Sequence record: OQ845958.1
Length of the DNA stretch: 64,000 nt
Source of the DNA: Escherichia phage pEC-M719-6WT.2
Reading direction: 5' to 3' (one strand)
Both the position numbers and the translations under genes were made by a program. Below are positions 1 through 64,000 of this stretch, piece after piece. The notes under the pieces are model-generated. The model searched no databases and had not been told where the DNA came from. It saw nothing but the letters and a program-made list of their open reading frames with translations. The first letter of the stretch is position 1. Each line of letters opens with the position of its first letter.

Positions 1-1163
1 TTATACTTCTTATTCATCTTCTCTGCAGCTTTCATTGCTTCAGCCGAACGTTTGTCATGATATTTTGCTATCTTGGTTTGGTCTTCATCATCCAGAGTTG
101 CCCCTGTATTTTGCTGATAAGACATCAAAGCCGAGGCTTCCACATTATCCGCTAAATCGCCCATCCCAGGGATTTTGCTTAAGATAGCTGAAATCAGTTT
201 CGAAATCCCAAGCATAAGAAGTTGAGCCATGTTCTTCGTTAAGTTAACCATCCCACGGATAATAGCTTCAGCTAATCCCAACCAGTTCCTTTCACTAAAC
301 ATCGCTTCAGCATTCTTAGCCCAAGTCATTAGTCCTTCGAGTAACGGTCCCCATTCTTTGAACTTGTCATTAAATTCGGCCCATCCTTTTTCGAATTGCT
401 TCATGAAATATTGAAAATAAACTCGTATCGCATCGATACCAAATACCAACAGCAATAATCCACCAATAAGCTTGGCTGCTTCAGCAGCGGCCGTAATTGT
501 GTATTTGAACAGCATCCCGGAGATTCGGTCAGCAACAGAAATCGATGCCTTAAATCCTTTTTCGGTTATCTTCGAAAGGGTGTCAAGCTTATCGCCAAGT
601 GACCAGGTATTAGTCTCTTTGCCTTCTGCATCGTTTTTTGGTTGTTCTGGTTCTGGAATGAAGTCTGCGTCTGGCTTTTGTTCTTCAGGTGGTATGAGCT
701 CTGGAACGCTCGCTGTGGGCTTATTCTCTTCAGGCTCTGGTAATGCATCCTCCACAGGTTTAAGGCTTTCAGAACCAGCTACAGGAGACGTGACACCTAG
801 TTTACCACTTATCATTGCACTGAGTTTGTCGAGTTTATCCGTGAGAATATCCGTGAGGTTTTTAATCCCTTGTTGAGTCTTCTCGGTGGCTTCGGCCGTC
901 AGTTCGACCCCAGCACTGATATCCTGGAGGACTCCATTATTGGTTTGGATATTCTCGATAATCTGATTACCCTTATCCTCAATAGCTTCCGACACAAGTT
1001 CGGTTGCAGCTTGTGTATTTGTAAGAGTTGTATTCAGATTCGATAGTTCGTCATTCTGTTCGGCAGAGAGGGCTTCCGCCCTCCTTTGTGGTGCTAATTC
1101 TTCAATAAGCTTTTTATTCGGTCCACCGCGTCTGAAGCTCGTTTGTTCGGAGTTCTTATTCAT
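1..1163 (-). CDS. 29: Baseplate hub / tail-length protein gp29, N-terminal part (gene runs off window start)
   Basis: Minus-strand frame opens at ATG 1161-1163 overlapping gp28 stop and stays open to the window edge by manual translation; position after 51-27-28 as in T4. Confidence 0.6.
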   Translation of the reverse strand, partial: MNKNSEQTSFRRGGPNKKLIEELAPQRRAEALSAEQNDELSNLNTTLTNTQAATELVSEAIEDKGNQIIENIQTNNGVLQDISAGVELTAEATEKTQQGIKNLTDILTDKLDKLSAMISGKLGVTSPVAGSESLKPVEDALPEPEENKPTASVPELIPPEEQKPDADFIPEPEQPKNDAEGKETNTWSLGDKLDTLSKITEKGFKASISVADRISGMLFKYTITAAAEAAKLIGGLLLLVFGIDAIRVYFQYFMKQFEKGWAEFNDKFKEWGPLLEGLMTWAKNAEAMFSERNWLGLAEAIIRGMVNLTKNMAQLLMLGISKLISAILSKIPGMGDLADNVEASALMSYQQNTGATLDDEDQTKIAKYHDKRSAEAMKAAEKMNKKY

Positions 1164-1716
1164 TTAGGAGTTCCATTATTTTCAGTAACCCCTTAACAGG
1201 ACCATTCGGTCCCGGGATTGCTAATGTGCTTGTGATATCGTCTGCCCACTTAGCAACAAAAGCAGGCATATCCAGAAAGTCTGGAACGTCTTCCCCGAGA
1301 TAAAGAGTCTCCAGGAGATTGTCAACTGGTCCGAATTCTTCATACGGTTTATTAGAGCGGAATTTAAATGTTTTTCCTTGATAAGAGAATTCAAGGCGCT
1401 GACAGATATAAACATCATCCAGCTTATATGTAAACCCATCAATCTCACGTTTGTCTTTTAGCTTACCATTAAATTCCAGAAGATGTAAAGATACAAAGTC
1501 GGATTCAGCTGCTGTAAGATTAGGGAATATCGATTGCATAATCTTTCTTAATGCAGCGTATGGGTTAGGTTCGTTTTTAATCAGATTGTGATGTTTAAGA
1601 CCCAGCTTAGGAATGTGAATCTCTTTATCACCCAGCTGTATTTTCTTCGTCGGCAGAATCAGTTTTAAGTTCATTTTTAACCTTTGGTGGCTCTTCAACT
1701 TCAATAGGCTTACCAT
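1156..1716 (-). CDS. 28: Baseplate hub distal subunit gp28
   Basis: 186 aa track ORF immediately downstream of gp27, T4 gene order; true start may be internal ([11 protein letters not shown]) since track start overlaps gp27 by 88 nt. Confidence 0.7.
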
Positions 1717-2797
1717 TGGTAAACATATAGAGGTTTGTAATTGATGTATTGTTACTCACTTCATGAATAACTTCGTCTACGTAAAAATCATATTTGAATT
1801 GGTTCTTCGGGTCATAGAAATTTATCTTATCACCCGGGGTTAATTCAAAGTTCCCGTATGTTTTGCAATGCGCGTAACCATCATATTGAGACATGGTTAT
1901 TAATCGTTGCGCTTCTTCGAAACCGTTTCGGTATGTATAATCCGAATAGCCGCCTGAACGAGATACCAGAATGCTGTTTTGTCCTTCCCCAAAAGTTATT
2001 CTGGTTGCGTTCTTGTCAAGGAATGAATGTGCATACACGGTTGCGTTTTCGTATGGTTTTCTTGTGTGTTGGTTCGCCTTTGTTAACCATTCAAAATCGA
2101 AGGCCAATGGAGTCTCGAGGTTTTGTACAAACTGGCCAACCAATCGAGGTTCACCCACCACGAAATTAATTGGCTCTTGTGATGTTAACCATTCATAATC
2201 CTGGATACTTATTCCATCAATATCTTCCCATACAAAAACAAATTTATCAGTTTCTACTGCCAAACCAACTTCCCTTATGAATTCCATATATCGGTTCATC
2301 GAATCACACCATGGAACGTTAGGAGCATAAACGTTTATGCCGTTTATTGGTGGAGAAAGCAACGGTCTATCCTGATAAATTACCCCGGTCATTTCGACTA
2401 ATGTTTCTTGTACACTCGGGTAAAACATACGACTAAATTTCAGGTCTTCAATTTCGTGAATAGGAGCCAGCTGAATTGTAATTATATTATCGCCTTTTGA
2501 ATCCACAGAAACTGCAAAGTGTTTGCTTCCATATATTCTGGATTGGGTTCGGTCTGAGTTGGCATTCTTAACGGAGACTTGTATAATTTGTTCACCGTTC
2601 ATTTTTGTATGTAAGTTCTTTGTGTCGTAGAATTGCAACAGACCTTCGTTTCTTCCGTAAAGAGAATCACGCATGGTCATAGTTGTAAATGTTGCAGCCA
2701 GTTCTACAAAACGGTGCTCGAGCCAGGCATCATAATCTTCGTAAAGGCGTATACTGATATTAGGAAAGCCTTCACGCTGCATAGATTTAGCTGTCAT
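1628..2797 (-). CDS. 27: Baseplate hub subunit gp27
   Basis: 389 aa; strong match to recalled T4 gp27 (e.g. [25 protein letters not shown]). Confidence 0.95.
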
Positions 2798-3546
2798 TTC
2801 TTCAAGTCCTTCTCAACTAACGATAAAGCAATACCTCGTTCGATAGGAATCATGTGCATGATGCTATCCAGTGTATATTGATTCTTTACCAGTAAGTGGT
2901 TAATTTGATAAAATACAAAGACTTCATCCGGGTTAAGGATAAGCTTAAAGACATCAATCAAGTCTGTATATTCGGTTTTGTGTTTTTCGCAGCAACCATA
3001 TGTAAATGGAATATAAACCGAATGCATTTTCTTAAGAAGCTCTTCGAGGCTCTCTATATCAATTGCATCGATAACTTGCATCTTTGTTTCTTCGGGAAGG
3101 TCTTCCCAATTGTATTTTTGTTCCGAGTCTTCGACGGTCTGAATGGTATTCAAGACAAGCTCTGACTTATCTTTATATTCCACTTCAGGGAACTTAAATT
3201 GTATTTTTATCCCCGCGGTTTCCATTGTTGGATTTGTCAATGGACCTTGACTCATATTAAACAAAGTCTGCTTTGTCTTTTTACATTTTTGACATTCAAA
3301 CGCTACCGGGACTTTTGTCTTACCGATAGAGGAAGTGAATACCTTCAGGAATATGTAAGGCCTCCATGCTTTTGGATACTCTCCAAAATAATCTTCCAAC
3401 AGTTCGTCTAATAATTGTTTTTGTTCTTCGACGGGTTTGTTGTTCATGTCGTTTCGCACAAGCAGTAAATCACGGTAATCAGCGACTGTAAACGGTTTGA
3501 AACGATGAACTCCGTCTGGCATTTCACATCTTACGATATTGGCCAT
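2794..3546 (-). CDS. 51: Baseplate hub assembly catalyst gp51
   Basis: 250 aa (T4 gp51 249 aa), position between 27 and 26, late promoter TATAAATA 25 nt upstream. Confidence 0.85.
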
Positions 3547-3570
3547 AGAATCCCCTTTTATCTTTATTGA

Positions 3571-3582
3571 TATTTATAAATA
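3571..3582. promoter_or_regulatory. Overlapping divergent late promoters for genes 51 and 26
   Basis: TATTTATAAATA: TATAAATA 3575-3582 on plus (gp26 ATG 18 nt downstream) and TATTTATA 3571-3578 (TATAAATA on minus, 25 nt upstream of gp51). Confidence 0.6.
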
Positions 3583-3599
3583 CAGTAAAGGAGCAAATT

Positions 3600-4223
3600 A
3601 TGACTTATGAATTTATTGTCCAAATTAAAAATAAAACTATAAATTGTAGGGCTTTTACCTTGCGCGAATACAAAGATTTGCTTCAGGCAAAATTAGAAAA
3701 GCGTATGGAACCTGCAATAATTGAACTGCTTAATAAATGCACTGATGCTAAAGGGTTAAACAAACAGGAAGCCGAGCTGCTTCTTATTAATCTCTGGGCA
3801 AATAGTCTCGGAGCTGTTAACGTCGAGCATACATGGGTATGCGAATGCGGAAAGGAACAAGATATTCCTGTGACTATAAGTCGTGCAAGCATCGTGGATG
3901 AGTCTGAAGTTATTCGTGATTTCGGGGCATTTAAAATTAAATTCCGTTATCCTGGGTTGTTTGAAGACGGCGATAAAGGTAAAATGATTGCTTGTTGTAT
4001 CGAATATATTATCACGGAAGGTGGCGAGCGCATCGTTGTTGATGACTTAAATGAAGCCGAAATCGAGGACCTATACAACGCAATTACCCTCGATGATATA
4101 AATGCACTAACCGAAGAACTTCTCAAGCCACAGGTCCAAATGGCTATTCCTATCTCTTGCGAGTGCGGAGCGCATTCTGTCCATGTAATTAAGGGGCTTA
4201 AAGAATTCTTTAAGTTTATGTAA
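3600..4223 (+). CDS. 26: Baseplate hub subunit gp26
   Basis: Start moved to ATG 3600 preceded by AAGGAG RBS; about 207 aa (T4 gp26 208 aa); abuts gene 25. Confidence 0.8.
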   Translation: MTYEFIVQIKNKTINCRAFTLREYKDLLQAKLEKRMEPAIIELLNKCTDAKGLNKQEAELLLINLWANSLGAVNVEHTWVCECGKEQDIPVTISRASIVDESEVIRDFGAFKIKFRYPGLFEDGDKGKMIACCIEYIITEGGERIVVDDLNEAEIEDLYNAITLDDINALTEELLKPQVQMAIPISCECGAHSVHVIKGLKEFFKFM

Positions 4224-4613
4224 ATGAATATAAACAAAATGTATAGCGATGTATCTCCCGACTTATCTACAAGTTGGGATAAAGACGTTGCTAAAGTAAC
4301 TGGCGCAAGGTCTGTTAAGAACAGTCTTCTAGGAATAATCACCACAAGAAAAGGGTCACGGCCTTTTATGCCTGAATTTGGATGTGATATAAGTAATCAG
4401 CTTTTTGAGAATATCACACCGTTAATTACAGATACCATTAAACGCAACATCGTCTCCGCGGTGCGGAACTTCGAACCAAGAATAAGCAATCTACAGGTTG
4501 CAGTTGTCCCTATGTATGATGATAACTCCATTATCGTAACGGTTCAGTTCAGCATTGTTGATGACCCTGATACCCTCGAACAAATCAGGATTCAGCTAAG
4601 TCAAAACGGTTAA
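4224..4613 (+). CDS. 25: Baseplate wedge protein gp25
   Basis: 129 aa; near-identical motifs to T4 gp25 (LLGIITTRKGSRPF.PEFGCD). Confidence 0.95.
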   Translation: MNINKMYSDVSPDLSTSWDKDVAKVTGARSVKNSLLGIITTRKGSRPFMPEFGCDISNQLFENITPLITDTIKRNIVSAVRNFEPRISNLQVAVVPMYDDNSIIVTVQFSIVDDPDTLEQIRIQLSQNG

Positions 4614-4649
4614 TGCTTTAATTTTATGGCTGTATAATGGTTCTAGACC
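4614..4649 (+). promoter_or_regulatory. MotA-box middle-promoter cassette upstream of uvsY (TGCTTTA-N12-TATAAT-GGTTCTAGACC)
   Basis: TGCTTTA 4614-4620, extended -10 TGTATAAT 4631-4638, conserved GGTTCTAGACC 4639-4649. Confidence 0.6.
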
Positions 4650-4666
4650 CTTACATTGGATACATT

Positions 4667-5101
4667 ATGAAAACAGAGATTGAATATAAGTTGGAAGTCT
4701 TTCAGGACGAGTTAGATGCAGATTTAAAAATTGATGGTACACAACTTCAATATGAAACACAAAACAACGTTTTGTTGCATAGCAAATGGTTGAGATTGTA
4801 TACCAACTGCAAGAAAGAAATAATGCGTCTTGAGATTCAGAAGAAAACTGCACTGAAAAAACGACTAGACCATTATACGGGAAGAGGTGACCCAGGGGAA
4901 GAGGTATGCATGGATGTATACGAGAAGTCAGAATTGAAAACAGTCATGGCAGCAGATTCAAACATACTGAAGATTGATACTTCAATTCAGTATTGGGCAC
5001 TACTCCAGGACTTCTGTAGCGCTGCATTAGATGGTGTTAAGTCGCGAAGTTTCGCACTTAAACATATGTTAGAAATAAGACAATTCGAGGCAGGCAAATA
5101 A
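4667..5101 (+). CDS. uvsY: Recombination mediator UvsY
   Basis: Matches T4 UvsY (LQYE..NNV.L.SKWL, YEKSE.KTV, IKSRSFALKHM); start set to ATG 4667 (MKTEIEYK); MotA-type middle promoter upstream. Confidence 0.95.
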   Translation: MKTEIEYKLEVFQDELDADLKIDGTQLQYETQNNVLLHSKWLRLYTNCKKEIMRLEIQKKTALKKRLDHYTGRGDPGEEVCMDVYEKSELKTVMAADSNILKIDTSIQYWALLQDFCSAALDGVKSRSFALKHMLEIRQFEAGK

Positions 5102-5334
5102 TGCGATATTCTATCGACGATGCGTTTAACCAAGACGAAGAGTTCGAAGAAGAAATTAAGTATATGATGAAGGAATGGAAATTGAATCGTGCAGATATTC
5201 GTATCTGCGCTGACCACCCTTGCGGTGAAGATGTTATCTATGTTAAAGGTAAATTTGCAGGATACATCGATGATGCGTTCTATTCTCACAATATGGGGAT
5301 AGATACTGGTATGAGATACTTTAAGGAAAATTAA
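5101..5334 (+). CDS. Hypothetical protein in the uvsY.-1 position
   Basis: 77 aa ORF overlapping uvsY stop (ATGA); positional analogue of T4 uvsY.-1. Confidence 0.5.
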   Translation: MRYSIDDAFNQDEEFEEEIKYMMKEWKLNRADIRICADHPCGEDVIYVKGKFAGYIDDAFYSHNMGIDTGMRYFKEN

Positions 5335-5445
5335 ATGAAAAATATTAGTAAGATTCTCGACGAGATGGTTATCTCTGCAAACCGAATAACTGAAATTGTT
5401 AATGAGATGAAAGCTCGTGCTGCTATTATGAAGAGCACTAAATAG
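5335..5445 (+). CDS. Hypothetical small protein (36 aa)
   Basis: Short ORF with TAAATG overlap with the upstream gene; below the track size cutoff; weak. Confidence 0.3.
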   Translation: MKNISKILDEMVISANRITEIVNEMKARAAIMKSTK

Positions 5446-5473
5446 ATATGTAAGTTTAACTGAGGAGACAATC

Positions 5474-5641
5474 ATGTCAGATAAGATTTGTGTTGTCTGT
5501 AAAACTCCAATCGATTCTGCATTGGTTGTGGATACAGACCAAGGTCCGGTGCATCCGGGCGCCTGTTATAATTATGTTCAGAGTTTGCCAGTTACGGAAA
5601 ATACAGAAGAGCAACTGAACGAGACCCAACTTTTAATTTAG
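5474..5641 (+). CDS. Hypothetical Cys-containing small protein (55 aa), uvsY.-2 position
   Basis: Strong RBS GAGGAG 8 nt before ATG 5474; CxxC near N-terminus; followed by a hairpin terminator. Confidence 0.45.
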   Translation: MSDKICVVCKTPIDSALVVDTDQGPVHPGACYNYVQSLPVTENTEEQLNETQLLI

Positions 5642-5666
5642 CTAGTGTTGTTAACCATTTTTGGTT

Positions 5667-5698
5667 TTGCCCCTTCCTTTTGGTTGGGGCCTTTTTAT
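5667..5698. terminator. Bidirectional hairpin terminator (GCCCC...GGGGC + T-run)
   Basis: Inverted repeat 5669-5673/5686-5690 followed by CTTTTTATTT; sits between convergent genes. Confidence 0.55.
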
Positions 5699-5926
5699 TT
5701 AGAAATCTTCGTCTTCGTCGTCGTCCATATCCTCAAGCTCGGCGCGTTTACCGGCAAGAGCATCACGAACACTGATATCATCGGAATCTTTTAGTTCAGC
5801 TTCTTTGCTGCGTTTTTTATAATAGCCTTCCAACTCCTTCAGACCGTCCATGGTCTGACAGGAACCAATCTTAGCCATAAAGCCTTCAATTGATGCTTCG
5901 TACATAATTTCTTCGAAGGATTTCAT
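5699..5926 (-). CDS. uvsW.1: UvsW.1-like small acidic protein
   Basis: 75 aa acidic C-terminus; position 3' of uvsW as in T4. Confidence 0.55.
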   Translation of the reverse strand: MKSFEEIMYEASIEGFMAKIGSCQTMDGLKELEGYYKKRSKEAELKDSDDISVRDALAGKRAELEDMDDDEDEDF

Positions 5927-6621
5927 TATATTTCCACCTGTTTAATTAAATTTCTGATTTTATATAAAGAAAGCCCCGTTGCTACAGAAGCTTGCTTCAT
6001 CGAACCATATTCAATCCCGTTTAAAACCACTTTCTTAGCGGCAGGATTTTTGGATGGGTCTTTATAACGTTCTTTTGCTTTATCTGAAATTTTCTTTGAT
6101 GCTTCTGGTGTATGTGATTTACCATACATCCAATTACCTTCACCTTTATTTCTTTCAGATATAGCTTGACATTGTGCTTGAGAGTATTTATACGGATTCG
6201 CTTTCTTTGTCGCAGATATTTTATCGGCCCAAGTTATTTTGCGACCCTTCAATAATTGGCTCATATATTCTTTATGTTCTTCAGTATGGTGCTTACCATA
6301 AAAAGGATTACCTTCACCAGTTTGAAGAGCTGACATTTGCCTACGCTCCCATCCATACGATTTATTAAATTGTCGTTGATGTGTCCGAGAGCTCATACCC
6401 ATAGCAATGACGGCCTTTATAAGACCGTAATGATTAGGATGAATTTTGGCCAATAATTTATGTGCAATAAAATGTTCTTCCGGAGTAAGGTTGACTCTGT
6501 TTTCTTGTGTATCAGGTCCACCCATACATTCTGGAATAATATGGTGAGATTCCGTATATCCAATTGGTTTGGAAGCCTTTCGGCTCCCAATTAAATCATC
6601 ATATATTTTTTGATAATTCAA
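5926..6621 (-). CDS. Free-standing HNH homing endonuclease with NUMOD3-like repeats
   Basis: HNH signature (HHIIPECMGG..N..H) at N-terminus; two GEGN(P/W)(F/M)YGK.HT.E repeats; start/stop overlap uvsW and uvsW.1. Confidence 0.8.
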   Translation of the reverse strand: MNYQKIYDDLIGSRKASKPIGYTESHHIIPECMGGPDTQENRVNLTPEEHFIAHKLLAKIHPNHYGLIKAVIAMGMSSRTHQRQFNKSYGWERRQMSALQTGEGNPFYGKHHTEEHKEYMSQLLKGRKITWADKISATKKANPYKYSQAQCQAISERNKGEGNWMYGKSHTPEASKKISDKAKERYKDPSKNPAAKKVVLNGIEYGSMKQASVATGLSLYKIRNLIKQVEI

Positions 6622-8117
6622 ATTTCCACCTGTTTAATTACATAGTTAAACCGTTCATCAGCATATCTTTGTATACGTTCAAGGCCATGCTTTAGGGCAA
6701 AGTTCAAATGAACATATTTCTTTTTAGCATTTGCCGATTTAGGTTTAACACCCATATCGTCAACGATATCAAAAACGTTTGCTTGTGATTTGGATTCATG
6801 TTTTCGAAGCACGCGGCCAATTGTCTGGAGTACAATTACCTTTGACTTGACCGGGTGAGCGAAAATAATATGATGGAGGTTTTTAACGGAAATACCCGTC
6901 GAGAATACACCGTATGAAGCTACAACAATAATTCCTTTTCCATTCTCTGCCATGACCTTTAATGCATTACGAGTTTCGGTATCAACTTCCCCGGAAACAT
7001 AATACACTTTCTCATGACCAGCTTCCTTAAGCATTTCAAACATCGATTTGCCATGCTCGATATTCTTAAACATCAAAAAGACGTTTTCATCTTTTTTAGC
7101 AAGCTTGAGAGCAAGATTTGTTACCCATTTATTTCGGCGTGTAGCTTTTGTAATTACCTTAATTTCATCCTGATAAGTTTTACCTTTCATTTTAACGGTA
7201 AATTCATCAGGGTAACGAAGGAAAATACTATTTATTTTAAGGTCAGTAACCTGTCCATCTTCCATCAATTTAGATGTGGATACTGGTTTAAAGATATCAC
7301 CAAACAGACCCATATATTGCATAAGGTTGGCTTTGCCGTCACGGAGTGAACCTGACAAACCAAATTTAAACGTACAATTCGTAAGGCCTTCGATAACCGT
7401 CGAAATTGATTTACCTGTCGCCATATGACATTCGTCATTCATAAACTGGCCAAACTGTTCAAACCATTCTTTAGGTTGTTTTACAGCCGTCTGATAAGTC
7501 GATACATAAATCATCGCATCAGAATCGCGTTTGGTACCAGAACGAATACCCAGACAAGCTTCACGAGGGAACAGACGATAATCAACAAAGTCATTAATCA
7601 TCTGGTCAACGAGCGCAGTTGTAGGAACAAGGATAAGTACTTTGCCTTCATAGTTCTCGAGATAATATCGCGCCAGAAGCGCCTGGATGAGACTTTTACC
7701 TGCAGACGTAGGTAAGTTCAGAATCTTTCTTCTGTTGACCAGACCATCATATACGGCGTCAGATTGATACCAATGGGGAGTTATCTTGGTATTGCCTGAA
7801 TAGATTTCTTTTGACTCGACCCATTTGTCGAATTCTTCGCGAGAGATTTCTTCTTTCTCTGTGATTTGTGGGTCAATCCAGAATGAATAGCCAAACTGGT
7901 CAGCGAACTTTTTAATTTGATTAACCAAACCGTATGGTAATTTACGATTGTAATCCAGGAGGCGGATTCGTCCGTCCCAAACTCCCTGCTTGAATTTTGG
8001 ATTGAAGCGATAGTTTTCAGCTTCGAAGCTGAAGTAATCACGGAGTTCGTAGAAGATTCCATCTTCACATTCAACATGCACGTGACTAAAATTTAGAAAG
8101 TTGATTTTAATATCCAT
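6618..8117 (-). CDS. uvsW: UvsW DNA/RNA helicase
   Basis: Strong match to T4 UvsW (NLPTSAGKS Walker A, DECH box); track start is a GTG extension, start set to ATG 8115-8117 (MDIKINF). Confidence 0.95.
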   Translation of the reverse strand: MDIKINFLNFSHVHVECEDGIFYELRDYFSFEAENYRFNPKFKQGVWDGRIRLLDYNRKLPYGLVNQIKKFADQFGYSFWIDPQITEKEEISREEFDKWVESKEIYSGNTKITPHWYQSDAVYDGLVNRRKILNLPTSAGKSLIQALLARYYLENYEGKVLILVPTTALVDQMINDFVDYRLFPREACLGIRSGTKRDSDAMIYVSTYQTAVKQPKEWFEQFGQFMNDECHMATGKSISTVIEGLTNCTFKFGLSGSLRDGKANLMQYMGLFGDIFKPVSTSKLMEDGQVTDLKINSIFLRYPDEFTVKMKGKTYQDEIKVITKATRRNKWVTNLALKLAKKDENVFLMFKNIEHGKSMFEMLKEAGHEKVYYVSGEVDTETRNALKVMAENGKGIIVVASYGVFSTGISVKNLHHIIFAHPVKSKVIVLQTIGRVLRKHESKSQANVFDIVDDMGVKPKSANAKKKYVHLNFALKHGLERIQRYADERFNYVIKQVEI

Positions 8118-8145
8118 GATGATTCCAAGGTAATAAATATATCTA

Positions 8146-8153
8146 TATTTATA
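8146..8153 (-). promoter_or_regulatory. Late promoter (TATAAATA on minus strand) for uvsW
   Basis: Plus-strand TATTTATA about 30 nt upstream of the uvsW ATG. Confidence 0.5.
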
Positions 8154-8171
8154 CACTAACCGAGGTTCATC

Positions 8172-8837
8172 ATGATTGACAAGAACTACATTGAGGAAAT
8201 TCGTGTCCTCGAGAAAAAAGAAGCCAAAGAAAAATTAGCCGAATACGCAGCATCACTTGGCGTTGATGTTAAGAAAACAAAAACCTTTGATAATATGTTG
8301 GCTGACCTGGAAGCAGGACTTAAAGCATTTGCTGACATGCCTATGCCTGATGATAATGAAGGTCTGAGCATCACTGACCTTATCGATGCCGACGATGAAT
8401 TGTCAGGTGCTAAATTTGATGGCGATGAGTCAGCTAAAGAAGAAGCTAAACTCTTATTTGATGCTCCAACCGAAGCAAAGGTTGAAGTTGTTGAAATCGA
8501 AGAACCAGTTGTTTTGGTCGAAGAAGATGTTCCTTTTATCGAAGAAAAGTTCGAAGCAGCTGTTGCTAAGGTTGTCGAATCTGAAAAACCTGTATTTGCT
8601 CTGCCAAAAAACTTTAGTCCAAATCTTATGCTTATTGGCAAGAACCCTGGATTCTGTACTGTTCCGTGGTGGATTTATCAGTGGATTGCCGAGACTCCGG
8701 ATTGGAAAGAACGTCCAACTGCTTTCCCACATCCCACCGCGCATCAAACCCTATTCAGTTTGATTTATTACATCAATCGTAATGGGTCTGTTCTAGTACG
8801 AGAAACTCGTAACTCATCTTTTGTCACTTTAAAATAA
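8172..8837 (+). CDS. inh: Inh-like protein (inhibitor of prohead protease), acidic
   Basis: 221 aa; position immediately upstream of hoc matches T4 transcription order inh-hoc-24.3-24.2-rnlB; sequence identity not verified. Confidence 0.55.
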   Translation: MIDKNYIEEIRVLEKKEAKEKLAEYAASLGVDVKKTKTFDNMLADLEAGLKAFADMPMPDDNEGLSITDLIDADDELSGAKFDGDESAKEEAKLLFDAPTEAKVEVVEIEEPVVLVEEDVPFIEEKFEAAVAKVVESEKPVFALPKNFSPNLMLIGKNPGFCTVPWWIYQWIAETPDWKERPTAFPHPTAHQTLFSLIYYINRNGSVLVRETRNSSFVTLK

Positions 8838-8846
8838 GGGTTTATT

Positions 8847-9980
8847 ATGGCTTATACCGTAGCTATTGCTCCTTTGGCGGCTACGGCCGTTATTGGAGCA
8901 ACAACCAATTTCACTGCAACCGGCTCTGGTGCTGCAGCTGAAGGTGTTGAATCATTTGTATGGACCGTTGATGGCGTTCCTCAATCTTCTGTGACTGCAG
9001 CAATGGATTATGTCGCTGTTGGCCCAGCAGGCAGTAAGACTATTAAAGTTGTTGCAACTACCACTCCGGCAGACGGTGAACCGGAAACTGCTGAGGCTGA
9101 GACAACTTTAACTATCCAGAATAAAACAATGCCTGCTATTACATTGACTTTAGACCCTGCCTCTGTTACTAAAGAAGTGGGGCAATCTCAAGTTGTTACT
9201 GCTAACGTGACAGGCGCTCCTTCTGGTGCAACAATCGCTTACGTTTGGAAACGTAACACTAGCGTAATCGCAGGTCAAACTGGTAAAACTATTACCGTCA
9301 CCGAATCAGCAGAAGCAAATTATACATTGAACTGTGAAGTTACTGTTTCTGCACCCGATTATAATAATGGCACCGCATCTAAAGGAGCTGCGGTAACTTT
9401 TGTTAAGAAAACTATGTCGGGTGTTTCTGTTACTTTAGCACCGACCTCTATTAATGTTCCTGAAGGAACTCCGGCTTCTTTTAAAGCTACTGTAGCCGGT
9501 GCGCCTGCTGGTGCTACTTTTGCCTATTCTTGGAAGAAAGATGGTTCACCAGTCGCTGGTACCACGGATACTTTGGCAATCGATACAAGCGCCGAAGGTT
9601 CCCAGTTAATTGAAGTTTCTGTTGTTGTATCTGCTACAGATTATAACCCTGTAACCGTTACCAAAACTGGTAATGTAACAGTCACGGCTAAAGTCGCACC
9701 AGTTCCAGATGGCGAATTACCATATATTCACCCATTGCCAGTACGTAATTCAGCTTATATCTGGTGTGGTTGGTGGGTTATGGATGAAATTCAGAAAATG
9801 ACTCTTGCTGGGCAAGACTGGAAAACTGATGACCCAGATAGCCCGTATTATTTGCACCGATACACACTTCAAAAAATGATTACCGACTATCCAGAGGTTG
9901 ATGTACAAGAATCTCGTAATGGTCGAGTTATTCATCGCACCGCTTTAGAAACTGGTATTATATACGATTACGTTTATTAA
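8847..9980 (+). CDS. hoc: Hoc, highly immunogenic outer capsid protein (Ig-like repeats)
   Basis: 377 aa; C-terminal region matches T4 Hoc (YIWCGWWVMDEIQKMT, YYLHRYTLQKM, ESRNG). Confidence 0.9.
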   Translation: MAYTVAIAPLAATAVIGATTNFTATGSGAAAEGVESFVWTVDGVPQSSVTAAMDYVAVGPAGSKTIKVVATTTPADGEPETAEAETTLTIQNKTMPAITLTLDPASVTKEVGQSQVVTANVTGAPSGATIAYVWKRNTSVIAGQTGKTITVTESAEANYTLNCEVTVSAPDYNNGTASKGAAVTFVKKTMSGVSVTLAPTSINVPEGTPASFKATVAGAPAGATFAYSWKKDGSPVAGTTDTLAIDTSAEGSQLIEVSVVVSATDYNPVTVTKTGNVTVTAKVAPVPDGELPYIHPLPVRNSAYIWCGWWVMDEIQKMTLAGQDWKTDDPDSPYYLHRYTLQKMITDYPEVDVQESRNGRVIHRTALETGIIYDYVY

Positions 9981-9983
9981 TTA

Positions 9984-10012
9984 AAAAGGGACCTTCGGGT
10001 CCCTTTATTTTT
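9984..10012 (+). terminator. Rho-independent terminator after hoc
   Basis: AAAGGGACC ttcg GGTCCCTTT hairpin followed by T-run. Confidence 0.7.
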
Positions 10013-10100
10013 ATGGTACTGAGCAAACGTTGCCTGGCCCCTTCTCCGGTAAGTCCTTGTGGTCATACCATAACAATTGTTCATCTGGCATAAAAATCAT

Positions 10101-10130
10101 GTTTACAAGTTAAAAATTCCATGTTAAGAT
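10101..10130 (+). promoter_or_regulatory. Early-type promoter (GTTTAC -35, TAAGAT -10)
   Basis: GTTTAC 10101-10106, 18 nt spacer, TAAGAT; upstream of the 10160 ORF. Confidence 0.4.
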
Positions 10131-10159
10131 AGCTTCACTAACTCAACATGAGAATCATT

Positions 10160-10351
10160 ATGGATAAGGTTAAAGTACATTTTTTGCATGAATCTGGCAT
10201 GACATTTATTGAAATCGCCAAGGTATTAGGCGGGACTGCTAAAGAGATGGCAAAGGCCTGGGTTGATGTAGAACAAGCCAAAGCTAAATTTAAAGCGAAA
10301 GAAAAGATTGTTTATCGTAAACGTTTGAATAACAAAAAGGTGAAGAAATGA
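10160..10351 (+). CDS. Hypothetical small basic protein (24.3 position)
   Basis: Track ORF 10148-10351; second ATG 10160 chosen; lysine-rich C-terminus. Confidence 0.45.
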   Translation: MDKVKVHFLHESGMTFIEIAKVLGGTAKEMAKAWVDVEQAKAKFKAKEKIVYRKRLNNKKVKK

Positions 10352-10611
10352 CATTCGCAGAAGAACTACGCCAAATAGCCAAAGAGTCACAAGATAAAGT
10401 TGCAAATGACTTTATTTCTATATTTCGCAAAGTGGCTATTGCCGCCGCCGAGAACGGCAAAGATGCTGTTAATATGGCAGTTTCTGAAAAAGAGTATGAA
10501 GAAGGAAACCGCGCAAAGATATCTGAATTTCTGCGAGCAGAAAAATTTACATCTTTTACCTGGAATTATGATTGGCAAGAATCCAAGCCAATGCTGTATG
10601 TAAAATTCTGA
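10348..10611 (+). CDS. Hypothetical protein (24.2 position)
   Basis: 87 aa ORF with ATGA overlap with the upstream ORF. Confidence 0.45.
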   Translation: MTFAEELRQIAKESQDKVANDFISIFRKVAIAAAENGKDAVNMAVSEKEYEEGNRAKISEFLRAEKFTSFTWNYDWQESKPMLYVKF

Positions 10612-10618
10612 CCCTTTT

Positions 10619-10655
10619 TGCTTCAAATAAAAATGCGGTATAATGGTTCTAGACC
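10619..10655 (+). promoter_or_regulatory. MotA-box middle-promoter cassette (TGCTTCA-N13-TATAAT-GGTTCTAGACC)
   Basis: TGCTTCA 10619-10625, TATAAT 10639-10644, conserved GGTTCTAGACC downstream; upstream of rnlB. Confidence 0.55.
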
Positions 10656-10741
10656 CTTTGTGACTATTAATTCCTTTCAAAGAAAGAAAGTATAGCGGGT
10701 CTAATTTATAATGATATTTATAACATCAAAAGTGAGAGATT

Positions 10742-11749
10742 ATGTTTAAGAAATACAACAGCCTTGAAAATCACTATAATAACAAGTTCATTGAAAAGAT
10801 TCGCCTGCAAGGCTTCACCAGCGGTGAATGGGTAGCTCGTGAGAAAATTCATGGTACCAACTTTTCATTAATCATTGAACAAGACAATGTGACATGCGCG
10901 AAACGCACTGGACCTATTCTACCTGCAGAAGATTTCTATGGTTATGAAATTGTATTAAAGAACTACGCAGATTCTATTAAATCTGTGCAGAAACTTTTGC
11001 AGGATATTAATTACCAGGCTTACCAGATTTATGGCGAGTTTGCTGGTACAGGTATTCAGAAGAATGTGGATTACGGCGATAAAGATTTCTATGTGTTTGA
11101 TATCCGCGTTACTAAGGAAGATGGCTCTGAATCCGTCCTGACTGACACACTTATGGAAGCCTTTTGTATTATTCATAAGTTTAAAGTTGCCCCACGCCTG
11201 GCCACAGGTAGCTTTGAAGACTTGATTAAGCTCCCTAATGACCTGGATTCTGTGGTCCCTGATTACAATTTTACAGTGGATAACGCAGGATTGACTACAG
11301 CAAATACCACTGATTTTGATGCAAAGGTGGAAGGTAAAGTATTCACTGCTGAAGGATTTGTATTAAAACCTGATGTTCCTGCATGGTTACCTAACGGTGA
11401 GCGCGTAGCGATTAAATGCAAGAACTCTAAATTCAGTGAAAAGAAAAAGTCTGATAAGCCTATTAAAGCTGCAGTTGTGTTGTCACAGGAAGACCTGGAT
11501 GTTTTATGGAAGTTCACTGATTATGTGACTGTTAACCGCATCAATAATGTTATCAGTAAGATTGGGGAAGTATCGCCGAAGGATTTTGGGAAGGTAATGG
11601 GTTTGACTGTCCAGGATATCCTGGAAGAAGCGGGTCGTGAAGGCCTTGAATTAACCCAGACGGAAAATCCTGTTGAAGTTAAAAAGCAACTTATCGCAAA
11701 TGTAAGAGAAACATTAAGACATGTTTGGATTGCATTAATTAGTGAATAA
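10742..11749 (+). CDS. rnlB: RNA ligase 2 (Rnl2)
   Basis: 335 aa; very strong match to T4 Rnl2 ([32 protein letters not shown]). Confidence 0.95.
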
Positions 11750-11778
11750 AAAAGGGCCACAAGGCCCTTATTCTTTTT
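11748..11778. terminator. Bidirectional hairpin terminator (GGGCC...GGCCC)
   Basis: AAAAAGGGCCacaaGGCCCTTATTCTTTTT between convergent rnlB and the 24 paralog. Confidence 0.7.
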
Positions 11779-13051
11779 CCAGCGGTGGAAGTTTAACACC
11801 AAGATAAGAACTCAATTGACTTTGGTTAGCCATCTTATCCATATCAGCTCCATCAATAAGGCGAGCTTCTTTATCATCTTTAGCAACGGTGTAAGGGTTT
11901 GCAGTCAAAGCATAACGAGCTAACAGTGCAACCGTAGGCTGTAAGCTTTCAGGGTCAACAATAACCTTGAATTCCCCAACCGAGGTATCACCCTCATCAT
12001 CAACTTCGCTAAGCCCTTCCGTATAAGGCGCATAATACAAAGATGCGACCGTCTGACCCTCGCCCATATCCGCATTTACACCAACAATAACATAATCGCA
12101 TGGACTATTCATATCTGCATAAAGAGGCAAACCGTTCTTCAGAACACCATAGGCCAATTCATCCTGGTCTTCCTTTTTCTCAACCCAACCAGAAGCGGCT
12201 AAAATAGCTGCACAACGGGAAGAAGCAACCGCATATGTACCAGCAAATGAAGTCTGACGTTGAACTGCAGAATTCATTTCACACATATAATAATACAGGG
12301 TTCGCGCGCGGTCCTGTGCGTTATCATATTTCGGGTCAGTGAGATTCAACACGCCTTTTTCAGAAACACCTTGTACCTTGAAGCGGGAACTAACAGTAAT
12401 AAGGGATTGCAATACATCCTTATTAATTTCCTCCGCCATTTGAATACCGAGAATATTATCGATGAAGTCTGTTGCATCGAAACCGTTTGCTTCCAGGTCC
12501 TGGGCAAGCTCGACAGTTAAAGAAGTTTTCAACTTTCTGGATTTAACTTCAGTCTGCCATTTATCGATACGGAACCCAGCTTCAGCAATTTCAGGATGCC
12601 CCTTTTCAAATTTATCAGTGAAAGCAGCATCTGACATCATTCTTATATGTCCAGCAGCAATGGCTTCAGAAATAACTTCACCTAAATCAGTTTCGAGTGT
12701 CCCGGCGAATGGTGATGCTTCCAGAACTTTGAATACAACGCTTTCAAACTGAAACATATCGCCGACTGCATAAGCTTCGTCTTTGTTTGTAAATTCTGGA
12801 ATATTCTTACGCTCGAACATACCAATCTGACCTGCAAATGTTGCTCCACCGAGATAAGTCATTTTATCATCTGGGTTCAGAACACGAACACCATACAGGG
12901 CTGCAACAGGCTGGGTAGTTTTCTGTTCGGCCACGAGCGCTTTAAAAATTCGTTTATTCGTAGCCTGAGTATAAGAAAGCAAATTAGGACGGGCGACCTG
13001 GTTGGCCGCCGTTAATGTTGATTCGTGAATTAGTGCATTAATCTTTTGCAT
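11768..13051 (-). CDS. Head vertex protein gp24 paralog (second, diverged copy)
   Basis: 427 aa; alignable with the adjacent gp24 along its length (TNQPVAALYGV, KSRKLKT.LTVELAQDLEANGF, NPYTVAKDDKEAR); in tandem. Confidence 0.85.
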   Translation of the reverse strand: MQKINALIHESTLTAANQVARPNLLSYTQATNKRIFKALVAEQKTTQPVAALYGVRVLNPDDKMTYLGGATFAGQIGMFERKNIPEFTNKDEAYAVGDMFQFESVVFKVLEASPFAGTLETDLGEVISEAIAAGHIRMMSDAAFTDKFEKGHPEIAEAGFRIDKWQTEVKSRKLKTSLTVELAQDLEANGFDATDFIDNILGIQMAEEINKDVLQSLITVSSRFKVQGVSEKGVLNLTDPKYDNAQDRARTLYYYMCEMNSAVQRQTSFAGTYAVASSRCAAILAASGWVEKKEDQDELAYGVLKNGLPLYADMNSPCDYVIVGVNADMGEGQTVASLYYAPYTEGLSEVDDEGDTSVGEFKVIVDPESLQPTVALLARYALTANPYTVAKDDKEARLIDGADMDKMANQSQLSSYLGVKLPPLEKE

Positions 13052-14332
13052 TTACGCCTCATAAATGATTGGCGGAAGTTTAACACCGAGCAGATAAGAC
13101 ATATTGCTCTGACCGGCCATTAAATCCATATTGGTTGCATCGATAATACGAGCTTCTTTATCGTCTTTAGCAACGGTGTACGGGTTAGCTGAAAGTGCGT
13201 AACGAACCATCAGAGAGATAGATGGCTGCAAGCTGTCTGGGTCCACAATGACCTTAAACGCACCAACGTGCTCTTCATCATCCAAGTCCAGGCCTTCGGT
13301 ATAAGGAGCATAGAAAATTGAGCCTACGACTTCGTTTCCGCCGTAATTTTCTTTAACACCAACAGTTACATAATCCAATGGACTGTTAACATCACAGAAT
13401 ACAGGGAGGCCATTAATCAAATAACCGTACGCTGTTTCGGGGAGCCACTGTTCGTCTTCTGGCCTGTGTTTCAACCAACCAGAACCGGCCAACATAGCAG
13501 CAACACGGCTAGAGGCAACAACAAAGGTACCGGAATAAGATGTAGTTTTCTGAATTTCGGAGTTCATTTCGCAAACCAGTTCGTACAGTTTACGTGCACC
13601 TTCTGGGGCTGCATCGTATGTTAAATCGATGGTGCCATTGTCAGAAACGCCAGTTACTTTATAACGCTTGGAAACGGTAATAAGAGACTGAAGAACATCT
13701 TTGTTAATTTCATCTGCCATAATAGTGGCAAGCAGGTCTTCTAAGAAAGCAGGAGCATTAAAACCATTTGCTTCCATATCCTGGGCAAGTTCAACAGTTA
13801 ATGCAGTTTTCAATTTACGTGTTTTAACCGGAGCATTCCATTTGTTAACCTGGAATACAGCATTGCTAATTTCAACATCACCGGCTTCGAATTTTTCAGT
13901 GTGTGCGGCATCAGGAACAAGGCGAATAGTCGATGCAATAAGACCTTCTTGCAGAACATCAGATAACACTGTTTCTGTGGTCGATGCAAATGGATTATCA
14001 ACCAGAGCTTTGTAAACGATATTTTGGTATTTTACATATTCGCCTTTAGCCACAGGCTGAGTGGCTGTAGTTAATTCTGGAATAGTTGTGCGGTCTTTAG
14101 AACCGACTTCGCCTCCATAAGTAGCGCCCGTCTGGAAACTGAATTCATTATCAGGAGTAAGATATTTAACACCATACAGTGCAGCAACAGGTTGGTTAGT
14201 ACGTTGTTCAGCGATGATATCGCGGTAAATCAATTTAGTCGTAGCGCGGGTCAAAGCAACAAGATTCGGGCGGCCCAAGGAGTTGCTGGTAGTAATAGTT
14301 GACTCGCGCAGTAATTTGTTAATCTTTGCCAT
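13052..14332 (-). CDS. 24: Head vertex protein gp24
   Basis: 426 aa; strong match to T4 gp24 N-terminus (MAKINKLLRESTITTSNSLGRPNLVALTRATTKLIY). Confidence 0.95.
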   Translation of the reverse strand: MAKINKLLRESTITTSNSLGRPNLVALTRATTKLIYRDIIAEQRTNQPVAALYGVKYLTPDNEFSFQTGATYGGEVGSKDRTTIPELTTATQPVAKGEYVKYQNIVYKALVDNPFASTTETVLSDVLQEGLIASTIRLVPDAAHTEKFEAGDVEISNAVFQVNKWNAPVKTRKLKTALTVELAQDMEANGFNAPAFLEDLLATIMADEINKDVLQSLITVSKRYKVTGVSDNGTIDLTYDAAPEGARKLYELVCEMNSEIQKTTSYSGTFVVASSRVAAMLAGSGWLKHRPEDEQWLPETAYGYLINGLPVFCDVNSPLDYVTVGVKENYGGNEVVGSIFYAPYTEGLDLDDEEHVGAFKVIVDPDSLQPSISLMVRYALSANPYTVAKDDKEARIIDATNMDLMAGQSNMSYLLGVKLPPIIYEA

Positions 14333-14358
14333 TTGCGCTTTCCTTTTGTGATATACTT

Positions 14359-14366
14359 TATTTATA
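14359..14366 (-). promoter_or_regulatory. Late promoter (TATAAATA) for gene 24
   Basis: Plus-strand TATTTATA about 27 nt upstream of the gp24 start. Confidence 0.55.
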
Positions 14367-14372
14367 AAAGTT

Positions 14373-14402
14373 GTTTACAACCAGATTAAGATAAGACATA
14401 AT
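14373..14402 (+). promoter_or_regulatory. Early-type promoter (GTTTAC-N18-CATAAT) with conserved leader CCATACTGAGTTA
   Basis: GTTTAC 14373-14378, CATAAT 14397-14402; the same leader recurs at about 52551 and 53597. Confidence 0.5.
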
Positions 14403-14443
14403 GATTCCATACTGAGTTAACAAACAAAACCTGGAGTTTAAAA

Positions 14444-14725
14444 ATGAACAAAGCAACTTTCCTTCTGAACACCTTTAAAAAATTGGAAATTGAAGTTATT
14501 GCATTGGTCAACAAATACCCAAATGGTGTTAATGGTAATGCTCTGAACAAACTAGTTAAAAAATATGAAAACTTAGCATATGACACTGATTTCTGGTGGA
14601 ATGGTAATTATTCTACTCACACTAAAGATAAAAATGGTAACTGGTTGAAACTTCAAGAAAACAATGTTAACTTCAGAGACCTCATCAAGCGCCGGGTAGA
14701 AGTTCATTTAAATGGTATGGTATGA
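14444..14725 (+). CDS. Hypothetical protein encoded opposite to the late genes, between 23 and 24
   Basis: 93 aa ORF with GGAG RBS, own early-type promoter and own terminator; occupies the position of segD in T4 but has no endonuclease motifs. Confidence 0.5.
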   Translation: MNKATFLLNTFKKLEIEVIALVNKYPNGVNGNALNKLVKKYENLAYDTDFWWNGNYSTHTKDKNGNWLKLQENNVNFRDLIKRRVEVHLNGMV

Positions 14726-14732
14726 AAACAAG

Positions 14733-14760
14733 AAAGGGACCTCAAGGGTCCCTTTTTATT
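14733..14760. terminator. Bidirectional hairpin terminator (GGGACC...GGGTCCC)
   Basis: AGAAAGGGACCtcaaGGGTCCCTTTTTATT between the plus-strand ORF and the 3' end of gene 23. Confidence 0.7.
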
Positions 14761-14775
14761 TAACTTAATCTAGGA

Positions 14776-16335
14776 TTAAATTCCTTTAACATATACGCGG
14801 CGGAAGTAACCGTTCAAGCCGAGGCTGTTAACGATGTCCGGCATGCCATTCTGGATGCGCTTGGCCGGAGCCTGAGCTACCGGGTCAGCGAACGGGTTAA
14901 TACCGATACCGTAACGGGTTTTGAAGCCCATAACCGGCTGGAAGTTTTTCGGGTCAGAGCCACGCAGCGGGGTCAGTGCAACATATGGTGCGTAGTAGAT
15001 ACCAGCATCCATTTCGTTAGCGCCTTTGTAACCGATGGTGAAATAGTCTGCACGAGCATACTGGTCGATGTATACACGGTATTTGCCACCCAGAACACCA
15101 GCGAACACAGCTTTAGTGGTGTCAACGTTGAAACCTTTACCCAGACCCTGAGCAGCATAAGATACGGAGGTATCAACTGCAGCCAGTACGTTAACTACGT
15201 TACGGGAAGCGATGATGAAGTTACCTGCACCACGGCCAGTCTGACGAGCGATTTCAGCGGCTTCTTTATCAATCTGGAACAGTAAAGCTTTGAAGCTTTC
15301 ACCAGCCCAACGAGCGCCACGGATATCAATCGGGTCCTGGAAGTCAAACACACCAGCTTTAGCGCCAACGGTGTTGGTCATACCAGATTTACCAACCTGT
15401 GCGGAGTAGTTAATCCAATCGATAACTTCGCGGTTGATTTCCAGCATAATTTCGGTAGCCAGAATACCACTCAATTCGGCATCAGCATCCATACCATGAA
15501 CAGCGCGCAGGTCCTGTGCCAGTTCGATGGAGTAACTTGCTTTCAGCTGGCGGGATTTAGCTTCGATAACTTGTTTATCGATACGGAAGCCCATTTCGTT
15601 CCACGGGTTATCAGTAGAACCGTTGAAGCCTTCCTGCAATTCGGCGATAGAGGTAGCCATACCTTCAGCGATTTCGGCCAGCTTACCAGCTTCGAGCAGT
15701 TTGGTAACTTCGGCGTCAAGTTTAGCGGCATCAGTAGCAGCAGCATCAACGGTTACAGCTTCAACAGCCTGGAAGTGCGCGGCACCGGTTGCTTCGAAGA
15801 AGTGAGAATAAATTTTACCAACGGTAAGAACTTTGCTTGCAGCCAGAGCTTCGAAAGCCTCAGCAGCGCCCTGACCAGAGAACATAGCATTTGGAGCATA
15901 CATCGGGTGGAAAGCTTCTTTAGCACCTGCAGCTACAGGGTCTTTACCGTAAACTGCACGCAGGGCAAATACCTGGCCAGTCGGGTTGTTCAGAGGCTGT
16001 ACGCCACAAATATCAAACGCAATCAGATGCGGGATAGCACGACGAACCATGCCCATAACTGCCGGCCCAATCTGAGTTACTGCACCAGAGGTCTGGCCAG
16101 CAGCGATATTGGTAGCATCATAACCATGGTCACCACCGATTTCAGCTTCGGTCAGGAAAGAACCAAATGCTTCGGAGATTTTTTCGTCACGGTATTCAGG
16201 AGCGGTCAGAATATCTTGTTCCTGGTTTTCAAAGATTTTAGCGATGATAGCTTGTTTGGAAGCACCAACGATTTCCGGAAGAGCTTCGTTTTCCAGCAGA
16301 GCGGACCATTTTTGAACTAATGCATTCTTTTTCAT
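14776..16335 (-). CDS. 23: Major capsid protein gp23
   Basis: 519 aa; near-identical to T4 gp23 over long stretches (IGPAVMGMVRRAIP, FRRVYVKGI C-terminus). Confidence 0.97.
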   Translation of the reverse strand: MKKNALVQKWSALLENEALPEIVGASKQAIIAKIFENQEQDILTAPEYRDEKISEAFGSFLTEAEIGGDHGYDATNIAAGQTSGAVTQIGPAVMGMVRRAIPHLIAFDICGVQPLNNPTGQVFALRAVYGKDPVAAGAKEAFHPMYAPNAMFSGQGAAEAFEALAASKVLTVGKIYSHFFEATGAAHFQAVEAVTVDAAATDAAKLDAEVTKLLEAGKLAEIAEGMATSIAELQEGFNGSTDNPWNEMGFRIDKQVIEAKSRQLKASYSIELAQDLRAVHGMDADAELSGILATEIMLEINREVIDWINYSAQVGKSGMTNTVGAKAGVFDFQDPIDIRGARWAGESFKALLFQIDKEAAEIARQTGRGAGNFIIASRNVVNVLAAVDTSVSYAAQGLGKGFNVDTTKAVFAGVLGGKYRVYIDQYARADYFTIGYKGANEMDAGIYYAPYVALTPLRGSDPKNFQPVMGFKTRYGIGINPFADPVAQAPAKRIQNGMPDIVNSLGLNGYFRRVYVKGI

Positions 16336-16356
16336 GTGTTGTATAACCTTATTAAA

Positions 16357-17175
16357 TTAAGAAATTCGTGATGCTGCGAGAGCAGACAAGTCCGCGAAGG
16401 ACAGGGTAGGCTTGGCGCCTTTTTCTTCAACTGCTTCTGAAATGTAATTCAGTGCCGCAGCATCGTCTACATTTTTATTTATAGCGGCTTCGGTGATTGG
16501 TTTGCCGGTGGGTTCTACCTGACCTTTAACCATTTCAACGATAGCGCCAATTTTGGTACCGAATGCATCAGAGTATTCCATGCCTTCTACCAGAGAACCA
16601 ACTTTTTCTTTTTGAGATTCAGTCAGGTCTTTAGTCGCTTCAGTCAACGCAACTTCACGTTGGACATAATTGATATAAGCATCACGCTTAGCAACTTCTT
16701 CGAACAGATTAGCGGTTTCTTCTTTCTGTTCAGCCAGTTCTTCCTGCATTTCTGCAACAACATCGACAGATTCTTCTGGAACAACAACGTTGTGCTCAAC
16801 GAACAGTTCTTTCATGCCGGTGAACATGGATTCGAACAGGTCAGCTTTAATGCCACGGTCGACAGCCAGTTTATTTTCAGCGAGCCATTCTTTAGCAACG
16901 TGGTCCAGGAATTTAGCTGCAGATTCTTTCAGTTTTTTCTCTGCTTTTTCGTCGGCTTCTTCTTTATTCTTTTCGACTTCTTCTTCAGCTTTTTCAGCGA
17001 TGGCGTGAATGTGAGATTCTGCCAGTTTGATGGCGTGTTGCTTGACGGTAGCTTCGAATACAGTGCCGAAGGTAGCTTTCGCTTCCGGGGACAAATTAAC
17101 TGATTCGAAAATACTATCGAGAGCAACGGAAGCATCGATATTCTGAGCTTCAGAAATGAGTTGTTCTTTAAGCAT
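16357..17175 (-). CDS. 22: Prohead scaffolding core protein gp22
   Basis: 272 aa acidic coiled-coil protein between 21 and 23; T4 gp22 about 269 aa. Confidence 0.9.
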   Translation of the reverse strand: MLKEQLISEAQNIDASVALDSIFESVNLSPEAKATFGTVFEATVKQHAIKLAESHIHAIAEKAEEEVEKNKEEADEKAEKKLKESAAKFLDHVAKEWLAENKLAVDRGIKADLFESMFTGMKELFVEHNVVVPEESVDVVAEMQEELAEQKEETANLFEEVAKRDAYINYVQREVALTEATKDLTESQKEKVGSLVEGMEYSDAFGTKIGAIVEMVKGQVEPTGKPITEAAINKNVDDAAALNYISEAVEEKGAKPTLSFADLSALAASRIS

Positions 17176-17204
17176 TTTGTAGTCCTGTTGTTAAGATATA
17201 CATT

Positions 17205-17212
17205 TATTTATA
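17205..17212 (-). promoter_or_regulatory. Late promoter (TATAAATA) for gene 22
   Basis: Plus-strand TATTTATA 30 nt upstream of the gp22 ATG. Confidence 0.55.
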
Positions 17213-17846
17213 ACGTCTTTAAAGCCTCTGCGAGAGCCATAAAGGCGTCATCGGCACTGGTATCGGCAACTGCCGTTTGTGATTCTGTAATCTGCTTTGG
17301 TTTGACCCAAGCGTCCGGAGCACTTGGCCCCCATACTGCATCTACTCCAACCGTCAATTTAAAACCTTCATTAACGATGCTATAACCTTTTGCTGATTTA
17401 GTCAAGGAACCAAGTCCACGACTAGATACACCTGGAATCCAACCTGCTCTTATATTTGCAGCAAGTTTATCACCTGGGCCATGGTCGCCTTCGATAATAC
17501 GTGCGCGGCCATATACATCATTACCTTTCCACCACATATCTTCAATAATAATAGCGGCTTGCATAGGGTCGACGTTAGCACGGGGCGGATGATTTAATTC
17601 TCCTAAAGCTTGTTTAGTAGCAACCTGTTCTGTCATATAATCAGCAACGGCTTTTTCCAAAATATGTTTAGGATAAAGTCGTTTATTACGGTTAACAACT
17701 TCAGCTTGTAGGAAAATACCTTCAATATAAAGTCCTGGCTTTAAACCGCTGCTGGAACCGTCATGAGATTCCAACATCGGTACACCATCTTTAATTTCGC
17801 CCGGTTGACCCCAGTGTTCAATTAGTAACTCTGGTTTCTGTTCCAT
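17208..17846 (-). CDS. 21: Prohead protease gp21
   Basis: 212 aa; strong match to T4 gp21 (GELNHPPRANVDPMQAAIIIEDMWWKGNDVYGRAR). Confidence 0.95.
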   Translation of the reverse strand: MEQKPELLIEHWGQPGEIKDGVPMLESHDGSSSGLKPGLYIEGIFLQAEVVNRNKRLYPKHILEKAVADYMTEQVATKQALGELNHPPRANVDPMQAAIIIEDMWWKGNDVYGRARIIEGDHGPGDKLAANIRAGWIPGVSSRGLGSLTKSAKGYSIVNEGFKLTVGVDAVWGPSAPDAWVKPKQITESQTAVADTSADDAFMALAEALKTL

Positions 17847-18274
17847 TAATCAAGTCCGAATGCTTTACGCTTAGCTCGAGCTTTTTTGCGCTTGCGCTCT
17901 GCTCTGATTTGCGTAGATGGGTTTGCTCTTTTTGTTTTAGTAGCCAGACGGGCAATTTGACGACGTTTAGCTTTAGAAAGACCAGTTGTTTGGAAAGCAT
18001 TACGCTTACGAGTAGCTAGGTCTTTTGTGCGGGTTAACTCACCGCGAGACGATACATGTTTAACGATAAATTCGTTAAGCTGAACACCTTCATTCAGCGC
18101 GCCGATAACCGTTGCTTTTTCATATTCACCGGCTGCAAACATGTTTTCTACAATAATATTTATATCGTCTTTTTCTAAGGCTTCAGATAATGAATCAAAT
18201 TGTCCCTGAGCTTCTTCGGAAACACTTTCAATGTTTTCAAGAGTTAATTCGTAATCATCAGGGATAATAAACAT
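17846..18274 (-). CDS. 68: Prohead core protein gp68
   Basis: 142 aa with basic C-terminus; position between 67 and 21. Confidence 0.8.
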
Positions 18275-18522
18275 TATTCATCGTCCTCATCTTCATCATC
18301 GTCGCCTTCGTCAGCGTCATCAGATTCTTTTTTGTCTTTCTTTTCTGCTTTACCGTCTTCATCATCTTCTTTAGGCTCTTCGCCTTCAATCATGATGGAA
18401 CGTGCAATTTCAATCTTACGTTCTTCAATCAAACTACCGCATACTGGGCCAATGTTTTCAGCAAAATATTTGCGAACGGCTACGAGGTCGTTTGATTTAA
18501 TGGCTTCAAATAAATCATCCAT
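18274..18522 (-). CDS. 67: Prohead core protein gp67
   Basis: 82 aa with highly acidic C-terminal tail; position after gene 20. Confidence 0.8.
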
Positions 18523-20096
18523 TAGAAATCCTCTTCTTCTTCTTCAGGGTTTTGGAAACGAGCCTCTTTGGACTCCAATTCAATTTGCTTAGCTTCTTGA
18601 TTAATTTCTTCATCAGACATCTGGAGGAAGTCCTTCATAGCCGTTTGATGCGAAATATATTTACCGATAAACGGTTCAGCCATCGTTAGCATATTGATTC
18701 TGCGTTCCATGATTTCTGCGTCTTTCATTTCGGTGAAATAGCTATCACGGTTGAACGTAACTTTAATATTATTTAGTTCCTTTTCCCATTCCTCTTCTGA
18801 AATAATTTTTTTCAGGATAAGGTTGGTTTTAAGCGGGTCGAGGAAAACTTCTTCAAATTTATTCTGTAGCTGCCTAATCCATTTAGAGAAATTCAATTCA
18901 TCGCGAGTAATTGTCGCGCCCGCATCAAACATAACGCCGCTGTTTTGGTCATTAGGGATACGAGATAATGGAATTCGGAGAGCCTGATATAGGTTGTTCT
19001 TAAACCAGCGAACATCGTCCATATCCGACATGCCTTGTGCACCCGGGAGTGTATCAACTTCGGTGACTGCTTTACCATCACGACGTTGCAACCAATAGTC
19101 TTCTGTCATTGACATGTTGTGCTGTTGGTTTTTGATTTTACCCGTGGTTGCATCATATACGACACGGTTTTTCATCGTATTCATAATATGTTGCATGTGT
19201 GCTGCTGCTTTACGAGACGGCATATTTCCGGTATCGATATAAAAGACTCGGCGGTCTGGTGCACGAGTTATACGATAAATGACTAAAGCATCTTCTAATA
19301 GTTTTAATTGGTTTGCAGGTTTAATTGCTCGTTGTAAGTATCCGATGATATTCTTACCACAGCAATCGAGTAATCCCGAATGCGCATATACAATCGCCGC
19401 ACGAGGAATTTTTATTTTAGTACCTGCTTCATATATACGACCATCGGCACAATAACTTTCATGACCAGTATCGTATACAAAATATTCTCTGTAACCGTCG
19501 ACAATTTTTGTACCATTTTCCATGCGTGTAACGATTTCACGGATGAACTGGATTTGTCTTGGGTCAAGGCGACGAAGTTCTTGGACCCCATCTTTAAGTT
19601 TTGCTGGGTTGATAATTTTGTGGAAGAAAATTCGAGAATCCACATACCAACGTTTAAAGTGGTCAGAACCTTTACGCTCGAAATTAAGGAGGTTATTAAC
19701 TTCCGCGAATTCTTCAAGGATTCGGTCTTTAATTTTCTGACTAAATTCGGTAGCATCAAGATTAAGAGCTACAACATCTTTACCGTCTTCAAAAACGATA
19801 GCATCAGACACAATTTCTTGCACCGCGTTATCAACTTCATAATTATTTAGTAAGTTGCGGTAGGTGTCAATTAATTCCCTGGTATTTTTTACTTCAGGTT
19901 CATTACTCCCGAACATCTGTTGCATCAATGCATTATACGGGACGTTTTGTTCTTGTGACTCAATTTCGCGAGCCCCATCGTCAAACTTCGGCCCGGTCAT
20001 TGACTCTAAATTATTTTTTTCTTGTTGCTTATATTCTTGTTCATCTTCTTTAGCCCAAGGCTTAAGAAAATTTAGTATTGTGTTAAAACCTGCCAT
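18522..20096 (-). CDS. 20: Portal vertex protein gp20
   Basis: 524 aa, same length as T4 gp20; conserved position upstream of 67/68/21. Confidence 0.95.
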
Positions 20097-20144
20097 TAGA
20101 GTCTCCGAAGTTTGGGAAATGAGGCCGAAGCCTCATAATAACTT

Positions 20145-20152
20145 TATTTATA
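20145..20152 (-). promoter_or_regulatory. Late promoter (TATAAATA) for gene 20
   Basis: Plus-strand TATTTATA upstream of gp20; adjacent GAGGC..GCCTC hairpin after gene 19. Confidence 0.5.
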
Positions 20153-20153
20153 C

Positions 20154-20645
20154 TTATTCCCACCAGTCAATTGCGAACGTTGCTTCGAACGTTTCAATTT
20201 CGTTGTTACTGTCCCAATCCATCTGGACTTCCCCAACGTTGGTTGGCCACATGCCGGTAATAACAACTTCTTTCGTAACGGTCTTACCATCACGATGGAA
20301 CTGACGAACAGTAGCGGTTTTCTTATAATCAGCAGGAGCTGCACCGGTGATTTCGTTAGTCATACCGTGACACAGGTTTTGCCAATCAACAATTGCTTGA
20401 CGAACTTTATGAGCATCGTCGTTATAAATCGTAATAGTCCAGTCATCAAATGTACGGTCGCCCGCAACGTTGATTTTACGGTTCATGTAACCGACAGGAA
20501 CTTTTTCTACAATGCCAGCAGGCATCGGGGCTGCTTTACAATGGAAAGCAAAGTTTTTACCCAGGAATGGGATTTCGACTTCGAACAGGTTAGGGCGAGC
20601 AAAGTCGCCGGATTCGAAAGCGCGTGTGATATCGGTCAACTCCAT
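20154..20645 (-). CDS. 19: Tail tube protein gp19
   Basis: Matches T4 gp19 (TRAFESGDFARPNLF, VTKE..I.G.WPTNVGE.Q.DWDSNNEI); start set to internal ATG (MELTDI) with AAAGAGGA RBS. Confidence 0.95.
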   Translation of the reverse strand: MELTDITRAFESGDFARPNLFEVEIPFLGKNFAFHCKAAPMPAGIVEKVPVGYMNRKINVAGDRTFDDWTITIYNDDAHKVRQAIVDWQNLCHGMTNEITGAAPADYKKTATVRQFHRDGKTVTKEVVITGMWPTNVGEVQMDWDSNNEIETFEATFAIDWWE

Positions 20646-20696
20646 TAAGGAATCCTCTTTATAGACACAGGTCGCGCGAACGCGTCCCTGATGCAT

Positions 20697-20704
20697 GTAT
20701 TTAT
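20697..20704 (-). promoter_or_regulatory. Late promoter (TATAAATA) for gene 19
   Basis: Plus-strand TATTTATA about 50 nt upstream of the gp19 ATG. Confidence 0.5.
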
Positions 20705-20760
20705 ACTAGGTAATATGATTCATCATCTCAAGATAACGGCTTCCCAGAATCAACTACAGG

Positions 20761-20808
20761 AGCCCGTAGAACCGATTATGCTTTTATTTATACCACTGTA
20801 TAATGGTT
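20761..20808 (+). promoter_or_regulatory. Palindromic middle-promoter-like cassette (TGCTTTT-N13-TATAAT-GGTTCTACGG), oriented antisense to gene 18
   Basis: 10-nt perfect inverted repeat CCGTAGAACC/GGTTCTACGG flanks a MotA box, TATAAT and an internal TATTTATA. Confidence 0.5.
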
Positions 20809-20849
20809 CTACGGTTTCTAACTGATTAATTCATTCTAAGCGATGATAA

Positions 20850-22829
20850 TTATTGTGGCCCAATCAGCTCATCAAAATCAGCACCAGTGCTAGTGGCTAC
20901 GAAGTTAAGAGTGATGTAGTTGATGCTGCGCGCAGGTTTAAAATAAATGCTAGCAACAAACTCATTTCGGTCTATGACCGACGGGGTGTTGTTAGTAGTA
21001 TCACAAACTACACGACCTTCATAAATGCCACCAAGTGCACGAATACCATCCAAGTATTGAGAAGTTTCCATACGGAATGATGCACGAGTGAAGTTATCGT
21101 TAAGCTCAAACAGTTTATATTTGGATGCATCACCGATATTTTTCTTCAGCATATTCGTAAGACGACGAACGTTAATATGGTCCATCGGAGATGGAACTTT
21201 AGTTGCAGTCTTATCACCATACAGAACAAAACCATCACCACCTGCGAAACCAACAACCGGGTTGATAGCTTCTTGATACATGCGGTCACGTTGGGTCTGA
21301 CGTGGTTCAACAGCCAATTTCAGAACGTTCAGAATCTGACCGCGGTTATAACCAGCCGGAGACATCCAAGGCTGAGAAACATCATCAGTACGAGCACACA
21401 GACCAGCCATATCAGCTGCCAGAGGAACCCAACGGTTAACGTCATTATATTTATCATACTGATATTTATAGTTGCCATCAATCGCTGCATAAGTCGTGCT
21501 GATATTCATGTTATCAGTATCAAATGCGCCAGCACCTGTACGCCAGTCAATCAGGTTATCCACTGCACGGGTCAGAGGAACGTTAACCAACAGACCTTTC
21601 GGCGGGGAAATAAATGCCAGACAATCCTGACGTTCGTCAGCAATAGAAACCACGTGTTTCTGAACAGTGGAAGCGGTTGCATCACCTTCACCAGCTACTG
21701 CACCAGCGATAAGCAGGTTAATATGCAGTGCTTCACGGTCAGCAAACAGGTCCCAACCTTGCATCAAATCACCAGCGGTAATCTTATCGTTTGCAGAAAT
21801 ACCACCAGACAGATTGATGATACCACTGAAGCCTGCAGGCCAGTTGCGAGATGTTGCATAGATGTAGTTGGAAGTACCTTTTGCAAAGTAGTCATCCAGA
21901 TAAATGTTATTACCGTAAACATCTTTTTCGCCCTGCTTGGTAGACAAAACAACGTTTTCGACGATTGCACCATCGCGGCGAACGATAATTGCATATTGGT
22001 TTTCAGACTGAGGACCATAGTTAAACACGGCACGAGCCACAGAAGCACGCGTTCCGCCGCCCGGGAAAATATTCAGATTTGCAGCTGCGCCTTTTTCAAA
22101 TTCAGCTTTAGATACGATTTCAACTTCCAGAGTAGAACCGATTTCGCCTGGATAAAGAGCAACAACACCTGGCATTGCATATTTTGCTAATGATGCCTGG
22201 AATTCCAGAGAAGTAATTGCTTCTTCACTGTTTTCTGCTTCAGTCAACAGAATTCCAGAATCGGTAACAATTTTCCCAACAGTGATGGTACCAGATACAC
22301 CAGAAGAAGTGGTTGTAACTTCCGCAGTCCATGCACTACCTAAATTAGGATACTGATTAATAGTTTTGGCAAATGCAATAATCTTATCGGTAGGAATAAA
22401 GATTGCCTGAATTTTACCATCAACGTCGACCTTGGTCACACGGCCAGCCGGTTCAACAACAGTCTGGTTGTGTTTAACCTGAATAACATCACCGACAGCA
22501 TAGTTTGTACCAGCAGTTACGATGGTAGTTTCAATATTGCCAGCAATAGGGGATGCGTTTTTAGCTTCGTCACGGTTAACAACACGTACAGTACGGAGGT
22601 CATTACCATATTGCAGGAAGTTCATCCCACTCATAAAGTAATCTGCTGTTTCATTATTCGGACCACCAAACAAATCAACAAGTTCAACTTCGTTTGTAAT
22701 TTGAGTTACCTGGAAAGCTGGGCCCCACTGGAATTTACCAACCAGCGCCGCACGACCCGTCGCGTTACGAACAACAGTGCTTTGTACCGTTGTTTCTTTG
22801 AGCTCAATGCCCGGGGATAATAAAGCCAT
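20850..22829 (-). CDS. 18: Tail sheath protein gp18
   Basis: 659 aa, same length as T4 gp18; near-identical blocks (LLSPGIELKETTVQSTVV, SPAGYNRGQILNV). Confidence 0.97.
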   Translation of the reverse strand: MALLSPGIELKETTVQSTVVRNATGRAALVGKFQWGPAFQVTQITNEVELVDLFGGPNNETADYFMSGMNFLQYGNDLRTVRVVNRDEAKNASPIAGNIETTIVTAGTNYAVGDVIQVKHNQTVVEPAGRVTKVDVDGKIQAIFIPTDKIIAFAKTINQYPNLGSAWTAEVTTTSSGVSGTITVGKIVTDSGILLTEAENSEEAITSLEFQASLAKYAMPGVVALYPGEIGSTLEVEIVSKAEFEKGAAANLNIFPGGGTRASVARAVFNYGPQSENQYAIIVRRDGAIVENVVLSTKQGEKDVYGNNIYLDDYFAKGTSNYIYATSRNWPAGFSGIINLSGGISANDKITAGDLMQGWDLFADREALHINLLIAGAVAGEGDATASTVQKHVVSIADERQDCLAFISPPKGLLVNVPLTRAVDNLIDWRTGAGAFDTDNMNISTTYAAIDGNYKYQYDKYNDVNRWVPLAADMAGLCARTDDVSQPWMSPAGYNRGQILNVLKLAVEPRQTQRDRMYQEAINPVVGFAGGDGFVLYGDKTATKVPSPMDHINVRRLTNMLKKNIGDASKYKLFELNDNFTRASFRMETSQYLDGIRALGGIYEGRVVCDTTNNTPSVIDRNEFVASIYFKPARSINYITLNFVATSTGADFDELIGPQ

Positions 22830-22858
22830 TTTGAGTCCTCTAATAGTTTGCTTTACTT

Positions 22859-25165
<2,307 letters not shown>

Positions 25166-25169
<4 letters not shown>

Positions 25170-26041
25170 AGTGGTACCCTATTTTTTCTTGGAGCTGGCG
25201 GTGCTGGGTCAACCGGTACAGGAATATCCTGCGAATATGTTTGAACAGATTCACCTTGCCAGTCTTCTTGGTCGACGTCTCGTGGAACGGCTTCCGAGTC
25301 AACAGATTCGAAATTGCCCTCTGGTGCAAGCTCTCTGGAATTTGCAAAGAAGTCAAGATAGATAGTACGGATTTCCCCGGCTACTTCCTTGACCGGTGGA
25401 TATAACCAACCGTTAACTTCGAACATAATGGACCATTCGAGTCTACGACGAGTCATTGCATCACCTTCAATTTGCTCATCCATAGCAATTGACTGCAATA
25501 CGATTCTTATATCACGTTCGAATGTAATTTCATTCGTGTAAAGTTCAGTGATGGTTGTATTAAAATGTGGCTGGAAGTAAGGCATGATTTGTTCGATAAT
25601 CTGGAACATATCATCTTGATGCCTTGTATATATTCCAAGCTCGAAAATCATTTTGACCGGCACAGGAGAATATTGAGATATCTGCTTGCGAGGGTCGTTA
25701 TTAGCAAATCGCGCTTGTGTGTGATTCTGGAGAGCCGTTTTATATTGCCCGTTATACATCAAGTCAACCATATGTAGGTTCATACGGGGCAATACGGTCT
25801 CGATTTTAGCCTTCTGAGCAGCACGTTCTTGTGGTGACATGTCAGGAGTCGGTGTATTCTGAATAGCGGTCCATTTTCCAAGCTGCATCATGAATTTTTC
25901 TTTTGAAGCATAAGAAATAGGGACCTTAATATATTTAAGTCCAGTGTCTTCTCTGGTTCTGGCCACTTGTACATGGGAAAATAAATCGCCCATTAAAACG
26001 ATATAGCGACGCAGAGACGAATTATAAAAATGCCCAAACAA
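25166..26041 (-). CDS. 15: Tail sheath stabiliser / tail completion protein gp15
   Basis: Matches T4 gp15 ([35 protein letters not shown]). Confidence 0.95.
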
Positions 26042-26084
26042 AGTAACCTCCAGGCGCCCAGTTCGGGCGCATTAATAAATGTAT

Positions 26085-26873
26085 TTATTCATCAAAGAAA
26101 CTATCGTCAAAGCTATCCTGTTTTGCCTTCGGAGGAGCCTCAAGTCCACGACCATTCTGCACAAAATATGGTTTAACATATTCAGCTGCTTCTGCGTTAA
26201 TCTCATTGGATTCAGCATAAGGGATATTGCTGATATCTGTAAGACCATCGATATTGTGGATTGGTTGTAAATCGAGCTCACTGAATTCTGGAATATTAAT
26301 ACCTTCATTCCGTTGCAATTCGGGTTTAAGCTCTTCTCCGGAGTAAATGTATTTGCTCGCAGTGATTTTACGGATAGCATTTTGACCTACCTGATAGAAT
26401 GGGTCATAAGGTTGCACCCATGTAATTTCGAACAGGCTGTTATCAAGAGGGAAATAAATCAAATCCCCGGCAATAGGTTCAGTTCCATTGCATTGGTGTT
26501 TAAACAGGTTAGGGTTAATCGATATTGTAATTTCATCGTTCACAGTCATACCGAATTTACTAAAGATAGAACCATCACCCTGATATGCATCGAACGTATC
26601 CAGATATCCAGCAAATTTCCATGCTTTATCAAATTTACTCTGGAGGTCTTCACCAAATAACAAATCCGGTTTAACGAATTGCCTTGGGATATAATAAAGA
26701 GACATTCCGCGCATCTGAATACTTTCAGCAACAATAGCATCTGCTAAAGTCTGGGTATTTTCATGATGCATAAAGTTTACATATTGGTTGAGTATCTCTG
26801 ACGAGTTTGTATTGTCATACCCGGTTCCATCTTCGAGCCGAGCGAATAAGCTTGCATCATAAGAATTACGCAT
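26085..26873 (-). CDS. 14: Neck protein gp14
   Basis: 262 aa (T4 gp14 256 aa); position upstream of gene 15. Confidence 0.8.
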
Positions 26874-27501
26874 AATTCCATAATTTCCATTTTTCGGCTG
26901 TACTTTTACATCTGTAAATGACCGTCGCCGGTGTTATCGAATAATATTCTGCACATTTTCTTCCGGTACAAAATTCTAGGTCGCCGGTAATAATTTTACG
27001 CGCGGCCGGATTTTTATCATCAGAAAAATCTGGATGTCTGTCCTTAAAATCAATCCACATTCGAGCTGTTGATTCTTTACGACGTTTTAATCCTTCTTCT
27101 GACCATTCCCTTTGTTTTGCTGCGTCTGACATTCGTTTTCTTGATTCTGCTGTTCTCTTTTTACCAAAGGCAGGGGAATCTTCTGGACAACTATAACCTT
27201 CTGGTCCGCCTCCCCCTGTTGGATGTAAATTTGCACAATTATCGAAACTTTCTAAAAGCTCACTGACTAGTAAGGCTTCGGCTTCTTTTAATAGGGCAGG
27301 CGATTCAAAAGGTTTAGACCATGTAATGTCGACTAAACATTTCCTTCCGTATTTTTGTTTAGCTCGCTTGACAATAGTACCAGAACCGAAATAACTATCC
27401 GCTTTAGAATCTTCATAATGTGAATGGCGTTTACCGCCATATACCATTATCCCATTAGATGTTTCAAATGTTGATACATAAAGTCTATAGTATGTAGTCA
27501 T
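26866..27501 (-). CDS. Seg-like GIY-YIG homing endonuclease
   Basis: N-terminal GIY-YIG-like YRLY-x11-VYGG; C-terminal tail ([31 protein letters not shown]) aligns with the I-TevI/Seg C-terminal DNA-binding tail; inserted between neck genes 13 and 14. Confidence 0.6.
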
Positions 27502-27504
27502 TAA

Positions 27505-28443
27505 TCACCCAATTAGTATTCCAGCTGGTGCATCCAGCAGGTCAAGTTCTTCGCGGAGACGTTCTTTTTCCATACGAGCTTCTTCAATTAAACGAACACC
27601 ATCAACCGTGGTACCACCTGGCATCATCATCCCCTGGTGTTTAGCCAATACGTTGCCGTTAACTTCCTTAACGAGCGCTGTGGCATAGTCTTTCACCCAA
27701 CGGTTGTTATATGCACCATCTTGAAGTCCAAGGTCCTCACCAGCTCTCATACCGCTTATTCTGCGCGCTGGGTTATCCCACTGTGCGCCTGCATTCCACG
27801 GATTATCACAATCAGCCGAAGCAAAACCATAGCCAGCTGTATTGCCTACCATTGAATCCACACCGTTATATGATTTGGTAAAAACTTCAATTACAATCAC
27901 ATCTCCCTGGCGGAAGTTGCCCATAATTTTAAGTTGTTCGGTATCGTCATTATACCAGTAATCTGGCAGCGGAACCATCAGGTCTTGCATCATTGAACGG
28001 TATTGCATAAGCTGTGTAAAATAACCAAGGTCTGCACCAAAAGCATTTGGACCAAAGCTGTTACATGAGCTACCCATTCCACCGTTAATCCCGGCCAGTC
28101 CCAGAACAAAATCTGTGAACCATGGATATGTAGCTTGACCATCCATCGAAGTTAATGAACCGACGTTAGTACGAATAATCTGCGTTACTGCAAAAATATT
28201 ACGGCCTTTTAAATCGAAAACACCATCGCGAAATTTCTGTTGTGAAACGTCATCATGACCGATATAAAAAGCCTGATAACCTTTGTTATAACCATTATAA
28301 TGATATTCACCATATAATTCTAATGCACGCTGGATGCAATCATAGACCTGTTCGGTCGTAACTTCGATATTCGTAATTGGAGCACCAAGACGTCGAAGGA
28401 TTGCATCTTTTAATTGTTTCGGGTTGTATGATTCAGTTGCCAT
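27505..28443 (-). CDS. 13: Neck protein gp13
   Basis: 312 aa; strong match to T4 gp13 ([36 protein letters not shown]). Confidence 0.95.
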
Positions 28444-28461
28444 ATGTTTTCCTCTTTACTG

Positions 28462-28469
28462 TATTTATA
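28462..28469 (-). promoter_or_regulatory. Late promoter (TATAAATA) for gene 13
   Basis: Plus-strand TATTTATA upstream of the gp13 ATG. Confidence 0.5.
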
Positions 28470-28494
28470 CGAAAAAAGGGCCGAAGCCCTTTTG
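28466..28494 (-). terminator. Rho-independent terminator after wac
   Basis: Minus strand reads AAAGGGCttcgGCCCTTTTTT immediately 3' of wac. Confidence 0.65.
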
Positions 28495-30120
28495 TTATGG
28501 TCCAACAGTCACGAATGTAGACAAAAGAACCCATGCATTATCAACGAGCACATAAGGGAGACCATCAGCTGCAGGAGCGACAGGAGGCCTTTTGGCGAGC
28601 TCTGTTTCTAAGGCTGATACTTTACCTTCTAAAGTAGTTATCTTCGCCTCGGCCGCATCCAGGCGACCAGGGAGCGGAGTTACTGTACCTTCAAGGGTTG
28701 TCACGCGAGTGGTTAATGGTGCAATTTTTGCAGTATCGAGTTTAATTGCATCAATCTCGGTTCTGGTATCGATAATTTCAGTCCAGTTTCCTTGCTTGCG
28801 ACCATATAACTTATTGTCCAATGGTGCGTCGTTCAGCTTGGATGCCATCAGCATATCCAAGTTAATTACAACCGGAAGAACACCACGTTCAGCCACAGTA
28901 GCACCGTTAGGGTTTGTACCATTCATCTGGCTAGTTAAAGTCAAAATAGAGCCTTTCATACCAGTGTTATTTGTACCGATTTCGGCCTGTACATCCTGAA
29001 GGCCTGATGCAGTTTCGTTAGCCAGTGTAGTGGTCGCATTCAACTTATACGTGATAGTGTTTGGCTCCGGAGATTGCTCTGTACCGATTCTCTGAGAAAG
29101 CCATGCAGTGGTACCACGTAAACCAGAGCTTGAATCCTGGCCAACAACAACCTGTAAGCCATTAACATCCGAGCGCAAAGCACTGATTCGACCATTAATT
29201 GTTAATGGTTCCAGAGCGGTGCCGATATCAGCTTCAACCTTAGCAAGTCTTGGTTTGATATCCGCAATATCTGTTTCATTGACCGAAACACGTCCACCAA
29301 GATTTTCAACGCGAGTTGTAATTGCAAGTCCGTTACCAAAACCAATAGCTTCTTGAATGTTGACAATATCTTCGTCAATTTCGACTACTTTGTCGTCAAG
29401 AGTATTCAGTCGAACAAATACAGTCGGTTTACCTGTTGCTAAAGTAGACTCACCTAATTCTTCGCGAATTTTAATTACTTTTATGTTAAGAGAACCAACA
29501 TCAGAATCATGATAGTTATCTTCAAGAGTCTTAATACGAACTCCATGAGCAACAATAGCCGAACTGTTATCGATGATGCGGCGTTTCATGCCTTTTGACG
29601 GATTGCCGATAACCTGGAGACCATTTATATCTTGGTCAACATACTGGCCTAATTCATTTTTAATCCATACGAGGTCATTACGAACTGTGCGATAATATGA
29701 ATCGGTTAACGGGTCATAAACGCCAACATCTTCTTTTAACTTTTTAAGGTCTTCAGATGTTTCGCTTGATAATAATTCGGTATTAAATTGACGTTCATCA
29801 AGGTCAAGAATATCCGTACGGTTTTTTTCAATTTGTTTAACAACTTCCGTGTTAGTTGTTATATTCAAAGCTTCCTGAATATTATTGACGTTATCAATAA
29901 TTTCGTTTATTTTTTCTTTAGATGCATTTGAGTTGTCGTCGAGTGTATCTACGTTTGTTTGAACGCCAACTGCAGCGGCGTTCAAATTACCATCATGACC
30001 ATATTTGGTACTGGCCGCAGTCATACAATCGCCGTTTTGTATCCAACGAATTCTCTGTTGACCTTCGTCTGGAATACCGATGCTATACGGCAGTTCTTTG
30101 AGACTGAGTTTATTAATCAT
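28495..30120 (-). CDS. wac: Fibritin (whisker/collar) with C-terminal foldon
   Basis: Coiled-coil protein ending in a foldon-like GLPYVLVDNAWVLLSTF; start set to internal ATG (MINKLSLKELPY) just after the gp12 stop. Confidence 0.9.
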   Translation of the reverse strand: MINKLSLKELPYSIGIPDEGQQRIRWIQNGDCMTAASTKYGHDGNLNAAAVGVQTNVDTLDDNSNASKEKINEIIDNVNNIQEALNITTNTEVVKQIEKNRTDILDLDERQFNTELLSSETSEDLKKLKEDVGVYDPLTDSYYRTVRNDLVWIKNELGQYVDQDINGLQVIGNPSKGMKRRIIDNSSAIVAHGVRIKTLEDNYHDSDVGSLNIKVIKIREELGESTLATGKPTVFVRLNTLDDKVVEIDEDIVNIQEAIGFGNGLAITTRVENLGGRVSVNETDIADIKPRLAKVEADIGTALEPLTINGRISALRSDVNGLQVVVGQDSSSGLRGTTAWLSQRIGTEQSPEPNTITYKLNATTTLANETASGLQDVQAEIGTNNTGMKGSILTLTSQMNGTNPNGATVAERGVLPVVINLDMLMASKLNDAPLDNKLYGRKQGNWTEIIDTRTEIDAIKLDTAKIAPLTTRVTTLEGTVTPLPGRLDAAEAKITTLEGKVSALETELAKRPPVAPAADGLPYVLVDNAWVLLSTFVTVGP

Positions 30121-30128
30121 TTTGGTCC

Positions 30129-31679
30129 TTAGTAATGAATTTTGATAATATAGTTTAAAGACATATTCCATGGGCGAGTTTCATAACCAATAAGACCTTC
30201 ACGGTTTAACGTACCTAAAGCATCTCTGCCGCCACCGAGTTCAAATCCATCGTTAGTAAAATATGAAGCGTTATCCCAGTCTGCATATTTTCTTGTGCCC
30301 AGATAACCTTGATAAACTGATGCACCAAATGGAGCTTCGTTACGTTGGTATTCACCCCAACCACCCGCGTGTTTATGATATGACATTTGCTGAGCTTGTA
30401 CACCACCGACCCATGAACCATCACAACCAACACCCAAACGGTCTTTGCCATAACCATCTTGACCGCGGTTATTCAGAATATGTCCACCGGTACCAGCACC
30501 ACGAACAAACAAACCACGCATATCAGGAATACCGACGTTGGTCCAATCGCCACCGAAACGAGTTCCAACAGTATTTCGATAGTCAGGGAATTGGTCACCA
30601 TTAACGGTGCCGCCGTGACACATAATCCAGCCAGGAGGAGCACTATCACCTGCGAACATCATCACCGTTCCAACTGGAACCCGTTCAGAAGCATAGCGCT
30701 GTGTAGAAAGTAATTGACCGCCCATATGAGCTGTATTGGAATCAAAATTGCCGGTGGAAATATAATCTAAAGAAAGACTTCCATTAATTCGTTGACCACC
30801 ACGAGTGTTGATTACATCAGCATTCCAAGCCAGTGCACCTGAACCATCACCACCAGGAGCAACCCCCGCTTGAGTAGTTAATCTAACAACGCCACGAATA
30901 TCGGTTGTGGCTCCACGACCATTAAGAGTTGCACCAGTTACCGCAACACCATCAGCACTGTTATTAATTTCTGACTGGTTACCAAGACGAATAATTCCAG
31001 CGCGGTCTTGTGTTGCTGTACGAGCATTTAAACCTGCTGGAGAAATTGCTACACCGTCACCCAGGGTTCCTGCTTGCACTTCAGCATTTGTAGCAATTCG
31101 TACTAAACCAGAAACAGTTTGTGTGGCAGTTGAATAAGTTGGAAGCGCCGCTGTTGCTTTGCCAATTGCCAGAGCAACTTTCAACGGAGACATAGCGGTT
31201 GTATCATCTGTACCAGCTAAAGCTGCATCCTCGGTACTAATACGAAGAACACCCAGGTTATTTTCAGTACCAACACGAACAGTAAAAACATTATCAATTG
31301 TTGCTTTTAATGAAGATGGAACAATAGCTGCATCGGTTACTGTCCCGGCAATTGCTTCGGCATTGGTTGCATAACGGGTAATACCTACATAAGTTTCTGT
31401 AGCTTGCGTAGGAATGTCTAAACGAGCTTTTAAGGTCGCTGGAGTAACTGCAGAGTCTGGACTAATACCATCAATAACTTCTTGTGTGGTGGCTAGCCTG
31501 ATGAGTCCTGCGGTCGTTTCGGATGAGGCTGGGATATATCCATCTAACGCAATTTTATTAAGAGACCCTAAAGCCTCTTGTACGTTGGTAACAGTCGACG
31601 GGAAAGCTGTTCCCGTCGGGTCGAATGTTTTATATTCGGATTTATCGCTAATGTGTTTTAGCGTGTTAGTCGTTGTCAT
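30129..31679 (-). CDS. 12: Short tail fiber protein gp12
   Basis: 516 aa; matches T4 gp12 (QEVIDG, VTPATL, KQQMSYHKHAGG.GEY, NETRPWN.SLNYIIK). Confidence 0.95.
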   Translation of the reverse strand: MTTTNTLKHISDKSEYKTFDPTGTAFPSTVTNVQEALGSLNKIALDGYIPASSETTAGLIRLATTQEVIDGISPDSAVTPATLKARLDIPTQATETYVGITRYATNAEAIAGTVTDAAIVPSSLKATIDNVFTVRVGTENNLGVLRISTEDAALAGTDDTTAMSPLKVALAIGKATAALPTYSTATQTVSGLVRIATNAEVQAGTLGDGVAISPAGLNARTATQDRAGIIRLGNQSEINNSADGVAVTGATLNGRGATTDIRGVVRLTTQAGVAPGGDGSGALAWNADVINTRGGQRINGSLSLDYISTGNFDSNTAHMGGQLLSTQRYASERVPVGTVMMFAGDSAPPGWIMCHGGTVNGDQFPDYRNTVGTRFGGDWTNVGIPDMRGLFVRGAGTGGHILNNRGQDGYGKDRLGVGCDGSWVGGVQAQQMSYHKHAGGWGEYQRNEAPFGASVYQGYLGTRKYADWDNASYFTNDGFELGGGRDALGTLNREGLIGYETRPWNMSLNYIIKIHY

Positions 31680-32344
31680 TACGATACTCGCTTATAATGG
31701 TAAAGTGAAATTGCGCCATCTGCTGTGCCACCTGATAATGTCTGGGTTGAAGTTCCAAGATATTCCCAGGAACCATAACCACCGCGCGGTTGCTGTATAA
31801 TAGTCTGGCTAAGCGTACAACCATATTGAGTAAAAGGTGCAAAATTATGGTTTTGATAGTCGTTATATGTAATATTTAATATAGACTGGTCTACACTATC
31901 AATTGCAGAGCTTGATACAATTAAACTATCAGCAACAGCCGCCAGCAAAGCATCGTTAACCTTGGAAGCAACTAATACAGCCGAATCCCCGACAATAACC
32001 TCAACTGGAATACCAAAAATGAAAAATAAAACAGTATCACCAACTCCAGCACCAGAAATAGACCCGGTAAATTTAATTTTATCCGACTGACTGATTGCCG
32101 CAGGAGAAAGGTTATTCGTATTAGTAATTACACTGCCAACCGGAAGCTCATATCGAAACGCAATATCATCTATTGCGCTCTGAACTGTTGGATAAAAAAT
32201 ACCCTCGGTTGTTTGTGTTGCAGATGGGCCGCCGATTGCTCGTTGACCCATGACAGCCGTAATATTTTTTGATGTATTTTGAAATTCTAAGCAACTAGCA
32301 AGGCGGGAAATTACTCCAGCCTTTTTATTCGTTAATGTTTTCAT
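31679..32344 (-). CDS. 11: Baseplate wedge / short-fiber attachment protein gp11
   Basis: 221 aa (T4 219 aa); position between 10 and 12. Confidence 0.85.
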   Translation of the reverse strand: MKTLTNKKAGVISRLASCLEFQNTSKNITAVMGQRAIGGPSATQTTEGIFYPTVQSAIDDIAFRYELPVGSVITNTNNLSPAAISQSDKIKFTGSISGAGVGDTVLFFIFGIPVEVIVGDSAVLVASKVNDALLAAVADSLIVSSSAIDSVDQSILNITYNDYQNHNFAPFTQYGCTLSQTIIQQPRGGYGSWEYLGTSTQTLSGGTADGAISLYHYKRVS

Positions 32345-34155
32345 TAAGCAATCCTTACCCAGCGATGAGCAATCAAATATGGAGGCATTGTATAAACTGG
32401 TTGAGCTTGAGGGTCTTGCGCCTGATTAATGGTGGCTTTGTCTTCTCTGTATTTGGTATAGGCTGGACCTTGTGCATCTGGGTCTACCTGACAACCACCG
32501 ACAACAATCGGACCATTATCATCAACAACTAAAACCTTCTCATCAGTTTCAAGTTTAGGTACGTTTATATCTTTAATATGAACTTCAACGCTACCACCTG
32601 TACCACCTGCTGTCGCTTGTGGGTTACCACCAGAATCCAGGTCATTATTGTTTGTATGGAAGTTTGAGGCAGGGTCGTCTGACCAGGCAACAATTACACG
32701 TTCTTTCAAACGTTTCCATGAACCAAATCCCATATAAGTAACCGGGTTATTTGGGTTAACTGTATTTTCGTAAATTGTACCGACCGGATAGAATAATTCA
32801 AAGATAGCGCCAACAGAAGATGGAACAACTTCCTGAAGACCGACTGGTTCAACGTTTGGTGCAAACGGATTATCAAAATCTGTAATACGCACACGACCGG
32901 TTAGGCTTAACGTATTTCCCTGAGAAACATAAAGAGTATCAGTCTCATCACGGATTTCATCCATGGTCATAGTTGTGCCGATATCGTTATTGTACCAAAT
33001 GACCGACAGAATATCACCGTCTTCAAATTCACGGTAAATGCTAATGCCTTCGATACGGTTATCATCATCAAATTGCAGCAAATAATCCTGGTTTGATTCA
33101 GACCAGCTACCACCATTTGCACTACATTCTGCAGCAGTAGAACCTTGTGCACCTTCACAATAAAATACTGGAGTTCCCGCAGTACCAGCTTGATGTTGCA
33201 AAATACTGTTAATGAATACCTGACATGCGTTTGGGTTAATTGGGCTACCCGGAGAAATACCAAGTTCTTCAATTGTAAAGGTGTGTTTGGTTGTCAAATC
33301 TGTAACAATCAAAGAACCATTAATTGTTGTTTCTTTGGTCCTGTCTTGACTACGAACAAGTATATCACGACGATTATACGAACTACGCCATTGAGCAATA
33401 CCATCATTAAATGTTCGGATGATAACAGTATCACCTTCAGCACATGGCATTTTCAGACGGATGCTTTTACCATCAAGCGCAACGATTTCACCAGGGTTTG
33501 CACCAGGGGAACCAAATTCAGCATTCACCGGGTCGAAAATATCATCTTTACCATAAAACAGGTCGTTACCACGATGTTTGACTTCTAAGTTCGATACGCT
33601 ATATGGAATAGCACCAAACACATTGATAAAGTCAGTTTGTCCTTCGGTGGCAATAAACTGTTGGGATGCAACTGTGGCAACGTCGTTATTTGAAATTTTA
33701 TCGACTTGTTTATTATCGATATATTCCCAACGACCTGGTGAACAATATACAAGTTCAAGGTCAGCTAAGTTGCGTTTAATTTCTACTGGATTCGGTGAGC
33801 CTTTAATCGTATCCCCAACTGCAGGAACAATTGTCACCGGGTTGATTTGCCAGGTAGCAAACACATCACGCAAGCGAATTACATAATTGTATTCTTGAGT
33901 TGTTCCTTTTGGAAGGATAACTCGAACTGCACCGGCTGATGTATCGATGGTATAGCTTCGACCCATAACAGCGGACAACTCGGTGCCTTCTTGCGTAGTC
34001 CAAGTTTTCCATGCACCAGCTGCATGGGGATTTTCACCGTCCCCTAGCTGATAATAAAGGTCATCAAAGTTATTATTTATTTTTTGACCGCCGAGACGAA
34101 GGTAATCACCAGTACCATCATCAACCATATTGCCAATTTTTAAATTCTGTTTCAT
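32344..34155 (-). CDS. 10: Baseplate wedge protein gp10
   Basis: 603 aa (T4 602 aa); position in the 9-10-11 series. Confidence 0.85.
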   Translation of the reverse strand: MKQNLKIGNMVDDGTGDYLRLGGQKINNNFDDLYYQLGDGENPHAAGAWKTWTTQEGTELSAVMGRSYTIDTSAGAVRVILPKGTTQEYNYVIRLRDVFATWQINPVTIVPAVGDTIKGSPNPVEIKRNLADLELVYCSPGRWEYIDNKQVDKISNNDVATVASQQFIATEGQTDFINVFGAIPYSVSNLEVKHRGNDLFYGKDDIFDPVNAEFGSPGANPGEIVALDGKSIRLKMPCAEGDTVIIRTFNDGIAQWRSSYNRRDILVRSQDRTKETTINGSLIVTDLTTKHTFTIEELGISPGSPINPNACQVFINSILQHQAGTAGTPVFYCEGAQGSTAAECSANGGSWSESNQDYLLQFDDDNRIEGISIYREFEDGDILSVIWYNNDIGTTMTMDEIRDETDTLYVSQGNTLSLTGRVRITDFDNPFAPNVEPVGLQEVVPSSVGAIFELFYPVGTIYENTVNPNNPVTYMGFGSWKRLKERVIVAWSDDPASNFHTNNNDLDSGGNPQATAGGTGGSVEVHIKDINVPKLETDEKVLVVDDNGPIVVGGCQVDPDAQGPAYTKYREDKATINQAQDPQAQPVYTMPPYLIAHRWVRIA

Positions 34156-35024
34156 TATACCGGTACTCCGATTGTTTGGGCGGAAATTACTTTAATAGCG
34201 AGCTTCATGGCAGTGGGTGAGCTTATAGCCGCCTGTATGATGTCCTGGTTATCAATTCTAAAATCGATAGCATATATCTCATCATCGTCGTTAGCTTGTC
34301 CACGTCTGATTACAGCGTATTCTGTGCTATATACCTTGCGGTCCTTAAGGTCGATGTAAAGTAACATTTCTGATGCTTTGTATTTAGTTTCGTCTGTTGA
34401 AATAGCCGTAAGCATCAATTTGATAGTTTTATAATCTGCGCGGTAAGCGATTGGAATATCACGAACAACCGAGCTCATATTGTATGTTTTGTCGAGCAAT
34501 ACAGATTGGTTACCAAACATACTTTCAATTTTGTAGTCCCAGGTCCCTACGCCGTTAGCATCGTCAATACACCACAATGTAATTTTTGTATAAGGCTGAG
34601 TAAATTTCATTTTGTTCGTTGCAGCGGTCAGGAATGAATCCGTGCCTTGTAGTTCAACTTCCAGAGGCATCGAGGTGGATAATGAACCATTGGAGTTAAT
34701 AAAGATAACACCTTCGCCTGCTTTACCTTTTGCAATTCTTGCGGTGATAACACCTTCGGCAGTATTGACATCACGCATAGAACCGAGAGCAACAGTTGAG
34801 TTCCATTCGATGATATTTGTAGCTTTTTGATAGTACCCAGTCGCATGAAGGACCTGGGTGTTTTCTCCATTGTTCACAGAGTACAGACGCTGGTCGCCAA
34901 ATGTATTATACAAACTGTCTAAATCCACGTTCAGTTTACGACCGCCTTCATATAGAATATCACCGGTGCTGGCGTTACCAATCTCGCCGATGTCTACTAA
35001 TAATTTTGGGGTTTGATTAATCAT
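34155..35024 (-). CDS. 9: Baseplate protein gp9 (long-fiber socket)
   Basis: 289 aa (T4 288 aa); position. Confidence 0.85.
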   Translation of the reverse strand: MINQTPKLLVDIGEIGNASTGDILYEGGRKLNVDLDSLYNTFGDQRLYSVNNGENTQVLHATGYYQKATNIIEWNSTVALGSMRDVNTAEGVITARIAKGKAGEGVIFINSNGSLSTSMPLEVELQGTDSFLTAATNKMKFTQPYTKITLWCIDDANGVGTWDYKIESMFGNQSVLLDKTYNMSSVVRDIPIAYRADYKTIKLMLTAISTDETKYKASEMLLYIDLKDRKVYSTEYAVIRRGQANDDDEIYAIDFRIDNQDIIQAAISSPTAMKLAIKVISAQTIGVPV

Positions 35025-35051
35025 AGGTAAGCCTCGTTATTGATATAGCTA

Positions 35052-35059
35052 TATTTATA
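35052..35059 (-). promoter_or_regulatory. Late promoter (TATAAATA) for gene 9
   Basis: Plus-strand TATTTATA 28 nt upstream of the gp9 ATG. Confidence 0.55.
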
Positions 35060-35062
35060 GAA

Positions 35063-35090
35063 TAAAAAAGGGACCCGAAGGTCCCTAGTT
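35063..35090 (-). terminator. Rho-independent terminator after gene 8
   Basis: Minus strand reads GGGACCttcgGGTCCCTTTTTT. Confidence 0.65.
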
Positions 35091-36093
35091 AGAATTCAAA
35101 AATAATGTTAACTTCTTCTGTCTGGTCCATTGCACGAATAATTGGTGGGCGGTTTTCCATATAAATCATTTCCCCAGAATGACGGTCCAAATCAATTGCA
35201 TCGTAGTATTCTTTGATTGCTTTGACATTTGGGTCATTAGGATGTACTTTAACTTCAAGTGGGTTGGATATAATCGACAGCTGTCGGAAGCCTTTGTTTC
35301 CCGGGAGACTGAATTCTGGGAAGTAAATGGAATCCATAAATGCTTTAAATCTGATTGTATATCCTTTGATTCTATATATTAAACCGAAATCATCTTGTTG
35401 CCAGCTGATATTGTCTTTGTAACCCCAACGTGACGGGTCTTCTTCGATTTCTTCAGGCCATGGAACAACAATATATTCGTTAGTACAGCGGTTGATGGAT
35501 ACATCAGGCGGAATCTCATACAAATATTCCCAGAGATAACCATCGCCCATATCAACTCGTCCTTCAGTGTCGCCAGTCCCTGCTGGAGCTCTCGTCGAGT
35601 TATATTCTGCCGTCCATTTACCACCGAGTTTTAAGCACTCTTCTTTATTGATAATGGAATAAATGGAGCAAGTCCCAACATCAGGAACATCTACACAACG
35701 ATAAACCATCCAACCTTTACCAACATCAGTTCGGTTATATGGAGCACTGTTAGCTACAACAATTTCCCCTACCTGGAAGTTAAGCGGATTAGGATATCTG
35801 ATATCGCCCCAGTCTTTACGTGGGACAACACAATCAAGCATTGATTTATAAACTTTGACTGCCCCCATCATATTGGTCCAAGTATCTTCAACACCTTGTG
35901 CTGTATCAACTGGATAAGGAGGGGCGAACCCCGGGTCATTCTCATTCGAAGCCCAAGGTTCAGCACGACCGAATGTTACATACATCGTATTCTGGTCGGG
36001 CTCGTTACCAATCATTTTATAAAAGTTATACATTTTTTCAGTTCGAAATTTCGAGGTAATTATCGAACGATAAACTACAGATGAATTATTCAT
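35089..36093 (-). CDS. 8: Baseplate wedge protein gp8
   Basis: 334 aa, same length as T4 gp8; position. Confidence 0.85.
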   Translation of the reverse strand: MNNSSVVYRSIITSKFRTEKMYNFYKMIGNEPDQNTMYVTFGRAEPWASNENDPGFAPPYPVDTAQGVEDTWTNMMGAVKVYKSMLDCVVPRKDWGDIRYPNPLNFQVGEIVVANSAPYNRTDVGKGWMVYRCVDVPDVGTCSIYSIINKEECLKLGGKWTAEYNSTRAPAGTGDTEGRVDMGDGYLWEYLYEIPPDVSINRCTNEYIVVPWPEEIEEDPSRWGYKDNISWQQDDFGLIYRIKGYTIRFKAFMDSIYFPEFSLPGNKGFRQLSIISNPLEVKVHPNDPNVKAIKEYYDAIDLDRHSGEMIYMENRPPIIRAMDQTEEVNIIFEF

Positions 36094-39000
36094 TTACCTT
36101 TACCTGTGTTGGGTCTTTCGGGTCGCGTGGATTACCAATATCATCCTTAAGACGTTGATTAACCAAATTGCGCCAGTTAGCAAAAGTCACGGCAGACTGG
36201 TCAAACAATGGACTGTATTTTTTACGACGTTCAGACGGGAGAGTCCCATGAAAATCTGAAAAATCGTTTTCGGCATCATAATCTGCTGGTAATGGGAATG
36301 GTAAACCTGCATTAGGAGCAATATTATATACCGCTTCACCTGTAACAGGGCTACGCTCAATGTTTCCATCGGCCCCAATAACTGCGATACGGTCGCACCA
36401 TTCTGACGGAATACCTGACGACCAACGATAGTTGTTCAGTTTATTGATAATAGTTTCGGTATGTTTTAATGACAGACCAGCATTAACAAACATTGTCAAT
36501 AATGTAATTCCAACGAATCCAAATCCAACCGGATGAACAAATCGCAATACGTCATTACGATAACGAGATGTTGGGAGACTTGATTTAATGGTCATTACAT
36601 AGTAAGAACGATTTCGGTTGATATAATCGATGTTGTTGCTAAGTAATTCTTTCCCACGAACACCCTGAACAATCATACCTTCAAAGGAAGTCCTTTCGGA
36701 TTTAATTTCTTGCCCAACAATAAAGCGACCAAGTAAGTTATGAATCGTGATACGCCATCTCAATTTCCCCTGTTTGTAGTCACGTTCCATATAAGTAACG
36801 TTACTGCGACCAGTTGGTGTGTAAATTGTTTGTCCAACAATATCTTCGCTGATGTTATCAGATTCGACGATTATATCATACTCGGTTCCGTTCTTGGATT
36901 CAATATCGATTTCAACGTCTTCATTATATAACAATTTGAACAAAAACTTATAGGATGCTTCAGTACCCTTAGTGGACCAAAAATCAGACTGTCTTGCTTC
37001 AAAGAAACGAACTACTTCGTCGCGCTTGGTCTTTGACAAATATATGTTTCTTTTGTACATTTCGCTCCAAAGGTATTCCCATGCATCTTCCTCGCGCGGG
37101 TACTGGTTGCGAATTAAGTTCAAAAGGTTGTTATAATAGGTGCCAGAGCCATCACTGATAAACTGTAAATAATATTCACAGAATTTTTCGAAGTTGCTAT
37201 CCTGGAGCAAATAACTATCCGGAACCATCTTTGTTAAAAGAGGACGCAAGTCTGGGTCTTTCTCTTGTTCGTCATTATCTGGGGTCCATGGAATATCATG
37301 TTCCTGGTTCTGTAATTCTGCAGTGAACATAACTTCTTTCGGTTTCCAGATTAATCTAACTTCATCACGTCTACGATAGTCAAATTCAAAATAGCCAATA
37401 AGCTCTCCAGTATTTTTGTGTAACATAATACCCGAGGCGTATTTTTTAAAGCCATTGAATTCGATGTTAGGAGAAGTAACTTTTACTTGACCTTTATTCC
37501 AGTATTCGTGTACAATACGTTCAGGCGATGAACCACCAAAGGTATCGATAATCTTTTGATATAGCATGTCATTATATACAACCAGAGCTCTGTCTGATGT
37601 GGTAATCCAACAACGAGTATCATCACGACGAGACCAGTTAAAGAACGGTTCAGCGTAATATGACATACGACCAGGTTTAAACTCTTCCCAACCTGAATCT
37701 TTATTCGACCTAAAACTCATCATCAAATAATGCTTGTCATGTATCCATTGTTCGTCATACACATATTTGACTGCTTCATTAACTTCTTCAGGATACTTAG
37801 CAGGGAGTTCAGTATCCGGCTCTACGGAATAACGGAAGTTACTTGAACTGATAAAAAGTTCAATTCCGTCGGTTGACATGCTTGTGTAACCATGTTCAAT
37901 ACGTCGACGTTCATCCTCTGTGTTACCAAAAACTCGTGTCCATGTATCGGTGTCAGCATTTAATTTATAAACGCCCTTTGATAATGAATCGACAACGTTT
38001 TCAGGTTTAGTCGGGTCTTGTCGCTCTTCTTTTACTTCACCCGTGATTAATGCAAATACTTCACCATCAATTGCATCCATCTTATAACAAACAGCTTTGG
38101 GGTTACCACTTATTGTGCTATATCCAGCTTCAAATAATTTTTCACCGAATGTTGGGGAGTTGGGGTCGTTATCAATTGGAGCATCAGAAGATTTAGCTTT
38201 GTACACACGGTCGCGCCCGGCAACGTAAATCATGGAATCGGTCGTAGTGATTGCTTCAGCAATTGTCGAGATATAAGCAGGAAGTCTTGCGTATGTGCCA
38301 AATATTTCAATATCAAATCCAAGATTGATATCCGAACCAATTTTTGCAAATGTTATGTCCTGAGAACTGAATCGAACATCATCAGCAGACCATCTTATGT
38401 CACTTGATTTGCGACCGTAAAAAATTCGGTCATACCCGAGTACATAAGTTGTTGTATCTGATTGATAATAAATTGTGCGCGATACTGGGTTACCGATACG
38501 GTCATTAAACAATTTTACATAATACCAGTTCTGCCCTTTATCATTGGAGACTTTGACAGTTGTCTGGAATCGTTCAAACAAATACAGTACGCCACCGAGT
38601 TCAGCAATCATTGTACGATTAACATCGTTACATACCGGCTGAATGCTACCCTGGATTTCGTGGTATTGGTCTTCTTTTAATACATAGTTTGAAATTGAAG
38701 ACAAATGAGAATACGCAGGAGTAAAGCTAAAATCTTCAGACATCAGCGATGCCATAATTGCATCATTATTAAAGTTGATATAAGCTTGGTTATTGTTTGT
38801 AAATTTTTCTTCGATGAATTTATTTGTTAATGTAAATTCACGCATGTGCTCAAATGTGTATGCGTTAGTTGCAAAGGTTTCAAATTCTTCGGTATAAACC
38901 CAATCAGATTGTTCAAAACCCATTGCTGCAACAGCAACACGCATTTTGTAAAATGATACTGGACGAATAAAATCTTGTTCGAACCATTCATTGTCTGGAG

Positions 39001-39184
39001 TATAACCTAAATTCCTCCATAACAGATTTTCTTCTGGAATAGCAACACCATTTTCTTTTGTCGTAGCAATCTCAACAAAATAATAAAAGTTGGCGCCAAC
39101 ATTATCCCATTTTATGCTAACCTGGTTAGCAGATAGTTTATCAATCCGTAAGCTGGTTACATAAGGGGCTTTAACACTCATCAT
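36086..39184 (-). CDS. 7: Baseplate wedge initiator gp7
   Basis: Strong match to T4 gp7 from MMSVKAP onward; start set to ATG 39184 with AAGGAAA RBS; the track ORF has a 31-codon N-terminal extension. Confidence 0.95.
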   Translation of the reverse strand: MMSVKAPYVTSLRIDKLSANQVSIKWDNVGANFYYFVEIATTKENGVAIPEENLLWRNLGYTPDNEWFEQDFIRPVSFYKMRVAVAAMGFEQSDWVYTEEFETFATNAYTFEHMREFTLTNKFIEEKFTNNNQAYINFNNDAIMASLMSEDFSFTPAYSHLSSISNYVLKEDQYHEIQGSIQPVCNDVNRTMIAELGGVLYLFERFQTTVKVSNDKGQNWYYVKLFNDRIGNPVSRTIYYQSDTTTYVLGYDRIFYGRKSSDIRWSADDVRFSSQDITFAKIGSDINLGFDIEIFGTYARLPAYISTIAEAITTTDSMIYVAGRDRVYKAKSSDAPIDNDPNSPTFGEKLFEAGYSTISGNPKAVCYKMDAIDGEVFALITGEVKEERQDPTKPENVVDSLSKGVYKLNADTDTWTRVFGNTEDERRRIEHGYTSMSTDGIELFISSSNFRYSVEPDTELPAKYPEEVNEAVKYVYDEQWIHDKHYLMMSFRSNKDSGWEEFKPGRMSYYAEPFFNWSRRDDTRCWITTSDRALVVYNDMLYQKIIDTFGGSSPERIVHEYWNKGQVKVTSPNIEFNGFKKYASGIMLHKNTGELIGYFEFDYRRRDEVRLIWKPKEVMFTAELQNQEHDIPWTPDNDEQEKDPDLRPLLTKMVPDSYLLQDSNFEKFCEYYLQFISDGSGTYYNNLLNLIRNQYPREEDAWEYLWSEMYKRNIYLSKTKRDEVVRFFEARQSDFWSTKGTEASYKFLFKLLYNEDVEIDIESKNGTEYDIIVESDNISEDIVGQTIYTPTGRSNVTYMERDYKQGKLRWRITIHNLLGRFIVGQEIKSERTSFEGMIVQGVRGKELLSNNIDYINRNRSYYVMTIKSSLPTSRYRNDVLRFVHPVGFGFVGITLLTMFVNAGLSLKHTETIINKLNNYRWSSGIPSEWCDRIAVIGADGNIERSPVTGEAVYNIAPNAGLPFPLPADYDAENDFSDFHGTLPSERRKKYSPLFDQSAVTFANWRNLVNQRLKDDIGNPRDPKDPTQVKVNE

Positions 39185-39189
39185 GGTTT

Positions 39190-39215
39190 CCTTAAAAAGC
39201 CTCCGAAGAGGCTTA
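39190..39215 (-). terminator. Hairpin (possible attenuator/terminator) at the gene 6 / gene 7 junction
   Basis: AAGCCTCttcgGAGGCTT hairpin overlapping the gp6 stop, followed by a T-run. Confidence 0.4.
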
Positions 39216-41159
39216 TAGTGTAATCGGTTCAAGGTCAATCTTTGTATATTGCGGACGAAGGTCATTCTCAAATACAATCAGTGAACCATCTTGCGTGTAT
39301 ATATTATCTTGGTTGGGACTTGCATAAAGTTCGATTGATTGAACTTCAAAGCGCTCGGATGTCAATCCAATCGCGGCGATATCCCAAAAAATATAGTCAG
39401 AGTAATAGTCAATTTCGCCAATTGCGTAATAAACTGTTTGGTCAGCCGGAGCTTCCATTTTATTAAAGTCATCTTGTAGGTAAGGCTGGATGTTTACGTT
39501 TTCGATAACATCACCCGGACGGAATGGACCAATTACCATTTTGCCATCACCACGAGAATCTTTATCAGTTGCAACAATGCGAACGTTATAGGCTTCACCC
39601 GTAGTCGGAACAAATTCAAATTCGCTTGATTCGACTGAACGGTTGCCATACTGGTTATAGTATTTAATGCCGGATTCCGGAGTCTTAAAGAAGTTCAGGA
39701 CCTCACGCACCATCGAAATGGTTGCAGACGAACCAAGAATACTATGGTCGGTATTATCCACATATGTAAGCATTTTTGACTTAGCAAAACTTCTGTTAAA
39801 GATTTCAACTTCATCGATATAATAACGGTCAATCTGATTAATGATTTGTGCTTGCAACCATTGTTCAGATTCTTGTAATTTGTTCAGCGCATAAGACACT
39901 TTGATATTATGTTTAAGGAACAAATAATCCGGAGAAATTACCGATGGTGTAATTGTTGATACGTTGAACTCGCTAAGGTAGTTCTGGATATCCTCACGCT
40001 GCACTGCAGTGAGATATAAGCCCGATTTAGGCTTAACTGATATAAACGCATACCCTGGTTTATTAGCGTCTGTAAACGTCTGTACGGCTTGCACGATTGA
40101 GCCAAATCTTTCGGATACGAAGGTATCATAATCCGTTCCGGTGACAGCACGCATCTGCGCTTCACGTTTAACAACAGCCAGTTCACGGATACGTTCGATA
40201 TCTTCTGGGTCACCACCACCATCAGCACCGACATAATCAGGGTCGTTATTATAGTTTTCGGTAATTTTATCCACTGTAATATAAGACAAAGTATCAGCAT
40301 AACTAAAATCAACAGCGCCGTTTGCATCTGCCCCGGAAGTACGAAGATACTCAATAACAATTGTTGAATCTTGCACAGGTTTAAGACCGCCAATATAGTT
40401 GGCTTCCATAACGCCACCGGCCACAGATTTAGTGGATTCACCTTCACCGAAGAAAAATTCGGTATAGCCATCAATTGTTTCACGCATATAAAATATGGTG
40501 GAAGTCGAACCAGCATGAACCATTGATTTGTTCGTCCAGTCATCCCACTCAACACCATTCACATATAACTTAACTTCTTTGCGGTCAATATCCGGGTCGC
40601 GGATAAGAATAGGTTGTTTCGGGTCATATAAAAGTTCCGTACGAATAATACGACCCTGTGCCAGAGATACAATCGGAAGGTATTGGTTGTTAATATCTTT
40701 AACCGCGATAACGTTTTCCGTGGTAACAAAAACATAAGGGTCAGCTGATGTATCACGAGCATAAGCCAGGAATTTAGTTCCTCGTGGGATTTCAATATTC
40801 GATGGTTGCAGAGCATGAGAACATGTCAACATAACCGAAGTCTTTGCAGCCGAGCGAGAAGATGGAAGATAACCATTATCCTGTGCAGCCTGAACAACTG
40901 AAGACCTTAAGTTTGCAGTTCCGATAAATGATTCGTAAACCGCCGTGTTAGCAAACTGCTGCATATACAATGTATTATATGCAAGCATATCAATCAGGAT
41001 ATTCATTCGCGAACCTACGAAATCATAATCCTTAAATTCATCCTGGCTTGATAACCAGTCGATGATATTCTTTTTAATTTCTTCAAACGTAGCTCCCACA
41101 AATACTTTTGGGATAGCGTTAACGGTTCTTGTTAATTGGTAATTCGTAGGAGTAGCCAT
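39213..41159 (-). CDS. 6: Baseplate wedge protein gp6
   Basis: 648 aa (T4 660 aa); position between 5.4 and 7. Confidence 0.85.
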   Translation of the reverse strand: MATPTNYQLTRTVNAIPKVFVGATFEEIKKNIIDWLSSQDEFKDYDFVGSRMNILIDMLAYNTLYMQQFANTAVYESFIGTANLRSSVVQAAQDNGYLPSSRSAAKTSVMLTCSHALQPSNIEIPRGTKFLAYARDTSADPYVFVTTENVIAVKDINNQYLPIVSLAQGRIIRTELLYDPKQPILIRDPDIDRKEVKLYVNGVEWDDWTNKSMVHAGSTSTIFYMRETIDGYTEFFFGEGESTKSVAGGVMEANYIGGLKPVQDSTIVIEYLRTSGADANGAVDFSYADTLSYITVDKITENYNNDPDYVGADGGGDPEDIERIRELAVVKREAQMRAVTGTDYDTFVSERFGSIVQAVQTFTDANKPGYAFISVKPKSGLYLTAVQREDIQNYLSEFNVSTITPSVISPDYLFLKHNIKVSYALNKLQESEQWLQAQIINQIDRYYIDEVEIFNRSFAKSKMLTYVDNTDHSILGSSATISMVREVLNFFKTPESGIKYYNQYGNRSVESSEFEFVPTTGEAYNVRIVATDKDSRGDGKMVIGPFRPGDVIENVNIQPYLQDDFNKMEAPADQTVYYAIGEIDYYSDYIFWDIAAIGLTSERFEVQSIELYASPNQDNIYTQDGSLIVFENDLRPQYTKIDLEPITL

Positions 41160-41167
41160 TTTATTTC

Positions 41168-41461
41168 CTATTTTATAAAGACTTTTGATGAGGCTTGAGC
41201 CACAGTATCACCACATGAAATCGGGTCTGCCATTTGAACAGCTTTCTTACCGGTAACGAATACCTTTGATGTACGCGGTTGTGTTACTCCGCCGTGGGTT
41301 TCATATGGTTTTTTAATTTCGGTATGCTCGGTAATAGGGTCTCCGGCAACTAATACTGGAATTCCCCCGGTGAATACTTTACCTTGAGTTGCATTAATTA
41401 CAGTCGGCGGCCATGCTTCGTGGCCTGCTGTAACACATTGATTAAAACTTAATCCAGCCAT
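41168..41461 (-). CDS. 5.4: PAAR-repeat tip protein of the central spike, gp5.4
   Basis: 97 aa, same size as T4 gp5.4; Gly/Val-rich; position after gene 5. Confidence 0.75.
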
Positions 41462-41958
41462 TAATCCCTCGCGTATACGTATGAACGCAATTTATCGGCC
41501 CATCTTGACCAGTTGCCAACGATAGTTTTTGTGTAAACTTTTGTCATTGTCTTTCTTACTGGAGCAGGAGGTGGGTCGGTCTCATTACCTGTACGGCTAT
41601 TACTGCCACCAGAGTTCCCTGTGTCTCCACCAGAGCTCTCTTCTTGAAAATCATAGGTTAGGGTTACCGTGTATGAAAAGACCTTCTGGAGGCTCGATGG
41701 GGCCCTCCAGAGATACAATTGAGTACTCTTATCGGTAGGAAGGTCTTCCCATGAACCAGCAGTTTTAAATTCGTCATTAAGCCGATATTTAAGTGCATCA
41801 TCTGCAAATCCGAACACGGATTCATAAACACCATAAAGATGATTTCCCTCAACATTAACGCCAGGGGTGACCTCATATTCAGTTATATTTATTTCGACTA
41901 ATGTTTCGTTTGTTTCTAATTGAGCTGTAAACGTAACATCGATTGAGGCTCCTTCCAT
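41461..41958 (-). CDS. 5.1: Hypothetical protein in the gp5.1 position
   Basis: Track ORF 41461-42042; start moved to internal ATG with AGGAG RBS (MEGASIDV) to avoid overlap with gp5. Confidence 0.5.
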
Positions 41959-41992
41959 GGAGTCTCCTAGGTCAGTGCTCATCGGAAGTATA

Positions 41993-43735
41993 TTAGCCAA
42001 TGTCAATCCTCGAACCATCAATAGTATATTGACCAGATGCAATAGAACTCATTGAAGCCATAGTCTCGGACCAATCACCTGCACAAGTCCAAGATACGGT
42101 ACCATTTACAGTCCAGTTTAAATTACCATTAGTCGTGCGAGTTTCATTACCTTCTACTAAGGTAGTCGCATCACCCTTAACAGTAACATCAGCGTTTCCT
42201 TCAACAATAACAGTAACGTTGCCTTTAACTCTGAGTGTTCCATTACCTTCTACAGTTTTCTCTTCGTTACCACGAATATGGATGGTTTCGTTTCCATCGG
42301 TCTGACGACGAACGTTAGCCATATTGTAATAGGTTTCATCACCACCTATATTGACTTTATTATTCCCACCCACGTAAGTGCTCGAATCACCCTGGGTCAT
42401 ATAATAGCCATCGGCTACCGTCTTCGAAGTCTTACGACCATCTGGTGCAACTTCCTCATAAGAACCAGTCGGATGAATCAGTCGATAACGTTCTTGTCCT
42501 GGAGTGTTATCGAATTCCTGAATATGTCCGCCTTCGGTTTGCATTGTCTGCACATAAGGATATTCACCTTTGTAACTTGATTCTGGCTCTTTAAATAGAA
42601 TCCTCGTATCTTCTGGAGTCCACGGGTCGGCCGGGTCAGAATTTGTAGGGGCCGCAAAGGTTTGAATCATCCTATATGAACGCCCTTTAAATTCCATTTC
42701 TTTAGGGGCCATAATACCATATGATTCCATATTACCAGTAAGGATAATCATTGATACCCTTGATGCACGCCCTTTAGTTTGGTTAAACCATACTGAATTA
42801 CGAGCTTCCTCAAATGCCTTTTTATAATCGCCTATTAACATTGCACTAAGCATTCCACGGAATTTAGCAAGTCCACCTAATCCCATTTGGAAAGCCATGT
42901 TTTCAAGAGCCATTTGTCTTGAACGGTTTTCTTTATTGTAAACCGGACCTACAACACTATGTCTACCTATATCATTTTGGACTTTTTTAAGGTCTTCTTG
43001 GAATAACTTAGAAGCCTCGTCCATTGATATTGCACCAGGGTTACCTTTAACTTCACGGCCTATTTGATTAGATAATATTTTGTTTATCTGATTCATATCT
43101 CTAATAGGTTGTGGTGTAATTAAGTGTCCTATACCTATAGTAGGATAACCTTCAGTGTCCCAATATACTTTCAGACGAAGACCTTCATCACGGTGAAGCA
43201 TATTTTCAATTGTGAAATTAGGATTATCATCTGGCTTAACTTGACTCAAATCAAGGCCATCAGGGTTAATACCCAAATCAAGGTTTGCATCCTGAATTAC
43301 GTTTGAAGTGTCATCATAACCGACCTCACCGCCTCGGTTAAGCGCAGCAGCATCATTGCCCACATAAAGCGGATATTGCCCTGTGGGGTCGCTAAAACCT
43401 TCTGTTGTGTTTGCCTTCTGTCTTGATGCTGAGCCATATGTACCAAGGACTAATCCATTGAGCTTCCACTTGTCCAAAAAGTGACCATATACTTGAGTCC
43501 CTGGTACCATACCAGTCATGGCAGTTTGAATACCGGAAACCGATGCAGATGATGTTGGCATCAATACGGACATCCATGGCAGGTCTTCAGTTCTGATACC
43601 TTTTACCGGCCCTTGTGATTTCTCATATGGATGCATACCCCATACCCGGACGCGAACACGACCTTGTTGAAGTGGGTCCATTCGGTCTTCGACAACACCG
43701 ACGAACCAACTTACACTATCTGACATATTAATCAT
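41993..43735 (-). CDS. 5: Baseplate central spike / tail lysozyme gp5
   Basis: 580 aa; T4-lysozyme-like domain (LRLKVYWDTEGYPTIGIGHLI) and C-terminal beta-helix repeats. Confidence 0.95.
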   Translation of the reverse strand: MINMSDSVSWFVGVVEDRMDPLQQGRVRVRVWGMHPYEKSQGPVKGIRTEDLPWMSVLMPTSSASVSGIQTAMTGMVPGTQVYGHFLDKWKLNGLVLGTYGSASRQKANTTEGFSDPTGQYPLYVGNDAAALNRGGEVGYDDTSNVIQDANLDLGINPDGLDLSQVKPDDNPNFTIENMLHRDEGLRLKVYWDTEGYPTIGIGHLITPQPIRDMNQINKILSNQIGREVKGNPGAISMDEASKLFQEDLKKVQNDIGRHSVVGPVYNKENRSRQMALENMAFQMGLGGLAKFRGMLSAMLIGDYKKAFEEARNSVWFNQTKGRASRVSMIILTGNMESYGIMAPKEMEFKGRSYRMIQTFAAPTNSDPADPWTPEDTRILFKEPESSYKGEYPYVQTMQTEGGHIQEFDNTPGQERYRLIHPTGSYEEVAPDGRKTSKTVADGYYMTQGDSSTYVGGNNKVNIGGDETYYNMANVRRQTDGNETIHIRGNEEKTVEGNGTLRVKGNVTVIVEGNADVTVKGDATTLVEGNETRTTNGNLNWTVNGTVSWTCAGDWSETMASMSSIASGQYTIDGSRIDIG

Positions 43736-44334
43736 AGCGCCTTCTCCATCTCGCGGATTAATGCCGAAATAAATGATTCGATATCATTAGGGTCGATTAT
43801 CTTTATTTCTCGTTTATATTCATTTTTGCGAATAGCATCTTCGTAGATATCCACTGCAGCTAATGGGCCTTCATACTGTGGGTATAATTTGTTCTTATCA
43901 CCTTTATCATACCATGTGTATGGATTATCAGGATAAGAAACAAGATTCCAGAATTTTTCACCATCTTCATTTACATGATAAAGAACTTGATTACCACCTA
44001 TATTCGAATAGCGTTGAATTGATGCCTGATACGATGATTCTTGTGAACATATCCAACCATAATACGGGTCATAGATATTATTAAGCATAAGGAGAACCCA
44101 ATAGAGTTGAGTATTACCATAGAGCTGATATGCAAGTTCTTCAGGTCTCGGAGCTCCGGCGATGTAATATGTTTTCGGTGTATAATTAACCGCAACCTTA
44201 TCAAAATACGCACGATAGTTTCTGAAGATGTCAGTCATTGGGATGCTTAAGACATCTTCTTTCGTTAATGATGCCGAGTTTTTTCTGATTGTTTTAGCAT
44301 CATAATCAATTGGGTTAAAAAATGAAAAAAGCAT
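43732..44334 (-). CDS. 53: Baseplate wedge protein gp53
   Basis: Matches T4 gp53 (IPMTDIFRNY, PRPEELA, QLYWVLLM, DPYYGW, DNPY.WYDKGDK); start set to internal ATG (MLFSFFNP). Confidence 0.9.
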   Translation of the reverse strand: MLFSFFNPIDYDAKTIRKNSASLTKEDVLSIPMTDIFRNYRAYFDKVAVNYTPKTYYIAGAPRPEELAYQLYGNTQLYWVLLMLNNIYDPYYGWICSQESSYQASIQRYSNIGGNQVLYHVNEDGEKFWNLVSYPDNPYTWYDKGDKNKLYPQYEGPLAAVDIYEDAIRKNEYKREIKIIDPNDIESFISALIREMEKAL

Positions 44335-44342
44335 AAAGCCTC

Positions 44343-44375
44343 CATTTATAAATAAGTATATCAATATTTATTAGG
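44343..44375. promoter_or_regulatory. Divergent late-promoter region (TATAAATA for gene 4; near-consensus on the opposite strand for gene 53)
   Basis: CATTTATAAATAAG: plus-strand TATAAATA 44347-44354 lies 29 nt before the gp4 ATG. Confidence 0.55.
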
Positions 44376-44382
44376 AGGCTAT

Positions 44383-44832
44383 ATGGCATACTCCGGGAAA
44401 TTTAAGCCCACTAATATAGAAAAATATAAGGGCGACTGGAAGAAAATACAATACCGGTCAAGCTGGGAGGCTTGGTTGATGAGATGGCTCGACAACCATC
44501 CGAACGTTGTTCAATGGGGCTCTGAGACTGTGATTATTCCATACTTCTGCAATGCTGAAGGGAAAAAGCGCAGATATTATATGGATTTCTGGGTTAAGTT
44601 CGATACGGGACAACAGTTCTTTTTCGAAGTTAAGCCATTAAAAGAAACAAGACCTCCAGCCAAGCCAGTTAATAATACAGCCGCGAGTAAAAAGAGATTT
44701 ATTAACGAGATGTACACCTGGAGCGTTAACTCTGACAAATGGAAAGCTGCGCAAGCTACCGCTGATAAAATGGGCATAACGTTCAGGATAATCACTGAAA
44801 ACTCACTGAAAAAATTAGGATGGAAAGGATGA
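44383..44832 (+). CDS. 4: Head completion protein gp4
   Basis: 149 aa; strong match to T4 gp4 ([41 protein letters not shown]). Confidence 0.95.
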
Positions 44833-45653
44833 GTATTTTTACATTTATCAATGAATCTGCAGATAAACCAGGTCCGAAACCCAGTAAATCAGAACAACAA
44901 TGGGTTGAGATAGGGGTTGAATTTTATACAGCAAAAGAAAAAGGAATGACCTCGAAGAAGTTTGCTGAAGAGAAAGGAATCAACTATTCGACCTTTACCA
45001 AAAGCATGTCGAGATATCATTCAAGAATTCAGACTGCTTATAAAGTATCCAAGCTCAAAAAGAAACCTGCTGGTAAACTTACGAAGGCTGAACGCCAGCT
45101 GATAATGGTGAATAGCTTTAGGAAGAGCATAAGAGATAAGATTGCTAACGAAGGCGCTGCAAGCAACACCAAATCCGCCAGATGGTTCGCAGAGACAATT
45201 AAGAAATCAGTTCGTGGCCACGTAACGGCTAAACCTCAACCAGGTAAACTTTATGCTTATATCTATGATGCAAAGCATAAGGATACTCTTCCGTACTGGG
45301 ACAAATATCCGTTAATCATTTATCTTGGGCTAGGTAAGCACAATTTGATGTATGGTTTGAACTTGCACTATATTCCACCGAAGGCACGTCAAGAGTTCCT
45401 TGAGGAACTTCTTAAGCAATATGCCAATACTCCTACGATTACAAACAAGACTCATCTGAAGATTGATTGGTCAAAGGTGAAGGGATTTAAAGGGGCTGAC
45501 CAGATGATTAAAGCATATATACCCGGCAATATAAAAGGTACTATCACTGAAATCAAGCCCAGCGACTGGGCAAACGTTGTTATGCTTCCGTTGCAACAAT
45601 TTATGTCGAAAGGCAAAAGATTCTCTTCCCAGAAAGTATGGAGAAATTCATAA
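44820..45653 (+). CDS. 2: DNA end protector protein gp2
   Basis: 277 aa (T4 gp2 274 aa); position between 4 and 3. Confidence 0.8.
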
Positions 45654-45671
45654 TCTATTATCGGTCAGTGT

Positions 45672-45715
45672 TATTGGTAAGGACAAAAGGTCTAGAACCA
45701 TTATAACACTGATTG
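45672..45715 (-). promoter_or_regulatory. Middle-promoter-like cassette on the minus strand (TGCTTTA-N13-TATAAT-GGTTCTAGACC)
   Basis: Reverse complement of 45672-45715 reads tTGCTTTAaaacaatcagtgtTATAATggttctagacc; flanked by inverted repeat CAGTGTTAT/ATAACACTG; points antisense to genes 2 and 4. Confidence 0.5.
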
Positions 45716-45738
45716 TTTTAAAGCAAACAAGGTGCATT

Positions 45739-46338
45739 ATGTCAGGTTTATATAATCAAACTAACACGACTAACTTTATATTAGAGGTAAGCGATTCAAA
45801 CCTCACACAGACCTTTAAACTCAACGTTCAAGACGTTACCCTCCCTGGTGTTCACATCCCTGTGACAGATGTTCCTGGGGGAACACAAGGTATAAATCGC
45901 TCCAGTCTTCCTGGTAGTACAATAGAATTCGACCCACTGATTGTTAACTTTCTGTGTGACAAAGACCTAAGAGCATGGCTTGACATTTATAAATGGATGC
46001 TCTCGCTCAACAACTACATCACACACGAATCAAAAGCATGGCATCCGAAGGGTCGCCCTGAAGCGGTCACGCTTCATATCTTAGATAACAACAAGGACAA
46101 AATTGTCATGTCAATCCATTACTATGGAGCATGGCCGTCCGACCTGTCAGAGATTCAGTACTCATATAAAGAAGATTCTGACCCGGCTATCAATGCAACA
46201 GCAACTTTTAACTTTAAGTCTTTTGCTGTAGAAATTGATGGTATAATAATAGAAGGTAGACCACAGATTGATAGTAATGCAGCAATGCAACAGGAAATCA
46301 GGTCTAAGTCAATGCATCCATCTATGAGAAATGTATGA
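45739..46338 (+). CDS. 3: Tail completion / sheath stabiliser gp3
   Basis: Matches T4 gp3 (LYNQTNTT, PGSTIEFDPL, YKWMLS, VTLHILDNNKDKIVMSI, AWPSDLSEI.YSY.E.SDPAI); start set to ATG 45739. Confidence 0.9.
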   Translation: MSGLYNQTNTTNFILEVSDSNLTQTFKLNVQDVTLPGVHIPVTDVPGGTQGINRSSLPGSTIEFDPLIVNFLCDKDLRAWLDIYKWMLSLNNYITHESKAWHPKGRPEAVTLHILDNNKDKIVMSIHYYGAWPSDLSEIQYSYKEDSDPAINATATFNFKSFAVEIDGIIIEGRPQIDSNAAMQQEIRSKSMHPSMRNV

Positions 46339-47011
46339 AATTAATTGCGATTGTGGGTAAAAAACGCAGTGGTAAAGATACGACTGCTGATTATGTTATT
46401 AGTCAAAACGGAACAAAGTGGCAGCTTGCAGGTCCGATTAAAGAAGCGCTTTATAAAGCGTGGATTCGTCAAGACCTGCCACACAATTTGACCCTGGAAA
46501 ATTTTGATGGACAAGGTTATGACCGTGAAAAAACCTTGATAATGAACAACACCGAAGCTTATATTCTTCTGGTTGATGCTCTTGAATGGTTGAAACAACA
46601 ATACAATCTTGACCTTCCGAATCCAGATATGGTTCGTAAAATCATTGAATTTCACACACTAAATAATGTTGAGCCCTGGACAGTTAGACGTTTCATGCAG
46701 ACCCTTGGAACTGACATCGTTTGTACAGAGTTCGACAGCATGTTTTGGATTAAAACTTTTGCGTGCGATTATCTTGACAACCTCTATTCTGGATATAAAT
46801 ATTACGTTGTCCCAGATGTTCGTCAAAAGAATGAACTTGATTCGCTTCGGGCGATGGGTGCTACAATAATCTTTGTAGAACGCGATGAAGCAAATCATTC
46901 TACCGATACACACATTACGGAAGCTGGACTTCCACCACTAGCTAGTGACATTGTTATTAAAAACAATGGCACACTCGAAGAACTTTTTGATAAAATTAAT
47001 AAGGTAATATA

Positions 47012-47012
<1 letters not shown>
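46335..47012 (+). CDS. 1: Deoxynucleoside monophosphate kinase gp1
   Basis: P-loop (GKKRSGKDTTAD) and match to T4 gp1 (YQLAGPIK, LGTD, YYVVPDVRQ, AMGAT, THITEAGLP). Confidence 0.9.
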
Positions 47013-47702
<690 letters not shown>

Positions 47703-47703
<1 letters not shown>

Positions 47704-47741
47704 TGTACAAATAAGTGTAGGTGCAGTATTATGTTCCTACA
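47703..47741 (+). promoter_or_regulatory. Early promoter with the -10 inside a stem-loop (GTGTAC-N18-TATTAT; stem GTGTAGG/CCTACAC)
   Basis: GTGTAC 47703-47708, TATTAT 47727-47732, inverted repeat 47716-47722/47735-47741. Confidence 0.5.
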
Positions 47742-47767
47742 CCAACGAATGAACAAACGGAGTTAAT

Positions 47768-48100
47768 ATGAACATCAAAACTTACAACGAGTTTTTAGCC
47801 GAATCCGCCATCAATGAGACCAAATCAATTGATGATAGTGAAGGCTCTCTGAAATTTGGTTTAACCAAAAATGCAGATGGTGTTTTCTTTCAGATTGGTA
47901 ATGAACGTTTTCAAACGTCCAAATATTCCAAAGCTGCAGTTGAAGCTGTCCTGAAATCGGGTGGCAAGTGGAAAGGCAAAGAAGGTACTAAAGAAATTGG
48001 TATCGCTGTTGACGGCGGTATGGCTTATTTTAAAATTGGCGATGAACAATTTATTATGTCTGCTCGCGGACGTAAAGAACTGGCAAAACTTTATAAATAA
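47768..48100 (+). CDS. Internal-protein-like small protein with CTS-like N-terminus (MNIKTYNEFLAE), ipI position
   Basis: 110 aa, GGAG RBS, N-terminus resembles the T4 capsid targeting sequence, internal duplicated motif. Confidence 0.6.
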   Translation: MNIKTYNEFLAESAINETKSIDDSEGSLKFGLTKNADGVFFQIGNERFQTSKYSKAAVEAVLKSGGKWKGKEGTKEIGIAVDGGMAYFKIGDEQFIMSARGRKELAKLYK

Positions 48101-48108
48101 GGTTTCTT

Positions 48109-48381
48109 ATGAAAACTTTCAATGAATTTTTCAACGAGTCACAACTGAATGAAGAAGTAAAAATTAGTAAAGCGGTCAAAGCTATGATTGACAATATCAA
48201 TCACTTGTATAGCATTGACTTAACTGACCATATAACAATTGGCAACAAACGCAACTTTTTCGCGTTTGACATTTCAGAACTTGACCAGAACCAAATTAAT
48301 AACATTGAGCGCTTCGCCAATGACAAGGGTCTCCGTCATGAGACAGCTGGTTATAAAAAATACGCAATTTATCTAAAATAG
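48109..48381 (+). CDS. Internal-protein-like small protein (MKTFNEFFNE)
   Basis: 90 aa with CTS-like N-terminus. Confidence 0.55.
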   Translation: MKTFNEFFNESQLNEEVKISKAVKAMIDNINHLYSIDLTDHITIGNKRNFFAFDISELDQNQINNIERFANDKGLRHETAGYKKYAIYLK

Positions 48382-48389
48382 GATTTCAA

Positions 48390-48689
48390 ATGCAAACGCT
48401 CCATGAATTTTTGGTAGAAAACAATTACCTGGCAGAAGCAAAAACCTGGCCTCTGGGCCTTCAGAAGAAAAACACCTACAAATGGGTTGACTTCAAAGGT
48501 AAAGGCGACGCTGAAGACTTTGACCAGCTGCGTAAAAATGGTTATACCTTCCTTGACTCTAATTATAACAAAATTACCTCTTTTAGTCAGAAATCAAGCA
48601 TTGCTTTCATTGAAACTGGTAAGAACACCCCTAAAAATATCACTGACGACTTCGCTGCTTATGGCGTAATTCGTGGTAGTAAGATGTAA
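48390..48689 (+). CDS. Internal-protein-like small protein (MQTLHEFLVE)
   Basis: 99 aa with CTS-like N-terminus; followed by a terminator. Confidence 0.55.
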   Translation: MQTLHEFLVENNYLAEAKTWPLGLQKKNTYKWVDFKGKGDAEDFDQLRKNGYTFLDSNYNKITSFSQKSSIAFIETGKNTPKNITDDFAAYGVIRGSKM

Positions 48690-48696
48690 TTAACAA

Positions 48697-48720
48697 AAGG
48701 GGATAATTATCCTCTTTTTA
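48697..48720 (+). terminator. Rho-independent terminator (GGGGATAA/TTATCCTC + T-run)
   Basis: AAAAGGGGATAATTATCCTCTTTTTA. Confidence 0.6.
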
Positions 48721-48735
48721 TGGCTTGGAGACAAC

Positions 48736-48978
48736 ATGAAAACTTATCAAACATTTATAACAGAATCTTCCCATGGTATGGAAGTTAAACTTGGTCAAGC
48801 CCTTGCTGAAGCAGAGCGCCTGTTTGCACGTATCAAAGAACTTGCTGATTCAGTAGACGCATCATCTTTTAAAGGCGACCAGGGTAAAGTTAAAGCTCTC
48901 CTTGCTCTTTGTTCCGATGCAGGCGAGATTGCTAAGAACGGCACCAAGATGAAAAAACGTCTGGAAGACTTAAAATAA
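48736..48978 (+). CDS. Internal-protein-like small protein (MKTYQTFITE)
   Basis: 80 aa with near-canonical CTS. Confidence 0.6.
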   Translation: MKTYQTFITESSHGMEVKLGQALAEAERLFARIKELADSVDASSFKGDQGKVKALLALCSDAGEIAKNGTKMKKRLEDLK

Positions 48979-48979
48979 A

Positions 48980-49020
48980 GTATACGCGATGGGATAACTG
49001 CAGTATAATTATCTCATCAA
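48980..49020 (+). promoter_or_regulatory. Early promoter / stem-loop cassette (GTATAC-N18-TATAAT within GATAA..TTATC)
   Basis: GTATAC 48980-48985, TATAAT 49004-49009, conserved leader TCAACTACTGGAGA. Confidence 0.5.
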
Positions 49021-49034
49021 CTACTGGAGACAAC

Positions 49035-49289
49035 ATGAAAACTTATCAAGAATTTATTAACGAAGCCGCAGATGCAAAAGTTGAGTTTGCTTATGTTGGT
49101 TCCCCGCGTGGTAGTTTTTCTAATGAGGAATTGCGCCGTTCACTAGACAACTTCATGCAGTTAAGTGCTGAAGTATCGCATGATGGTCGCTATGACATCG
49201 TTACCATTAAAGGTTCTGAAGACCTTATCAAAAAGTGGCACAAGCAGAAAGATGTTGAGATGCGTTACTATCGTATCCCTAAAAAATAA
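49035..49289 (+). CDS. Internal-protein-like small protein (MKTYQEFINE)
   Basis: 84 aa with canonical CTS-like N-terminus. Confidence 0.6.
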   Translation: MKTYQEFINEAADAKVEFAYVGSPRGSFSNEELRRSLDNFMQLSAEVSHDGRYDIVTIKGSEDLIKKWHKQKDVEMRYYRIPKK

Positions 49290-49325
49290 GTGTACTTTTG
49301 AATGGGATAGCGTATAATTATCCCA
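49290..49325 (+). promoter_or_regulatory. Early promoter / stem-loop cassette (GTGTAC-N17-TATAAT within GGGATA..TATCCC)
   Basis: GTGTAC 49290-49295, TATAAT 49313-49318, stem GGGATA 49304-49309 / TATCCC 49320-49325. Confidence 0.55.
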
Positions 49326-49346
49326 TCAACTACTGAGGAGAATAAA

Positions 49347-49532
49347 ATGAAACGTTGCGAATTAATTAGAAATGTTACTGCCCTTGTTGCTGTTACCGCT
49401 TTTGGTTTTAGCATGTTTGCTGGCTTTATGTTGAATATGCTTTCAACTTCTGAGAATATAATCTCTTTAGTAGTTGCATTTTTAATTGGTTCAATCTCTT
49501 TCGTTATGGATAAAATCTCCAAAGGTGAGTAA
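49347..49532 (+). CDS. Small hydrophobic (2-TM) protein
   Basis: 61 aa with GAGGAG RBS; two hydrophobic segments. Confidence 0.5.
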   Translation: MKRCELIRNVTALVAVTAFGFSMFAGFMLNMLSTSENIISLVVAFLIGSISFVMDKISKGE

Positions 49533-49533
49533 A

Positions 49534-49923
49534 ATGTATAAAGTGTATGCGGATTATCAGGCAAATCCATCTGAAAAACCAGATTGCCAAATTGGGTGGG
49601 CGTATGACACCCTGCTTGAAGCAGTAGATAAAGCCCAGGAATTAGGGTATAGTTATGTGGATATTGTCCAACCCAATGGAACAGTTATTACTCTTGAAGA
49701 ATTCAAGAATATCAAAACAAACTTTTTGCTCTTTGCTGGTGATAGCTATTATCCTCGTGGCGGTTATGCTGACTTAATCGCAAAGGCTGCGACTGAAGAT
49801 GAACTGCGCGATATCATTAAAGAAAACGAGAATAAGCCTTGTTATGGTTCCAATCGCTTTGACTGGTGGCAGATTGTCAATGCCAATACACATACTATTG
49901 TTGATGAAGGCACATGCGAATGA
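49534..49923 (+). CDS. Hypothetical protein
   Basis: Track ORF 49486-49923; start moved to ATG 49534 (MYKVYADYQ) after the stop of the upstream ORF. Confidence 0.5.
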   Translation: MYKVYADYQANPSEKPDCQIGWAYDTLLEAVDKAQELGYSYVDIVQPNGTVITLEEFKNIKTNFLLFAGDSYYPRGGYADLIAKAATEDELRDIIKENENKPCYGSNRFDWWQIVNANTHTIVDEGTCE

Positions 49924-50396
49924 ATATCAAATTTGGTCAGACCATCCCTAAAGGTTACGCGATTGAAATTGAAACCTGGGAAAATGATGGTGATAATTAT
50001 AAAACCCAGACTGTATTTGGTGTAGAAGAGCAAGAAATCCAACAGTATAAATATATCCTGGAACTTTTCCATGGTTCGCATTGCAACAACCCAGATAAAT
50101 GCGGTAATTCAAAATGGGATGTGGTTAAACACTTGGTTATCGCCCACATTGCATCTGGCGTAAAATCTGGTCAGTTAACCCATGAATTTTTAAGTAAGGT
50201 TCTGGGTGTAGAAGATTTAGAAGCCTTGTTGAATGACGATGAAGAAGCATACTACTTGAATGAAGCCCTTACTGAGCTCCTTGGTATGGCTTGCGAATAT
50301 GATGGCGATTTCATGCGTGTAATTTCTTATGTTAAGCTATATATAATCGAAGAAGAAATCAAAATCCCATCCGTTAAAGCGCTTGATATGCTTTAA
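49920..50396 (+). CDS. Hypothetical protein
   Basis: About 158 aa with ATGA overlap with the upstream ORF. Confidence 0.5.
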   Translation: MNIKFGQTIPKGYAIEIETWENDGDNYKTQTVFGVEEQEIQQYKYILELFHGSHCNNPDKCGNSKWDVVKHLVIAHIASGVKSGQLTHEFLSKVLGVEDLEALLNDDEEAYYLNEALTELLGMACEYDGDFMRVISYVKLYIIEEEIKIPSVKALDML

Positions 50397-50516
50397 TAAA
50401 AACGCGTTATTATTAATAAGTACCCTCTATTACCAAAGGTTCTTCCCTCAAAGAACCTTTCATAATAGCATGTGCTATTAATCAAACTTACTTTACTTAA
50501 TTTTACTTGAGGTGTT

Positions 50517-50786
50517 ATGTTAGTATTAAAATTAGCTTTTTATGACCCTAAAACAAAGACAACCACTACCAAACGTTGCTCTATTTCGTATGAGTGTCAA
50601 TTTGGCGAAATTCAGCATCCAACAGGCGAAACCTTTATGTCAATTGGTTGTTCAACATTTAATAAAGTCAAATTAATCCCGTTGGTTAACGCGGCAGCTT
50701 ATCTGGTTGCACCAGAAGAAATGACTTATCATACAATTCAGCATATGGTTAAAGATGATAATGCTCCCGCTGGATTTGTAATTTAA
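50517..50786 (+). CDS. Hypothetical protein
   Basis: 89 aa with GAGGTG RBS; ends 5 nt before the tRNA. Confidence 0.5.
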   Translation: MLVLKLAFYDPKTKTTTTKRCSISYECQFGEIQHPTGETFMSIGCSTFNKVKLIPLVNAAAYLVAPEEMTYHTIQHMVKDDNAPAGFVI

Positions 50787-50791
50787 TTTTA

Positions 50792-50867
50792 GGCCCTGTA
50801 GCTCAATTGGTTAGAGCATCCGGCTCATAACTGGCAGGTTTCCGGTTCAAGTCCGGATGGGGCCACC
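50792..50867 (+). tRNA. tRNA with anticodon CAT (Met, or Ile2 by analogy with the T4 AUA-reading tRNA-Ile)
   Basis: Manual fold: acceptor GGCCCTG/TGGGGCC, D-arm GCTC..GAGC, anticodon loop CTCATAA, T-arm TCCGG TTCAAGT CCGGA; one anticodon-stem mismatch. Confidence 0.8.
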
Positions 50868-50944
50868 CGGGGTGTAGCTCAATTGTATAGAGCAACGGTC
50901 TTCTAAACCGTAGGTTGTGGGTTAGAATCCCACCACCCCGACCA
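50868..50944 (+). tRNA. tRNA-Arg (anticodon TCT)
   Basis: Manual fold: acceptor CGGGGTG/CACCCCG, anticodon stem ACGGT/ACCGT, loop CTTCTAA, T-arm GTGGG TTAGAAT CCCAC, encoded CCA. Confidence 0.85.
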
Positions 50945-50959
50945 ATTACCGAGGATATT

Positions 50960-51199
50960 ATGGTTATTAGTGAATCATATGCAGTTATGGATATAACCAA
51001 CAACGAGCTGGTTTATAGCTTTGATGAGTTTGATGAAAATGATAAACAAGTCCCATGGTTTGCATTAACTGCTCCACCTGAGCATAATAAATATCTAAGT
51101 TTCCCGACTCGCAGATTAGCAACAAATTTTATGGAATTCAATGACCTTGATTCCAATTACAAGGTTGTTAAAGTCAAATTAGCTATTACAATTGAATGA
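50960..51199 (+). CDS. Hypothetical acidic protein
   Basis: Track ORF starts inside the tRNA; start moved to ATG 50960 with GAGGA RBS. Confidence 0.5.
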   Translation: MVISESYAVMDITNNELVYSFDEFDENDKQVPWFALTAPPEHNKYLSFPTRRLATNFMEFNDLDSNYKVVKVKLAITIE

Positions 51200-51432
51200 G
51201 AAACCGGGTCGCTACCGGTAAGTCGTCGGACTGAAGTTCCCTGGAGTATAGTTCCTCCCACAGTTTTACTGTGTTCTGGTTCTTTACTATCACAGCTGAA
51301 ACGGCGCACCCTTTTAACGGAGTTTTTCCAGAGCGGACGGTGCGTCCGGTAGTATGAGAAATCCGAGCGGATGGTGCATCCGGTACTATGGAATATAAAT
51401 ATTAACAACAACCCTAATAATGGAAAAACAAA
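51200..51432 (+). ncRNA. Candidate structured small RNA locus next to the tRNAs
   Basis: 233 nt with no ORF; several hairpins including two tandem hairpins with compensatory substitutions; T4 carries small stable RNAs in its tRNA region. Confidence 0.3.
51331..51390 (+). repeat. Tandem 26-nt hairpin repeat (two copies, period 34) with covarying stem
   Basis: gagCGGACGgtgCGTCCGgtagtatg / gagCGGATGgtgCATCCGgtactatg. Confidence 0.7.
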
Positions 51433-51816
51433 ATGCTTACATATGCAGAATTTTTAAATCGCAATACCATCACCGAATCCATACTGACTGAAGCTGGTAA
51501 ATTTTCTTTAGTGGCTCCAGAAAAAGCCGGTGTTTCAATTGGTGACCGTGTTATGTTCAAGAAACCAGTTAATGGTGTTTCTTGGGGTATCGTAACTGGG
51601 TTTGGCATCAAAGCTAAAGACGTTAAAAATGCCGCGGCACCAGGTGCCAAACTGGCCGGTTCTAAAGTTTCAACTTATATGGTTCGCCCTAAACAGTCTC
51701 CAGGTAATGGTGCTGCTGACTGGGTTGGCGCTCCAATCGAAATCGCTCGTGATAAATTCTTGAACATCACCGACCGTGCCAACGAACGCGCTGCAATGGC
51801 ATTCGCTCGCGGATAA
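51433..51816 (+). CDS. Hypothetical protein with weak CTS-like N-terminus (MLTYAEFLN)
   Basis: 127 aa; followed by a hairpin terminator. Confidence 0.5.
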   Translation: MLTYAEFLNRNTITESILTEAGKFSLVAPEKAGVSIGDRVMFKKPVNGVSWGIVTGFGIKAKDVKNAAAPGAKLAGSKVSTYMVRPKQSPGNGAADWVGAPIEIARDKFLNITDRANERAAMAFARG

Positions 51817-51852
51817 GAACACTTGCCTTGCAGGTGGAACCCCGACAAGGTA

Positions 51853-51884
51853 TAGCCCCTTCCGAAAGGTTGGGGCTTTTTTAT
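51853..51884 (+). terminator. Rho-independent terminator
   Basis: AGCCCCttccgaaaggttGGGGCTTTTTT. Confidence 0.65.
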
Positions 51885-51905
51885 AAATCAACTAAAGAGA
51901 AACGT

Positions 51906-52460
51906 ATGAAACTGTTAAAATATTTGAGTTGGATTCTGTTAGTTCCGCTGGATTTTATCTCCATGATTCTGGCCGTTATCCTGGCTCCATTTGTAGTTCC
52001 GTTCCATAATAAAAAGACTGGTAAACTTCCGTTCGGGTTTGATTGGATGATGACTTATGATAATCCGATTGATGGTGACCGGGGTCATGTCAAACGTTGG
52101 TCAAAAATCCGAAAATGGCCATTAGGTGTTTACTTCCAACGAGTAGCCTGGCTCTGGCGAAACAAAGCATACAATTTTGCTTACCACAAGCTCGGTCGTG
52201 ATTGCAATTCAGAATTCCATTATAAAGGTAATCCTGATGTTGAATCCGGCTCCCCAGACAAAGCTCACCATGGCTGGCTCTGGATGTGGAATGATAATGC
52301 ATGGGGTGTGTTCGCTTCCGTACCTTATCTTAAAGTTGGTGGAATCACCTTTTATCTGCGCGTGTATTGCGGTTGGAAGCTCAAGAGTCTTCTGTCCCGA
52401 CCAATCCCTAAGGCTATGCTCGCCTTTCATATAAATCCGTTCCGCTTTTATAAGAACTAA
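51906..52460 (+). CDS. Hypothetical Trp-rich protein with N-terminal transmembrane anchor
   Basis: Start moved to ATG 51906 (MKLLKYLSWILLVPL) with RBS; hydrophobic N-terminus; terminator follows. Confidence 0.55.
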   Translation: MKLLKYLSWILLVPLDFISMILAVILAPFVVPFHNKKTGKLPFGFDWMMTYDNPIDGDRGHVKRWSKIRKWPLGVYFQRVAWLWRNKAYNFAYHKLGRDCNSEFHYKGNPDVESGSPDKAHHGWLWMWNDNAWGVFASVPYLKVGGITFYLRVYCGWKLKSLLSRPIPKAMLAFHINPFRFYKN

Positions 52461-52461
52461 C

Positions 52462-52484
52462 AGCCCGCATTGCGGGCTTTTTTA
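52462..52484 (+). terminator. Rho-independent terminator
   Basis: AGCCCGCattGCGGGCTTTTTT. Confidence 0.7.
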
Positions 52485-52520
52485 TACCCCGAATAAATTT
52501 GAAATTTTCTTCAAAAAGTA

Positions 52521-52575
52521 GTGTACATCCGAATTGACTGGATGCATAATGATTCCATACTGAGTTACACACTGA
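52521..52575 (+). promoter_or_regulatory. Early promoter cassette (GTGTAC-N18-CATAAT) with conserved leader CCATACTGAGTTA
   Basis: GTGTAC 52521-52526, CATAAT 52545-52550. Confidence 0.5.
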
Positions 52576-52601
52576 ATCAAACAAAACTTTGGAGAAATAA
52601 A

Positions 52602-53027
52602 ATGAACTTCCTGACCCTGACTTCTGCATTCTCTGTTACCCGCATCACTAACAAAATGGTTGCCGACGAAGTATGTGAAATCTGCATTCGTGAAGATGCA
52701 CTTATTCATCTGACTTCAACCCAGATTGTTGCCATCGCTAAGTCCCTTAATTCTGAACTGAAGGTAAACACCAAACAGTCAAAAGAATCTATCATTGAAT
52801 TAATCCAAGCTGAAATGATTGAATTCCCAATTGAAGAAGTTAAAGAAGAAAAAATCCAGTCCAAATCTGGTAATGCTCGTGACATTTGCTTCCAGGCATT
52901 TGCAGAAATTGATATGGCAGATGGTGCAGCTCGCCGCGCCCTGATTGATGTTCTGGTTAACACCCATGATATCAAAAAGACTGTTGTTCAGTCATATGCT
53001 TCCAACTTCCGCAAAGCTCAAAAATAA
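52602..53027 (+). CDS. Hypothetical protein, paralog of the 53111 ORF (shared C-terminal domain)
   Basis: Start moved to ATG 52602; C-terminus GAARRALIDVLV...VVQSYASNFRK shared with the next gene. Confidence 0.55.
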   Translation: MNFLTLTSAFSVTRITNKMVADEVCEICIREDALIHLTSTQIVAIAKSLNSELKVNTKQSKESIIELIQAEMIEFPIEEVKEEKIQSKSGNARDICFQAFAEIDMADGAARRALIDVLVNTHDIKKTVVQSYASNFRKAQK

Positions 53028-53038
53028 TTGAGAAAAGT

Positions 53039-53075
53039 GTTTTACTTCCAGGTGGGATAGTGTATAATTATCCCA
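53039..53075 (+). promoter_or_regulatory. Early promoter / stem-loop cassette (TTTTAC-N17-TATAAT within GGGATA..TATCCC)
   Basis: TATAAT 53063-53068, stem GGGATA 53054-53059 / TATCCC 53070-53075, then leader CATACTGAGTTACCAAATAAA. Confidence 0.55.
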
Positions 53076-53110
53076 TACTGAGTTACCAAATAAACAAACG
53101 GGATAATAAA

Positions 53111-53554
53111 ATGAAAACTTCAAAACTGGTTAAGTACGTTAAGCTGGCATTAAACAACTCTTCTGAAGCTGAAGCACAATCCGCAGCACGTATGTTCTTC
53201 AAACGTCTGGCAGCTGAAGGTATTTCATTTAACCCGGCAGTATTTGGTATCACTCGTGGCGAAGCTGCTAAACTGGCAACTCTGGCAGGTAAAATTTTTA
53301 AAGGTCTGAATGATGGACAGGTTAAACCAGAAGTTAAACCTACTCCTAAAGCTGAACCAAAAGCTGAACGTAAGGCACCTAAACGCTCCGGTATGAGCAA
53401 CAAAGATTTATGCTATGATATGTTCAAAACTGTTAATATGTCTAATGGTGCTGCTCGCAGAGCTGTTATTGATATGATTGTGCGTGAGTTTGGATTCAAC
53501 AAAGCATCAGTTCAGTCTTATGCTTCCAACTTCCGCAAAGAATTTGAAATTTAA
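53111..53554 (+). CDS. Hypothetical protein, paralog of the 52602 ORF
   Basis: Start moved to ATG 53111; C-terminus GAARRAVIDMIV...SVQSYASNFRK; Lys/Pro/Glu-rich linker. Confidence 0.55.
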   Translation: MKTSKLVKYVKLALNNSSEAEAQSAARMFFKRLAAEGISFNPAVFGITRGEAAKLATLAGKIFKGLNDGQVKPEVKPTPKAEPKAERKAPKRSGMSNKDLCYDMFKTVNMSNGAARRAVIDMIVREFGFNKASVQSYASNFRKEFEI

Positions 53555-53560
53555 TTCAAA

Positions 53561-53596
53561 AAGGGGGTATACAAGCCCCCTGCTTTAAGGCATAAT
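53561..53596 (+). promoter_or_regulatory. Hairpin plus early promoter (GTATAC-N18-CATAAT), -35 inside a GGGGG/CCCCC stem-loop
   Basis: GGGGG 53563-53567 / CCCCC 53576-53580; CATAAT 53591-53596; leader CCATACTGAGTTACCAAATAAAAC. Confidence 0.5.
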
Positions 53597-53637
53597 GATT
53601 CCATACTGAGTTACCAAATAAAACACTGGAGAATAAA

Positions 53638-53943
53638 ATGAAATTCATCATCAACCTGGCGCTTGTTGACTTTGATAAAACTGGTAATTTCGCATCTGCT
53701 GAAAATATGATTCGTAACACCAAGTTTAAAGTGCAAGTCCAACAGGCGGTAGCAAAAGAGTTCTTTACTGATAAATTAACTAACGTTGTTAATCACCTGA
53801 ATGTGCAAGTTAAATTCACTCGTGAAGCGGAAACTACTGTTGCATTTGATTTTGACTGCCAATACCATGATGAATATGTTCGCCGCATCCTGGATATTGT
53901 GTCTGATGAACTTTACTATGGTGTGCAGGAAAACAAAATCTAA
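53638..53943 (+). CDS. Hypothetical protein
   Basis: 101 aa with GGAG RBS. Confidence 0.55.
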   Translation: MKFIINLALVDFDKTGNFASAENMIRNTKFKVQVQQAVAKEFFTDKLTNVVNHLNVQVKFTREAETTVAFDFDCQYHDEYVRRILDIVSDELYYGVQENKI

Positions 53944-54015
53944 ATTAGTGCTTTAATGGGAACATGATAGTATGTTCCCTGGATAATAAAACATTAACCA
54001 ACTGAAGGAAATACC

Positions 54016-54609
54016 ATGAATACTTTAAAGAAACTTGTTGAATTCATCCGCTCCAAACTGGGGACTGCAATGGCAAAAAACCTGTCTATTGAAGACCAAT
54101 ATACTCAAGCGGCGTCTACCCTGATTGACAAGATTACTGAGCTCCAGACCGCCCACGTTAAGTCTGTTAATGAAGAAAAACGCATCCGCGAGTTAGCGAA
54201 TGAAAAAGACCAACTCGCCGCCTCAAAAGAGCGTGAAATCCGCAAACTGATTGCTGATGGTGCGGATGTCCAGGTCCATGCTAAACTGGGTCTCCTGTAT
54301 CGTCGCACTGCTAAACAACTTCGTAAGAAGGCAGACGATTATGTTGAAATGCGTAATGAAATTAAATTGAAAGTTAAAGAGCTGGATGATTCTCGTCAGG
54401 AACTAGCTGTTAAACTGGAATACATCCGCGAAACCCGTAAGGTATCTGCCCTGGGTATTGCGACTGCAGATGATGTTGTTGAAATCGCTGCATTGACTAA
54501 GATTGATATTGAAGACACCTTGATGCGTGTTGAAACCTTCAAAGGTCCACAGGTTGGTGTGGATACCACGTCCGCTGACATTGAAGAATACATCAATTCA
54601 CTTAAGTAA
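54016..54609 (+). CDS. Hypothetical coiled-coil protein
   Basis: 197 aa, heptad-like charged repeats throughout; hairpin terminator follows. Confidence 0.55.
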
Positions 54610-54651
54610 GATAAAGGGGGCAAAGCCCCCTAATTGGGAGAGGAGAAAATT

Positions 54652-55206
54652 ATGACTTTATATGATAATCTTTTATCAAATGTGGAATGGTTTGGCGGTA
54701 GTGGTCTTGCCACTGAAACTAACACAGTTCTTTATAGAATCCGCCGCGACTTGGGCTATTCCAATGATTTCTTAAGAAGAACAACAAGTCGCGGCGATAC
54801 TACCAAATTGCCTTTTATTTTTGCTTTAGCTGAAGACCTTTCTTTCGCAGATGCCTTGGAAATTATTGATGTAAATCTGGGTATTCAACGAGTGGAATTC
54901 GCTGGACTACGTTATTCAGTATATGCTTTAAACGAACCAAGTGATTATAAACAGCTTACTAATGCGGACGATGATGACCATTTGGTATGTTATTTGATGT
55001 TAGAAAATGGTGACCACTTTGGAATGGTTGACCGCCGTCCAGCTTATACTGATATTAAAAATTATGATAAAGATGAGCTTCTTGATTTGGCGGCTGAGTA
55101 TACATTAGAGGGTCGTAAACGGAAACGTAAGCTTAATCGTTTTATTGCTGAATGTCGTGAATATGCTAAAGGGGTTCAAAATGCGAACGTTATATCTGCC
55201 AAGTAA
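54652..55206 (+). CDS. Hypothetical protein ending in FIAECREY (C-terminal motif family)
   Basis: Start set to ATG 54652 after GAGAGGAG RBS. Confidence 0.5.
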   Translation: MTLYDNLLSNVEWFGGSGLATETNTVLYRIRRDLGYSNDFLRRTTSRGDTTKLPFIFALAEDLSFADALEIIDVNLGIQRVEFAGLRYSVYALNEPSDYKQLTNADDDDHLVCYLMLENGDHFGMVDRRPAYTDIKNYDKDELLDLAAEYTLEGRKRKRKLNRFIAECREYAKGVQNANVISAK

Positions 55207-55540
55207 ACCAGAAAAATTTGTATACGCAGACAAGATTGATAAAGACCTTATGCCAGCATTTGGGGCTCTGTCCATATGCATCGTTGGGGTTATAATGGTG
55301 GTGCTTTGTGGGGATATGGATATCATTAGTGTTGGAGTTGCCTGGGCGCTAATAATCGCAGCTCCTTTTATTACGGTCCTGAGTATGATATTGATAAATG
55401 TGTGGCATCAAAATCATATGAATAAAGGATATCGTGGGCGAGTTAAAGAGTGGGAACAAAAATGTATTTCCCTACAAGAAGAGCACAAAATTAAATGTGC
55501 CGAAGAATTTATTAAGGAGGTTCGTAATGGAACGGCCTAG
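55181..55540 (+). CDS. Small membrane protein (2 TM), C-terminal EEFIKEVRNG
   Basis: Start set to ATG 55181 after AAAGGGG; two hydrophobic helices. Confidence 0.5.
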   Translation: MRTLYLPSKPEKFVYADKIDKDLMPAFGALSICIVGVIMVVLCGDMDIISVGVAWALIIAAPFITVLSMILINVWHQNHMNKGYRGRVKEWEQKCISLQEEHKIKCAEEFIKEVRNGTA

Positions 55541-55880
55541 TCTTACATCACATGTTTATCAATTGGCTGAATATGATATTGGTGCCAATTTATTATTAGG
55601 GATTGCCACCGGTATGCTTGGTGGTTTGGTTGGTCTGGTAATGACCACGGTTATGGCTGCAATCGAGGGAGTCATGCCTATTGAGATGGGCTTCTTTATG
55701 ATAATCGCTCCGGCTGTTGTGGCTTATTTTATCCCTGTTGTGTATGATATCTGTCACACAAATGCCTTGAATGCTCCTAGTCGGAAGAGATACGCTTCAG
55801 CAATGGCTGAGTATAATAAGTTCCTAGACAAAACAAAACGTAATGACCTTGAAACCTTTATTAAGGAATGTAAATCATGA
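55527..55880 (+). CDS. Small membrane protein (2-3 TM), C-terminal ETFIKECKS
   Basis: Start set to ATG 55527, whose RBS AAGGAGG is encoded by the C-terminal codons of the upstream gene. Confidence 0.5.
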   Translation: MERPSLTSHVYQLAEYDIGANLLLGIATGMLGGLVGLVMTTVMAAIEGVMPIEMGFFMIIAPAVVAYFIPVVYDICHTNALNAPSRKRYASAMAEYNKFLDKTKRNDLETFIKECKS

Positions 55881-56167
55881 ATAAAATTGAAATTGCTATC
55901 CCCAAGTATTATGATGAGAAATCTGCAGAAAAAGCTATCTATTCTCTTCTAAATAAGACCTCTGAAATTGAAAAACACTGTGAAGAAATCGCAGATGAAT
56001 ATGGTATCCAATTCGGTACCGGTGATTATGGTTCAGGCCGTACATATTATCCTGTCGGTTATGAGTGCTCCCAGTGGTTTAAAGATGAAATTGAAAACAA
56101 CGGCGGCGAAGTTGAAAACGGTGTCGTTACAGTTGGTGCTTGGGTCTCCTCTTCGGCAATGTGCTAA
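55877..56167 (+). CDS. Small protein, WVSSSxxC-tail family member A
   Basis: 96 aa ending WVSSSAMC; ATGA overlap with the upstream gene. Confidence 0.55.
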   Translation: MNKIEIAIPKYYDEKSAEKAIYSLLNKTSEIEKHCEEIADEYGIQFGTGDYGSGRTYYPVGYECSQWFKDEIENNGGEVENGVVTVGAWVSSSAMC

Positions 56168-56176
56168 GGAAACGCT

Positions 56177-56458
56177 ATGATGAATGATTACCGTAAAAAT
56201 AAAGAACTGGCTAACGCAGTAAATGATATCCATAAAGCTATTCGTCGTGCCGAGGAAATTGCAAACAAATATGAGACTCATTTTAATATATACCCTGCTC
56301 GCGGTATGGGCGGTGACTATTATTCTCCTGGTGCCTTGAAAGCTGACCTTGCCCATTGGGAAGAACATGGCCATCCTGAATGGGCTATTGTTAACACTCA
56401 TGACTATACAACTGACCTGGAAAATGGCGGATGGGTGTCCTCCTCTTCTGAATGTTAA
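56177..56458 (+). CDS. Small protein, WVSSSxxC-tail family member B
   Basis: 93 aa ending WVSSSSEC; shares GDY..G and ENGG motifs with member A. Confidence 0.55.
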   Translation: MMNDYRKNKELANAVNDIHKAIRRAEEIANKYETHFNIYPARGMGGDYYSPGALKADLAHWEEHGHPEWAIVNTHDYTTDLENGGWVSSSSEC

Positions 56459-56466
56459 GGAATTAT

Positions 56467-56664
56467 ATGTCTCGTGAATTAGATTGTGCAATCCGTACTG
56501 CCGCGGCAGCTATTGAAAACGTTATCCAGATTTGTAAAGAAGAACGCGAAGAAGCTGATATCTACATTGATGGTGTTCGTGACCTAGAACGACATATTAC
56601 GCTTTATAATGGTTGTATTACAATTAGTGGTACCTCTTGGGTGTCCTCCTCTTACGAATGCTAA
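56467..56664 (+). CDS. Small protein, WVSSSxxC-tail family member C
   Basis: About 65 aa ending WVSSSYEC; start set to ATG 56467 after TAAGGAA. Confidence 0.5.
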   Translation: MSRELDCAIRTAAAAIENVIQICKEEREEADIYIDGVRDLERHITLYNGCITISGTSWVSSSYEC

Positions 56665-56674
56665 GGAATAAAAA

Positions 56675-56899
56675 ATGACTGATATTAACGAATTAGAAAA
56701 AGCTGCTCTTGAACTGGCTGCCCTGTATAAGAAAGTAAAAGATATGGCTTCTGCTCAGGATTTTGGTGTTGAGCTAGATGATTATGACGGTGAAGTTCGT
56801 CTTGAAGATTGGCTGAATAGCTCTTGTTACGGCGAAGAAGCTGGTCGCACCTTCGTTGCCCGCGCCGACGGTAAAATCTGGTACCCGAGCTCATGCTAA
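56675..56899 (+). CDS. Small protein, divergent tail-family member D (ends WYPSSC)
   Basis: 74 aa ending IWYPSSC. Confidence 0.5.
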   Translation: MTDINELEKAALELAALYKKVKDMASAQDFGVELDDYDGEVRLEDWLNSSCYGEEAGRTFVARADGKIWYPSSC

Positions 56900-57120
56900 A
56901 ATTAAAGAAAAGATACATTAGTAAAATAAATGGTCTTCGCGATTATGCCAAAGGTTGGCCATTAAGTATTATTATGGCTGATAGACATCCACGTTATAAT
57001 AACGAGTTGACTTATTACAAAAAGTATGATTCATATTGTCGGTCTAAAGCGGGTCGTTTAGATGGTTCCTATGAAGAATATTTCGGTAAAAAACCTACTC
57101 GTATTTCGTTAGGAAAATAA
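56893..57120 (+). CDS. Hypothetical small basic protein
   Basis: 75 aa overlapping the previous stop; weak RBS. Confidence 0.4.
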   Translation: MLKLKKRYISKINGLRDYAKGWPLSIIMADRHPRYNNELTYYKKYDSYCRSKAGRLDGSYEEYFGKKPTRISLGK

Positions 57121-57222
57121 TTTAATCACAAGGATGTGATAAGAAAATTATGTACAAGATTTAGTATACAAGTCTAAAGAAACGTAGTATCATTATCTTT
57201 GTCAACTAATGAGGAAAATATT

Positions 57223-58182
57223 ATGATGTTAGTTATTGGTTCTCGTGCATTACATAACGCTGGTCTGATTGAAAGTCAGAAAATTGAAAACTCTGATTGG
57301 GACTTCATCGCAGACCAAGGTTCCTGGAACAGCTTTAAAACCCAGATGATGGGACAACACGTGCATGTGGATAACCCAGATGTTCAAGCTTTTAAATGTA
57401 TGCACAATGGTAAAGAAACCTATTTTGAAGCGTACATCGTCCGCGCACTGACAAGTGTTCGTGAATTGACTGATGAGTTACAAGAGGAAGATTTTACCTC
57501 CAGTTATCGTCTGCTCAAATATGCGAAGGCAAATATTCAGAAAGACCGTCTATCTGGTTTTTACTGGGCAACTCCTGATATTTGTCTGGCAATTAAATTG
57601 TCTCATCGTTACCTGAAGAACAATCCATTCTTCCTGAAGACCATGAGTCATATTAATTACCTTCGCAATAAGGGTGTTGTTCTTAATGACGAACTGCAGA
57701 AAATCATGCTGCAACGCCAGGCAGAAACATTGTCGTATAGTCACCCTAAACTAGACGTGGGCAAGAAAACTTTCTTTAATGATACAATCTATACCCTTGA
57801 CCATGACTCCATCCACGAGGCCGTGGCGCTTGCTGATAAGCCTGCATATAAGTTCTATATGAAGGATGATTCAGAAGTCATGACCTCGCGTGAAAAATTT
57901 GAAGCACTCCCTGAGATTATTAAACTGGCAGGGGTTTATGAAGAAGCATGTGTGCTCGCTCTGGAGCGTTCGCAGGTTCCTAATGAGTTCAATATCTCTC
58001 CATCTGTGAGCTTCCATATTGCGCTAGAAAAAGTCTGTACCTCCATTACTTCTGGATGGTTCCGTGAGTACGCCTGGGAACATTACCAGGAAGTGGTTAA
58101 TATGTACAACACCCTGGGCCGCGAAGACTATGTTAAACGTTTCAAGGCTAACCAACATTTAATTCGTCCTTTCGAAAAATAA
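57223..58182 (+). CDS. Hypothetical protein with possible nucleotidyltransferase-fold motif
   Basis: Start set to ATG 57223 after GAGGA RBS; N-terminal IGSRAL-x17-SDWDFI resembles the hG[GS]...D.D NTase signature. Confidence 0.55.
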   Translation: MMLVIGSRALHNAGLIESQKIENSDWDFIADQGSWNSFKTQMMGQHVHVDNPDVQAFKCMHNGKETYFEAYIVRALTSVRELTDELQEEDFTSSYRLLKYAKANIQKDRLSGFYWATPDICLAIKLSHRYLKNNPFFLKTMSHINYLRNKGVVLNDELQKIMLQRQAETLSYSHPKLDVGKKTFFNDTIYTLDHDSIHEAVALADKPAYKFYMKDDSEVMTSREKFEALPEIIKLAGVYEEACVLALERSQVPNEFNISPSVSFHIALEKVCTSITSGWFREYAWEHYQEVVNMYNTLGREDYVKRFKANQHLIRPFEK

Positions 58183-58241
58183 GTGTGTACAACAAAGTAG
58201 GACTATGACACAATGGTCCCACAATCAATGAGGAAAATATT

Positions 58242-58928
58242 ATGAACGGTCCGAAAACTTTTAATAGTCAAGCTCGTGCAGTTGGTGGTTTTGCACATAA
58301 CGTACAAAATGACCAAATCAAAAATGAACCAATGTTCTTTAACTGTGATTTGAGTTTTGCTTGGGATAATGGTGGCCCAATCACTCGTAGCTTTATTGCC
58401 AATCTCCCAATTGATTGGACTAATCAACATGTTGTATTTGATTCCCGGGTTCATATGCTGATGCCTGGTTGGTATCCCGCTATCCCAGGTTATCACCATG
58501 ATGATGTGCCACGTCCGGATATTCCGGTGGGTCAACACTTTATTACTGCAGGCCAACCTGATTATGATAATCCTCGATACTATTCTGAACATATTCTTGG
58601 TCTTGTTAACGCTGATGTGTGTCCTACTTATTTTGCAACCGGAACTGCACAATTTAGTCAGATTCCTGAAGGCGAACTTATCTATCGTCAGTGGCATAAA
58701 GAAGTTCTGGAAAAAATTGAGTCCAATGAATTAACCAAGTGGGATGCTCCTGACCGCACATTGCTCCAGTTTGATTGGCAGACATGGCATACAGGTTCTC
58801 GCGCAGTAAGTAACGGGTGGCGCTGGTTTGGTCGTGTGTCTCGTAATACTGACCGTGTTAAAAAGATTACAAATGAAATCCGCGTTAATGCTCAAGTATA
58901 TCTGGAATTCCCTATGGAGGGCTGGTAA
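58242..58928 (+). CDS. Hypothetical Trp/His-rich protein
   Basis: 228 aa with GAGGA RBS; no recognisable motif. Confidence 0.55.
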   Translation: MNGPKTFNSQARAVGGFAHNVQNDQIKNEPMFFNCDLSFAWDNGGPITRSFIANLPIDWTNQHVVFDSRVHMLMPGWYPAIPGYHHDDVPRPDIPVGQHFITAGQPDYDNPRYYSEHILGLVNADVCPTYFATGTAQFSQIPEGELIYRQWHKEVLEKIESNELTKWDAPDRTLLQFDWQTWHTGSRAVSNGWRWFGRVSRNTDRVKKITNEIRVNAQVYLEFPMEGW

Positions 58929-59515
58929 TGGCCCTTTATGAGCCTGGGTGCATGGGTGTTGATGTAAACTTCATCCGCCGGGCAGAAAATGCAGGTATAA
59001 TTGTATCAAGAGACGAATTTATGATTACCAAAAAATATTGGGCGAACCTTGATGATGGTGATGAAGGAATCAAGGTGGAAAATGTTGATTGGTCGCGATG
59101 CAATCGTCATGTGAAAGAGCTTTTAATTAAGGAATATAAAATGGGATACATCATTAATGGGCATCAACCAGAACCGCTCAAAGAACAGACACCCGACCCA
59201 TTAATTTCTTATAGCAAGAAATATGGATTTCGTACCTGGAGTGATGAATTTGATAAGTTAATTTGTTCCAGGTTTTATGCCTGGGCTGGAATCTTATTTT
59301 TACCATTCCTGTGGTTTTTCTTGACAGGCAAAAATGAAGCACCCGTGGCTGTAATGGGTGCGTGCTTTTCTACTGCTCTCGCTGGGCTTATTGCATCATT
59401 TTTATGGACTATGGTTATTGAAGTACCTTTTCGTATTTCTAAAGTTAAAAAGGTATATGACGATATCACTAAGAAAAATACATTGAACTCCTTTATTGAG
59501 GAATGCCGTAAATGA
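58928..59515 (+). CDS. Membrane protein (C-terminal 2 TM), C-terminal NSFIEECRK
   Basis: 195 aa; hydrophobic helices near C-terminus; ATGA-type overlap. Confidence 0.55.
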   Translation: MALYEPGCMGVDVNFIRRAENAGIIVSRDEFMITKKYWANLDDGDEGIKVENVDWSRCNRHVKELLIKEYKMGYIINGHQPEPLKEQTPDPLISYSKKYGFRTWSDEFDKLICSRFYAWAGILFLPFLWFFLTGKNEAPVAVMGACFSTALAGLIASFLWTMVIEVPFRISKVKKVYDDITKKNTLNSFIEECRK

Positions 59516-59748
59516 GTATTGCAATTTATATTAAATCCGAGTCATGTGATTCTTATCTGTATTCCTATGATACAGGTACATCAGAAGAGAAAATCAAAGA
59601 TGATTTAGAAAGTGACTTGGATATGTTCCGCCCGATTTCTGAATACAGAATTCAAACTTCTGATAGTGAATCTCCTTCATTGGAAAATAGACTTGAATTT
59701 TTAATGAGTGATATTTTTAACCAATCATGGAAACGTGACGATGAGTAA
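59512..59748 (+). CDS. Hypothetical acidic small protein
   Basis: 78 aa; overlapping junctions on both sides. Confidence 0.5.
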   Translation: MSIAIYIKSESCDSYLYSYDTGTSEEKIKDDLESDLDMFRPISEYRIQTSDSESPSLENRLEFLMSDIFNQSWKRDDE

Positions 59749-60199
59749 GAAAAACGCAGTGAAAGAATTATCTGCTGGTATTATTTTCATGACTGAAGAT
59801 AAAGAGTTATTCATGGGACGTGTGACTGGTTCTCGTAAACCAGGCATGCCTGCGCACAAATGGGACATTCCTAAGGGTCATGTTGAAGCATGTGAATCCC
59901 CGATTGAAGCGGCTATCCGTGAAACCGAAGAAGAAACCGGGTTTACCCAATACGACCCGGCATTCTTAAAGGACCTGGGTGAATTCCGCTATTCAGATAA
60001 CAAAAATCTTCACCTGTTTTTGTACACGGTTCCGGTCGAGCATGAACAGTTTAGACATAGTAAATGCTCTGCCTATCATACCTTCCCGGATGGTAGTTCG
60101 GTTCCAGAGTTCGATGCATTTGCTCTGATTAAACCGAGTCAATGGCAGTATGTGATGGGCAAATCGATGTACAAGGTAATGACTCAAATTTTCGGATAA
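59741..60199 (+). CDS. nudE: Nudix hydrolase NudE
   Basis: Nudix box (GHVEACESPIEAAIRETEEETG); position immediately upstream of e as T4 e.1; start set to ATG 59741. Confidence 0.85.
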   Translation: MSKKNAVKELSAGIIFMTEDKELFMGRVTGSRKPGMPAHKWDIPKGHVEACESPIEAAIRETEEETGFTQYDPAFLKDLGEFRYSDNKNLHLFLYTVPVEHEQFRHSKCSAYHTFPDGSSVPEFDAFALIKPSQWQYVMGKSMYKVMTQIFG

Positions 60200-60225
60200 T
60201 AAATACCCCTATATAAGGGGGTATT

Positions 60226-60717
60226 ATGAATATATTCGAAATGTTACGCATAGATGAAGGTTGTAAGTTGGATTTGTATAAAGATACTGAAGGCTATTGG
60301 ACCATTGGTATCGGGCAACTGATAACTAAGAACCCATCAAAAGATGTTGCTCGTGCCGAGCTCGACAAGCTCATGGGTCGCGTCTGTAATGGTCGCATAA
60401 CCCAGCACGAAGCTGAAACATTGTTTAACCGTTCGGTCGAAAAAGCTAAAGCCGGAATCTTGAGACATCCTGTCTTAAAACCTGTTTATGATGTACTTGA
60501 TGAAGTTCGTCGTTGTGCACTCATTAATATGGTATTCCAAATGGGTGTTGCTGGTGTTGCTGGTTTTCCTAAGGGTATGCGATTGCTGAAGGCTAAATCA
60601 TGGGAAGCGGCTGCTAAGGAACTGGCGGACTCAAGATGGTATAAAGTCCAGACTCCGAACCGAGCCAAACGAGTTATAGAAACGTTCCGCACCGGAACTT
60701 TTGACGCATACAAATAA
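60226..60717 (+). CDS. e: Endolysin (T4 lysozyme family)
   Basis: 163 aa; near-identical to T4 lysozyme ([56 protein letters not shown]). Confidence 0.97.
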
Positions 60718-60725
60718 GGTAAAAT

Positions 60726-60995
60726 ATGAAAACGTATCAAGAATTTTTGGCTGAATCTGTATTAAATGAATCAGATGAAAGCCGCATGGCATTTTTAGCT
60801 AAGAAAGAAGGCTTTGAGTTTACTTCTATTAAAAAAGTTAATGGAACTTCATTTAAAGTTGGTGATTGGACCTTTGGCAACAAAGGAAATGGTCAGTGGC
60901 AAATTGTAGATAAATCTGGCAAAGAAGTGGATTATTTGTTTAATCAGAAATTGGGTGATATCGCTAAACTTATGGGTCAATACTCTAAGAAATGA
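60726..60995 (+). CDS. Internal protein (ipIII position), CTS MKTYQEFLAE
   Basis: 89 aa with canonical CTS-like N-terminus, directly after e. Confidence 0.65.
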   Translation: MKTYQEFLAESVLNESDESRMAFLAKKEGFEFTSIKKVNGTSFKVGDWTFGNKGNGQWQIVDKSGKEVDYLFNQKLGDIAKLMGQYSKK

Positions 60996-61032
60996 TGTAC
61001 ATCTCCAAATGATAGGGTTATAATGACCCTAT
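60995..61032 (+). promoter_or_regulatory. Early promoter / stem-loop cassette (ATGTAC-N18-TATAAT within GATAGGGT..ACCCTATC)
   Basis: TATAAT 61019-61024 in the loop of inverted repeat 61011-61018/61025-61032; leader CAACTACGGAGAA. Confidence 0.5.
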
Positions 61033-61050
61033 CAACTACGGAGAACAAAC

Positions 61051-61467
61051 ATGACTCGCATTAACTTAACCCTGGTGTCTGAACTCGCTGACCAACATCT
61101 TATGGCTGAATATCGTGAGCTTCCTCGCGTGTTTGGTGCTGTTCGTAAGCATGTACAAAATGGTAAAAAGGTTTCTGACTTTAAAATCCCATCATCTTTT
61201 CTTTTAGGGACTGGTCATGTCACCTTCTTTTATGATAAGCTTTTGTTCCTTAAAAACCGGCATCAAGAACTTATTGCAGAATGTTTAAAGCGAGGGTTTA
61301 ACATAAAAGATATTTCTACCCAAGACTTAACTGATATTCCTGATGAATGGAAGAATGATTATCAACCATCAATCTGGTCAATTGAAATCAGTCAAGCCAG
61401 ACTGAATGAGAAAATTTCTCAAAAGCCTGCTTGGTACAAATACTATGGGAAAGCTGTGTACGCTTAA
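61051..61467 (+). CDS. denV: Endonuclease V (pyrimidine dimer DNA glycosylase)
   Basis: 138 aa; near-identical to T4 DenV ([35 protein letters not shown]). Confidence 0.97.
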
Positions 61468-61515
61468 CTAAAAAGGTTGTATAATGATTTTATCAACCAA
61501 ACAATGGAATATAAA

Positions 61516-61815
61516 ATGAAAACTTATCAAGAATTTATCACAGAAGCCAAAGCCCCTAAAGCATTCCAAATTGGGGTCCAAGGTACTTTAGACCAACAAT
61601 ATGTTGATGCTATTGTAGCAAGCCTCGGCAAGCAGGGTGTACAAGTGGATTTGGTTGATTTTACCAAAGGTAATACTTTTAATATTGTTACGTCTAAAGG
61701 CTCTTTAGCTAAAGTTAAAAAGGCTTTTGGTGTAGCACAAGCATACGAAATCGACCATTCTGAATTAGAAAATAAAGGTCGCCAGAACACAATTAAAGGC
61801 TCTGGTTCTTTCTAA
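61516..61815 (+). CDS. Internal-protein-like small protein, CTS MKTYQEFITE
   Basis: Track ORF 61477-61815; start moved to ATG 61516 to expose the CTS. Confidence 0.6.
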   Translation: MKTYQEFITEAKAPKAFQIGVQGTLDQQYVDAIVASLGKQGVQVDLVDFTKGNTFNIVTSKGSLAKVKKAFGVAQAYEIDHSELENKGRQNTIKGSGSF

Positions 61816-61979
61816 TAAAGGCAAGCCGACCCTCTCCTCATGAACGTTGCGTCCTCTGAGTGATGGACCTTTCCCTACCTGTAATAAGGTCGAGCCCAAG
61901 TGCGGTAAAGGGTTTACATACGGATACATGGATGAATTATGTGCCAAGGAATGGCCCCACAACTTAAAAAGAGACAATT

Positions 61980-62507
61980 ATGAAATTTTTAACTCCCATT
62001 TATCTAACCTTAATGCACGCCTTCGCTGAACGCGCCATTGAACGCTTAGATTCAGACCAATACACCTGGTATGAACCCGCTTCAAGAATGCAAGAGTTTG
62101 GTACTCTTAGACTTGACGGCGGAAGGCAAACAGGTAAAACAAGTGCCATTGCACAATTTGCTGCGGATTGGGTTTCTAAGGGTAATGATGTAATTGTTAT
62201 GTCGAGTTCTTCGCATCGCTCACGAGAAATCTGTGATATAATAAAGCGGGTTTCTAAAGCACAGCCACATCTTAATGTTGAACGACCTGGTTTTGTTGTA
62301 TATGATACTGTTCGTTCATTTTTAGATGAAGATCATTTTCACAAATATCGTGGACTGTCTGTTACCCGATTATTGATTATTATTGAAGAGCCTATTCGCC
62401 TACCAGCGATGGATAAGTTCTATGAAGCTTATCAGACAATGATGAATAAATTTATGTGCCAAGGTTCTAAACCTCTGCCACTGTTCTTTGTGATAGGAAT
62501 GCAATGA
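61980..62507 (+). CDS. Hypothetical protein with Walker-A-like motif (GGRQTGKTS)
   Basis: 175 aa; P-loop-like motif; vs.x region relative to T4. Confidence 0.5.
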   Translation: MKFLTPIYLTLMHAFAERAIERLDSDQYTWYEPASRMQEFGTLRLDGGRQTGKTSAIAQFAADWVSKGNDVIVMSSSSHRSREICDIIKRVSKAQPHLNVERPGFVVYDTVRSFLDEDHFHKYRGLSVTRLLIIIEEPIRLPAMDKFYEAYQTMMNKFMCQGSKPLPLFFVIGMQ

Positions 62508-62800
62508 TGACTGATGAAGAACTTTTTGAGTTCTGCTATTTCTCACGTAAGGTCCGAAGAGAGGACCTTACTACAAATTTTGAATATGCTTATTTCTATC
62601 CATTAGAATATGTATTCATGTCAGGGCCCTTTAAGGGCTCTCGTTTTAGATGCCACGCTCCTAGTATCCGATTAATGAAACAGGTTCCTTACTTCACCCT
62701 CGAGTTCATCTCAGGGCCTTGTAAGGGCATTATAACTCGTAGTCTCTTGACGTATGACCAAGAGATTCATATGATTTCTGACTGGAAAAAATATGTCTAA
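62504..62800 (+). CDS. Hypothetical protein
   Basis: 98 aa with ATGA overlap; internal duplication (FMSGPFKGSRF / FISGPCKGIIT). Confidence 0.5.
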   Translation: MMTDEELFEFCYFSRKVRREDLTTNFEYAYFYPLEYVFMSGPFKGSRFRCHAPSIRLMKQVPYFTLEFISGPCKGIITRSLLTYDQEIHMISDWKKYV

Positions 62801-63007
62801 ATTGACTATTGAAGGTTCTGAAGAAGCTCTGAAGATGTTTGTTGACTGGTTCCACGAACAGGGCGAACAAGGCTTTATGGAATGTTGGGACGGTGGCCAA
62901 TGGAATGGTAAAGAAATTGTTTATCCGAGTACATATATCTCTGTTCGTGGCGGATATGATGGCCTTCGTTTGGTAGAATATGATAATGCATCTGATGAGG
63001 AAGTGAA

Positions 63008-63011
<4 letters not shown>
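62793..63011 (+). CDS. Hypothetical protein
   Basis: 72 aa; overlapping junction. Confidence 0.5.
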
Positions 63012-63590
<579 letters not shown>

Positions 63591-63591
<1 letters not shown>

Positions 63592-63625
63592 TGTACAAGC
63601 AGGTTGAAATGAGTTATGATTATCC
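63591..63625 (+). promoter_or_regulatory. Early promoter (GTGTAC-N18-TATGAT), degenerate stem-loop cassette
   Basis: GTGTAC 63591-63596, TATGAT 63615-63620, then TATCCCATCAAAC leader. Confidence 0.45.
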
Positions 63626-63647
63626 CATCAAACAAAAGGAGATAATC

Positions 63648-64000
63648 ATGACTACTATCGATTCAAGTGTTTACATTCGCCGCAATAAACTTCGTCGCAT
63701 TTTTGAAACGGAGTTCCTCAAAATTAATAATGCTATCAACAAGGCTTGTAAAGAAGCAGGCCTTGAGGCATTCTTCATTAAGTACAGTCCGCACCTGTTG
63801 GACCGTGCAATCCAACGTGAAATTGATGAACAATATGTTTTTGACTTGTTTGGAAAAATCACACCACATGTAAAAGAAATCGTTGAATTCCTGGAGATGA
63901 AACCACTCCCGGAAGTTGAAGCACAAATTGACCCGAATGTGAACTATCGTCCACTTCGTCTGGAAATCACAGACAAGAACCTGTGGTTAGGAATGACAGT
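63648..64000 (+). CDS. regB: RegB endoribonuclease, N-terminal part (runs off window end)
   Basis: Strong match to T4 RegB N-terminus (IRRNKLRR.FE.EF..INN, KYS.HLLDRAIQREIDE.YVF.LF, YRP.RLEITD.NLWLG); ATG 63648 after AAAGGAG. Confidence 0.9.
   Translation, partial: MTTIDSSVYIRRNKLRRIFETEFLKINNAINKACKEAGLEAFFIKYSPHLLDRAIQREIDEQYVFDLFGKITPHVKEIVEFLEMKPLPEVEAQIDPNVNYRPLRLEITDKNLWLGMT

Follow-up and report, generated by a model that had tools for sequence, protein, structure and literature searches.

Sigma appropriation is classically illustrated by the middle promoters of phage T4, with PuvsY as the model promoter. In the 64,000-nucleotide stretch of Escherichia phage pEC-M719-6WT.2 (OQ845958.1) that was analysed here (the window), a cassette of this appearance is found upstream of uvsY and rnlB and at two further sites where it is directed antisense into late genes, which raises the question of what the four copies are and what the antisense pair might do.

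The first-pass annotation had proposed four copies of the cassette and had named occurrence at random frequency among the observations that would count against them. The composite TGCTTYW-N{12,13}-TATAATGGTTCTA was found to match 4 times in the window versus 0.00 times expected (100 dinucleotide shuffles), which is far above expectation and upholds the proposal. The exact 13-mer TATAATGGTTCTA has four matches in the window (plus strand at 4633, 10639 and 20799; minus strand at 45693-45705), and a perfect TGCTTYW-N12/13-TATAAT was observed at just these four sites, with 0.07 expected. There are 76 TATAAT hexamers in the window; GGTTCTA comes next in 4 of them, and any other 7-mer in at most 2.

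The MotA boxes of copies 1 to 4 read TGCTTTA, TGCTTCA, TGCTTTT and TGCTTTA, each with A/T-rich bases on its 5' side, the consensus being (a/t)(a/t)(a/t)TGCTTtA centred near -30 (PMC2988021). Spacers of 12, 13, 13 and 13 bp to the -10 element fit the rule of 12 +/- 1 bp, a sigma-70 -10 element (TATAAT) is present in 4/4 copies, and all four copies are intergenic. A simple sigma-70 scan called 0 of the 4 copies; the MotA box sits in the -30 region. The block downstream is GGTTCTAGACC in the uvsY, rnlB and gene-3-antisense copies and GGTTCTACGGT in copy 3, where the last base of the pattern first suggested, GGTTCTA(G/C)(A/G)(C/G)C, is missed. Further MotA-box-like sites of the window, at 49438, 50389 and 53949, are without the block, which is therefore no general promoter feature. 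The coordinates of all features are given in Table 1. The first-pass spans were correct for copies 1 and 2, while the antisense sites exist but had been placed at 20771-20806 (copy 3) and 45672-45715 (copy 4), out of register with the real MotA boxes and -10 elements; the same stretch of cassette is in fact at 20779-20815 and at 45689-45725.

Table 1. Cassette copies and neighbouring features in the window (positions from the first nucleotide).
Feature	Position	Strand	Details
Copy 1, uvsY promoter	4614..4652	+	MotA box TGCTTTA 4614-4620; 12-nt spacer; TATAAT 4633-4638
Copy 1 start block		+	GGTTCT-A-GACCCTT; predicted +1 at 4645
uvsY	4667..5101	+	start as in T4
Copy 2, rnlB promoter	10619..10658	+	MotA box TGCTTCA 10619-10625; 13-nt spacer; TATAAT 10639-10644
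rnlB (RNA ligase 2)	10742..11749	+	
Gene 19 (tail tube)	20154..20645	-	divergent from copy 3
Second TATAAATA motif	20698-20705		18/19 spacer
10-bp inverted repeat enclosing copy 3	20764..20814		arms CCGTAGAACC 20764-20773 and GGTTCTACGG 20805-20814
Copy 3, predicted antisense promoter, 18/19 spacer	20779..20817	+	MotA box TGCTTTT 20779-20785; 13-nt spacer; TATAAT 20799-20804
Late-promoter motif TATAAATA for gene 19	20785..20792	-	inside spacer of copy 3
Gene 18 (tail sheath)	20850..22829	-	target of copy 3
Genes 4 and 2	44383..45653	+	targets of copy 4; gene 4, 44383-44832; gene 2, 44820-45653
Weak terminator-like hairpin	45557..45571	-	GCCCAGTCGCTGGGC + TTGATTT; ~125 nt downstream of copy 4 start
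9-bp inverted repeat around copy 4 -10 and start block	45666..45711		arms CAGTGTTAT 45666-45674 and ATAACACTG 45703-45711
Copy 4, predicted antisense promoter, gene 2/gene 3 spacer	45687..45725	-	MotA box 45719-45725; 13-nt spacer; TATAAT 45700-45705
Gene 3 (tail completion)	45739..46338	+	divergent from copy 4; ATG 13 nt from MotA box

Copy 1, which follows the gene 25 stop (4613) and precedes the uvsY ATG (4667), is the positional orthologue of T4 PuvsY and is like it in MotA box, spacing, TATAAT and a start at the A of TCTA; the other copies share the anatomy of PuvsY from about -35 to +8. The block of PuvsY reads GAATCTAAGTCC in T4 against GGTTCTAGACC in the window, and PuvsY is in T4 also the core of a replication origin, oriF or ori(uvsY). 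The predicted start of copy 2 (10651) is 91 nt upstream of the rnlB ATG (10742); a cassette in this position was also found in JS98-like and other phage groups and not in the T4-like contigs. That copies 1 and 2 face uvsY and rnlB as middle promoters, as had been suggested, agrees with their anatomy and with mapped T4 counterparts carrying the same block. In relatives the uvsY start is annotated at 4637, within the -10 hexamer, an assignment that this result corrects. The first six bases of the copy 2 transcript, AGACCC, could pair with GGGUCU 45 nt downstream.

Copy 3 (start block GGTTCT-A-CGGTTT, predicted +1 at 20811) reads on the plus strand into the 3' end of gene 18, which is on the minus strand, and the antisense orientation claimed for it thus stands. 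The 18/19 spacer of T4 also holds two TATAAATA motifs. The right arm of the inverted repeat enclosing copy 3 is the start block itself, and the repeat is kept in SP18, VR20 and L079. The copy is kept in VR20, contig 2706795401 (L079), SP18, JS98-like contigs and the L096 group, and is absent at 18/19 in VR26 and T4, so that it must be dispensable.

Copy 4 (start block GGTTCT-A-GACCTT, predicted +1 at 45693, spacer 45654-45738) lies on the minus strand and is directed into the plus-strand genes 2 and 4 and then, in sense, towards gene 53; its antisense direction, also proposed before, was found to be conserved from the window phage to T4. Orthologues were identified in T4 (NC_000866 75969-76010, + strand) and at least 4 other phage groups. 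When the gene 2/3 spacer was aligned on the antisense strand (11 sequences from at least 6 phage groups), just two multi-base blocks proved invariant, the GCT within the MotA box and TATAATGG. The sense strand of this spacer was without TATAAATA. The sense mRNA, from gene 2 into gene 3, alone contains both arms of the inverted repeat at copy 4, and other phage groups have analogous but non-homologous inverted repeats in the same spacer.

The sequence that follows the antisense starts holds no credible ORF, matches no Rfam family and gives no stable RNA fold. Promoter orientation at copies 3 and 4 fits a discrete cis-antisense RNA. A search for a clear terminator defining the 3' end of such an RNA returned none downstream of copy 3 and only the weak hairpin after copy 4, which has no counterpart in T4 and is therefore of doubtful significance.

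The cassette is not confined to four sites per genome. SP18 carries TATAATGGTTCT at six sites, namely srd/modA (antisense), nrdC.8/nrdC.6, gene 3/2 (antisense), 18/19 (antisense), rnlB and uvsY, so that the four copies first described are indeed all that the window holds but belong to a set of six per genome in this lineage. T4 has the block at four sites (11885+, 53337-, 75988+ and 115383-), including copies antisense to gene 2 and to modA; only copy 4 of the window's two antisense copies is thus present in T4. The uvsY and modA-antisense copies of T4 both read GAATCTAAGTCC. Among the T4 members, PuvsY and PnrdC.7 have been mapped as MotA-dependent middle promoters, with starts at 115371 and 53325 respectively, in both cases the A of TCTA (PMC2988021, Table 1). 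That 2010 table of 58 mapped middle promoters does not list the T4 copies near 76.0 kb and 11.9 kb, which could mean that nobody had looked for them or that they are silent. PnrdC.7 carries TATAATGGTTCTA, identical to the 13-mer of the window, and its SP18 orthologue is upstream of nrdC.6; it differs from the antisense copies in being a sense promoter of the early/middle region, outside the window.

When 60 T4 promoters were compared over -6..+9 (1770 pairs), all six family pairs were among the top 9 for identity, scoring 10-14 out of 15 where the background is 4.4 +/- 1.8, and the block is missing from the ~55 other mapped T4 middle promoters. Almost every T4-like contig retrieved has the block at uvsY; five groups have it at srd/modA, several at rnlB and three at 18/19. 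It is a family trait of T4-like phages and not peculiar to this phage. The motA and asiA genes, neither of which is in the 64-kb window, are annotated in SP18 (~95% identical over window positions 4000-12000); MotA was found in the VR20, VR26 and 2706795401 contigs, and the VR phages encode both MotA and AsiA.

We consider it probable (roughly 0.6) that the repeats in the window represent four of the six lineage copies of uvsY-type MotA/AsiA middle promoters, of which the antisense copies would make untranslated middle-period RNAs. This reading builds on the anatomy, non-random occurrence and conservation of the copies and on the T4 mapping of two members. Some minutes into infection AsiA and MotA would have remodelled the RNA polymerase of the host, and all copies would then fire, starting at the A seven bases after TATAAT, with the block (GGTTCT, A at +1, GACC) spanning the discriminator and the start. 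From copies 1 and 2 would come the uvsY and rnlB mRNAs of the middle period. Copies 3 (20811+) and 4 (45693-) lie back to back with the late gene 19 and gene 3 starts and point away from them; their RNAs would be untranslated, the first antisense to the 3' end of gene 18, the second to genes 2 and 4. Firing in the antisense direction, and the length and effect of these RNAs, we infer. Most likely the antisense copies would act in cis before and during the late switch, by opposing sense transcription or by pairing with sense RNA across the late-gene junctions concerned, and at copy 3, which overlaps the gene 19 late promoter, that promoter would be occupied. Work on T4 in the 1970s reportedly described 'anti-late' RNA, a pre-late RNA from the strand opposite the late genes, of which the antisense copies could be defined sources.

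The shared block would most simply be a promoter-strength and start-site module, in which GG at -6/-5 may contact sigma region 1.2 at a promoter without -35 contact, and T(-1)/A(+1) may set where transcription begins. The data do suggest short-patch exchange of sequence among the copies, and such gene conversion is a plausible way of keeping the block alike. PuvsY is a member of a subfamily, small and deeply conserved, in which an additional block spans the transcription start, which suggests a start-site/discriminator requirement or a shared regulator beyond the MotA-box plus -10 description. Three conserved members, all predicted promoters, are directed antisense (to genes 2/4, gene 18 and modA), two of them in T4 and unlisted among the 58 mapped; as concrete sites open to mutation, they are candidates for where anti-late RNA originates and where further R-loops form. 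No role is assigned on this reading to bases +2..+8 of the block.

The antisense copies might instead be primers of the oriF/oriG type, with a MotA-dependent transcript forming, directly past the promoter, a persistent R-loop that primes leading-strand synthesis at secondary or cryptic origins in the late region. The uvsY cassette is the core of T4 oriF, and copies 3 and 4 have, by their letters at least, the middle-mode promoter of such origins. They are also like P34i of oriG (ori(34)), a MotA-dependent promoter that lies within late gene 34 and faces in the antisense direction; the primers of oriE are antisense to gene 5 (PMC3016281). The sequence downstream of P34i, TATAATGGTCCCAGAGAGTTCC, is only loosely similar to the family block and matches it in part, and P34i is inside coding sequence, whereas copies 3 and 4 are in intergenic spacers by the gene 19 and gene 3 starts. 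CAATAAC recurs at ~+17..+30 downstream of the uvsY and gene-3-antisense copies in several phage groups, and the T4 copies are 0-5.7 kb from oriA, oriC, oriE and oriF, but the chance probability of this proximity is ~0.04 with loose origin positions. For the R-loop of oriF a promoter and an unwinding element suffice, with no specific sequence needed (PMC3016281), and no origin is reported at PnrdC.7, which carries the block. Duplex stability over +1..+60 singled out neither the antisense copies (quantile 0.09-0.26) nor oriG (0.4-0.5), with T4 oriF at 0.07-0.14, so the measure is non-discriminating. Plasmid screens in T4 are said to have recovered only oriF and oriG. We regard a priming role for the antisense copies as unlikely, and still more doubtful the broader proposal that the uvsY-type module is a dispersed priming element, giving four to six oriF-like units per T4-like genome, whose antisense R-loops start or boost replication or load sliding clamps for late transcription. 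Dispersed priming would place R-loop sites in the srd/modA spacer and beside genes 3 and 19, in regions otherwise silent before late times; if true, it could help to explain the poorly defined oriA, oriC and oriE, 3-6 kb from T4 copies, and the start block would be needed for hybrid formation or for a transcript-acting factor.

It is improbable that the shared block is an operator, at which a phage or host protein binds GGTTCTAGACC-like DNA or the first RNA bases and co-controls a regulon. Some copies are near-palindromic (GGTTCTAGACCC with one mismatched pair in 12, T4 GGGTCTAAGTCCC with one in 13), yet the palindromy is not kept, T4 PuvsY and PnrdC.7 being poor palindromes. Paralogous sites share lineage-specific variants (GAATCTAAGTCC in T4, GGTTCTAGACC in the window) and the ~55 other mapped promoters are without the block, as an operator would have it, but uniformity within a genome is not general, since in JS98-like phages the block varies from site to site (GGGTCTAGGTCC, GGTCCTAGGTCT and GGTTTTAGGTTC); we know of no candidate protein that binds the block. 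Decidedly improbable is a by-product origin of the antisense copies, as conserved sense signals (late promoter plus hairpin), silent relics or substrates for inversion of the 25-kb late block. Copy 3 does overlap a TATAAATA late promoter, VR26 and T4 manage without it, and both antisense copies are within inverted repeats complete only in sense mRNA. The invariant columns, however, are exactly the MotA-box core and TATAATGG, 12-13 bp apart on the antisense strand, whereas hairpin arms vary in sequence and position among phage groups, and the sense strand of the gene 2/3 spacer is without TATAAATA. The earlier suggestion that copies 3 and 4 recombine as inverted repeats was not borne out, as they share just 13 contiguous identical bases and the window, SP18 and T4 agree in the order of the genes that separate them, gene order being colinear in all relatives examined. 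There is only a slim chance that copy 4 is a long-leader sense promoter, passing 1.3 kb antisense through genes 2 and 4 to give gene 53 and 5 mRNA for pre-late baseplate expression. Beyond the gene 4 end (44383) the minus strand does carry gene 53 (43732-44364) and gene 5 in sense, in a layout equal to that of T4, where no strong terminator intervenes; Rho, however, would be expected to cut short such an untranslated leader, and, as no sense genes lie beyond copy 3 or the modA-antisense copy, the role cannot be one that the family shares.

Two further T4 systems resemble the antisense promoters of the preferred reading. The oriE antisense transcripts repEA/repEB are, like the RNAs predicted from copies 3 and 4, pre-late and opposite late genes (PMC3016281), but they start from an early promoter and encode small proteins, whereas no ORF follows copies 3 and 4. 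In the PeSLs of T4-type phages (Arbiol 2010, PMC2839356; Comeau 2014, PMC4122927) an early promoter is joined to a stem-loop; these too are short regulatory cassettes, repeated around the genome and alike enough for sequence exchange. They differ in having early (-35/-10) promoters at insertion/deletion boundaries in hyperplastic regions, whereas the window copies are MotA-type, at fixed syntenic positions between core genes, with inverted repeats at copies 3 and 4 only. Identity with PeSLs was rejected, as neither an early -35 promoter, nor an indel-boundary location, nor the PeSL stem-loop was found. The window also holds a family of early promoters with a conserved post -10 block of its own.

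The composite TGCTTYW-N12/13-TATAATGGTTCTA, which comprises a MotA box, TATAAT and a conserved block across the discriminator and transcription start, was found at four sites alone in the window (0.00 expected by chance), and TATAATGGTTCTA itself occurs there exactly four times; the four-copy cassette of the first-pass annotation was thus recovered, at a frequency well removed from the random expectation which had been named as grounds for rejecting it. Perfect TGCTTYW-N12/13-TATAAT was likewise confined to these copies (0.07 expected), while GGTTCTA follows 4 of the 76 TATAAT hexamers of the window and any other following 7-mer was seen at most twice. The block was not found at other MotA-box-like sites of the window's early region. 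All four copies are intergenic, and the antisense direction originally assigned to copies 3 and 4 was correct, but their spans had been displaced by 8-17 nt and the last base of the downstream pattern proposed is not matched at copy 3, which ends GGTTCTACGGT. Gene order in the window is that of T4 reversed (26, 25, uvsY ... rnlB, 24, 23 ... 19, 18 ... 5, 53, followed by 4, 2, 3, 1, 57A), and positions 4000-12000 match Escherichia virus TH40 at 98.4% identity and Shigella phage SP18 (Gaprivervirus, Tevenvirinae) at about 95%.

Mapped and predicted promoter cassettes in the window, SP18 and T4
Genome	Feature	Position	Strand	Setting
Window	copy 1	4614-4652	+	between gene 25 and uvsY
Window	copy 2	10619-10658	+	upstream of rnlB
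Window	copy 3	20779-20817	+	18/19 spacer, directed into gene 18
Window	copy 4	45687-45725	-	2/3 spacer, directed into genes 2 and 4
SP18	TATAATGGTTCT site			srd/modA, antisense to modA
SP18	TATAATGGTTCT site			nrdC.8/nrdC.6
SP18	TATAATGGTTCT site			gene 3/2, antisense
SP18	TATAATGGTTCT site			18/19, antisense
SP18	TATAATGGTTCT site			rnlB
SP18	TATAATGGTTCT site			uvsY
T4	family copy	11885	+	srd/modA spacer, antisense to modA
T4	family copy	53337	-	PnrdC.7
T4	family copy	75988	+	gene 3/2 spacer, antisense to gene 2
T4	family copy	115383	-	PuvsY
Window	early-promoter family	14398-14416	+	
Window	early-promoter family	52546-52564	+	
Window	early-promoter family	53064-53082	+	
Window	early-promoter family	53592-53610	+	

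In the first 169 kb of the SP18 genome, six intergenic sites were found to have TATAATGGTTCT together with a MotA-like box, and T4 carries four family copies. An exact 17-mer of the cassette is present three times per Gaprivervirus genome in IMG/VR and scarcely elsewhere. Two of the T4 copies, PuvsY (start at 115371) and PnrdC.7 (start at 53325), are among the 58 mapped middle promoters of T4 tabulated by Hinton (PMC2988021), and both mapped starts are the A of TCTA, seven bases past TATAAT; by analogy, starts in the window are predicted at 4645, 10651, 20811 (+) and 45693 (-). Neither the 11.9-kb nor the 76.0-kb copy of T4 has an entry in that table, and there is no promoter feature at 75.9-76.1 kb in T4 records NC_000866 and AF158101, nor at the 11.9-kb copy in the T4 GenBank records. 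In a T4 dRNA-seq preprint, the modA-modB assay primers are aimed at the sense transcript (10.1101/2024.04.04.588121). The antisense cassette on the modA side of T4 (NC_000866, 11865-11897, +) lies back to back with an early-promoter-like srd site (11822-11850, -), so that all three antisense members are divergent from another promoter or gene start; it also faces a bidirectional-looking hairpin after modA.

The start region (positions -6 to +9) was compared across the 58 mapped T4 promoters and two predicted ones. PuvsY, PnrdC.7, the gene-3-side copy (the orthologue of copy 4) and the modA-side copy have 10-14 of 15 bases in common per pair, against a background of 4.4 +/- 1.8, and all six pairs among these four members rank within the top 9 of 1770. 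Partial likeness to the block was seen in PnrdD+ (TATAATGAATCTGACACC) and in the oriG promoter P34i (TATAATGGTCCCAGAGAGTTCC). Contact of sigma-70 region 1.2 with the discriminator stabilises open complexes at promoters without -35 contact. The invariant GG next to the -10 element would fit such region 1.2 contact, and T(-1)/A(+1) would fit start-site preference. Two other mapped middle promoters of T4 (NC_000866), P24.3 at 110108 and P52 at 165227, both have TATAATGGCAC(C/T)A across the start, and may represent a further small group of promoters whose start block is conserved.

Across T4-like phages the general consensus of the cassette is TATAAT GG(T/G)T(C/T)T A (A/G)G(T/C)CC. It lies upstream of uvsY in nearly all contigs retrieved, in the srd/modA spacer in five phage groups, and upstream of rnlB in JS98-like phages and several other groups, not including T4-like contigs. 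The 18/19 spacer carries it in Gaprivervirus, JS98-like phages and one more group, and neither T4 nor VR26 has it there. The 18/19 spacer of VR26 (L078 1000-1215; alignment A5) is unrelated and devoid of the cassette, which is kept by VR20, contig 2706795401, SP18 and the window phage of the same genus; VR26 is a natural variant, by deletion or replacement, at this spacer. On the antisense strand at gene 3 the cassette was found in Gaprivervirus, JS98-like and T4-like phages and at least three other groups, and is missing solely where genes 2 and 3 abut. When 11 sequences of the 2/3 spacer were aligned, the only multi-base invariant blocks were the MotA-box GCT and TATAATGG, the remainder having diverged freely, which is the footprint expected of a functional antisense-strand promoter; a sense-strand signal does not fit this conservation, as no TATAAATA is present on the sense strand of the spacer.

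The copies have every sequence feature by which T4 middle promoters are recognised, and the best-supported reading is that all of them are MotA/AsiA-dependent promoters. Both factors are encoded in SP18 and the VR phages. Among pattern-retrieved contigs, three without a MotA match were also without the uvsY cassette, and four had the cassette with no MotA match. The antisense copies would give rise to untranslated RNAs in the middle period, acting in cis at late-gene junctions. The main rival to this is that the antisense copies serve replication priming, as PuvsY is the core of oriF, the transcripts of oriG and oriE run antisense to late genes (PMC3016281; T4 record annotations), and a CAATAAC element recurs downstream of the uvsY and gene-3-side copies. 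However, R-loops at oriF are reported to form irrespective of sequence (PMC3016281), PnrdC.7 is not at a known origin, and the T4 copies lie 3-6 kb from oriA, oriC and oriE, a closeness that is only weakly non-random. Nearest-neighbour duplex stability failed to discriminate, known origins included.

An antisense middle promoter in the late region (P34i) is already known, as are repeated promoter cassettes, the PeSLs, but these are early-type (PMC4122927). As far as checked, what is new is the recognition of a uvsY-type subfamily of middle promoters that share a conserved start block at six syntenic positions, its conserved antisense members, and the two T4 copies that the mapped-promoter table lacks. 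A literature search on 'anti-late' returned nothing relevant.

A 10-bp inverted repeat surrounds copy 3, with the block itself as its right arm. The 18/19 spacer of the window contains two TATAAATA late-promoter motifs for gene 19 (20698-20705 and 20785-20792, -), as does that of T4, and the second lies within the spacer of copy 3; the late promoter of gene 19 and the antisense middle promoter therefore overlap physically, and occupancy of either should exclude the other. Around the -10 element of copy 4 lies a 9-bp inverted repeat, and different inverted repeats occupy the same short spacer in other groups; most simply, these are sense-mRNA hairpins that have to fit into a small space together with the promoter.

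When the first 56-150 nt of each predicted transcript were folded, z-scores lay between -1.0 and +1.3, indicating no structured RNA, and at gathering thresholds Rfam found nothing in the window except two adjacent tRNA genes at 50792-50941 (+) (RF00005, 62 and 74 bits). In the predicted rnlB transcript (10651-10700, +), the first six bases, AGACCC, pair with GGGUCU 45 nt downstream in a 5'-terminal stem-loop of unexceptional stability (z = -0.6), the outer stem of which (AGACCC/GGGTCT), the part compared, is kept in SP18. No credible ORF was found downstream of the antisense starts, where there is one of 16 codons without a ribosome-binding site. A 337-aa ORF antisense in gene 18 (21177-22190, +), 366 nt past the copy 3 start, matches no Pfam family, lacks a long antisense counterpart at the matching place in T4, and is thus most likely a shadow ORF. 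No convincing terminator was found after the antisense starts, the one weak hairpin past copy 4 being non-conserved; if unterminated, the copy 4 transcript would enter gene 53 in sense after 1.3 kb, as in T4.

Lineage-specific variants of the block are common to paralogous sites. T4-like phages have GAATCTAAGTCC at uvsY and at the modA-side copy (GGT or GGG in other groups), and the window has GGTTCTAGACC at the uvsY, rnlB and gene-3-side copies, with an identical 21-mer at the first two. Such sharing is suggestive of short-patch gene conversion among the copies, or of their co-evolution with some common factor. It is not a general rule, as JS98-like copies differ among themselves. Recombination leading to inversion between copies 3 and 4, as had been proposed, is not supported, since the identity between them is limited to 13 bases and all relatives examined are colinear in gene order.

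The window also holds a second promoter family, of T4 early type, in which a conserved 17-nt block of its own, GATTCCATACTGAGTTA, comes after GTTTACA-N17-(C/T)ATAAT (four copies, 0.03 expected by chance). The copy at 14398 lies between late genes 23 and 24, upstream of a small ORF (14444-14725, +). In relatives such as SP18 (465 nt annotated), uvsY starts at the ATG within TATAATG (window 4637). The T4-like start (MKTE...), at 4667, lies downstream of position 4645, where transcription is predicted to begin, and the annotated uvsY therefore probably exceeds by 10 codons what the middle transcript would carry.

Follow-up and report, generated by a model that had tools for sequence, protein, structure and literature searches.

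The mobE gene of bacteriophage T4 is a free-standing endonuclease gene located between nrdA and nrdB, the start of which overlaps the stop codon of the upstream gene, and translational coupling has been proposed for it (PMC2988022). Its product is an experimentally supported HNH homing (nicking) endonuclease, which nicks nrdB of phage T2, and polymorphisms at the nick site protect the MobE carrier (PMC2790892). A second free-standing homing endonuclease of T4, SegE, flanks and targets uvsW (PMC2988022, Table 1). As a rule, the cleavage sites of the known free-standing endonucleases of T4 are hundreds of bp distant from the endonuclease gene, and I-TevI was described to remain bound to one of the cleavage products, which biases co-conversion to the other side of the break (PMC2988022).

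Here, we consider an open reading frame (ORF) at the junction of uvsW and uvsW.1 in Escherichia phage pEC-M719-6WT.2 (OQ845958.1), of which a stretch of 64,000 nucleotides (the window) was analysed. A sequence-only reading had taken this ORF for an HNH homing endonuclease gene inserted between the two genes, and the polymorphic 692-bp insert and the intact motif described below, both seen at the level of sequence, support it. Full-text literature searches found no published description of, or experiment on, an endonuclease at uvsW/uvsW.1. Judging from sequence comparisons and a structural model, the product of the ORF is very probably a site-specific HNH homing endonuclease that belongs to the MobE-like Mob family of T4 and is encoded by a free-standing gene; it would home by the mechanism proposed in the last section.

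The uvsW/uvsW.1 junction and its insert

The ORF listing places the endonuclease ORF at 5926–6621 (231 aa), exactly where it had been claimed, and adds that it is encoded on the minus strand and runs from a TTG start to a TAA stop. It is preceded by the uvsW helicase gene (6618–8117, minus strand, 499 aa; Pfam UvsW_N at 1e-39, ResIII and Helicase_C) and followed by uvsW.1 (5699–5926, minus strand, 75 aa; Pfam PF11637 UvsW-1 at 1.6e-24), and the order uvsW, endonuclease ORF, uvsW.1 is co-directional, with all three genes on the minus strand. The probable ATG of uvsW is at 8117; the listing extends this frame to a GTG at 8156, and in annotated relatives uvsW is a 1500-nt CDS. The 3.9-kb region is 97–98% identical to TH40, DK-13, UPEC01, and SP18, which are SP18/VR-type T4-like phages of the genus Gaprivervirus. 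Both junctions were read correctly from the letters alone: the TTG (6621–6619) overlaps the uvsW stop (6620–6618) in a 4-nt TTGA, within the minus-strand sequence ...GTG GAA ATT TGA, and the TAA (5928–5926) shares one base with the uvsW.1 ATG (5926–5924), within ATA TAA TG. It is also true that T4 has no gene at uvsW/uvsW.1 and that its segE is on the other side of uvsW, between inh and uvsW (T4 locus; PMC2988022, Table 1). In the window, segE is absent, the gap between inh and uvsW being only ~55 nt, and tblastn found no paralogs of the endonuclease. The ORF is not a chance reading frame, as shown by 1051 homologs at E ≤ 1e-5 and by dN/dS values of 0.02–0.14 against orthologs, pairs with a dS of ~0.9–3 included; on these sequence data the protein is maintained under strong purifying selection, and the ORF is intact and of full length in all carriers.

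The alignment of this junction in T4-like genomes, which had been suggested together with the first reading, defined the insert with exact borders. It comprises 692 bp (5930–6621), and removing it restores the empty junction of RZ, MN01, and phage 212. In Gapriverviruses that do not carry the ORF, the uvsW stop directly overlaps the uvsW.1 ATG (TAATG). The insert is associated with an exact 19-nt direct repeat on the minus strand, TAATTAAACAGGTGGAAAT, the upstream copy of which (6622–6640) is the 3′ end of uvsW, and the downstream copy of which (5930–5948) encodes the last residues of the endonuclease, (I)KQVEI. Since copies of the uvsW tail are present on both sides, the insertion is not strictly intergenic. 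Each copy holds a Shine-Dalgarno-like AGGTGG, at 6626–6631 before the endonuclease TTG and at 5934–5939 before the uvsW.1 ATG. The final six codons of uvsW (IKQVEI) and its original stop thus close the endonuclease ORF, so that the ribosome-binding site of uvsW.1 and the stop/start overlap are kept. The tail duplication is seen in Gaprivervirus, Dhakavirus, Tequatrovirus, and Bragavirus, where the last five to six endonuclease residues are those of the native uvsW tail of the respective genus (IKQVEI, MKQVDL, KTVNL, and KEVKL, in this order). The uvsW tail located upstream of the gene differs in HY03 (KEVKL), PSD2002 (KEVQI), and P479 (KHVEL); Roth67, NM4.3, and Rgz1 are without the tail duplication.

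Universal presence at this junction would have spoken against an insertion, and the ORF is missing from T4 and from Gapriverviruses of 96–98% identity (EAWsc9, RZ, MN01, UPEC07, ECML-359, phage 212, VR20, and others). The TAATG junction was seen in nine non-carrier loci: EAWsc9, ECML-359, UPEC07, phage 212, RZ, MN01, and three IMG/VR loci (L015, L016, and L026). Orthologs (E < 1e-40) were found in 74 of the ~784 phage records matching the region. The occurrence of the gene is sporadic and extends to at least seven T4-like genera. Eight carrier loci from seven genera were fetched, namely Gaprivervirus, Dhakavirus (PSD2002), Tequatrovirus (HY03), a Klebsiella T4-like phage (Roth67), Moonvirus (NM4.3), Gualtarvirus (Rgz1), and Bragavirus (PM2), and the gene is always at the uvsW/uvsW.1 junction. 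A second, different HNH lineage occupies the same junction in 26 records, among them P479, Yersinia P8, Bp7, AbTZA1, and Enterobacter and Acinetobacter T4-like phages.

Diverged tracts and a candidate target site in uvsW

Carriers and non-carriers diverge in the uvsW 3′ end that borders the insert (6622–6800, minus strand), and this stretch may represent a co-conversion tract. When five Gaprivervirus carriers were compared with six non-carriers, the divergence was 0.164 and 0.156 in the 200 nt beside the insert (6622–6821), ~0.03 elsewhere in uvsW, which equals the within-group diversity, and on the side of uvsW.1 it was 0.019. Binning by 30 nt places the start of the tract at about -180. Between HY03 and T4 the divergence was 18–42% over the final 150 nt of uvsW, 0–4% elsewhere, and 1–3% in uvsW.1, and in PSD2002 compared with its Dhakavirus relatives the tract runs from about -240. 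In all three genera the tracts, 150–240 nt long, are on the uvsW side only, with none in uvsW.1. Their distal ends vary (-150, -180, and -240) and the gene-proximal end is constant, as in co-conversion tracts. The distal boundary was considered as a marker of a fixed break site, and this was rejected because the boundaries differ among genera; for the same reason they look like variable resection end-points. Nor did a common donor tract, moving with the gene between genera, hold, since in the sampled genomes the tracts are only 0.67–0.73 identical; as the tracts of different genera are unlike each other, their donors are unsampled. Hitch-hiking of linked variation and selection for immunity cannot be told apart in these tracts. 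The Gaprivervirus carriers are only five genomes and possibly go back to a single historical event.

At 11 positions, carriers and non-carriers have no allele in common: six of them are in 6645–6660, one is at 6696, and four are at 6783–6786. The first group, referred to here as cluster A (minus strand, 24–39 bp from the junction), consists of six substitutions in 16 nt, with GCTGATGAACGKTTTAAC in carriers and GCAGACGAAMAATTCAAT in non-carrier Gapriverviruses. Against EAWsc9, the closest non-carrier with 2.2% background divergence, six changes were found where 0.34 were expected (P ~2e-6, or ~2e-4 after correction for window number). Four of the changes are silent and the remaining two fall in one codon, exchanging Q for R. 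Cluster B (6783–6786, minus strand) consists of four contiguous fixed differences, TCA CAA vs TCG ACC, and is close to the distal edge of the diverged tract. On the sequence pattern, cluster A is a candidate for the cleavage or immunity site, and in this it is comparable to the polymorphisms that mark MobE carriers around the nick site in nrdB; linkage alone could produce its association with the gene. Since the known free-standing enzymes usually cut hundreds of bp away, a site at 24–39 bp is not the default expectation. The one-sidedness of the uvsW tract may be likened to that known for I-TevI.

It could be argued that the gene descends from a homing endonuclease that no longer homes, and that it is kept as an immobile nuclease for the benefit of the phage, be it marker exclusion of competitors, degradation of foreign DNA, or recombination together with UvsW/UvsW.1. 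The strong purifying selection and the tight fit within the uvsW/uvsW.1 operon, with its translational signals preserved, would agree with such a role, and genes derived from homing endonuclease genes can be repurposed, as exemplified by odn in ICP1 (cited in PMC10448857). However, the sporadic presence of the gene among near-identical genomes and the gene-linked tract in three genera indicate recent mobility, and we regard this explanation as rather improbable. It also overlaps with the homing explanation preferred here, since homing brings about marker exclusion as a by-product.

The protein, its start codon, and its expression

The HNH catalytic domain was assigned to aa 1–75 (6397–6621, minus strand) from alignments and the similarity to MobE, and the HNH motif to aa 22–54 (6460–6558, minus strand), with H26, H27, N41, H50, and H54. 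The N-terminal motif HHIIPECMGG...N...H, named already from the letters alone, is present: in a 53-sequence alignment M1, Y3, E24, H27, P30, C32, G35, N41, E49, H50, and H54 are invariant and H26 is invariant or nearly so, and a second family alignment of 35 sequences likewise showed H27, N41, H50, and H54 invariant and H26 invariant or nearly so. The spacing of the motif is H-x13-N-x8-H-x3-H, as in colicin-type HNH. The proposed domain search gave a divided answer, as NUMOD3 was found well above its gathering score and HNH was not: Pfam HNH (PF01844) scored 13.7 bits against a gathering score of 21.4 (E = 0.071), and further HNH tests were therefore needed. One family member, P0073, has a precomputed PF01844 match, and the protein matches PHROG 655, "homing endonuclease," at 6e-57. 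BLASTP aligned aa 1–73 with T4 MobE at 58% identity (E = 1e-27), and in many T4-like phages tblastn matched the genes mobE and mobD. When the first 85 residues were searched as a profile against solved structures, almost all matches were HNH domains, including McrA (5.8e-5), a group II intron maturase (1e-3), Cas8f-HNH (1.4e-3), IscB, and pyocin AP41 (range to 1.5e-3), and H27 is placed opposite the HH in the HNH domains of McrA and the maturase. The AlphaFold model (mean pLDDT 88.3) has, at pLDDT 95–98, strands at 24–27 and 42–45 and a helix at 47–60, in beta-beta-alpha order.

Following the HNH domain, the two claimed NUMOD3-like repeats were recovered as two stretches matching Pfam PF07460 (E = 1.1e-19; 70.4 bits against a cut-off of 20.4), and the model places them in a helical region. 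The first, GEGNPFYGKHHTEEHK..., spans aa 102–129 (6235–6318, minus strand), with the core GEGNPFYGKHH at residue 102; the second, GEGNWMYGKSHTPEASKK..., spans aa 160–187 (6061–6144, minus strand), with the core GEGNWMYGKSH at residue 160 and the best Pfam stretch at 152–179. At the C-terminus, aa 198–229 (5935–6030, minus strand) are predicted by the model to form a beta-beta-helix-turn-helix DNA-binding module of the I-TevI kind, and the top fold matches include the I-TevI DNA-binding domain, GVE2 HNH, and I-HmuI. According to sequence and model, the protein combines an HNH domain of the MobE type with a DNA-binding region of the I-TevI type.

The CDS in the RefSeq annotation of SP18 and in UPEC01 begins at Met33, giving 199 aa and cutting off H26/H27. 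If this start were the true one, the product would be a catalytically dead DNA binder or regulator, with NUMOD3 and helix-turn-helix elements and no HH. The use of Met33 in these two public annotations, the weakness of TTG as a start, and the AGGTGG being only 4 nt upstream of it can be cited in favour of such a product. Yet the TTG, the most upstream start available, coincides with Met1 of the whole family: the consensus opens with MNYQKIY precisely there, with little or no variation at M1, Y3, E24, H26, and H27. Orthologs use TTG (PSD2002 and HY03), ATG (Roth67, Rgz1, and P479), or GTG (NM4.3 and PM2) at the same position, and every ortholog start compared has the NTGA overlap with the uvsW stop. 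The alignment with MobE begins at residue 1, residues 1–30 have a pLDDT of 96–97 in the model, and the long form is annotated in DK-13 and PSD2002. A dead DNA binder is therefore very unlikely, and from these comparisons the Met33 start is almost certainly an annotation error. Several public records already label the gene as a homing endonuclease; other labels are "hypothetical protein," "group I intron endonuclease," and "GIY-YIG." Least probable of all is a decaying remnant, that is, an inactive, degenerating gene that became fixed in a sub-lineage and has since been carried along by drift, for which there are precedents in the defunct endonucleases of T4, e.g., I-TevIII, and against which stand the ORF intact in all carriers, its low dN/dS even at dS ~0.9–3, and the invariant catalytic residues.

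Expression of the gene can be approached through its surroundings. A pattern search located the T4 late-promoter consensus TATAAATA at 8146–8153 (minus strand), 29 nt upstream of the uvsW ATG; the pattern has 22 matches in the window vs 5.35 expected, and this copy is the probable promoter of a uvsW/endonuclease/uvsW.1 transcript. No terminator-like sites were found on the minus strand between the three genes. The weak TTG, the AGGTGG situated 4 nt before it, and the overlap with the uvsW stop suggest, by analogy with mobE, low-level coupled translation of the endonuclease. Other signals that were considered were not supported. An RNA hairpin over the TTG start, its stem kept in eight orthologs, had an MFE z of only -2.0 and a covariation term of +0.55, and the stem overlaps the conserved MNY...DDLI codons. 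An internal late promoter, TATAAATA at 6185–6192, occurs in Gaprivervirus and Dhakavirus carriers and not in HY03, involves two synonymous sites only, and is not significant. A programmed frameshift fusing UvsW to the endonuclease, the latter being in the -1 frame, was rejected, as GAA-ATT-TGA offers no usable X-XXY-YYZ heptamer in the frame of uvsW.

Proposed homing and comparison with known systems

In the homing mechanism proposed for the MobE-like endonuclease, the gene would be transcribed together with uvsW from the late promoter at 8146–8153 and weakly translated from the TTG, through coupling or re-initiation, with use of the AGGTGG within the uvsW tail. During mixed infection with a phage lacking the gene, the C-terminal module would bind the conserved uvsW-tail/uvsW.1 junction, and the HNH domain would nick or cut within uvsW, some tens of bp upstream and inside or close to the cluster at 6645–6660. 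Recombination-repair of the phage would next copy the endonuclease gene, along with 150–240 nt of the donor uvsW 3′ end, into the broken genome. The carrier itself may be protected in two ways, by the insertion, which would split the binding and cutting sites, and by the mostly silent cluster A substitutions. It is proposed that the element supplies uvsW with a new tail and that its own frame runs on into the resident tail and stop, and as a result the C-terminus of UvsW, the ribosome-binding site of uvsW.1, and the stop/start overlap would be kept.

A broader reading is that the last uvsW codons serve two or more HNH lineages as a common insertion point, each embedding by tail capture, with cutting unusually close to the gene (24–39 bp) in an I-TevI-like manner of binding here and cutting there; this is put forward tentatively, as a possibility that we consider more doubtful than the homing function itself. 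If it is true, then uvsW, where SegE is also present as in HY03, is bracketed by endonuclease genes, and foreign alleles replace its C-terminal 50–80 codons time and again. The endonuclease gene appears to be an ordinary selfish gene of a known T4-phage family, and the general understanding is unchanged. It adds to the T4 homing model system an uncharacterised HNH endonuclease and a candidate target sequence, and the natural replicates in three genera would provide a clean example of one-sided co-conversion. The locus also shows how a selfish gene can be seated in a translationally coupled operon without harming it, and it explains a local mosaic in uvsW that otherwise confuses the phylogenies of coliphages considered as therapeutic candidates. 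What is new, as read from the sequences, is the correct start codon, the tail-duplication architecture, the replicated one-sided tracts, the candidate target/immunity site, and the junction common to two HNH lineages.

Among the described enzymes, I-HmuI of SPO1 (PDB 1u3e), an HNH nicking endonuclease, has weak similarity to the present protein; it is intron-encoded, its DNA-binding sheet is N-terminal to its HNH domain, and it has no NUMOD3 pair. The likeness to I-TevI is limited to the DNA-binding domain, predicted here, whereas the catalytic domain of I-TevI is GIY-YIG and not HNH, the enzyme is intron-encoded, and it has a zinc finger in its linker. SegE is, like the present enzyme, a free-standing endonuclease encoded next to uvsW, and in HY03 segE and the HNH gene bracket uvsW; unlike it, SegE belongs to the GIY-YIG family and its gene is 5′ of uvsW. 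The "Mob-like HNH" endonucleases of the P479/Bp7/AbTZA1 type share the uvsW/uvsW.1 junction and the 4-nt start overlap. In P479, the first 11 residues (MNYQKIYDDLI) and the IKQVEI tail are identical to those found here, and uvsW has the carrier-type alleles of cluster A. However, the P479-type protein has 261 aa, is ~52% identical over the first 59 residues only, has no NUMOD3 match, and clears the Pfam HNH threshold.

The most extensive set of likenesses is to T4 MobE, and it comes with clear differences. The target of MobE is nrdB, whereas the ORF described here has its site and, by the sequence pattern, its candidate target in uvsW; no significant similarity extends past residue 73, and the present ORF has a TTG start and finishes on a duplicate of the upstream gene's tail. 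On the other hand, the HNH domains are 58% identical (aa 1–73), the start overlaps the stop of the upstream gene in both, the order from an N-terminal HNH domain to a C-terminal DNA-binding region is the same, and both systems have carrier-specific polymorphisms in a neighbouring conserved gene (for MobE, PMC2790892). In sequence terms, the gene at uvsW/uvsW.1 is a typical free-standing Mob-like HNH homing endonuclease gene and apparently a functional one.

Annotation of the endonuclease gene, uvsW and uvsW.1

The HNH gene lying between uvsW and uvsW.1 (5926-6621, minus strand) is treated unevenly in public records. In the SP18 RefSeq entry (YP_003934820.1; 1428-2027 of the fetched locus L001) and in UPEC01 (1427-2026 of L009), the CDS has 199 aa and begins at Met33, and because this methionine was taken as the start, H26 and H27 of the HNH motif are lost from both. 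Product names also differ between records, from hypothetical protein to group I intron endonuclease and, for Nispero and Metamorpho, GIY-YIG homing endonuclease. The T4 RefSeq record (NC_000866.4) still carries a single fused CDS of 587 aa for uvsW and uvsW.1 (3178-4941 of L006); resequencing resolved two ORFs (PMC1524935).

For uvsW itself, the ORF listing runs upstream to a GTG at 8156 (8118-8156, minus strand). The start is likely the ATG at 8117, since the resulting 1500-nt CDS equals that of relatives. The late-promoter motif TATAAATA lies within this spurious extension (8146-8153, minus strand). A second copy (6185-6192, minus strand) falls within the endonuclease coding sequence, with uvsW.1 about 260 nt downstream of it; it is retained in all Gaprivervirus carriers of the gene and in the Dhakavirus carrier PSD2002, and is absent from HY03. 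This copy may serve uvsW.1 as an internal late promoter, or it may have arisen by chance.

Variation around the insertion

The phage EAWsc9 (L002), which does not carry the gene, is a mosaic of carrier and non-carrier alleles over the equivalent of 6645-6800, in the diverged 3' end of uvsW. Carrier alleles occupy most of this tract, and non-carrier alleles are found precisely at clusters A (6645-6660) and B (6783-6786). Further away, the hoc-like gene (8847-9980, plus strand) turns hypervariable at 9100-9400, with a pairwise diversity of 0.25-0.35 among Gapriverviruses otherwise 97% identical, independently of the presence of the endonuclease gene. A 36-aa CDS is annotated in relatives between uvsY.-1 and uvsY.-2 (836-946 in L002, L003, and L008); the corresponding interval is present in the window at about 5335-5445 (plus strand).

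Other nuclease genes at uvsW

The uvsW/uvsW.1 junction also hosts a separate lineage of HNH endonucleases of 261 aa (26 records), represented by phage P479 (1427-2212 of L003) and present further in Yersinia P8, Bp7, and T4-like phages of Enterobacter and Acinetobacter. The P479 protein and that of the window are identical over residues 1-11 and both end in the tail IKQVEI, which suggests that one endonuclease replaced the other by recombination at this site. In Proteus phage PM2, an extra ORF of 291 aa (746-1621 of L047) divides uvsW into two CDSs; it may be another nuclease insertion, given a weak, sub-threshold N-terminal match to a TnsA-like endonuclease (E=2.6e-4). In HY03 (L004), uvsW is flanked on both sides, by a SegE-type GIY-YIG gene upstream (876-1493) and the HNH gene downstream (3001-3693), an arrangement that matches what has been called a "HEG island" in other phages.

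Follow-up and report, generated by a model that had tools for sequence, protein, structure and literature searches.

A diverged second gene 24 paralogue directly downstream of the capsid vertex protein gene in a VR7-like Escherichia phage

In the stretch of 64,000 nucleotides from Escherichia phage pEC-M719-6WT.2 that was analysed here (OQ845958.1; referred to below as the window), the gene for the head vertex protein gp24 is followed by a second, diverged gene of the same family. The two genes of this phage, a VR7-like Gaprivervirus, will be referred to as gp24-I and gp24-II, and both of them are probably functional vertex protein genes. The explanation of the observations as a whole which we favour, and which we regard as reasonably probable, is that they constitute a conserved pair within a late transcription unit, in which both products are vertex proteins, gp24-II is specialised, and each protein assembles mainly with itself. 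The gene pair is not new and it is already annotated in many related phages, where the GenBank names are 24(1)/24(2) in VR7, 24a/24b in JS98 and IME08, and "capsid vertex protein I/II" in VR5, VR20, VR25, and VR26, while Melville and vB_Kpn_F48 each contain two "capsid vertex protein" genes. These records name the genes only, and in the literature searched no functional study was found, nor any paper on the second gp24 gene, its division of labour, virion presence or structure, nor any proteomic, genetic or structural work on a phage with two copies; the sole virion proteome met there is that of a single-copy Jiaodavirus. The present analysis adds to the annotation a wider taxonomic spread, a deep type II clade, strong constraint, and a clustering of signature sites.

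Organization of the gene pair and its transcription unit

The features of this locus are summarized in Table 1. The gp24-I gene adjoins gene 23, whose product shows 86% identity with T4 gp23, and gp24-II is located downstream of gp24-I. In a preliminary description of this DNA, the two adjacent open reading frames were described as full-length homologues of T4 gp24, and this was borne out both by their exact coordinates and by comparison with solved structures, where each of them matched the T4 gp24 structure 1yue from end to end (residues 1–424; 648 bits for gp24-I and 497 bits for gp24-II). The gp23 structures, in contrast, were matched with only 44–51 bits by both copies, and this over the C-terminal half (residues ~156–393), so that both proteins are far nearer to gp24 than to gp23. 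The two copies show 55% identity with each other over their full length (E=1e-173), and in a multiple alignment gp24-I and gp24-II are 69% and 55–56% identical to T4 gp24, respectively, in agreement with the earlier view of a close upstream copy and a diverged downstream copy that keeps conserved blocks. Both of them are also recognised by the Pfam family PF07068 (329 bits for gp24-I and 327.5 bits for gp24-II), far above its cut-off of 24.4 bits. No internal stop codon is present in either gene or in any of the 32 gp24 genes that were translated from DNA, and neither copy shows disabling changes or a closer kinship to another head protein, both of which were looked for. T4 was confirmed to contain a single gene 24, flanked by segD and rnlB.

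Table 1. Features of the gene 23–gene 24 locus in the window.
Feature	Position	Strand	Remarks
gp24-II (427 aa)	11768..13051	-	Diverged vertex-protein paralogue; orthologue of VR7 24(2), JS98 24b, "capsid vertex protein II"
gp24-I (426 aa)	13052..14332	-	Upstream copy; canonical capsid vertex protein; orthologue of VR7 24(1), JS98 24a
Gene 23, major capsid protein	14776..16335	-	PF07068, 409 bits; shown for context, as its product partners the vertex proteins
T4-type late promoter box TATAAATA	14359..14366	-	Exact match, upstream of gp24-I
Shine-Dalgarno AAGGAAAG of gp24-I	14338..14345	-	Read from the sequence; kept in relatives
Shine-Dalgarno GAGG of gp24-II	13057..13060	-	Within the final gp24-I codons; 5 nt upstream of ATG
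Terminator-like hairpin and T run	11752..11769	-	Directly after gp24-II; 7 pairs, 5 GC, TTTTTATT tail
Terminator-like hairpin	14733..14755	-	After gene 23; parts gene 23 from the gp24 unit

The order of elements in the locus is gene 23, a terminator, a small open reading frame on the opposite strand, TATAAATA, gp24-I, gp24-II, a second terminator, and the convergent gene rnlB. The TATAAATA box occurs 22 times in the window, against 5.35 occurrences expected, and it precedes gp24-I at a comparable spacing in VR7, VR26, JS98, VR5, Melville, F48, three metagenomic contigs, and T4; in the contig L023 the box differs from it by one mismatch. A separate late promoter for gp24-II was also considered and rejected, since none of the 7 upstream copies that were inspected contains an internal TATAAATA. 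Within this locus, terminator-like hairpins were found only after gene 23 and after gp24-II, and the latter can also be read as a + strand terminator for rnlB. The stop codon TAA of gp24-I (13052–13054) directly abuts the ATG of gp24-II (13049–13051), forming the sequence TAAATG. Among the 11 loci compared, the two genes abut or overlap by 1–4 nt in 10 and are 1 nt apart in L023, an arrangement that suggests translational coupling between them. The promoter, the two genes, and the terminator would thus form one late transcription unit, from which both proteins would be synthesised jointly during the late phase of infection, probably in similar quantities.

Distribution, constraint, and age of the pair

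The comparison with related genomes that the preliminary description had called for reveals the same order of gp23, gp24-I, and gp24-II in several genera. The layout was examined in JS98, VR5, VR7, VR26, Melville, F48, and four contigs (L019–L023, one of which carries the Erwinia phage FBB1 protein), and one late promoter with an abutting or overlapping stop and start is common to these two-copy relatives. The arrangement occurs in Dhakavirus, Gelderlandvirus, Marfavirus, and several metagenomic contigs, and FBB1 contains one protein of each type. A second vertex gene is kept in roughly 90–120 of about 1,380 gp24-bearing phage records, covering at least four named genera, and the orthologues of gp24-II in these genera and in the FBB1-like phages exhibit 66–95% identity (JS98 24b 95%, Melville 84%, and F48 81% at the protein level; VR7 24(2) 92% at the DNA level). 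In some of the relatives, a module consisting of a collagen-like gene and a second Hoc-like gene adjoins gp24-II. This module is absent from the window, and in a tblastn search with the collagen-like protein the matches were swamped by collagen repeats.

The dN/dS ratios determined against VR7, VR26, and JS98 were 0.037–0.053 for gp24-I, 0.018–0.027 for gp24-II, and 0.040–0.048 for gp23. By this measure, both copies are under strong purifying selection, with gp24-II at least as constrained as its neighbour. Gene conversion between the copies was also considered and rejected, as no exact run longer than 17 nt is shared by them and dS is 1.58; where residues are conserved, about 0.5 of the codons are identical overall and 0.33–0.65 per 40-codon window, with no near-identical segment.

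In phylogenetic trees, which were constructed by the neighbour-joining method based upon Kimura distances and not by maximum likelihood, the downstream copies formed a single clade, referred to here as type II, with bootstrap support of 100% for 7 sequences and 99% for 16 sequences. The gp24-II of the window was part of this clade, which branched deeper than the split of the upstream copy from T4 gp24, and gp24-I grouped with the type I/T4 clade. In quartet analyses, the arrangement in which gp24-I pairs with T4-like gp24 and gp24-II with an outgroup was recovered in 127–200 of 200 resamples; for 52 of the 60 quartets, the count was 186 or higher. Some long-branch attraction between gp24-II and the outgroups is conceivable, although gp24-II is only slightly further from them than gp24-I (a mean excess distance of about 0.07). 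Since the type II clade extends over at least four genera and the quartets pair gp24-I with T4 gp24, the pair is ancient according to these sequence comparisons, and its origin would lie either in an old duplication, after which one copy was lost repeatedly in T4-like lineages, or in the uptake of a gene from a divergent lineage. The preliminary description had viewed the two genes as a tandem duplication; this holds in so far as they are tandem gp24 paralogues, but the trees do not place the event in this lineage with T4 retaining the ancestral single gene.

The second of these origins, in which gp24-II is a xenologue from a divergent T4-like lineage that was inserted beside the resident gene by recombination during co-infection and the two-gene cassette subsequently spread between genera, is possible but somewhat unlikely. 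It is consistent with the branching of the two-copy phages, which do not form one group in the gp23 tree, and with the discordant placement of Melville, where gp23 pairs with Moonvirus (100%) and gp24-I with Dhakavirus/Gaprivervirus (99%), a result that shows mosaicism of the head module. Similarly, the metagenomic type I partner mg13 grouped with the T4/Karamvirus/Moonvirus clade (95%), and gp24-II grouped weakly (64%) with the single gp24 of Jiaodavirus. However, no single-copy donor above 63–64% identity was detected in the phage collection or in a search of 5.8 billion proteins, every closer match examined has a type I partner, and within the JS98/F48-like group the branching order of the type II proteins matches that of their type I partners. 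The gp23 tree, which was tried as a proxy for the species tree, was poorly resolved and mosaic, and it does not separate loss from transfer. Lastly, the tandem could stem from a recent duplication of a T4-like gene 24 within this lineage, the downstream copy being redundant and drifting or decaying. Such an event would fit the head-to-tail arrangement, the equal lengths, and the single gene of T4, but it is very improbable, as gp24-II was never sister to its neighbour in the trees and only in 0–28 of 200 resamples in the quartets, its orthologues are widespread, its dN/dS is below that of gp24-I, and it has not evolved faster than gp24-I since its clade diverged (81% identity with F48 and 95% with JS98, versus 74% and 89% for gp24-I).

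Signature sites, fold, and vertex assembly

An AlphaFold model of gp24-II (pLDDT 75, pTM 0.71) superimposed upon the capsid gp24* of T4 with TM scores of 0.85/0.87 (5vf3_a) and 0.77/0.86 (7vrt), compared to 0.53–0.62 for gp23 chains. The modelled protein thus has the HK97 fold with a T4-type insertion domain and can be superposed on capsid gp24*. In T4, the N-terminal decapeptide of gp24 is cut off by the gp21 prohead protease after Glu10 (PMC9546572), and the context of this cleavage, (L/I)-x-E/S with the slash marking the cut, is kept in both groups. The N-termini read MAKINKLLRE/ST in gp24-I and MQKINALIHE/ST in gp24-II, the latter with the I-x-E/S form; the E-S dipeptide is present in all 16 type II proteins, and E10 and S11 are invariant across a 67-sequence alignment. 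Both copies would be expected to enter the prohead shell, to be trimmed by gp21, and to form the vertex pentamers of a shell of gp23 hexamers.

The residues fixed in the type II proteins, as defined in this analysis and not from a published definition, are L25, S26, N32, R34, F36, R56, V57, Q244, F267, Q335, and Y415 (T4 numbering), and all 11 of them are present in the gp24-II of the window. Seven of these 11 sites (25, 26, 32, 34, 36, 56, and 57) lie between T4 residues 25 and 57, a clustering that is significant when compared with the 150 eligible conserved sites (Fisher p=1.3e-4). In T4, residues 26–29 pair with the I-domain linker of the adjacent gp24* of the same pentamer, and residues 11–20 reach the neighbouring gp23 hexamer (PMC9546572). 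In the gp24-II model, residues 56–57 are within the strand 49–58, which is taken to be I-domain linker 1. The most diverged region of gp24-II is the surface insertion (I) domain. All three groups share 116 conserved alignment columns, among them those of the spine helix and of large parts of the A and P domains. Adaptation specific to the upstream copy was also considered and rejected; with merely 2 sites fixed relative to the single-copy gp24s, gp24-I looks like an ordinary gp24, and gp24-II would be the specialised copy.

In the prolate head of T4, the 11 non-portal vertices are occupied by gp24 pentamers, and gp24 is of importance for the stability to heat, pH 3, and proteases (PMC10580926). 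Under the explanation that we favour, each paralogue would assemble mainly with itself, leading to virions with two kinds of vertices; the expectation of homopentamers is based upon the positions of the signature residues in the T4 structure as described in the paper cited above. One consideration against it is that the 55 vertex subunits are not equally divisible between two proteins made in similar amounts, and thus either a surplus of one protein would remain or their ratio would be fixed by the vertex classes (1+5+5). The alternative, mixed or special vertices that had been envisaged in the preliminary description are plausible and fit the sequence evidence. A more specific proposal, which we put forward only tentatively, is that gp24-II forms homopentamers at a defined subset of the 11 vertices, candidates being the lone vertex at the apex and either of the two five-vertex rings; such a head would be built from three HK97-fold shell proteins, and that of T4 would be secondarily simplified.

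It appears unlikely that single pentamers contain both proteins, or that either one randomly takes the place of the other, so that the pair provides robustness or dosage rather than two kinds of vertices. Coupled expression from a single promoter and the 116 columns shared by all groups would be in accordance with this. However, the type II substitutions cluster at residues 25–57, overlapping the intra-pentamer contact at 26–29 of T4, which is the pattern expected if the paralogues discriminate self from non-self, and pure redundancy leaves unexplained the long retention of copies that are 55% identical and each have a dN/dS below 0.06.

It is more doubtful still that gp24-II is not a stable component of the virion and instead has a role in assembly (e.g., nucleation of the vertex or shell on the scaffold) or in an arms race with the host, for example as a variant unseen by defence systems that sense gp24. 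The triggering of type IV Thoeris does need the vertex protein, and the T6 gp24 mutant A380V escapes it (PMC13243611), and valine is present at position 380 in one of the 16 type II sequences. However, alanine is found in the other 15 and in both copies of the window, and hence the window lends no support to defence evasion through this position. Furthermore, gp24-I is still made alongside and would still trigger the sensor, and against a role outside the virion, gp24-II keeps every structural element of gp24 together with the protease site.

Relationship to other capsid proteins and implications

The two proteins resemble T4 gp24 (1yue, 5vf3, 7vrt/7vs5) in their length, in the N-terminal cleavage context, in the order of their domains (N-arm, I-domain linkers, insertion domain, spine helix, A and P domains), and in the location of their genes downstream of gene 23 behind a late promoter. 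The difference is that T4 contains a single gene, whereas the window adds directly after it a deep-branching second paralogue with fixed residues of its own at 25–57. In comparison to T4 gp24, gp24-II also has 3 additional residues near T4 residue 240, lacks 4 residues near 295, and possesses a longer loop at 348–359. The annotated pairs of JS98, IME08, VR7, VR5, VR20, VR25, VR26, Melville, and vB_Kpn_F48 are orthologues in the same arrangement, with no structural difference from that of the window. A further parallel is provided by the paralogy of gp23 and gp24, in which the vertex protein is derived from the major capsid protein and mutations in gene 23 can bypass gene 24, as both cases involve successive duplication and specialisation within one head module. 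The gp24-II protein would then represent a third tier in the duplication of the gp23/gp24 HK97-fold capsid genes. However, gp23 and gp24 share about 28% identity, over the C-terminal half only, and form hexamers and pentamers, respectively, whereas gp24-I and gp24-II are 55% identical from end to end, and each has the appearance of a pentamer-forming protein.

Studies of how large prolate capsids assemble have the T4 head as their reference system, and to our knowledge all descriptions of this head include one vertex protein only. Many of the two-copy phages are candidates for phage therapy against E. coli, Salmonella, and Klebsiella. Should the two proteins label different vertices, they would show how a prolate shell distinguishes corners that are geometrically non-equivalent, and they would provide two distinct surface sites for display engineering.

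Identity and genomic setting of the two gene 24 copies

The two adjacent ORFs of the preliminary description, gp24-I (the upstream copy) and gp24-II (the downstream copy), lie on the minus strand and were borne out in every detail, including their lengths and positions (see Table). Both were also said to align along their length with gp24, the capsid vertex protein of phage T4, and this holds: in a search of solved-structure sequences, T4 gp24 (1yue) aligned end to end with gp24-I at 648 bits and with gp24-II at 497 bits. [quoted passage not shown] In a multiple alignment, identity to T4 gp24 is 69% for gp24-I and 56% for gp24-II, in agreement with the earlier view of a close upstream copy and a clearly diverged downstream one. 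The two proteins are 55% identical to each other across their full length (E = 1e-173), and their Pfam PF07068 scores are 329 and 327.5 bits, respectively (cut-off 24.4 bits).

The region shares 98.9% identity with Escherichia phages TH22, TH55, and UPEC07 and 91.5% with the type phage of Gaprivervirus, vB_EcoM_VR7. The pair is annotated in public records as 24(1)/24(2) in VR7, as 24a/24b in JS98 and IME08, as "capsid vertex protein I/II" in VR5, VR20, VR25, and VR26, and as two "capsid vertex protein" genes in many further phages. It is therefore already known as a sequence feature; the pair is real, correctly described, and annotated before. In the literature searched, we found no discussion of the reason for two gp24 genes or of the presence of both proteins in virions.

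Features of the gp24 region and related loci
Feature	Location	Strand	Remarks
Hoc-like head decoration protein, 377 aa	8847-9980	plus	PHROG 1149, E=7e-120; weak Ig-domain matches
Hairpin + T run	11769-11752		after gp24-II stop; also faces convergent rnlB
gp24-II, 427 aa	11768-13051	minus	T4 gp24 homologue
gp24-I, 426 aa	13052-14332	minus	T4 gp24 homologue
Ribosome-binding site AAGGAAAG	before gp24-I ATG at 14332	minus
Late promoter box TATAAATA	14366-14359	minus	T4-type; upstream of gp24-I
Sigma-70-like promoter	14374-14402		beside 93-aa ORF
ORF, 93 aa	14444-14725	plus	PHROG 6003 (E=9e-47); between gene 23 and gp24-I
Terminator-like hairpin	14755-14733	minus	after gene 23 (end 14776)
gp23	14776-16335	minus
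Two-gene module, VR7	L001 522-1805, 1-394		gp196, gp197
Two-gene module	L017 6793-8922
Two-gene module, metagenomic contigs	L019 2676-4506; L020 4890-6427; L023 5326-6841
Melville gp23	L002 1062-2621
Melville gp24-I	L002 2718-4001

Late promoter boxes number 22 in the window, compared with 5.35 expected, and none lies inside gp24-I of this phage or of six relatives. The stop codon of gp24-I is TAA (13054–13052); the ATG of gp24-II begins on the adjoining base, and a GAGG is located 5 nt upstream of this ATG, within the final codons of gp24-I. This layout of promoter, stop/start, and terminator indicates that gp24-I and gp24-II form one late bicistronic unit, in which translation of the two genes is probably coupled.

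The terminator-like hairpins flanking this unit (11752–11769 and 14731–14757) have T runs on each side and can be read as terminators on either strand, and they lie at the exact meeting points of convergent genes (rnlB/gp24-II and the 93-aa ORF/gene 23). Elsewhere, two TATAAATA boxes overlap on opposite strands at 3571–3582, forming a TATAAATATATA-like palindrome. The late promoter boxes are on the minus strand in 16 of 17 cases in the first 36 kb and on the plus strand in all five from 44 kb on.

The 93-aa ORF is a homologue of JS98 orf173 and VR7ORF190c. In T4, the gap between genes 23 and 24 is occupied by the SegD homing endonuclease, in Moonvirus NM4.3 by an intron-associated endonuclease, and in Acinetobacter phage AB-Navy97 by a 475-aa endonuclease, whereas in Jiaodavirus and Karamvirus it is empty. 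This interval appears to be a hot spot for insertions.

VR7, VR5, and VR26 have a two-gene module, of which one gene encodes a protein whose middle part is collagen-like and whose N-terminal stretch is conserved, and the other a second, short Hoc-like protein. FBB1-like metagenomic contigs carry the module immediately after gp24-II and in the same orientation. The shared stretches of these proteins are 40–49% identical. The module is absent from the window, which carries only a T4-oriented Hoc gene. The 377-aa Hoc-like protein of the window shows just 28% identity to VR5 gp180, the second Hoc-like protein of that phage.

Distribution and age of the pair

With gp24-II as tblastn query, gp24-level matches were obtained at 1,495 places in 1,377 phage records. 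About 93 records contain an orthologue at ≥80% identity, and these take in Gaprivervirus, Dhakavirus, Salmonella phage Melville (Gelderlandvirus), and Klebsiella phage F48 (Marfavirus); all five of those shown have two places per record. The genes for gp23, gp24-I, and gp24-II are in tandem in Melville, F48, JS98, VR5, and VR26 (5/5). A single-copy locus was confirmed for T4, as the preliminary description had stated, and also for Mosigvirus, Karamvirus, Winklervirus, Moonvirus, Jiaodavirus, Shewanella phage Thanatos-1, Lazarusvirus, Bragavirus, Krischvirus, and Biquartavirus. A protein-database search revealed a deeper type-II group (66–69% identity) that includes Erwinia phage FBB1, which encodes a type-I protein besides its type-II protein. 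On all four deeper-group contigs examined, the type-II gene is directly 3' of another gp24-family gene or ORF, the junction being abutting or overlapping by 1 nt (a 1-nt gap in L023). The pairs in L020–L023 were taken straight from DNA, and those of metagenomic sequences mg9, mg13, and mg14 were matched solely by equal-sized source contigs; L019 showed the type-II gene and an upstream ORF running into it, and the type-I sequence of FBB1 was obtained through the protein search.

In distance-based (neighbour-joining, not maximum likelihood) trees, the type-II copies formed one clade with bootstrap support of 100% (7 sequences) and 99% (16 sequences). Within the JS98/F48-like group, their branching order was the same as that of their type-I partners, with F48 (Marfavirus) branching off before Melville, and Melville before the Dhakavirus and Gaprivervirus copies. 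The type-I copies clustered not with their own neighbours but with the single gp24 of T4, Mosigvirus, Karamvirus, and Moonvirus (bootstrap 82% and 68% in two trees). In quartets with five outgroups, gp24-I grouped with T4-like sequences and gp24-II with the outgroup in 127–200 of 200 resamples (≥186 in 52 of the 60 quartets), and the split making the two neighbours sisters was recovered in 0–28. A long-branch artefact is an unlikely cause of this deep placement, because gp24-II is only about 0.07 units (range −0.06 to 0.18) farther from the outgroups than gp24-I, whereas acceleration after a recent duplication would need an excess of at least 0.27. Since the clade diverged, gp24-II has not been faster than gp24-I: identity between the window and F48 is 81% for gp24-II vs. 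74% for gp24-I, and between the window and JS98 95% vs. 89%.

Together, the trees, quartets, and distances indicate that the second gp24 gene is older than the split between JS98-like and T4-like gp24. By the same evidence the pair is an old, conserved one and does not stem from a recent duplication. Either the T4-like lineages lost gp24-II or a gp24 cassette was passed from one lineage to another. The tree of gp23 was poorly resolved and mosaic. Melville gp23 paired with Moonvirus gp23 (bootstrap 100%), but Melville gp24-I paired with Dhakavirus and Gaprivervirus (99%), and this discordance implies that recombination took place between the two genes; judging from these trees, the Melville head module is mosaic.

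Maintenance and apparent specialization of gp24-II

Comparisons of the window with VR7, VR26, and JS98 (Nei-Gojobori; dS is saturated past genus level) gave dN/dS values of 0.037–0.053 for gp24-I, 0.018–0.027 for gp24-II, and 0.040–0.048 for gp23. Translation of the 32 gp24 genes extracted from DNA revealed no internal stops. Judged by these comparisons, both genes are clearly maintained for function, and the selection data exclude redundancy or decay. Homogenization between the copies was also rejected: the longest exact shared run is 17 nt, dS is 1.58, and at conserved residues the overall codon identity is about 0.5, no segment being near-identical.

An alignment of 16 type-II proteins, 14 type-I partners, and 15 single-copy gp24s contains 116 columns conserved across all three groups. 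Only two sites separate the type-I partners from the single-copy proteins, so gp24-I is an ordinary gp24. At 11 sites, type II is fixed for a residue different from that fixed in both other groups, and seven of these (T4 residues 25, 26, 32, 34, 36, 56, and 57) are clustered (Fisher p = 1.3e-4 vs. 150 eligible conserved sites). In a cryo-EM study of the T4 head, aa 26–29 are reported to enter on expansion into a parallel beta interaction with an I-domain linker of the adjacent gp24* (gp24 in the T4 capsid) of the same pentamer, and aa 11–20 to extend onto a neighbouring gp23 hexamer (PMC9546572). In an AlphaFold model of gp24-II (pLDDT 75, pTM 0.71), residues 11–32 are of low confidence, as expected of an arm ordered only in the shell, and residues 56–57 are in a strand (49–58) that we take to be I-domain linker 1. 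The model matches gp24* of the mature T4 capsid (5vf3_a) with TM 0.85/0.87 and gp23 chains with TM 0.53–0.62. The copies differ most in the surface insertion domain (residues ~61–140), where they are 30–40% identical. Both types retain the context of gp21 cleavage, (L/I)-x-E|S.

The best-supported reading of these sequences is that both are vertex capsomer proteins, expressed together late in infection and processed by protease. gp24-II appears to be specialized at positions overlapping a known subunit contact (T4 aa 26–29) and on the outer surface, a pattern that two kinds of homopentamers, arising by self-preferring assembly, would fit better than free mixing. The vertices of a prolate head are non-equivalent, comprising one apex and two rings of five, which makes position-specific use of the two paralogues possible. 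A role of gp24-II as a defence decoy has no support, as position 380, at which T6 escapes, is Ala in both copies of the window and gp24-I would still be present alongside.

Follow-up and report, generated by a model that had tools for sequence, protein, structure and literature searches.

Why does a small gene stand on the opposite strand between the late genes 23 and 24 of a T4-like phage, and is it a gene in its own right, an accessory of the capsid, a regulatory stretch of DNA or the remains of a mobile element? The question is raised by a 93-aa open reading frame (ORF93) of Escherichia phage pEC-M719-6WT.2 (OQ845958.1), from which 64,000 nucleotides, referred to below as the window, were analysed. 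The window represents a T4-like phage of the genus Gaprivervirus (VR7/SP18-like). Over 13900-15200 it shares 99.5-99.7% identity with Escherichia phages TH40, TH22, TH55 and UPEC07 and with Yersinia phage vB_YenM_P8, and 93-94% with VR7, VR20, VR25, VR26 and SP18. A local map drawn from the ORF list and the VR7 annotation has ORF93 flanked by gp24, present as two tandem copies, and by gp23:

10742-11749, plus strand: rnlB
11768-13051, minus strand: gp24(2), the second tandem gp24 copy
13052-14332, minus strand: late gene 24(1), capsid vertex protein, a 426-aa ORF orthologous to VR7 24(1) (97% aa identity); left flank
14776-16335, minus strand: late gene 23, major capsid protein, a 519-aa ORF with 99% aa identity to VR7 gp23; right flank
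beyond gp23, minus strand: gp22 and gp21

The following elements make up the unit between these flanks:

14355-14372, plus strand: A/T-rich, UP-like region 5' of the -35, ACTTTATTTATAAAAGTT (89% A+T over 18 nt)
14359-14366, minus strand: late promoter TATAAATA of gene 24(1), which reads TATTTATA on the plus strand at 14359
14373-14402, plus strand: promoter of sigma-70/T4-early type, GTTTAC (14373-14378), N18, CATAAT (14397-14402)
14398-14419, plus strand: 22-nt -10/leader module ATAATGATTCCATACTGAGTTA, repeated genome-wide
14407-14419, plus strand: leader CCATACTGAGTTA, a 13-mer
14433-14436, plus strand: Shine-Dalgarno sequence GGAG, 7 nt 5' of the ATG (14444)
14444-14725, plus strand: ORF93, 93 aa, 10.9 kDa, basic (pI 9.6), stop codon TGA at 14723-14725, phrog_6003
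14731-14762, both strands: bidirectional intrinsic terminator, a GGGACC/GGTCCC hairpin with T-runs on each strand

The initial annotation had described an early-type ORF lying between genes 23 and 24 on the strand opposite to them, with a promoter, a conserved leader and a bidirectional terminator of its own, and each of these parts is indeed present where it had been placed. Together they form a self-contained monocistronic cassette that lies exactly between the gene 23 terminator and the gene 24 late promoter. Two minus-strand ORFs in the same stretch (14386-14586 and 14573-14707) were judged to be shadows of the conserved plus-strand ORF93 and set aside.

The promoter can equally be read as TTTACA-N17-CATAAT, which in a consensus scan matches the consensus at 10 of 12 positions. 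Matches to the sigma-70 hexamers are not above chance (2 seen against 3.0 expected in 1.5 kb), and the hexamer match alone proves nothing about this promoter. Conservation and context add to it. In the alignment, the position of the -35 is kept in five lineages and in T4, and the GGAG before ORF93 is retained in all aligned relatives. Neither a MotA box (TGCTT) nor the late-promoter element TATAAATA occurs on the plus strand between 14333 and 14443. With a -35, a spacer of 17-18 bp, a TATAAT-like -10 and an A/T-rich upstream stretch, the promoter has the make-up of a T4-type early promoter and belongs to neither the middle nor the late type; the A/T-rich region is a component both of T4 early promoters and of the promoter-early stem-loop (PeSL) cassettes discussed below (PMC2988021, PMC4122927). 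Back to back with the early promoter, and 6 bp from its -35, stands the late promoter of gene 24(1), whose TATAAATA is invariant in VR7, JS98, Shf125875, T4 and two metagenomic lineages (L007 and L009), and is also found in other genera whose junction is empty.

A stronger indication of the class of this gene comes from the leader, which is far above chance and clearly non-random. The 13-mer has four exact copies in the window (14407, 52555, 53073 and 53601), all on the plus strand, each 4 nt after an xATAAT box and each followed by a purine-rich ribosome site (GGAG/GGGA) and an ATG. Allowing up to two mismatches gives 10 matches in the window against 1.2 expected, a number reached by none of 100 shuffles. 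The other three exact copies precede small genes of unknown function (phrog_9997, phrog_18416 and phrog_7474). The genomes of VR20, VR25 and VR26 each contain about nine copies of the 22-nt module in which the leader is embedded, ATAATKATYCCATACTGAGTTA, all of them on a single strand. In VR7 the module lies directly 5' of the ORF277c-motA operon and of the ORF287c-ndd.4/.3/.1 (ndd.x) cluster, and at both places an A-rich tract lies upstream and the -35, GTGTAC, is equally spaced. Middle transcription is activated by MotA, whose own gene has to be read from an early promoter (PMC2988021). Because the VR7 motA operon carries the same module, early expression of ORF93 has good indirect support, and the assignment of ORF93 to the early class, as proposed in the initial annotation, is supported by sequence comparison. 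With a view to possible cleavage of the GGAG by RegB, we sought regB in VR7 between 150 and 169 kb as well, and it was not found in that stretch. The predicted transcription start of ORF93 lies at about 14408-14410; the leader RNA that would follow is predicted to be unstructured (z +1.3). The leader CCATACTGAGTTA is specific to Gaprivervirus and is missing from the orthologous promoters of JS98 and Mosigvirus. Compared with other lineages, the Gaprivervirus promoter has its extended -10 and leader replaced by the genome-wide CATAATGATTCCATACTGAGTTA module.

The other end of the cassette is closed by a terminator with stems of 12 bp and 9 bp and T-rich tails on both strands, the arrangement of a bidirectional intrinsic terminator. 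On the plus strand the hairpin 14731-14757 is followed by TTTTTATTT (-17.0 kcal/mol, z -3.9), and on the minus strand the stem 14755-14733 is followed by CTTGTTTTC (-17.8 kcal/mol, z -3.3). By prediction, this hairpin can end both the ORF93 mRNA and the late mRNA of gene 23. A hairpin is found at the matching place in all relatives and in empty junctions, and a terminator 3' of gene 23 is reported to be conserved in six T4-like genomes (PMC1524935). In Gaprivervirus the terminator has acquired a proper plus-strand T-run, unlike that of other lineages.

Is ORF93 itself a functional gene? A homology search, which had been suggested at the outset, places the protein in phrog_6003, a family of unknown function: the match (E 8.9e-47) runs from residue 1 to 90 against profile positions 1-90 of 90. 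The family comprises 23 protein clusters. Orthologues include VR7ORF190c (ADR32565), JS98 orf173 (AAU29301), Shf125875 PI26_gp230 and RB69ORF188c/189c, and identity to the ORF93 protein falls from 92% in VR7 to 61% in JS98 and about 36% in Mosigvirus. By tblastn, 237 phage records encode ORF93 over at least 80% of its length: 31 at 90% identity or above (Gaprivervirus), 83 at 60-80% (Dhakavirus) and 123 below 60%, the last being 122 of the Mosigvirus type (about 36%) plus Acinetobacter phage ABPH49. ORF93 is thus a real, conserved gene, which more than 200 phage records already list as hypothetical. Within the searchable library, orthologue names and accessions led to no paper on the family, and literature searches returned no transcriptome for these genera and no expression data for any ORF93 orthologue. 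In every T4-like carrier (Gaprivervirus, Dhakavirus, Mosigvirus and the metagenomic lineages L007 and L009) the gene occupies the junction of genes 23 and 24, on the strand opposite to theirs. ABPH49 and a related metagenomic contig, which are not T4-like, have their homologue among many small ORFs on the same strand.

A freely shuffling accessory gene would not usually keep such strict synteny over so long a divergence, and this could point to a link with the capsid genes.

Selection on the coding sequence was estimated from the comparison with VR7, where dN/dS is 0.20 for ORF93, 0.047 for gp23 and 0.043 for gp24(1). ORF93 is under purifying selection. Between distant alleles, where dS is saturated, pairwise dN/dS reaches 0.4-0.67, and constraint on ORF93 may therefore be weak in places. 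For the same phage pairs, dN of ORF93 is 6-15 times that of gp23. Eight residues (M1, K3, F6, N30, G31, N32, A45 and Q71) are invariant across the family, and L14, L21 and N35 are nearly so. The initial annotation had named, as the finding that would overturn it, an unexpressed ORF in an intergenic region of variable junk; purifying selection and a confidently predicted fold, described below, contradict that picture.

These data also bear on the idea that ORF93 is a decaying insertion, left for instance after a homing endonuclease came and went, and is not expressed to any purpose. Several lineages do carry homing endonucleases at this junction, and the GC content of ORF93 is low (33%; window 41%, neighbouring genes 43-50%). 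Disrupted copies exist too. In RB69 two frameshifts divide the gene into ORF188c and ORF189c, and truncated forms are found in phages mogra and 310Ecol104PP. We take these frameshifted and truncated copies to mean that ORF93 is dispensable. A remnant, however, would not be expected to remain intact and full-length in 237 records from three genera, to have a dN/dS well below 1 at short distance, to encode a confident globular fold or to keep promoter, ribosome site and terminator together, and no similarity to GIY-YIG, HNH or other nucleases is found in ORF93 or its family (Pfam). We therefore regard a non-functional remnant as highly improbable.

The divergence of the cassette has sharp borders. 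In a sliding comparison it is confined to 14374-14785, that is, from promoter to terminator, and the flanks are 80-95% identical. The gene tree of ORF93 is also at odds with that of its flanks. In the metagenomic lineage L009, gp23 and gp24 are 93% and 91% identical to those of the window, yet its ORF93 is only 30% identical. The same L009 protein is 62% identical to the Mosigvirus allele, although the capsid genes of L009 and Mosigvirus are the most distant pair. The simplest reading would be that the cassette, or else its flanks, passed between lineages at least once.

What else can occupy the 23/24 junction? It had been proposed that ORF93 might be an accessory gene that had replaced a mobile element in this slot, and a comparison of the junction across T4-like phages, suggested together with that proposal, finds endonucleases, small ORFs or nothing, depending on the lineage. 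Homing endonucleases are present in T4 (segD, opposite strand, as stated in the initial annotation), in Lazarusvirus Berthold (opposite strand) and in Pseudotevenvirus EC-W1 (same strand), and other small ORFs are present in Krischvirus and Biquartavirus. In Tequatrovirus teqskov, Jiaodavirus, Gelderlandvirus, Karamvirus and Bragavirus the junction is empty, with about 80-120 bp containing a hairpin, a T-run and TATAAATA. On this pattern of occupancy the junction is an insertion hotspot. Compared with the empty sites, ORF93 has been inserted at a point bounded directly by the late promoter on one side and by the T-run of the gene 23 terminator on the other.

T4 segD shares with ORF93 the junction, the opposite-strand orientation and the insertion point. 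Its upstream region and the ORF93 promoters of JS98, Mosigvirus and L009 can be aligned position by position, and the shared elements follow in the same order: late TATAAATA, AAAGTT, an (A/G)TTTAC -35, a TGnTAnTAT extended -10, GGAG and ATG. The T4 segD -35 is ATTTAC and lies beside the late promoter of gene 24. The payloads differ. SegD has 223 aa and a GIY-YIG domain, whereas ORF93 has 93 aa and no nuclease motif; a Seg-type protein would be expected to combine a GIY-YIG catalytic domain with a DNA-binding domain in about 220 aa, and ORF93 does not. Distribution differs as well, since segD is sporadic, being missing from Tequatrovirus teqskov, and ORF93 is fixed across three genera and two metagenomic lineages. 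These comparisons suggest one promoter-terminator frame with alternative payloads, segD or ORF93. Common descent of that frame is likely, though short of proof, since most of the shared positions belong to consensus elements. A swap of payloads within one frame is plausible, and could have run in either direction. The proposal of a replaced mobile-element slot thus stands as far as a hotspot visited by homing endonucleases and a plausible swap in a shared frame are concerned; it fits less well with a junction that is empty in five sampled genera and with an ORF93 that is far more widely fixed than segD.

In another interpretation the unit acts at the level of DNA or RNA, as a transcriptional insulator, an antisense device or a recombination cassette, and ORF93 is incidental. 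The positions of promoter and terminator are better conserved than the coding sequence, T4 seemingly keeps the same frame with the unrelated segD payload, and transcription converging with that of gene 23 meets it at the bidirectional terminator. Constraint at the level of the protein speaks against this: dN/dS is 0.20, the predicted fold is confident and conserved, and K3, F6, N30, G31, N32, A45 and Q71 are invariant across alleles that are only 30% identical. Empty junctions, moreover, have the insulating terminator and the late promoter with no cassette between them, and a search of Rfam with 14200-14900 gives no family at the gathering threshold, only sub-threshold sRNA matches on the terminator hairpin. 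A DNA- or RNA-level unit of this kind is, in our estimate, very unlikely.

Among known systems, the unit comes near to the PeSL cassettes of T4-type phages described by Arbiol et al. 2010 (PMC2839356) and Comeau et al. 2014 (PMC4122927). Published PeSLs consist of an A/T-rich region, a sigma-70-like promoter, a Shine-Dalgarno sequence and an ATG, and are repeated genome-wide; they go with ORFan genes and with sites of insertion, deletion and replacement (PMC4122927, PMC2839356). The PST/T4 consensus of PeSL promoters, TTTACW-N17-TAYWAT, resembles the TTTACA-N17-CATAAT of ORF93. The ORF93 unit likewise has an A/T-rich upstream stretch, a Shine-Dalgarno sequence and an ATG, and its -10/leader sequence is highly conserved, with many repeats per genome on the early strand. 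Like PeSLs, it is associated with small ORFan genes and is isolated transcriptionally by a stem-loop terminator. It occupies an indel and replacement site, as the divergence island 14374-14785 and the variation of the junction by genus indicate, and the phylogenetic incongruence of L009 is consistent with exchange of a cassette.

The likeness is incomplete in three respects. The stem-loop just 5' of the promoter, a defining feature of published PeSLs, is missing; the divergent late promoter of gene 24 lies there instead, and the sole strong hairpin of the unit is 3' of the ORF (14731-14757). PeSLs that flank a gene can recombine with each other to give mini-circles, whereas only one promoter copy flanks ORF93. 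Sister copies of the module do have an upstream stem-loop, namely the window copy at 53601 and the VR7 motA copy. Unlike PeSLs, the ORF93 cassette is located inside a conserved structural module rather than in a hyperplastic region, and its conserved part reaches 13 nt into the transcribed leader (CCATACTGAGTTA).

Its place within the structural module raises the possibility that ORF93 assists or regulates the production or assembly of gp23 or gp24, for example as a chaperone-like or vertex-specifying protein. Every T4-like lineage that carries ORF93 has it between gp23 and gp24, and gp24 is duplicated in most carriers. The correlation with the duplication fails in both directions, however: Mosigvirus has ORF93 with a single gp24, and Gelderlandvirus has the duplication without ORF93. 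The promoter is of early type and the gene is on the opposite strand, loss by frameshift is found in viable phages such as RB69, and five sampled genera with the same capsid genes have nothing at the junction. Because the ABPH49-type homologues occur among arrayed small ORFs of early type and well away from any capsid gene of the gp23 type, the family is not tied to the T4 capsid module. A role in capsid production or assembly is, on balance, unlikely.

An AlphaFold2 model of ORF93, built with 19 family members, has a pLDDT of 94 and a pTM of 0.81 and consists of three helices (residues 3-24, 31-48 and 77-90) and a beta-hairpin (52-61/67-71). In a fold search of BFVD the sole match is its own ABPH49 homologue, and because the two superpose with a TM of 0.86-0.90 at 31% identity, the fold is taken as conserved across the family. 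Foldseek against the PDB with this model gives a best E of 3.3, and a sequence-profile search of the PDB gives only de novo helical bundles at E ≥ 0.1. ORF93 thus has a confidently predicted fold for which no relative was found in the PDB or BFVD. Pfam, at E ≤ 10, identifies no domain in the protein and no nuclease family among the 19 members, in agreement with the earlier observation that endonuclease motifs are lacking, and Pfam, NCBIfam and PADLOC searches of ORF93 and the 19 members give only scattered matches at E > 0.001 with no consistency among them. An exhaustive phmmer search of 1.84 billion representatives yields five matches: family members, a probable chimera and a protein with Ig-like repeats. 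The chimera (P0023) is an apparent chimeric or mis-assembled ORF and was set aside. The last match aligns residues 30-68 with a 1633-aa protein containing eight Ig-like repeats ('TWPDGTTSTTTVDESGNW'), and was judged to be a short beta-hairpin or compositional resemblance rather than domain homology. An initial guess, made from the N-terminal sequence, that ORF93 is a winged-helix/HTH DNA binder finds no support in the fold searches. We also reject the label 'glycosyl hydrolase family 25' of GenBank entry PQ341120 on grounds of size, fold and the absence of a Pfam match; membership of GH25 would imply a match to the muramidase domain PF01183, of about 180-200 aa.

All seven family members tested are hydrophilic and basic proteins of about 10 kDa, with a pI of 9.2-9.8 and a net charge of +2.6 to +6.9 maintained at about 30% identity. 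Because it is small (93 aa, three helices and a hairpin) and has no catalytic motifs, ORF93 is probably not an enzyme, and because it is basic in every lineage and not enzyme-like, it is most likely a binder. We consider that ORF93 probably acts early, without enzymatic activity, by binding to some component of the host. Small early proteins of T4 for host takeover and anti-defence, such as AsiA, Arn, Dmd and Ndd, are about 60-150 aa long, are expressed from early promoters, are non-essential on laboratory hosts, evolve fast and bind a host macromolecule. ORF93 may be likened to these in function. Its fast evolution, exchange of alleles and frequent loss would fit a gene for host interaction or counter-defence. 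We infer the binder and counter-defence roles from two sources only, the analogy to small T4 early proteins and the conserved charge.

A sequence of events consistent with this reading can be outlined. Unmodified host sigma-70 RNA polymerase would transcribe ORF93 in the first minutes of infection, and the unstructured leader and GGAG would allow efficient translation. The terminator would stop early transcription before it entered gene 23 in the antisense direction; read-through from late gene 23, if any, would be antisense to the ORF93 mRNA. The protein would then, most likely, bind stoichiometrically to host nucleic acid or to an acidic host or defence protein, and would serve as a conditionally useful host-takeover or counter-defence factor. 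We consider this overall picture, an early cassette encoding a conditionally useful host-binding factor, reasonably probable, with most of the uncertainty in its functional part.

A bolder version, in which ORF93 represents a family of novel structure whose small, basic, early-made proteins disable a host immune mechanism, seems to us unlikely. If it were true, the position of the gene, its arms-race-like rate and the swapping of its alleles would fit a counter to capsid-sensing defences. Such a link may exist; nothing found here specifically supports it.

Taken as it stands, ORF93 is an ordinary accessory gene and no new kind of element; it would not surprise a T4 specialist, and it opens no long-standing question. 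What the unit adds is a well-delimited example of a known pattern, in which small early ORFan genes of T4-type phages are carried in portable promoter-terminator cassettes. Here the cassette lies inside an otherwise rigid capsid block, at a junction that is filled in different phages by homing endonucleases, small ORFs or nothing. With a fold that has no known relative, a basic charge and a rate of evolution 6-15 times that of its neighbour gp23, ORF93 would be a reasonable candidate for host-takeover and anti-defence screens.

The promoter/leader module upstream of ORF93, a −10 box with a 13-nt leader, recurs elsewhere in the window. Positions 52520–53950 of the plus strand carry three cassettes in tandem, resembling the promoter-early stem-loop (PeSL) cassettes of T4-type phages, and all three share with the ORF93 promoter the module xATAAT-N4-CCATACTGAGTTA. 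Their ORFs are as follows.

52602–53027, plus strand: first cassette, phrog_9997, unknown function
53111–53554, plus strand: second cassette, phrog_18416, unknown function
53638–53943, plus strand: third cassette, phrog_7474, unknown function

The first two ORFs have a common C-terminal domain of ~70 aa (44% identity), and in the third cassette a GGGGG...CCCCC hairpin holds the −35 element in its loop. The window also encodes, on the plus strand, a tRNA-Met (cat) at 50792–50867 and an adjoining tRNA-Arg (tct) at 50868–50944.

Identical copies of the window's module are present in Gaprivervirus VR7 (L041, HM563683).

12575–12587 and 16412–16424, minus strand: promoter/leader module, VR7

One such module lies upstream of ORF277c-motA and one upstream of ORF287c-ndd.4/.3/.1. 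A terminator hairpin directly precedes the module at motA, giving this copy the classic PeSL arrangement.

Orthologues of ORF93 differ in annotation and integrity. That of phage EAWsc9 (PQ341120, L036; 845–1126) is labelled ‘glycosyl hydrolase family 25’ in GenBank, in what looks like a mis-annotation. The homologue in RB69 (NC_004928, L006; 9292–9532) is frameshifted, its halves being RB69ORF188c and ORF189c; it differs by two indels from the Mosigvirus allele in Shf125875, which is intact. Residues 30–68 of ORF93 also match the Ig-like repeat motif ‘NNGNG...TWPDGTTSTTTVDESGNW’ of P0024, a 1633-aa metagenomic protein found by phmmer (E 6e-8 over the whole protein) that contains eight repeats (e.g. 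residues 438–476). This match probably reflects a β-hairpin motif or compositional resemblance.

To the left of ORF93, the capsid vertex protein gene is duplicated.

11768–13051, minus strand: gp24 paralogue, first of a tandem pair
13052–14332, minus strand: gp24 paralogue, second of the pair

The paralogues are 55% identical and are separated by zero gap. VR7, Dhakavirus JS98 and Gelderlandvirus Melville carry the same duplication, as do two loci from metagenomes, L007 and L009 (both with an ORF93 homologue); in Mosigvirus and T4, gp24 is single-copy.

Other Straboviridae lineages carry unrelated insertions between gp23 and gp24.

Lazarusvirus Berthold (L037), 2142–3566: homing endonuclease
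Pseudotevenvirus EC-W1 (L039), 2187–2822: homing endonuclease
Krischvirus G2248 (L016), 2263–2571: small hypothetical ORF(s)
Biquartavirus L9-6 (L040), 2179–3343: small hypothetical ORF(s)

The gp23/gp24 junction is a recurrent insertion hotspot.
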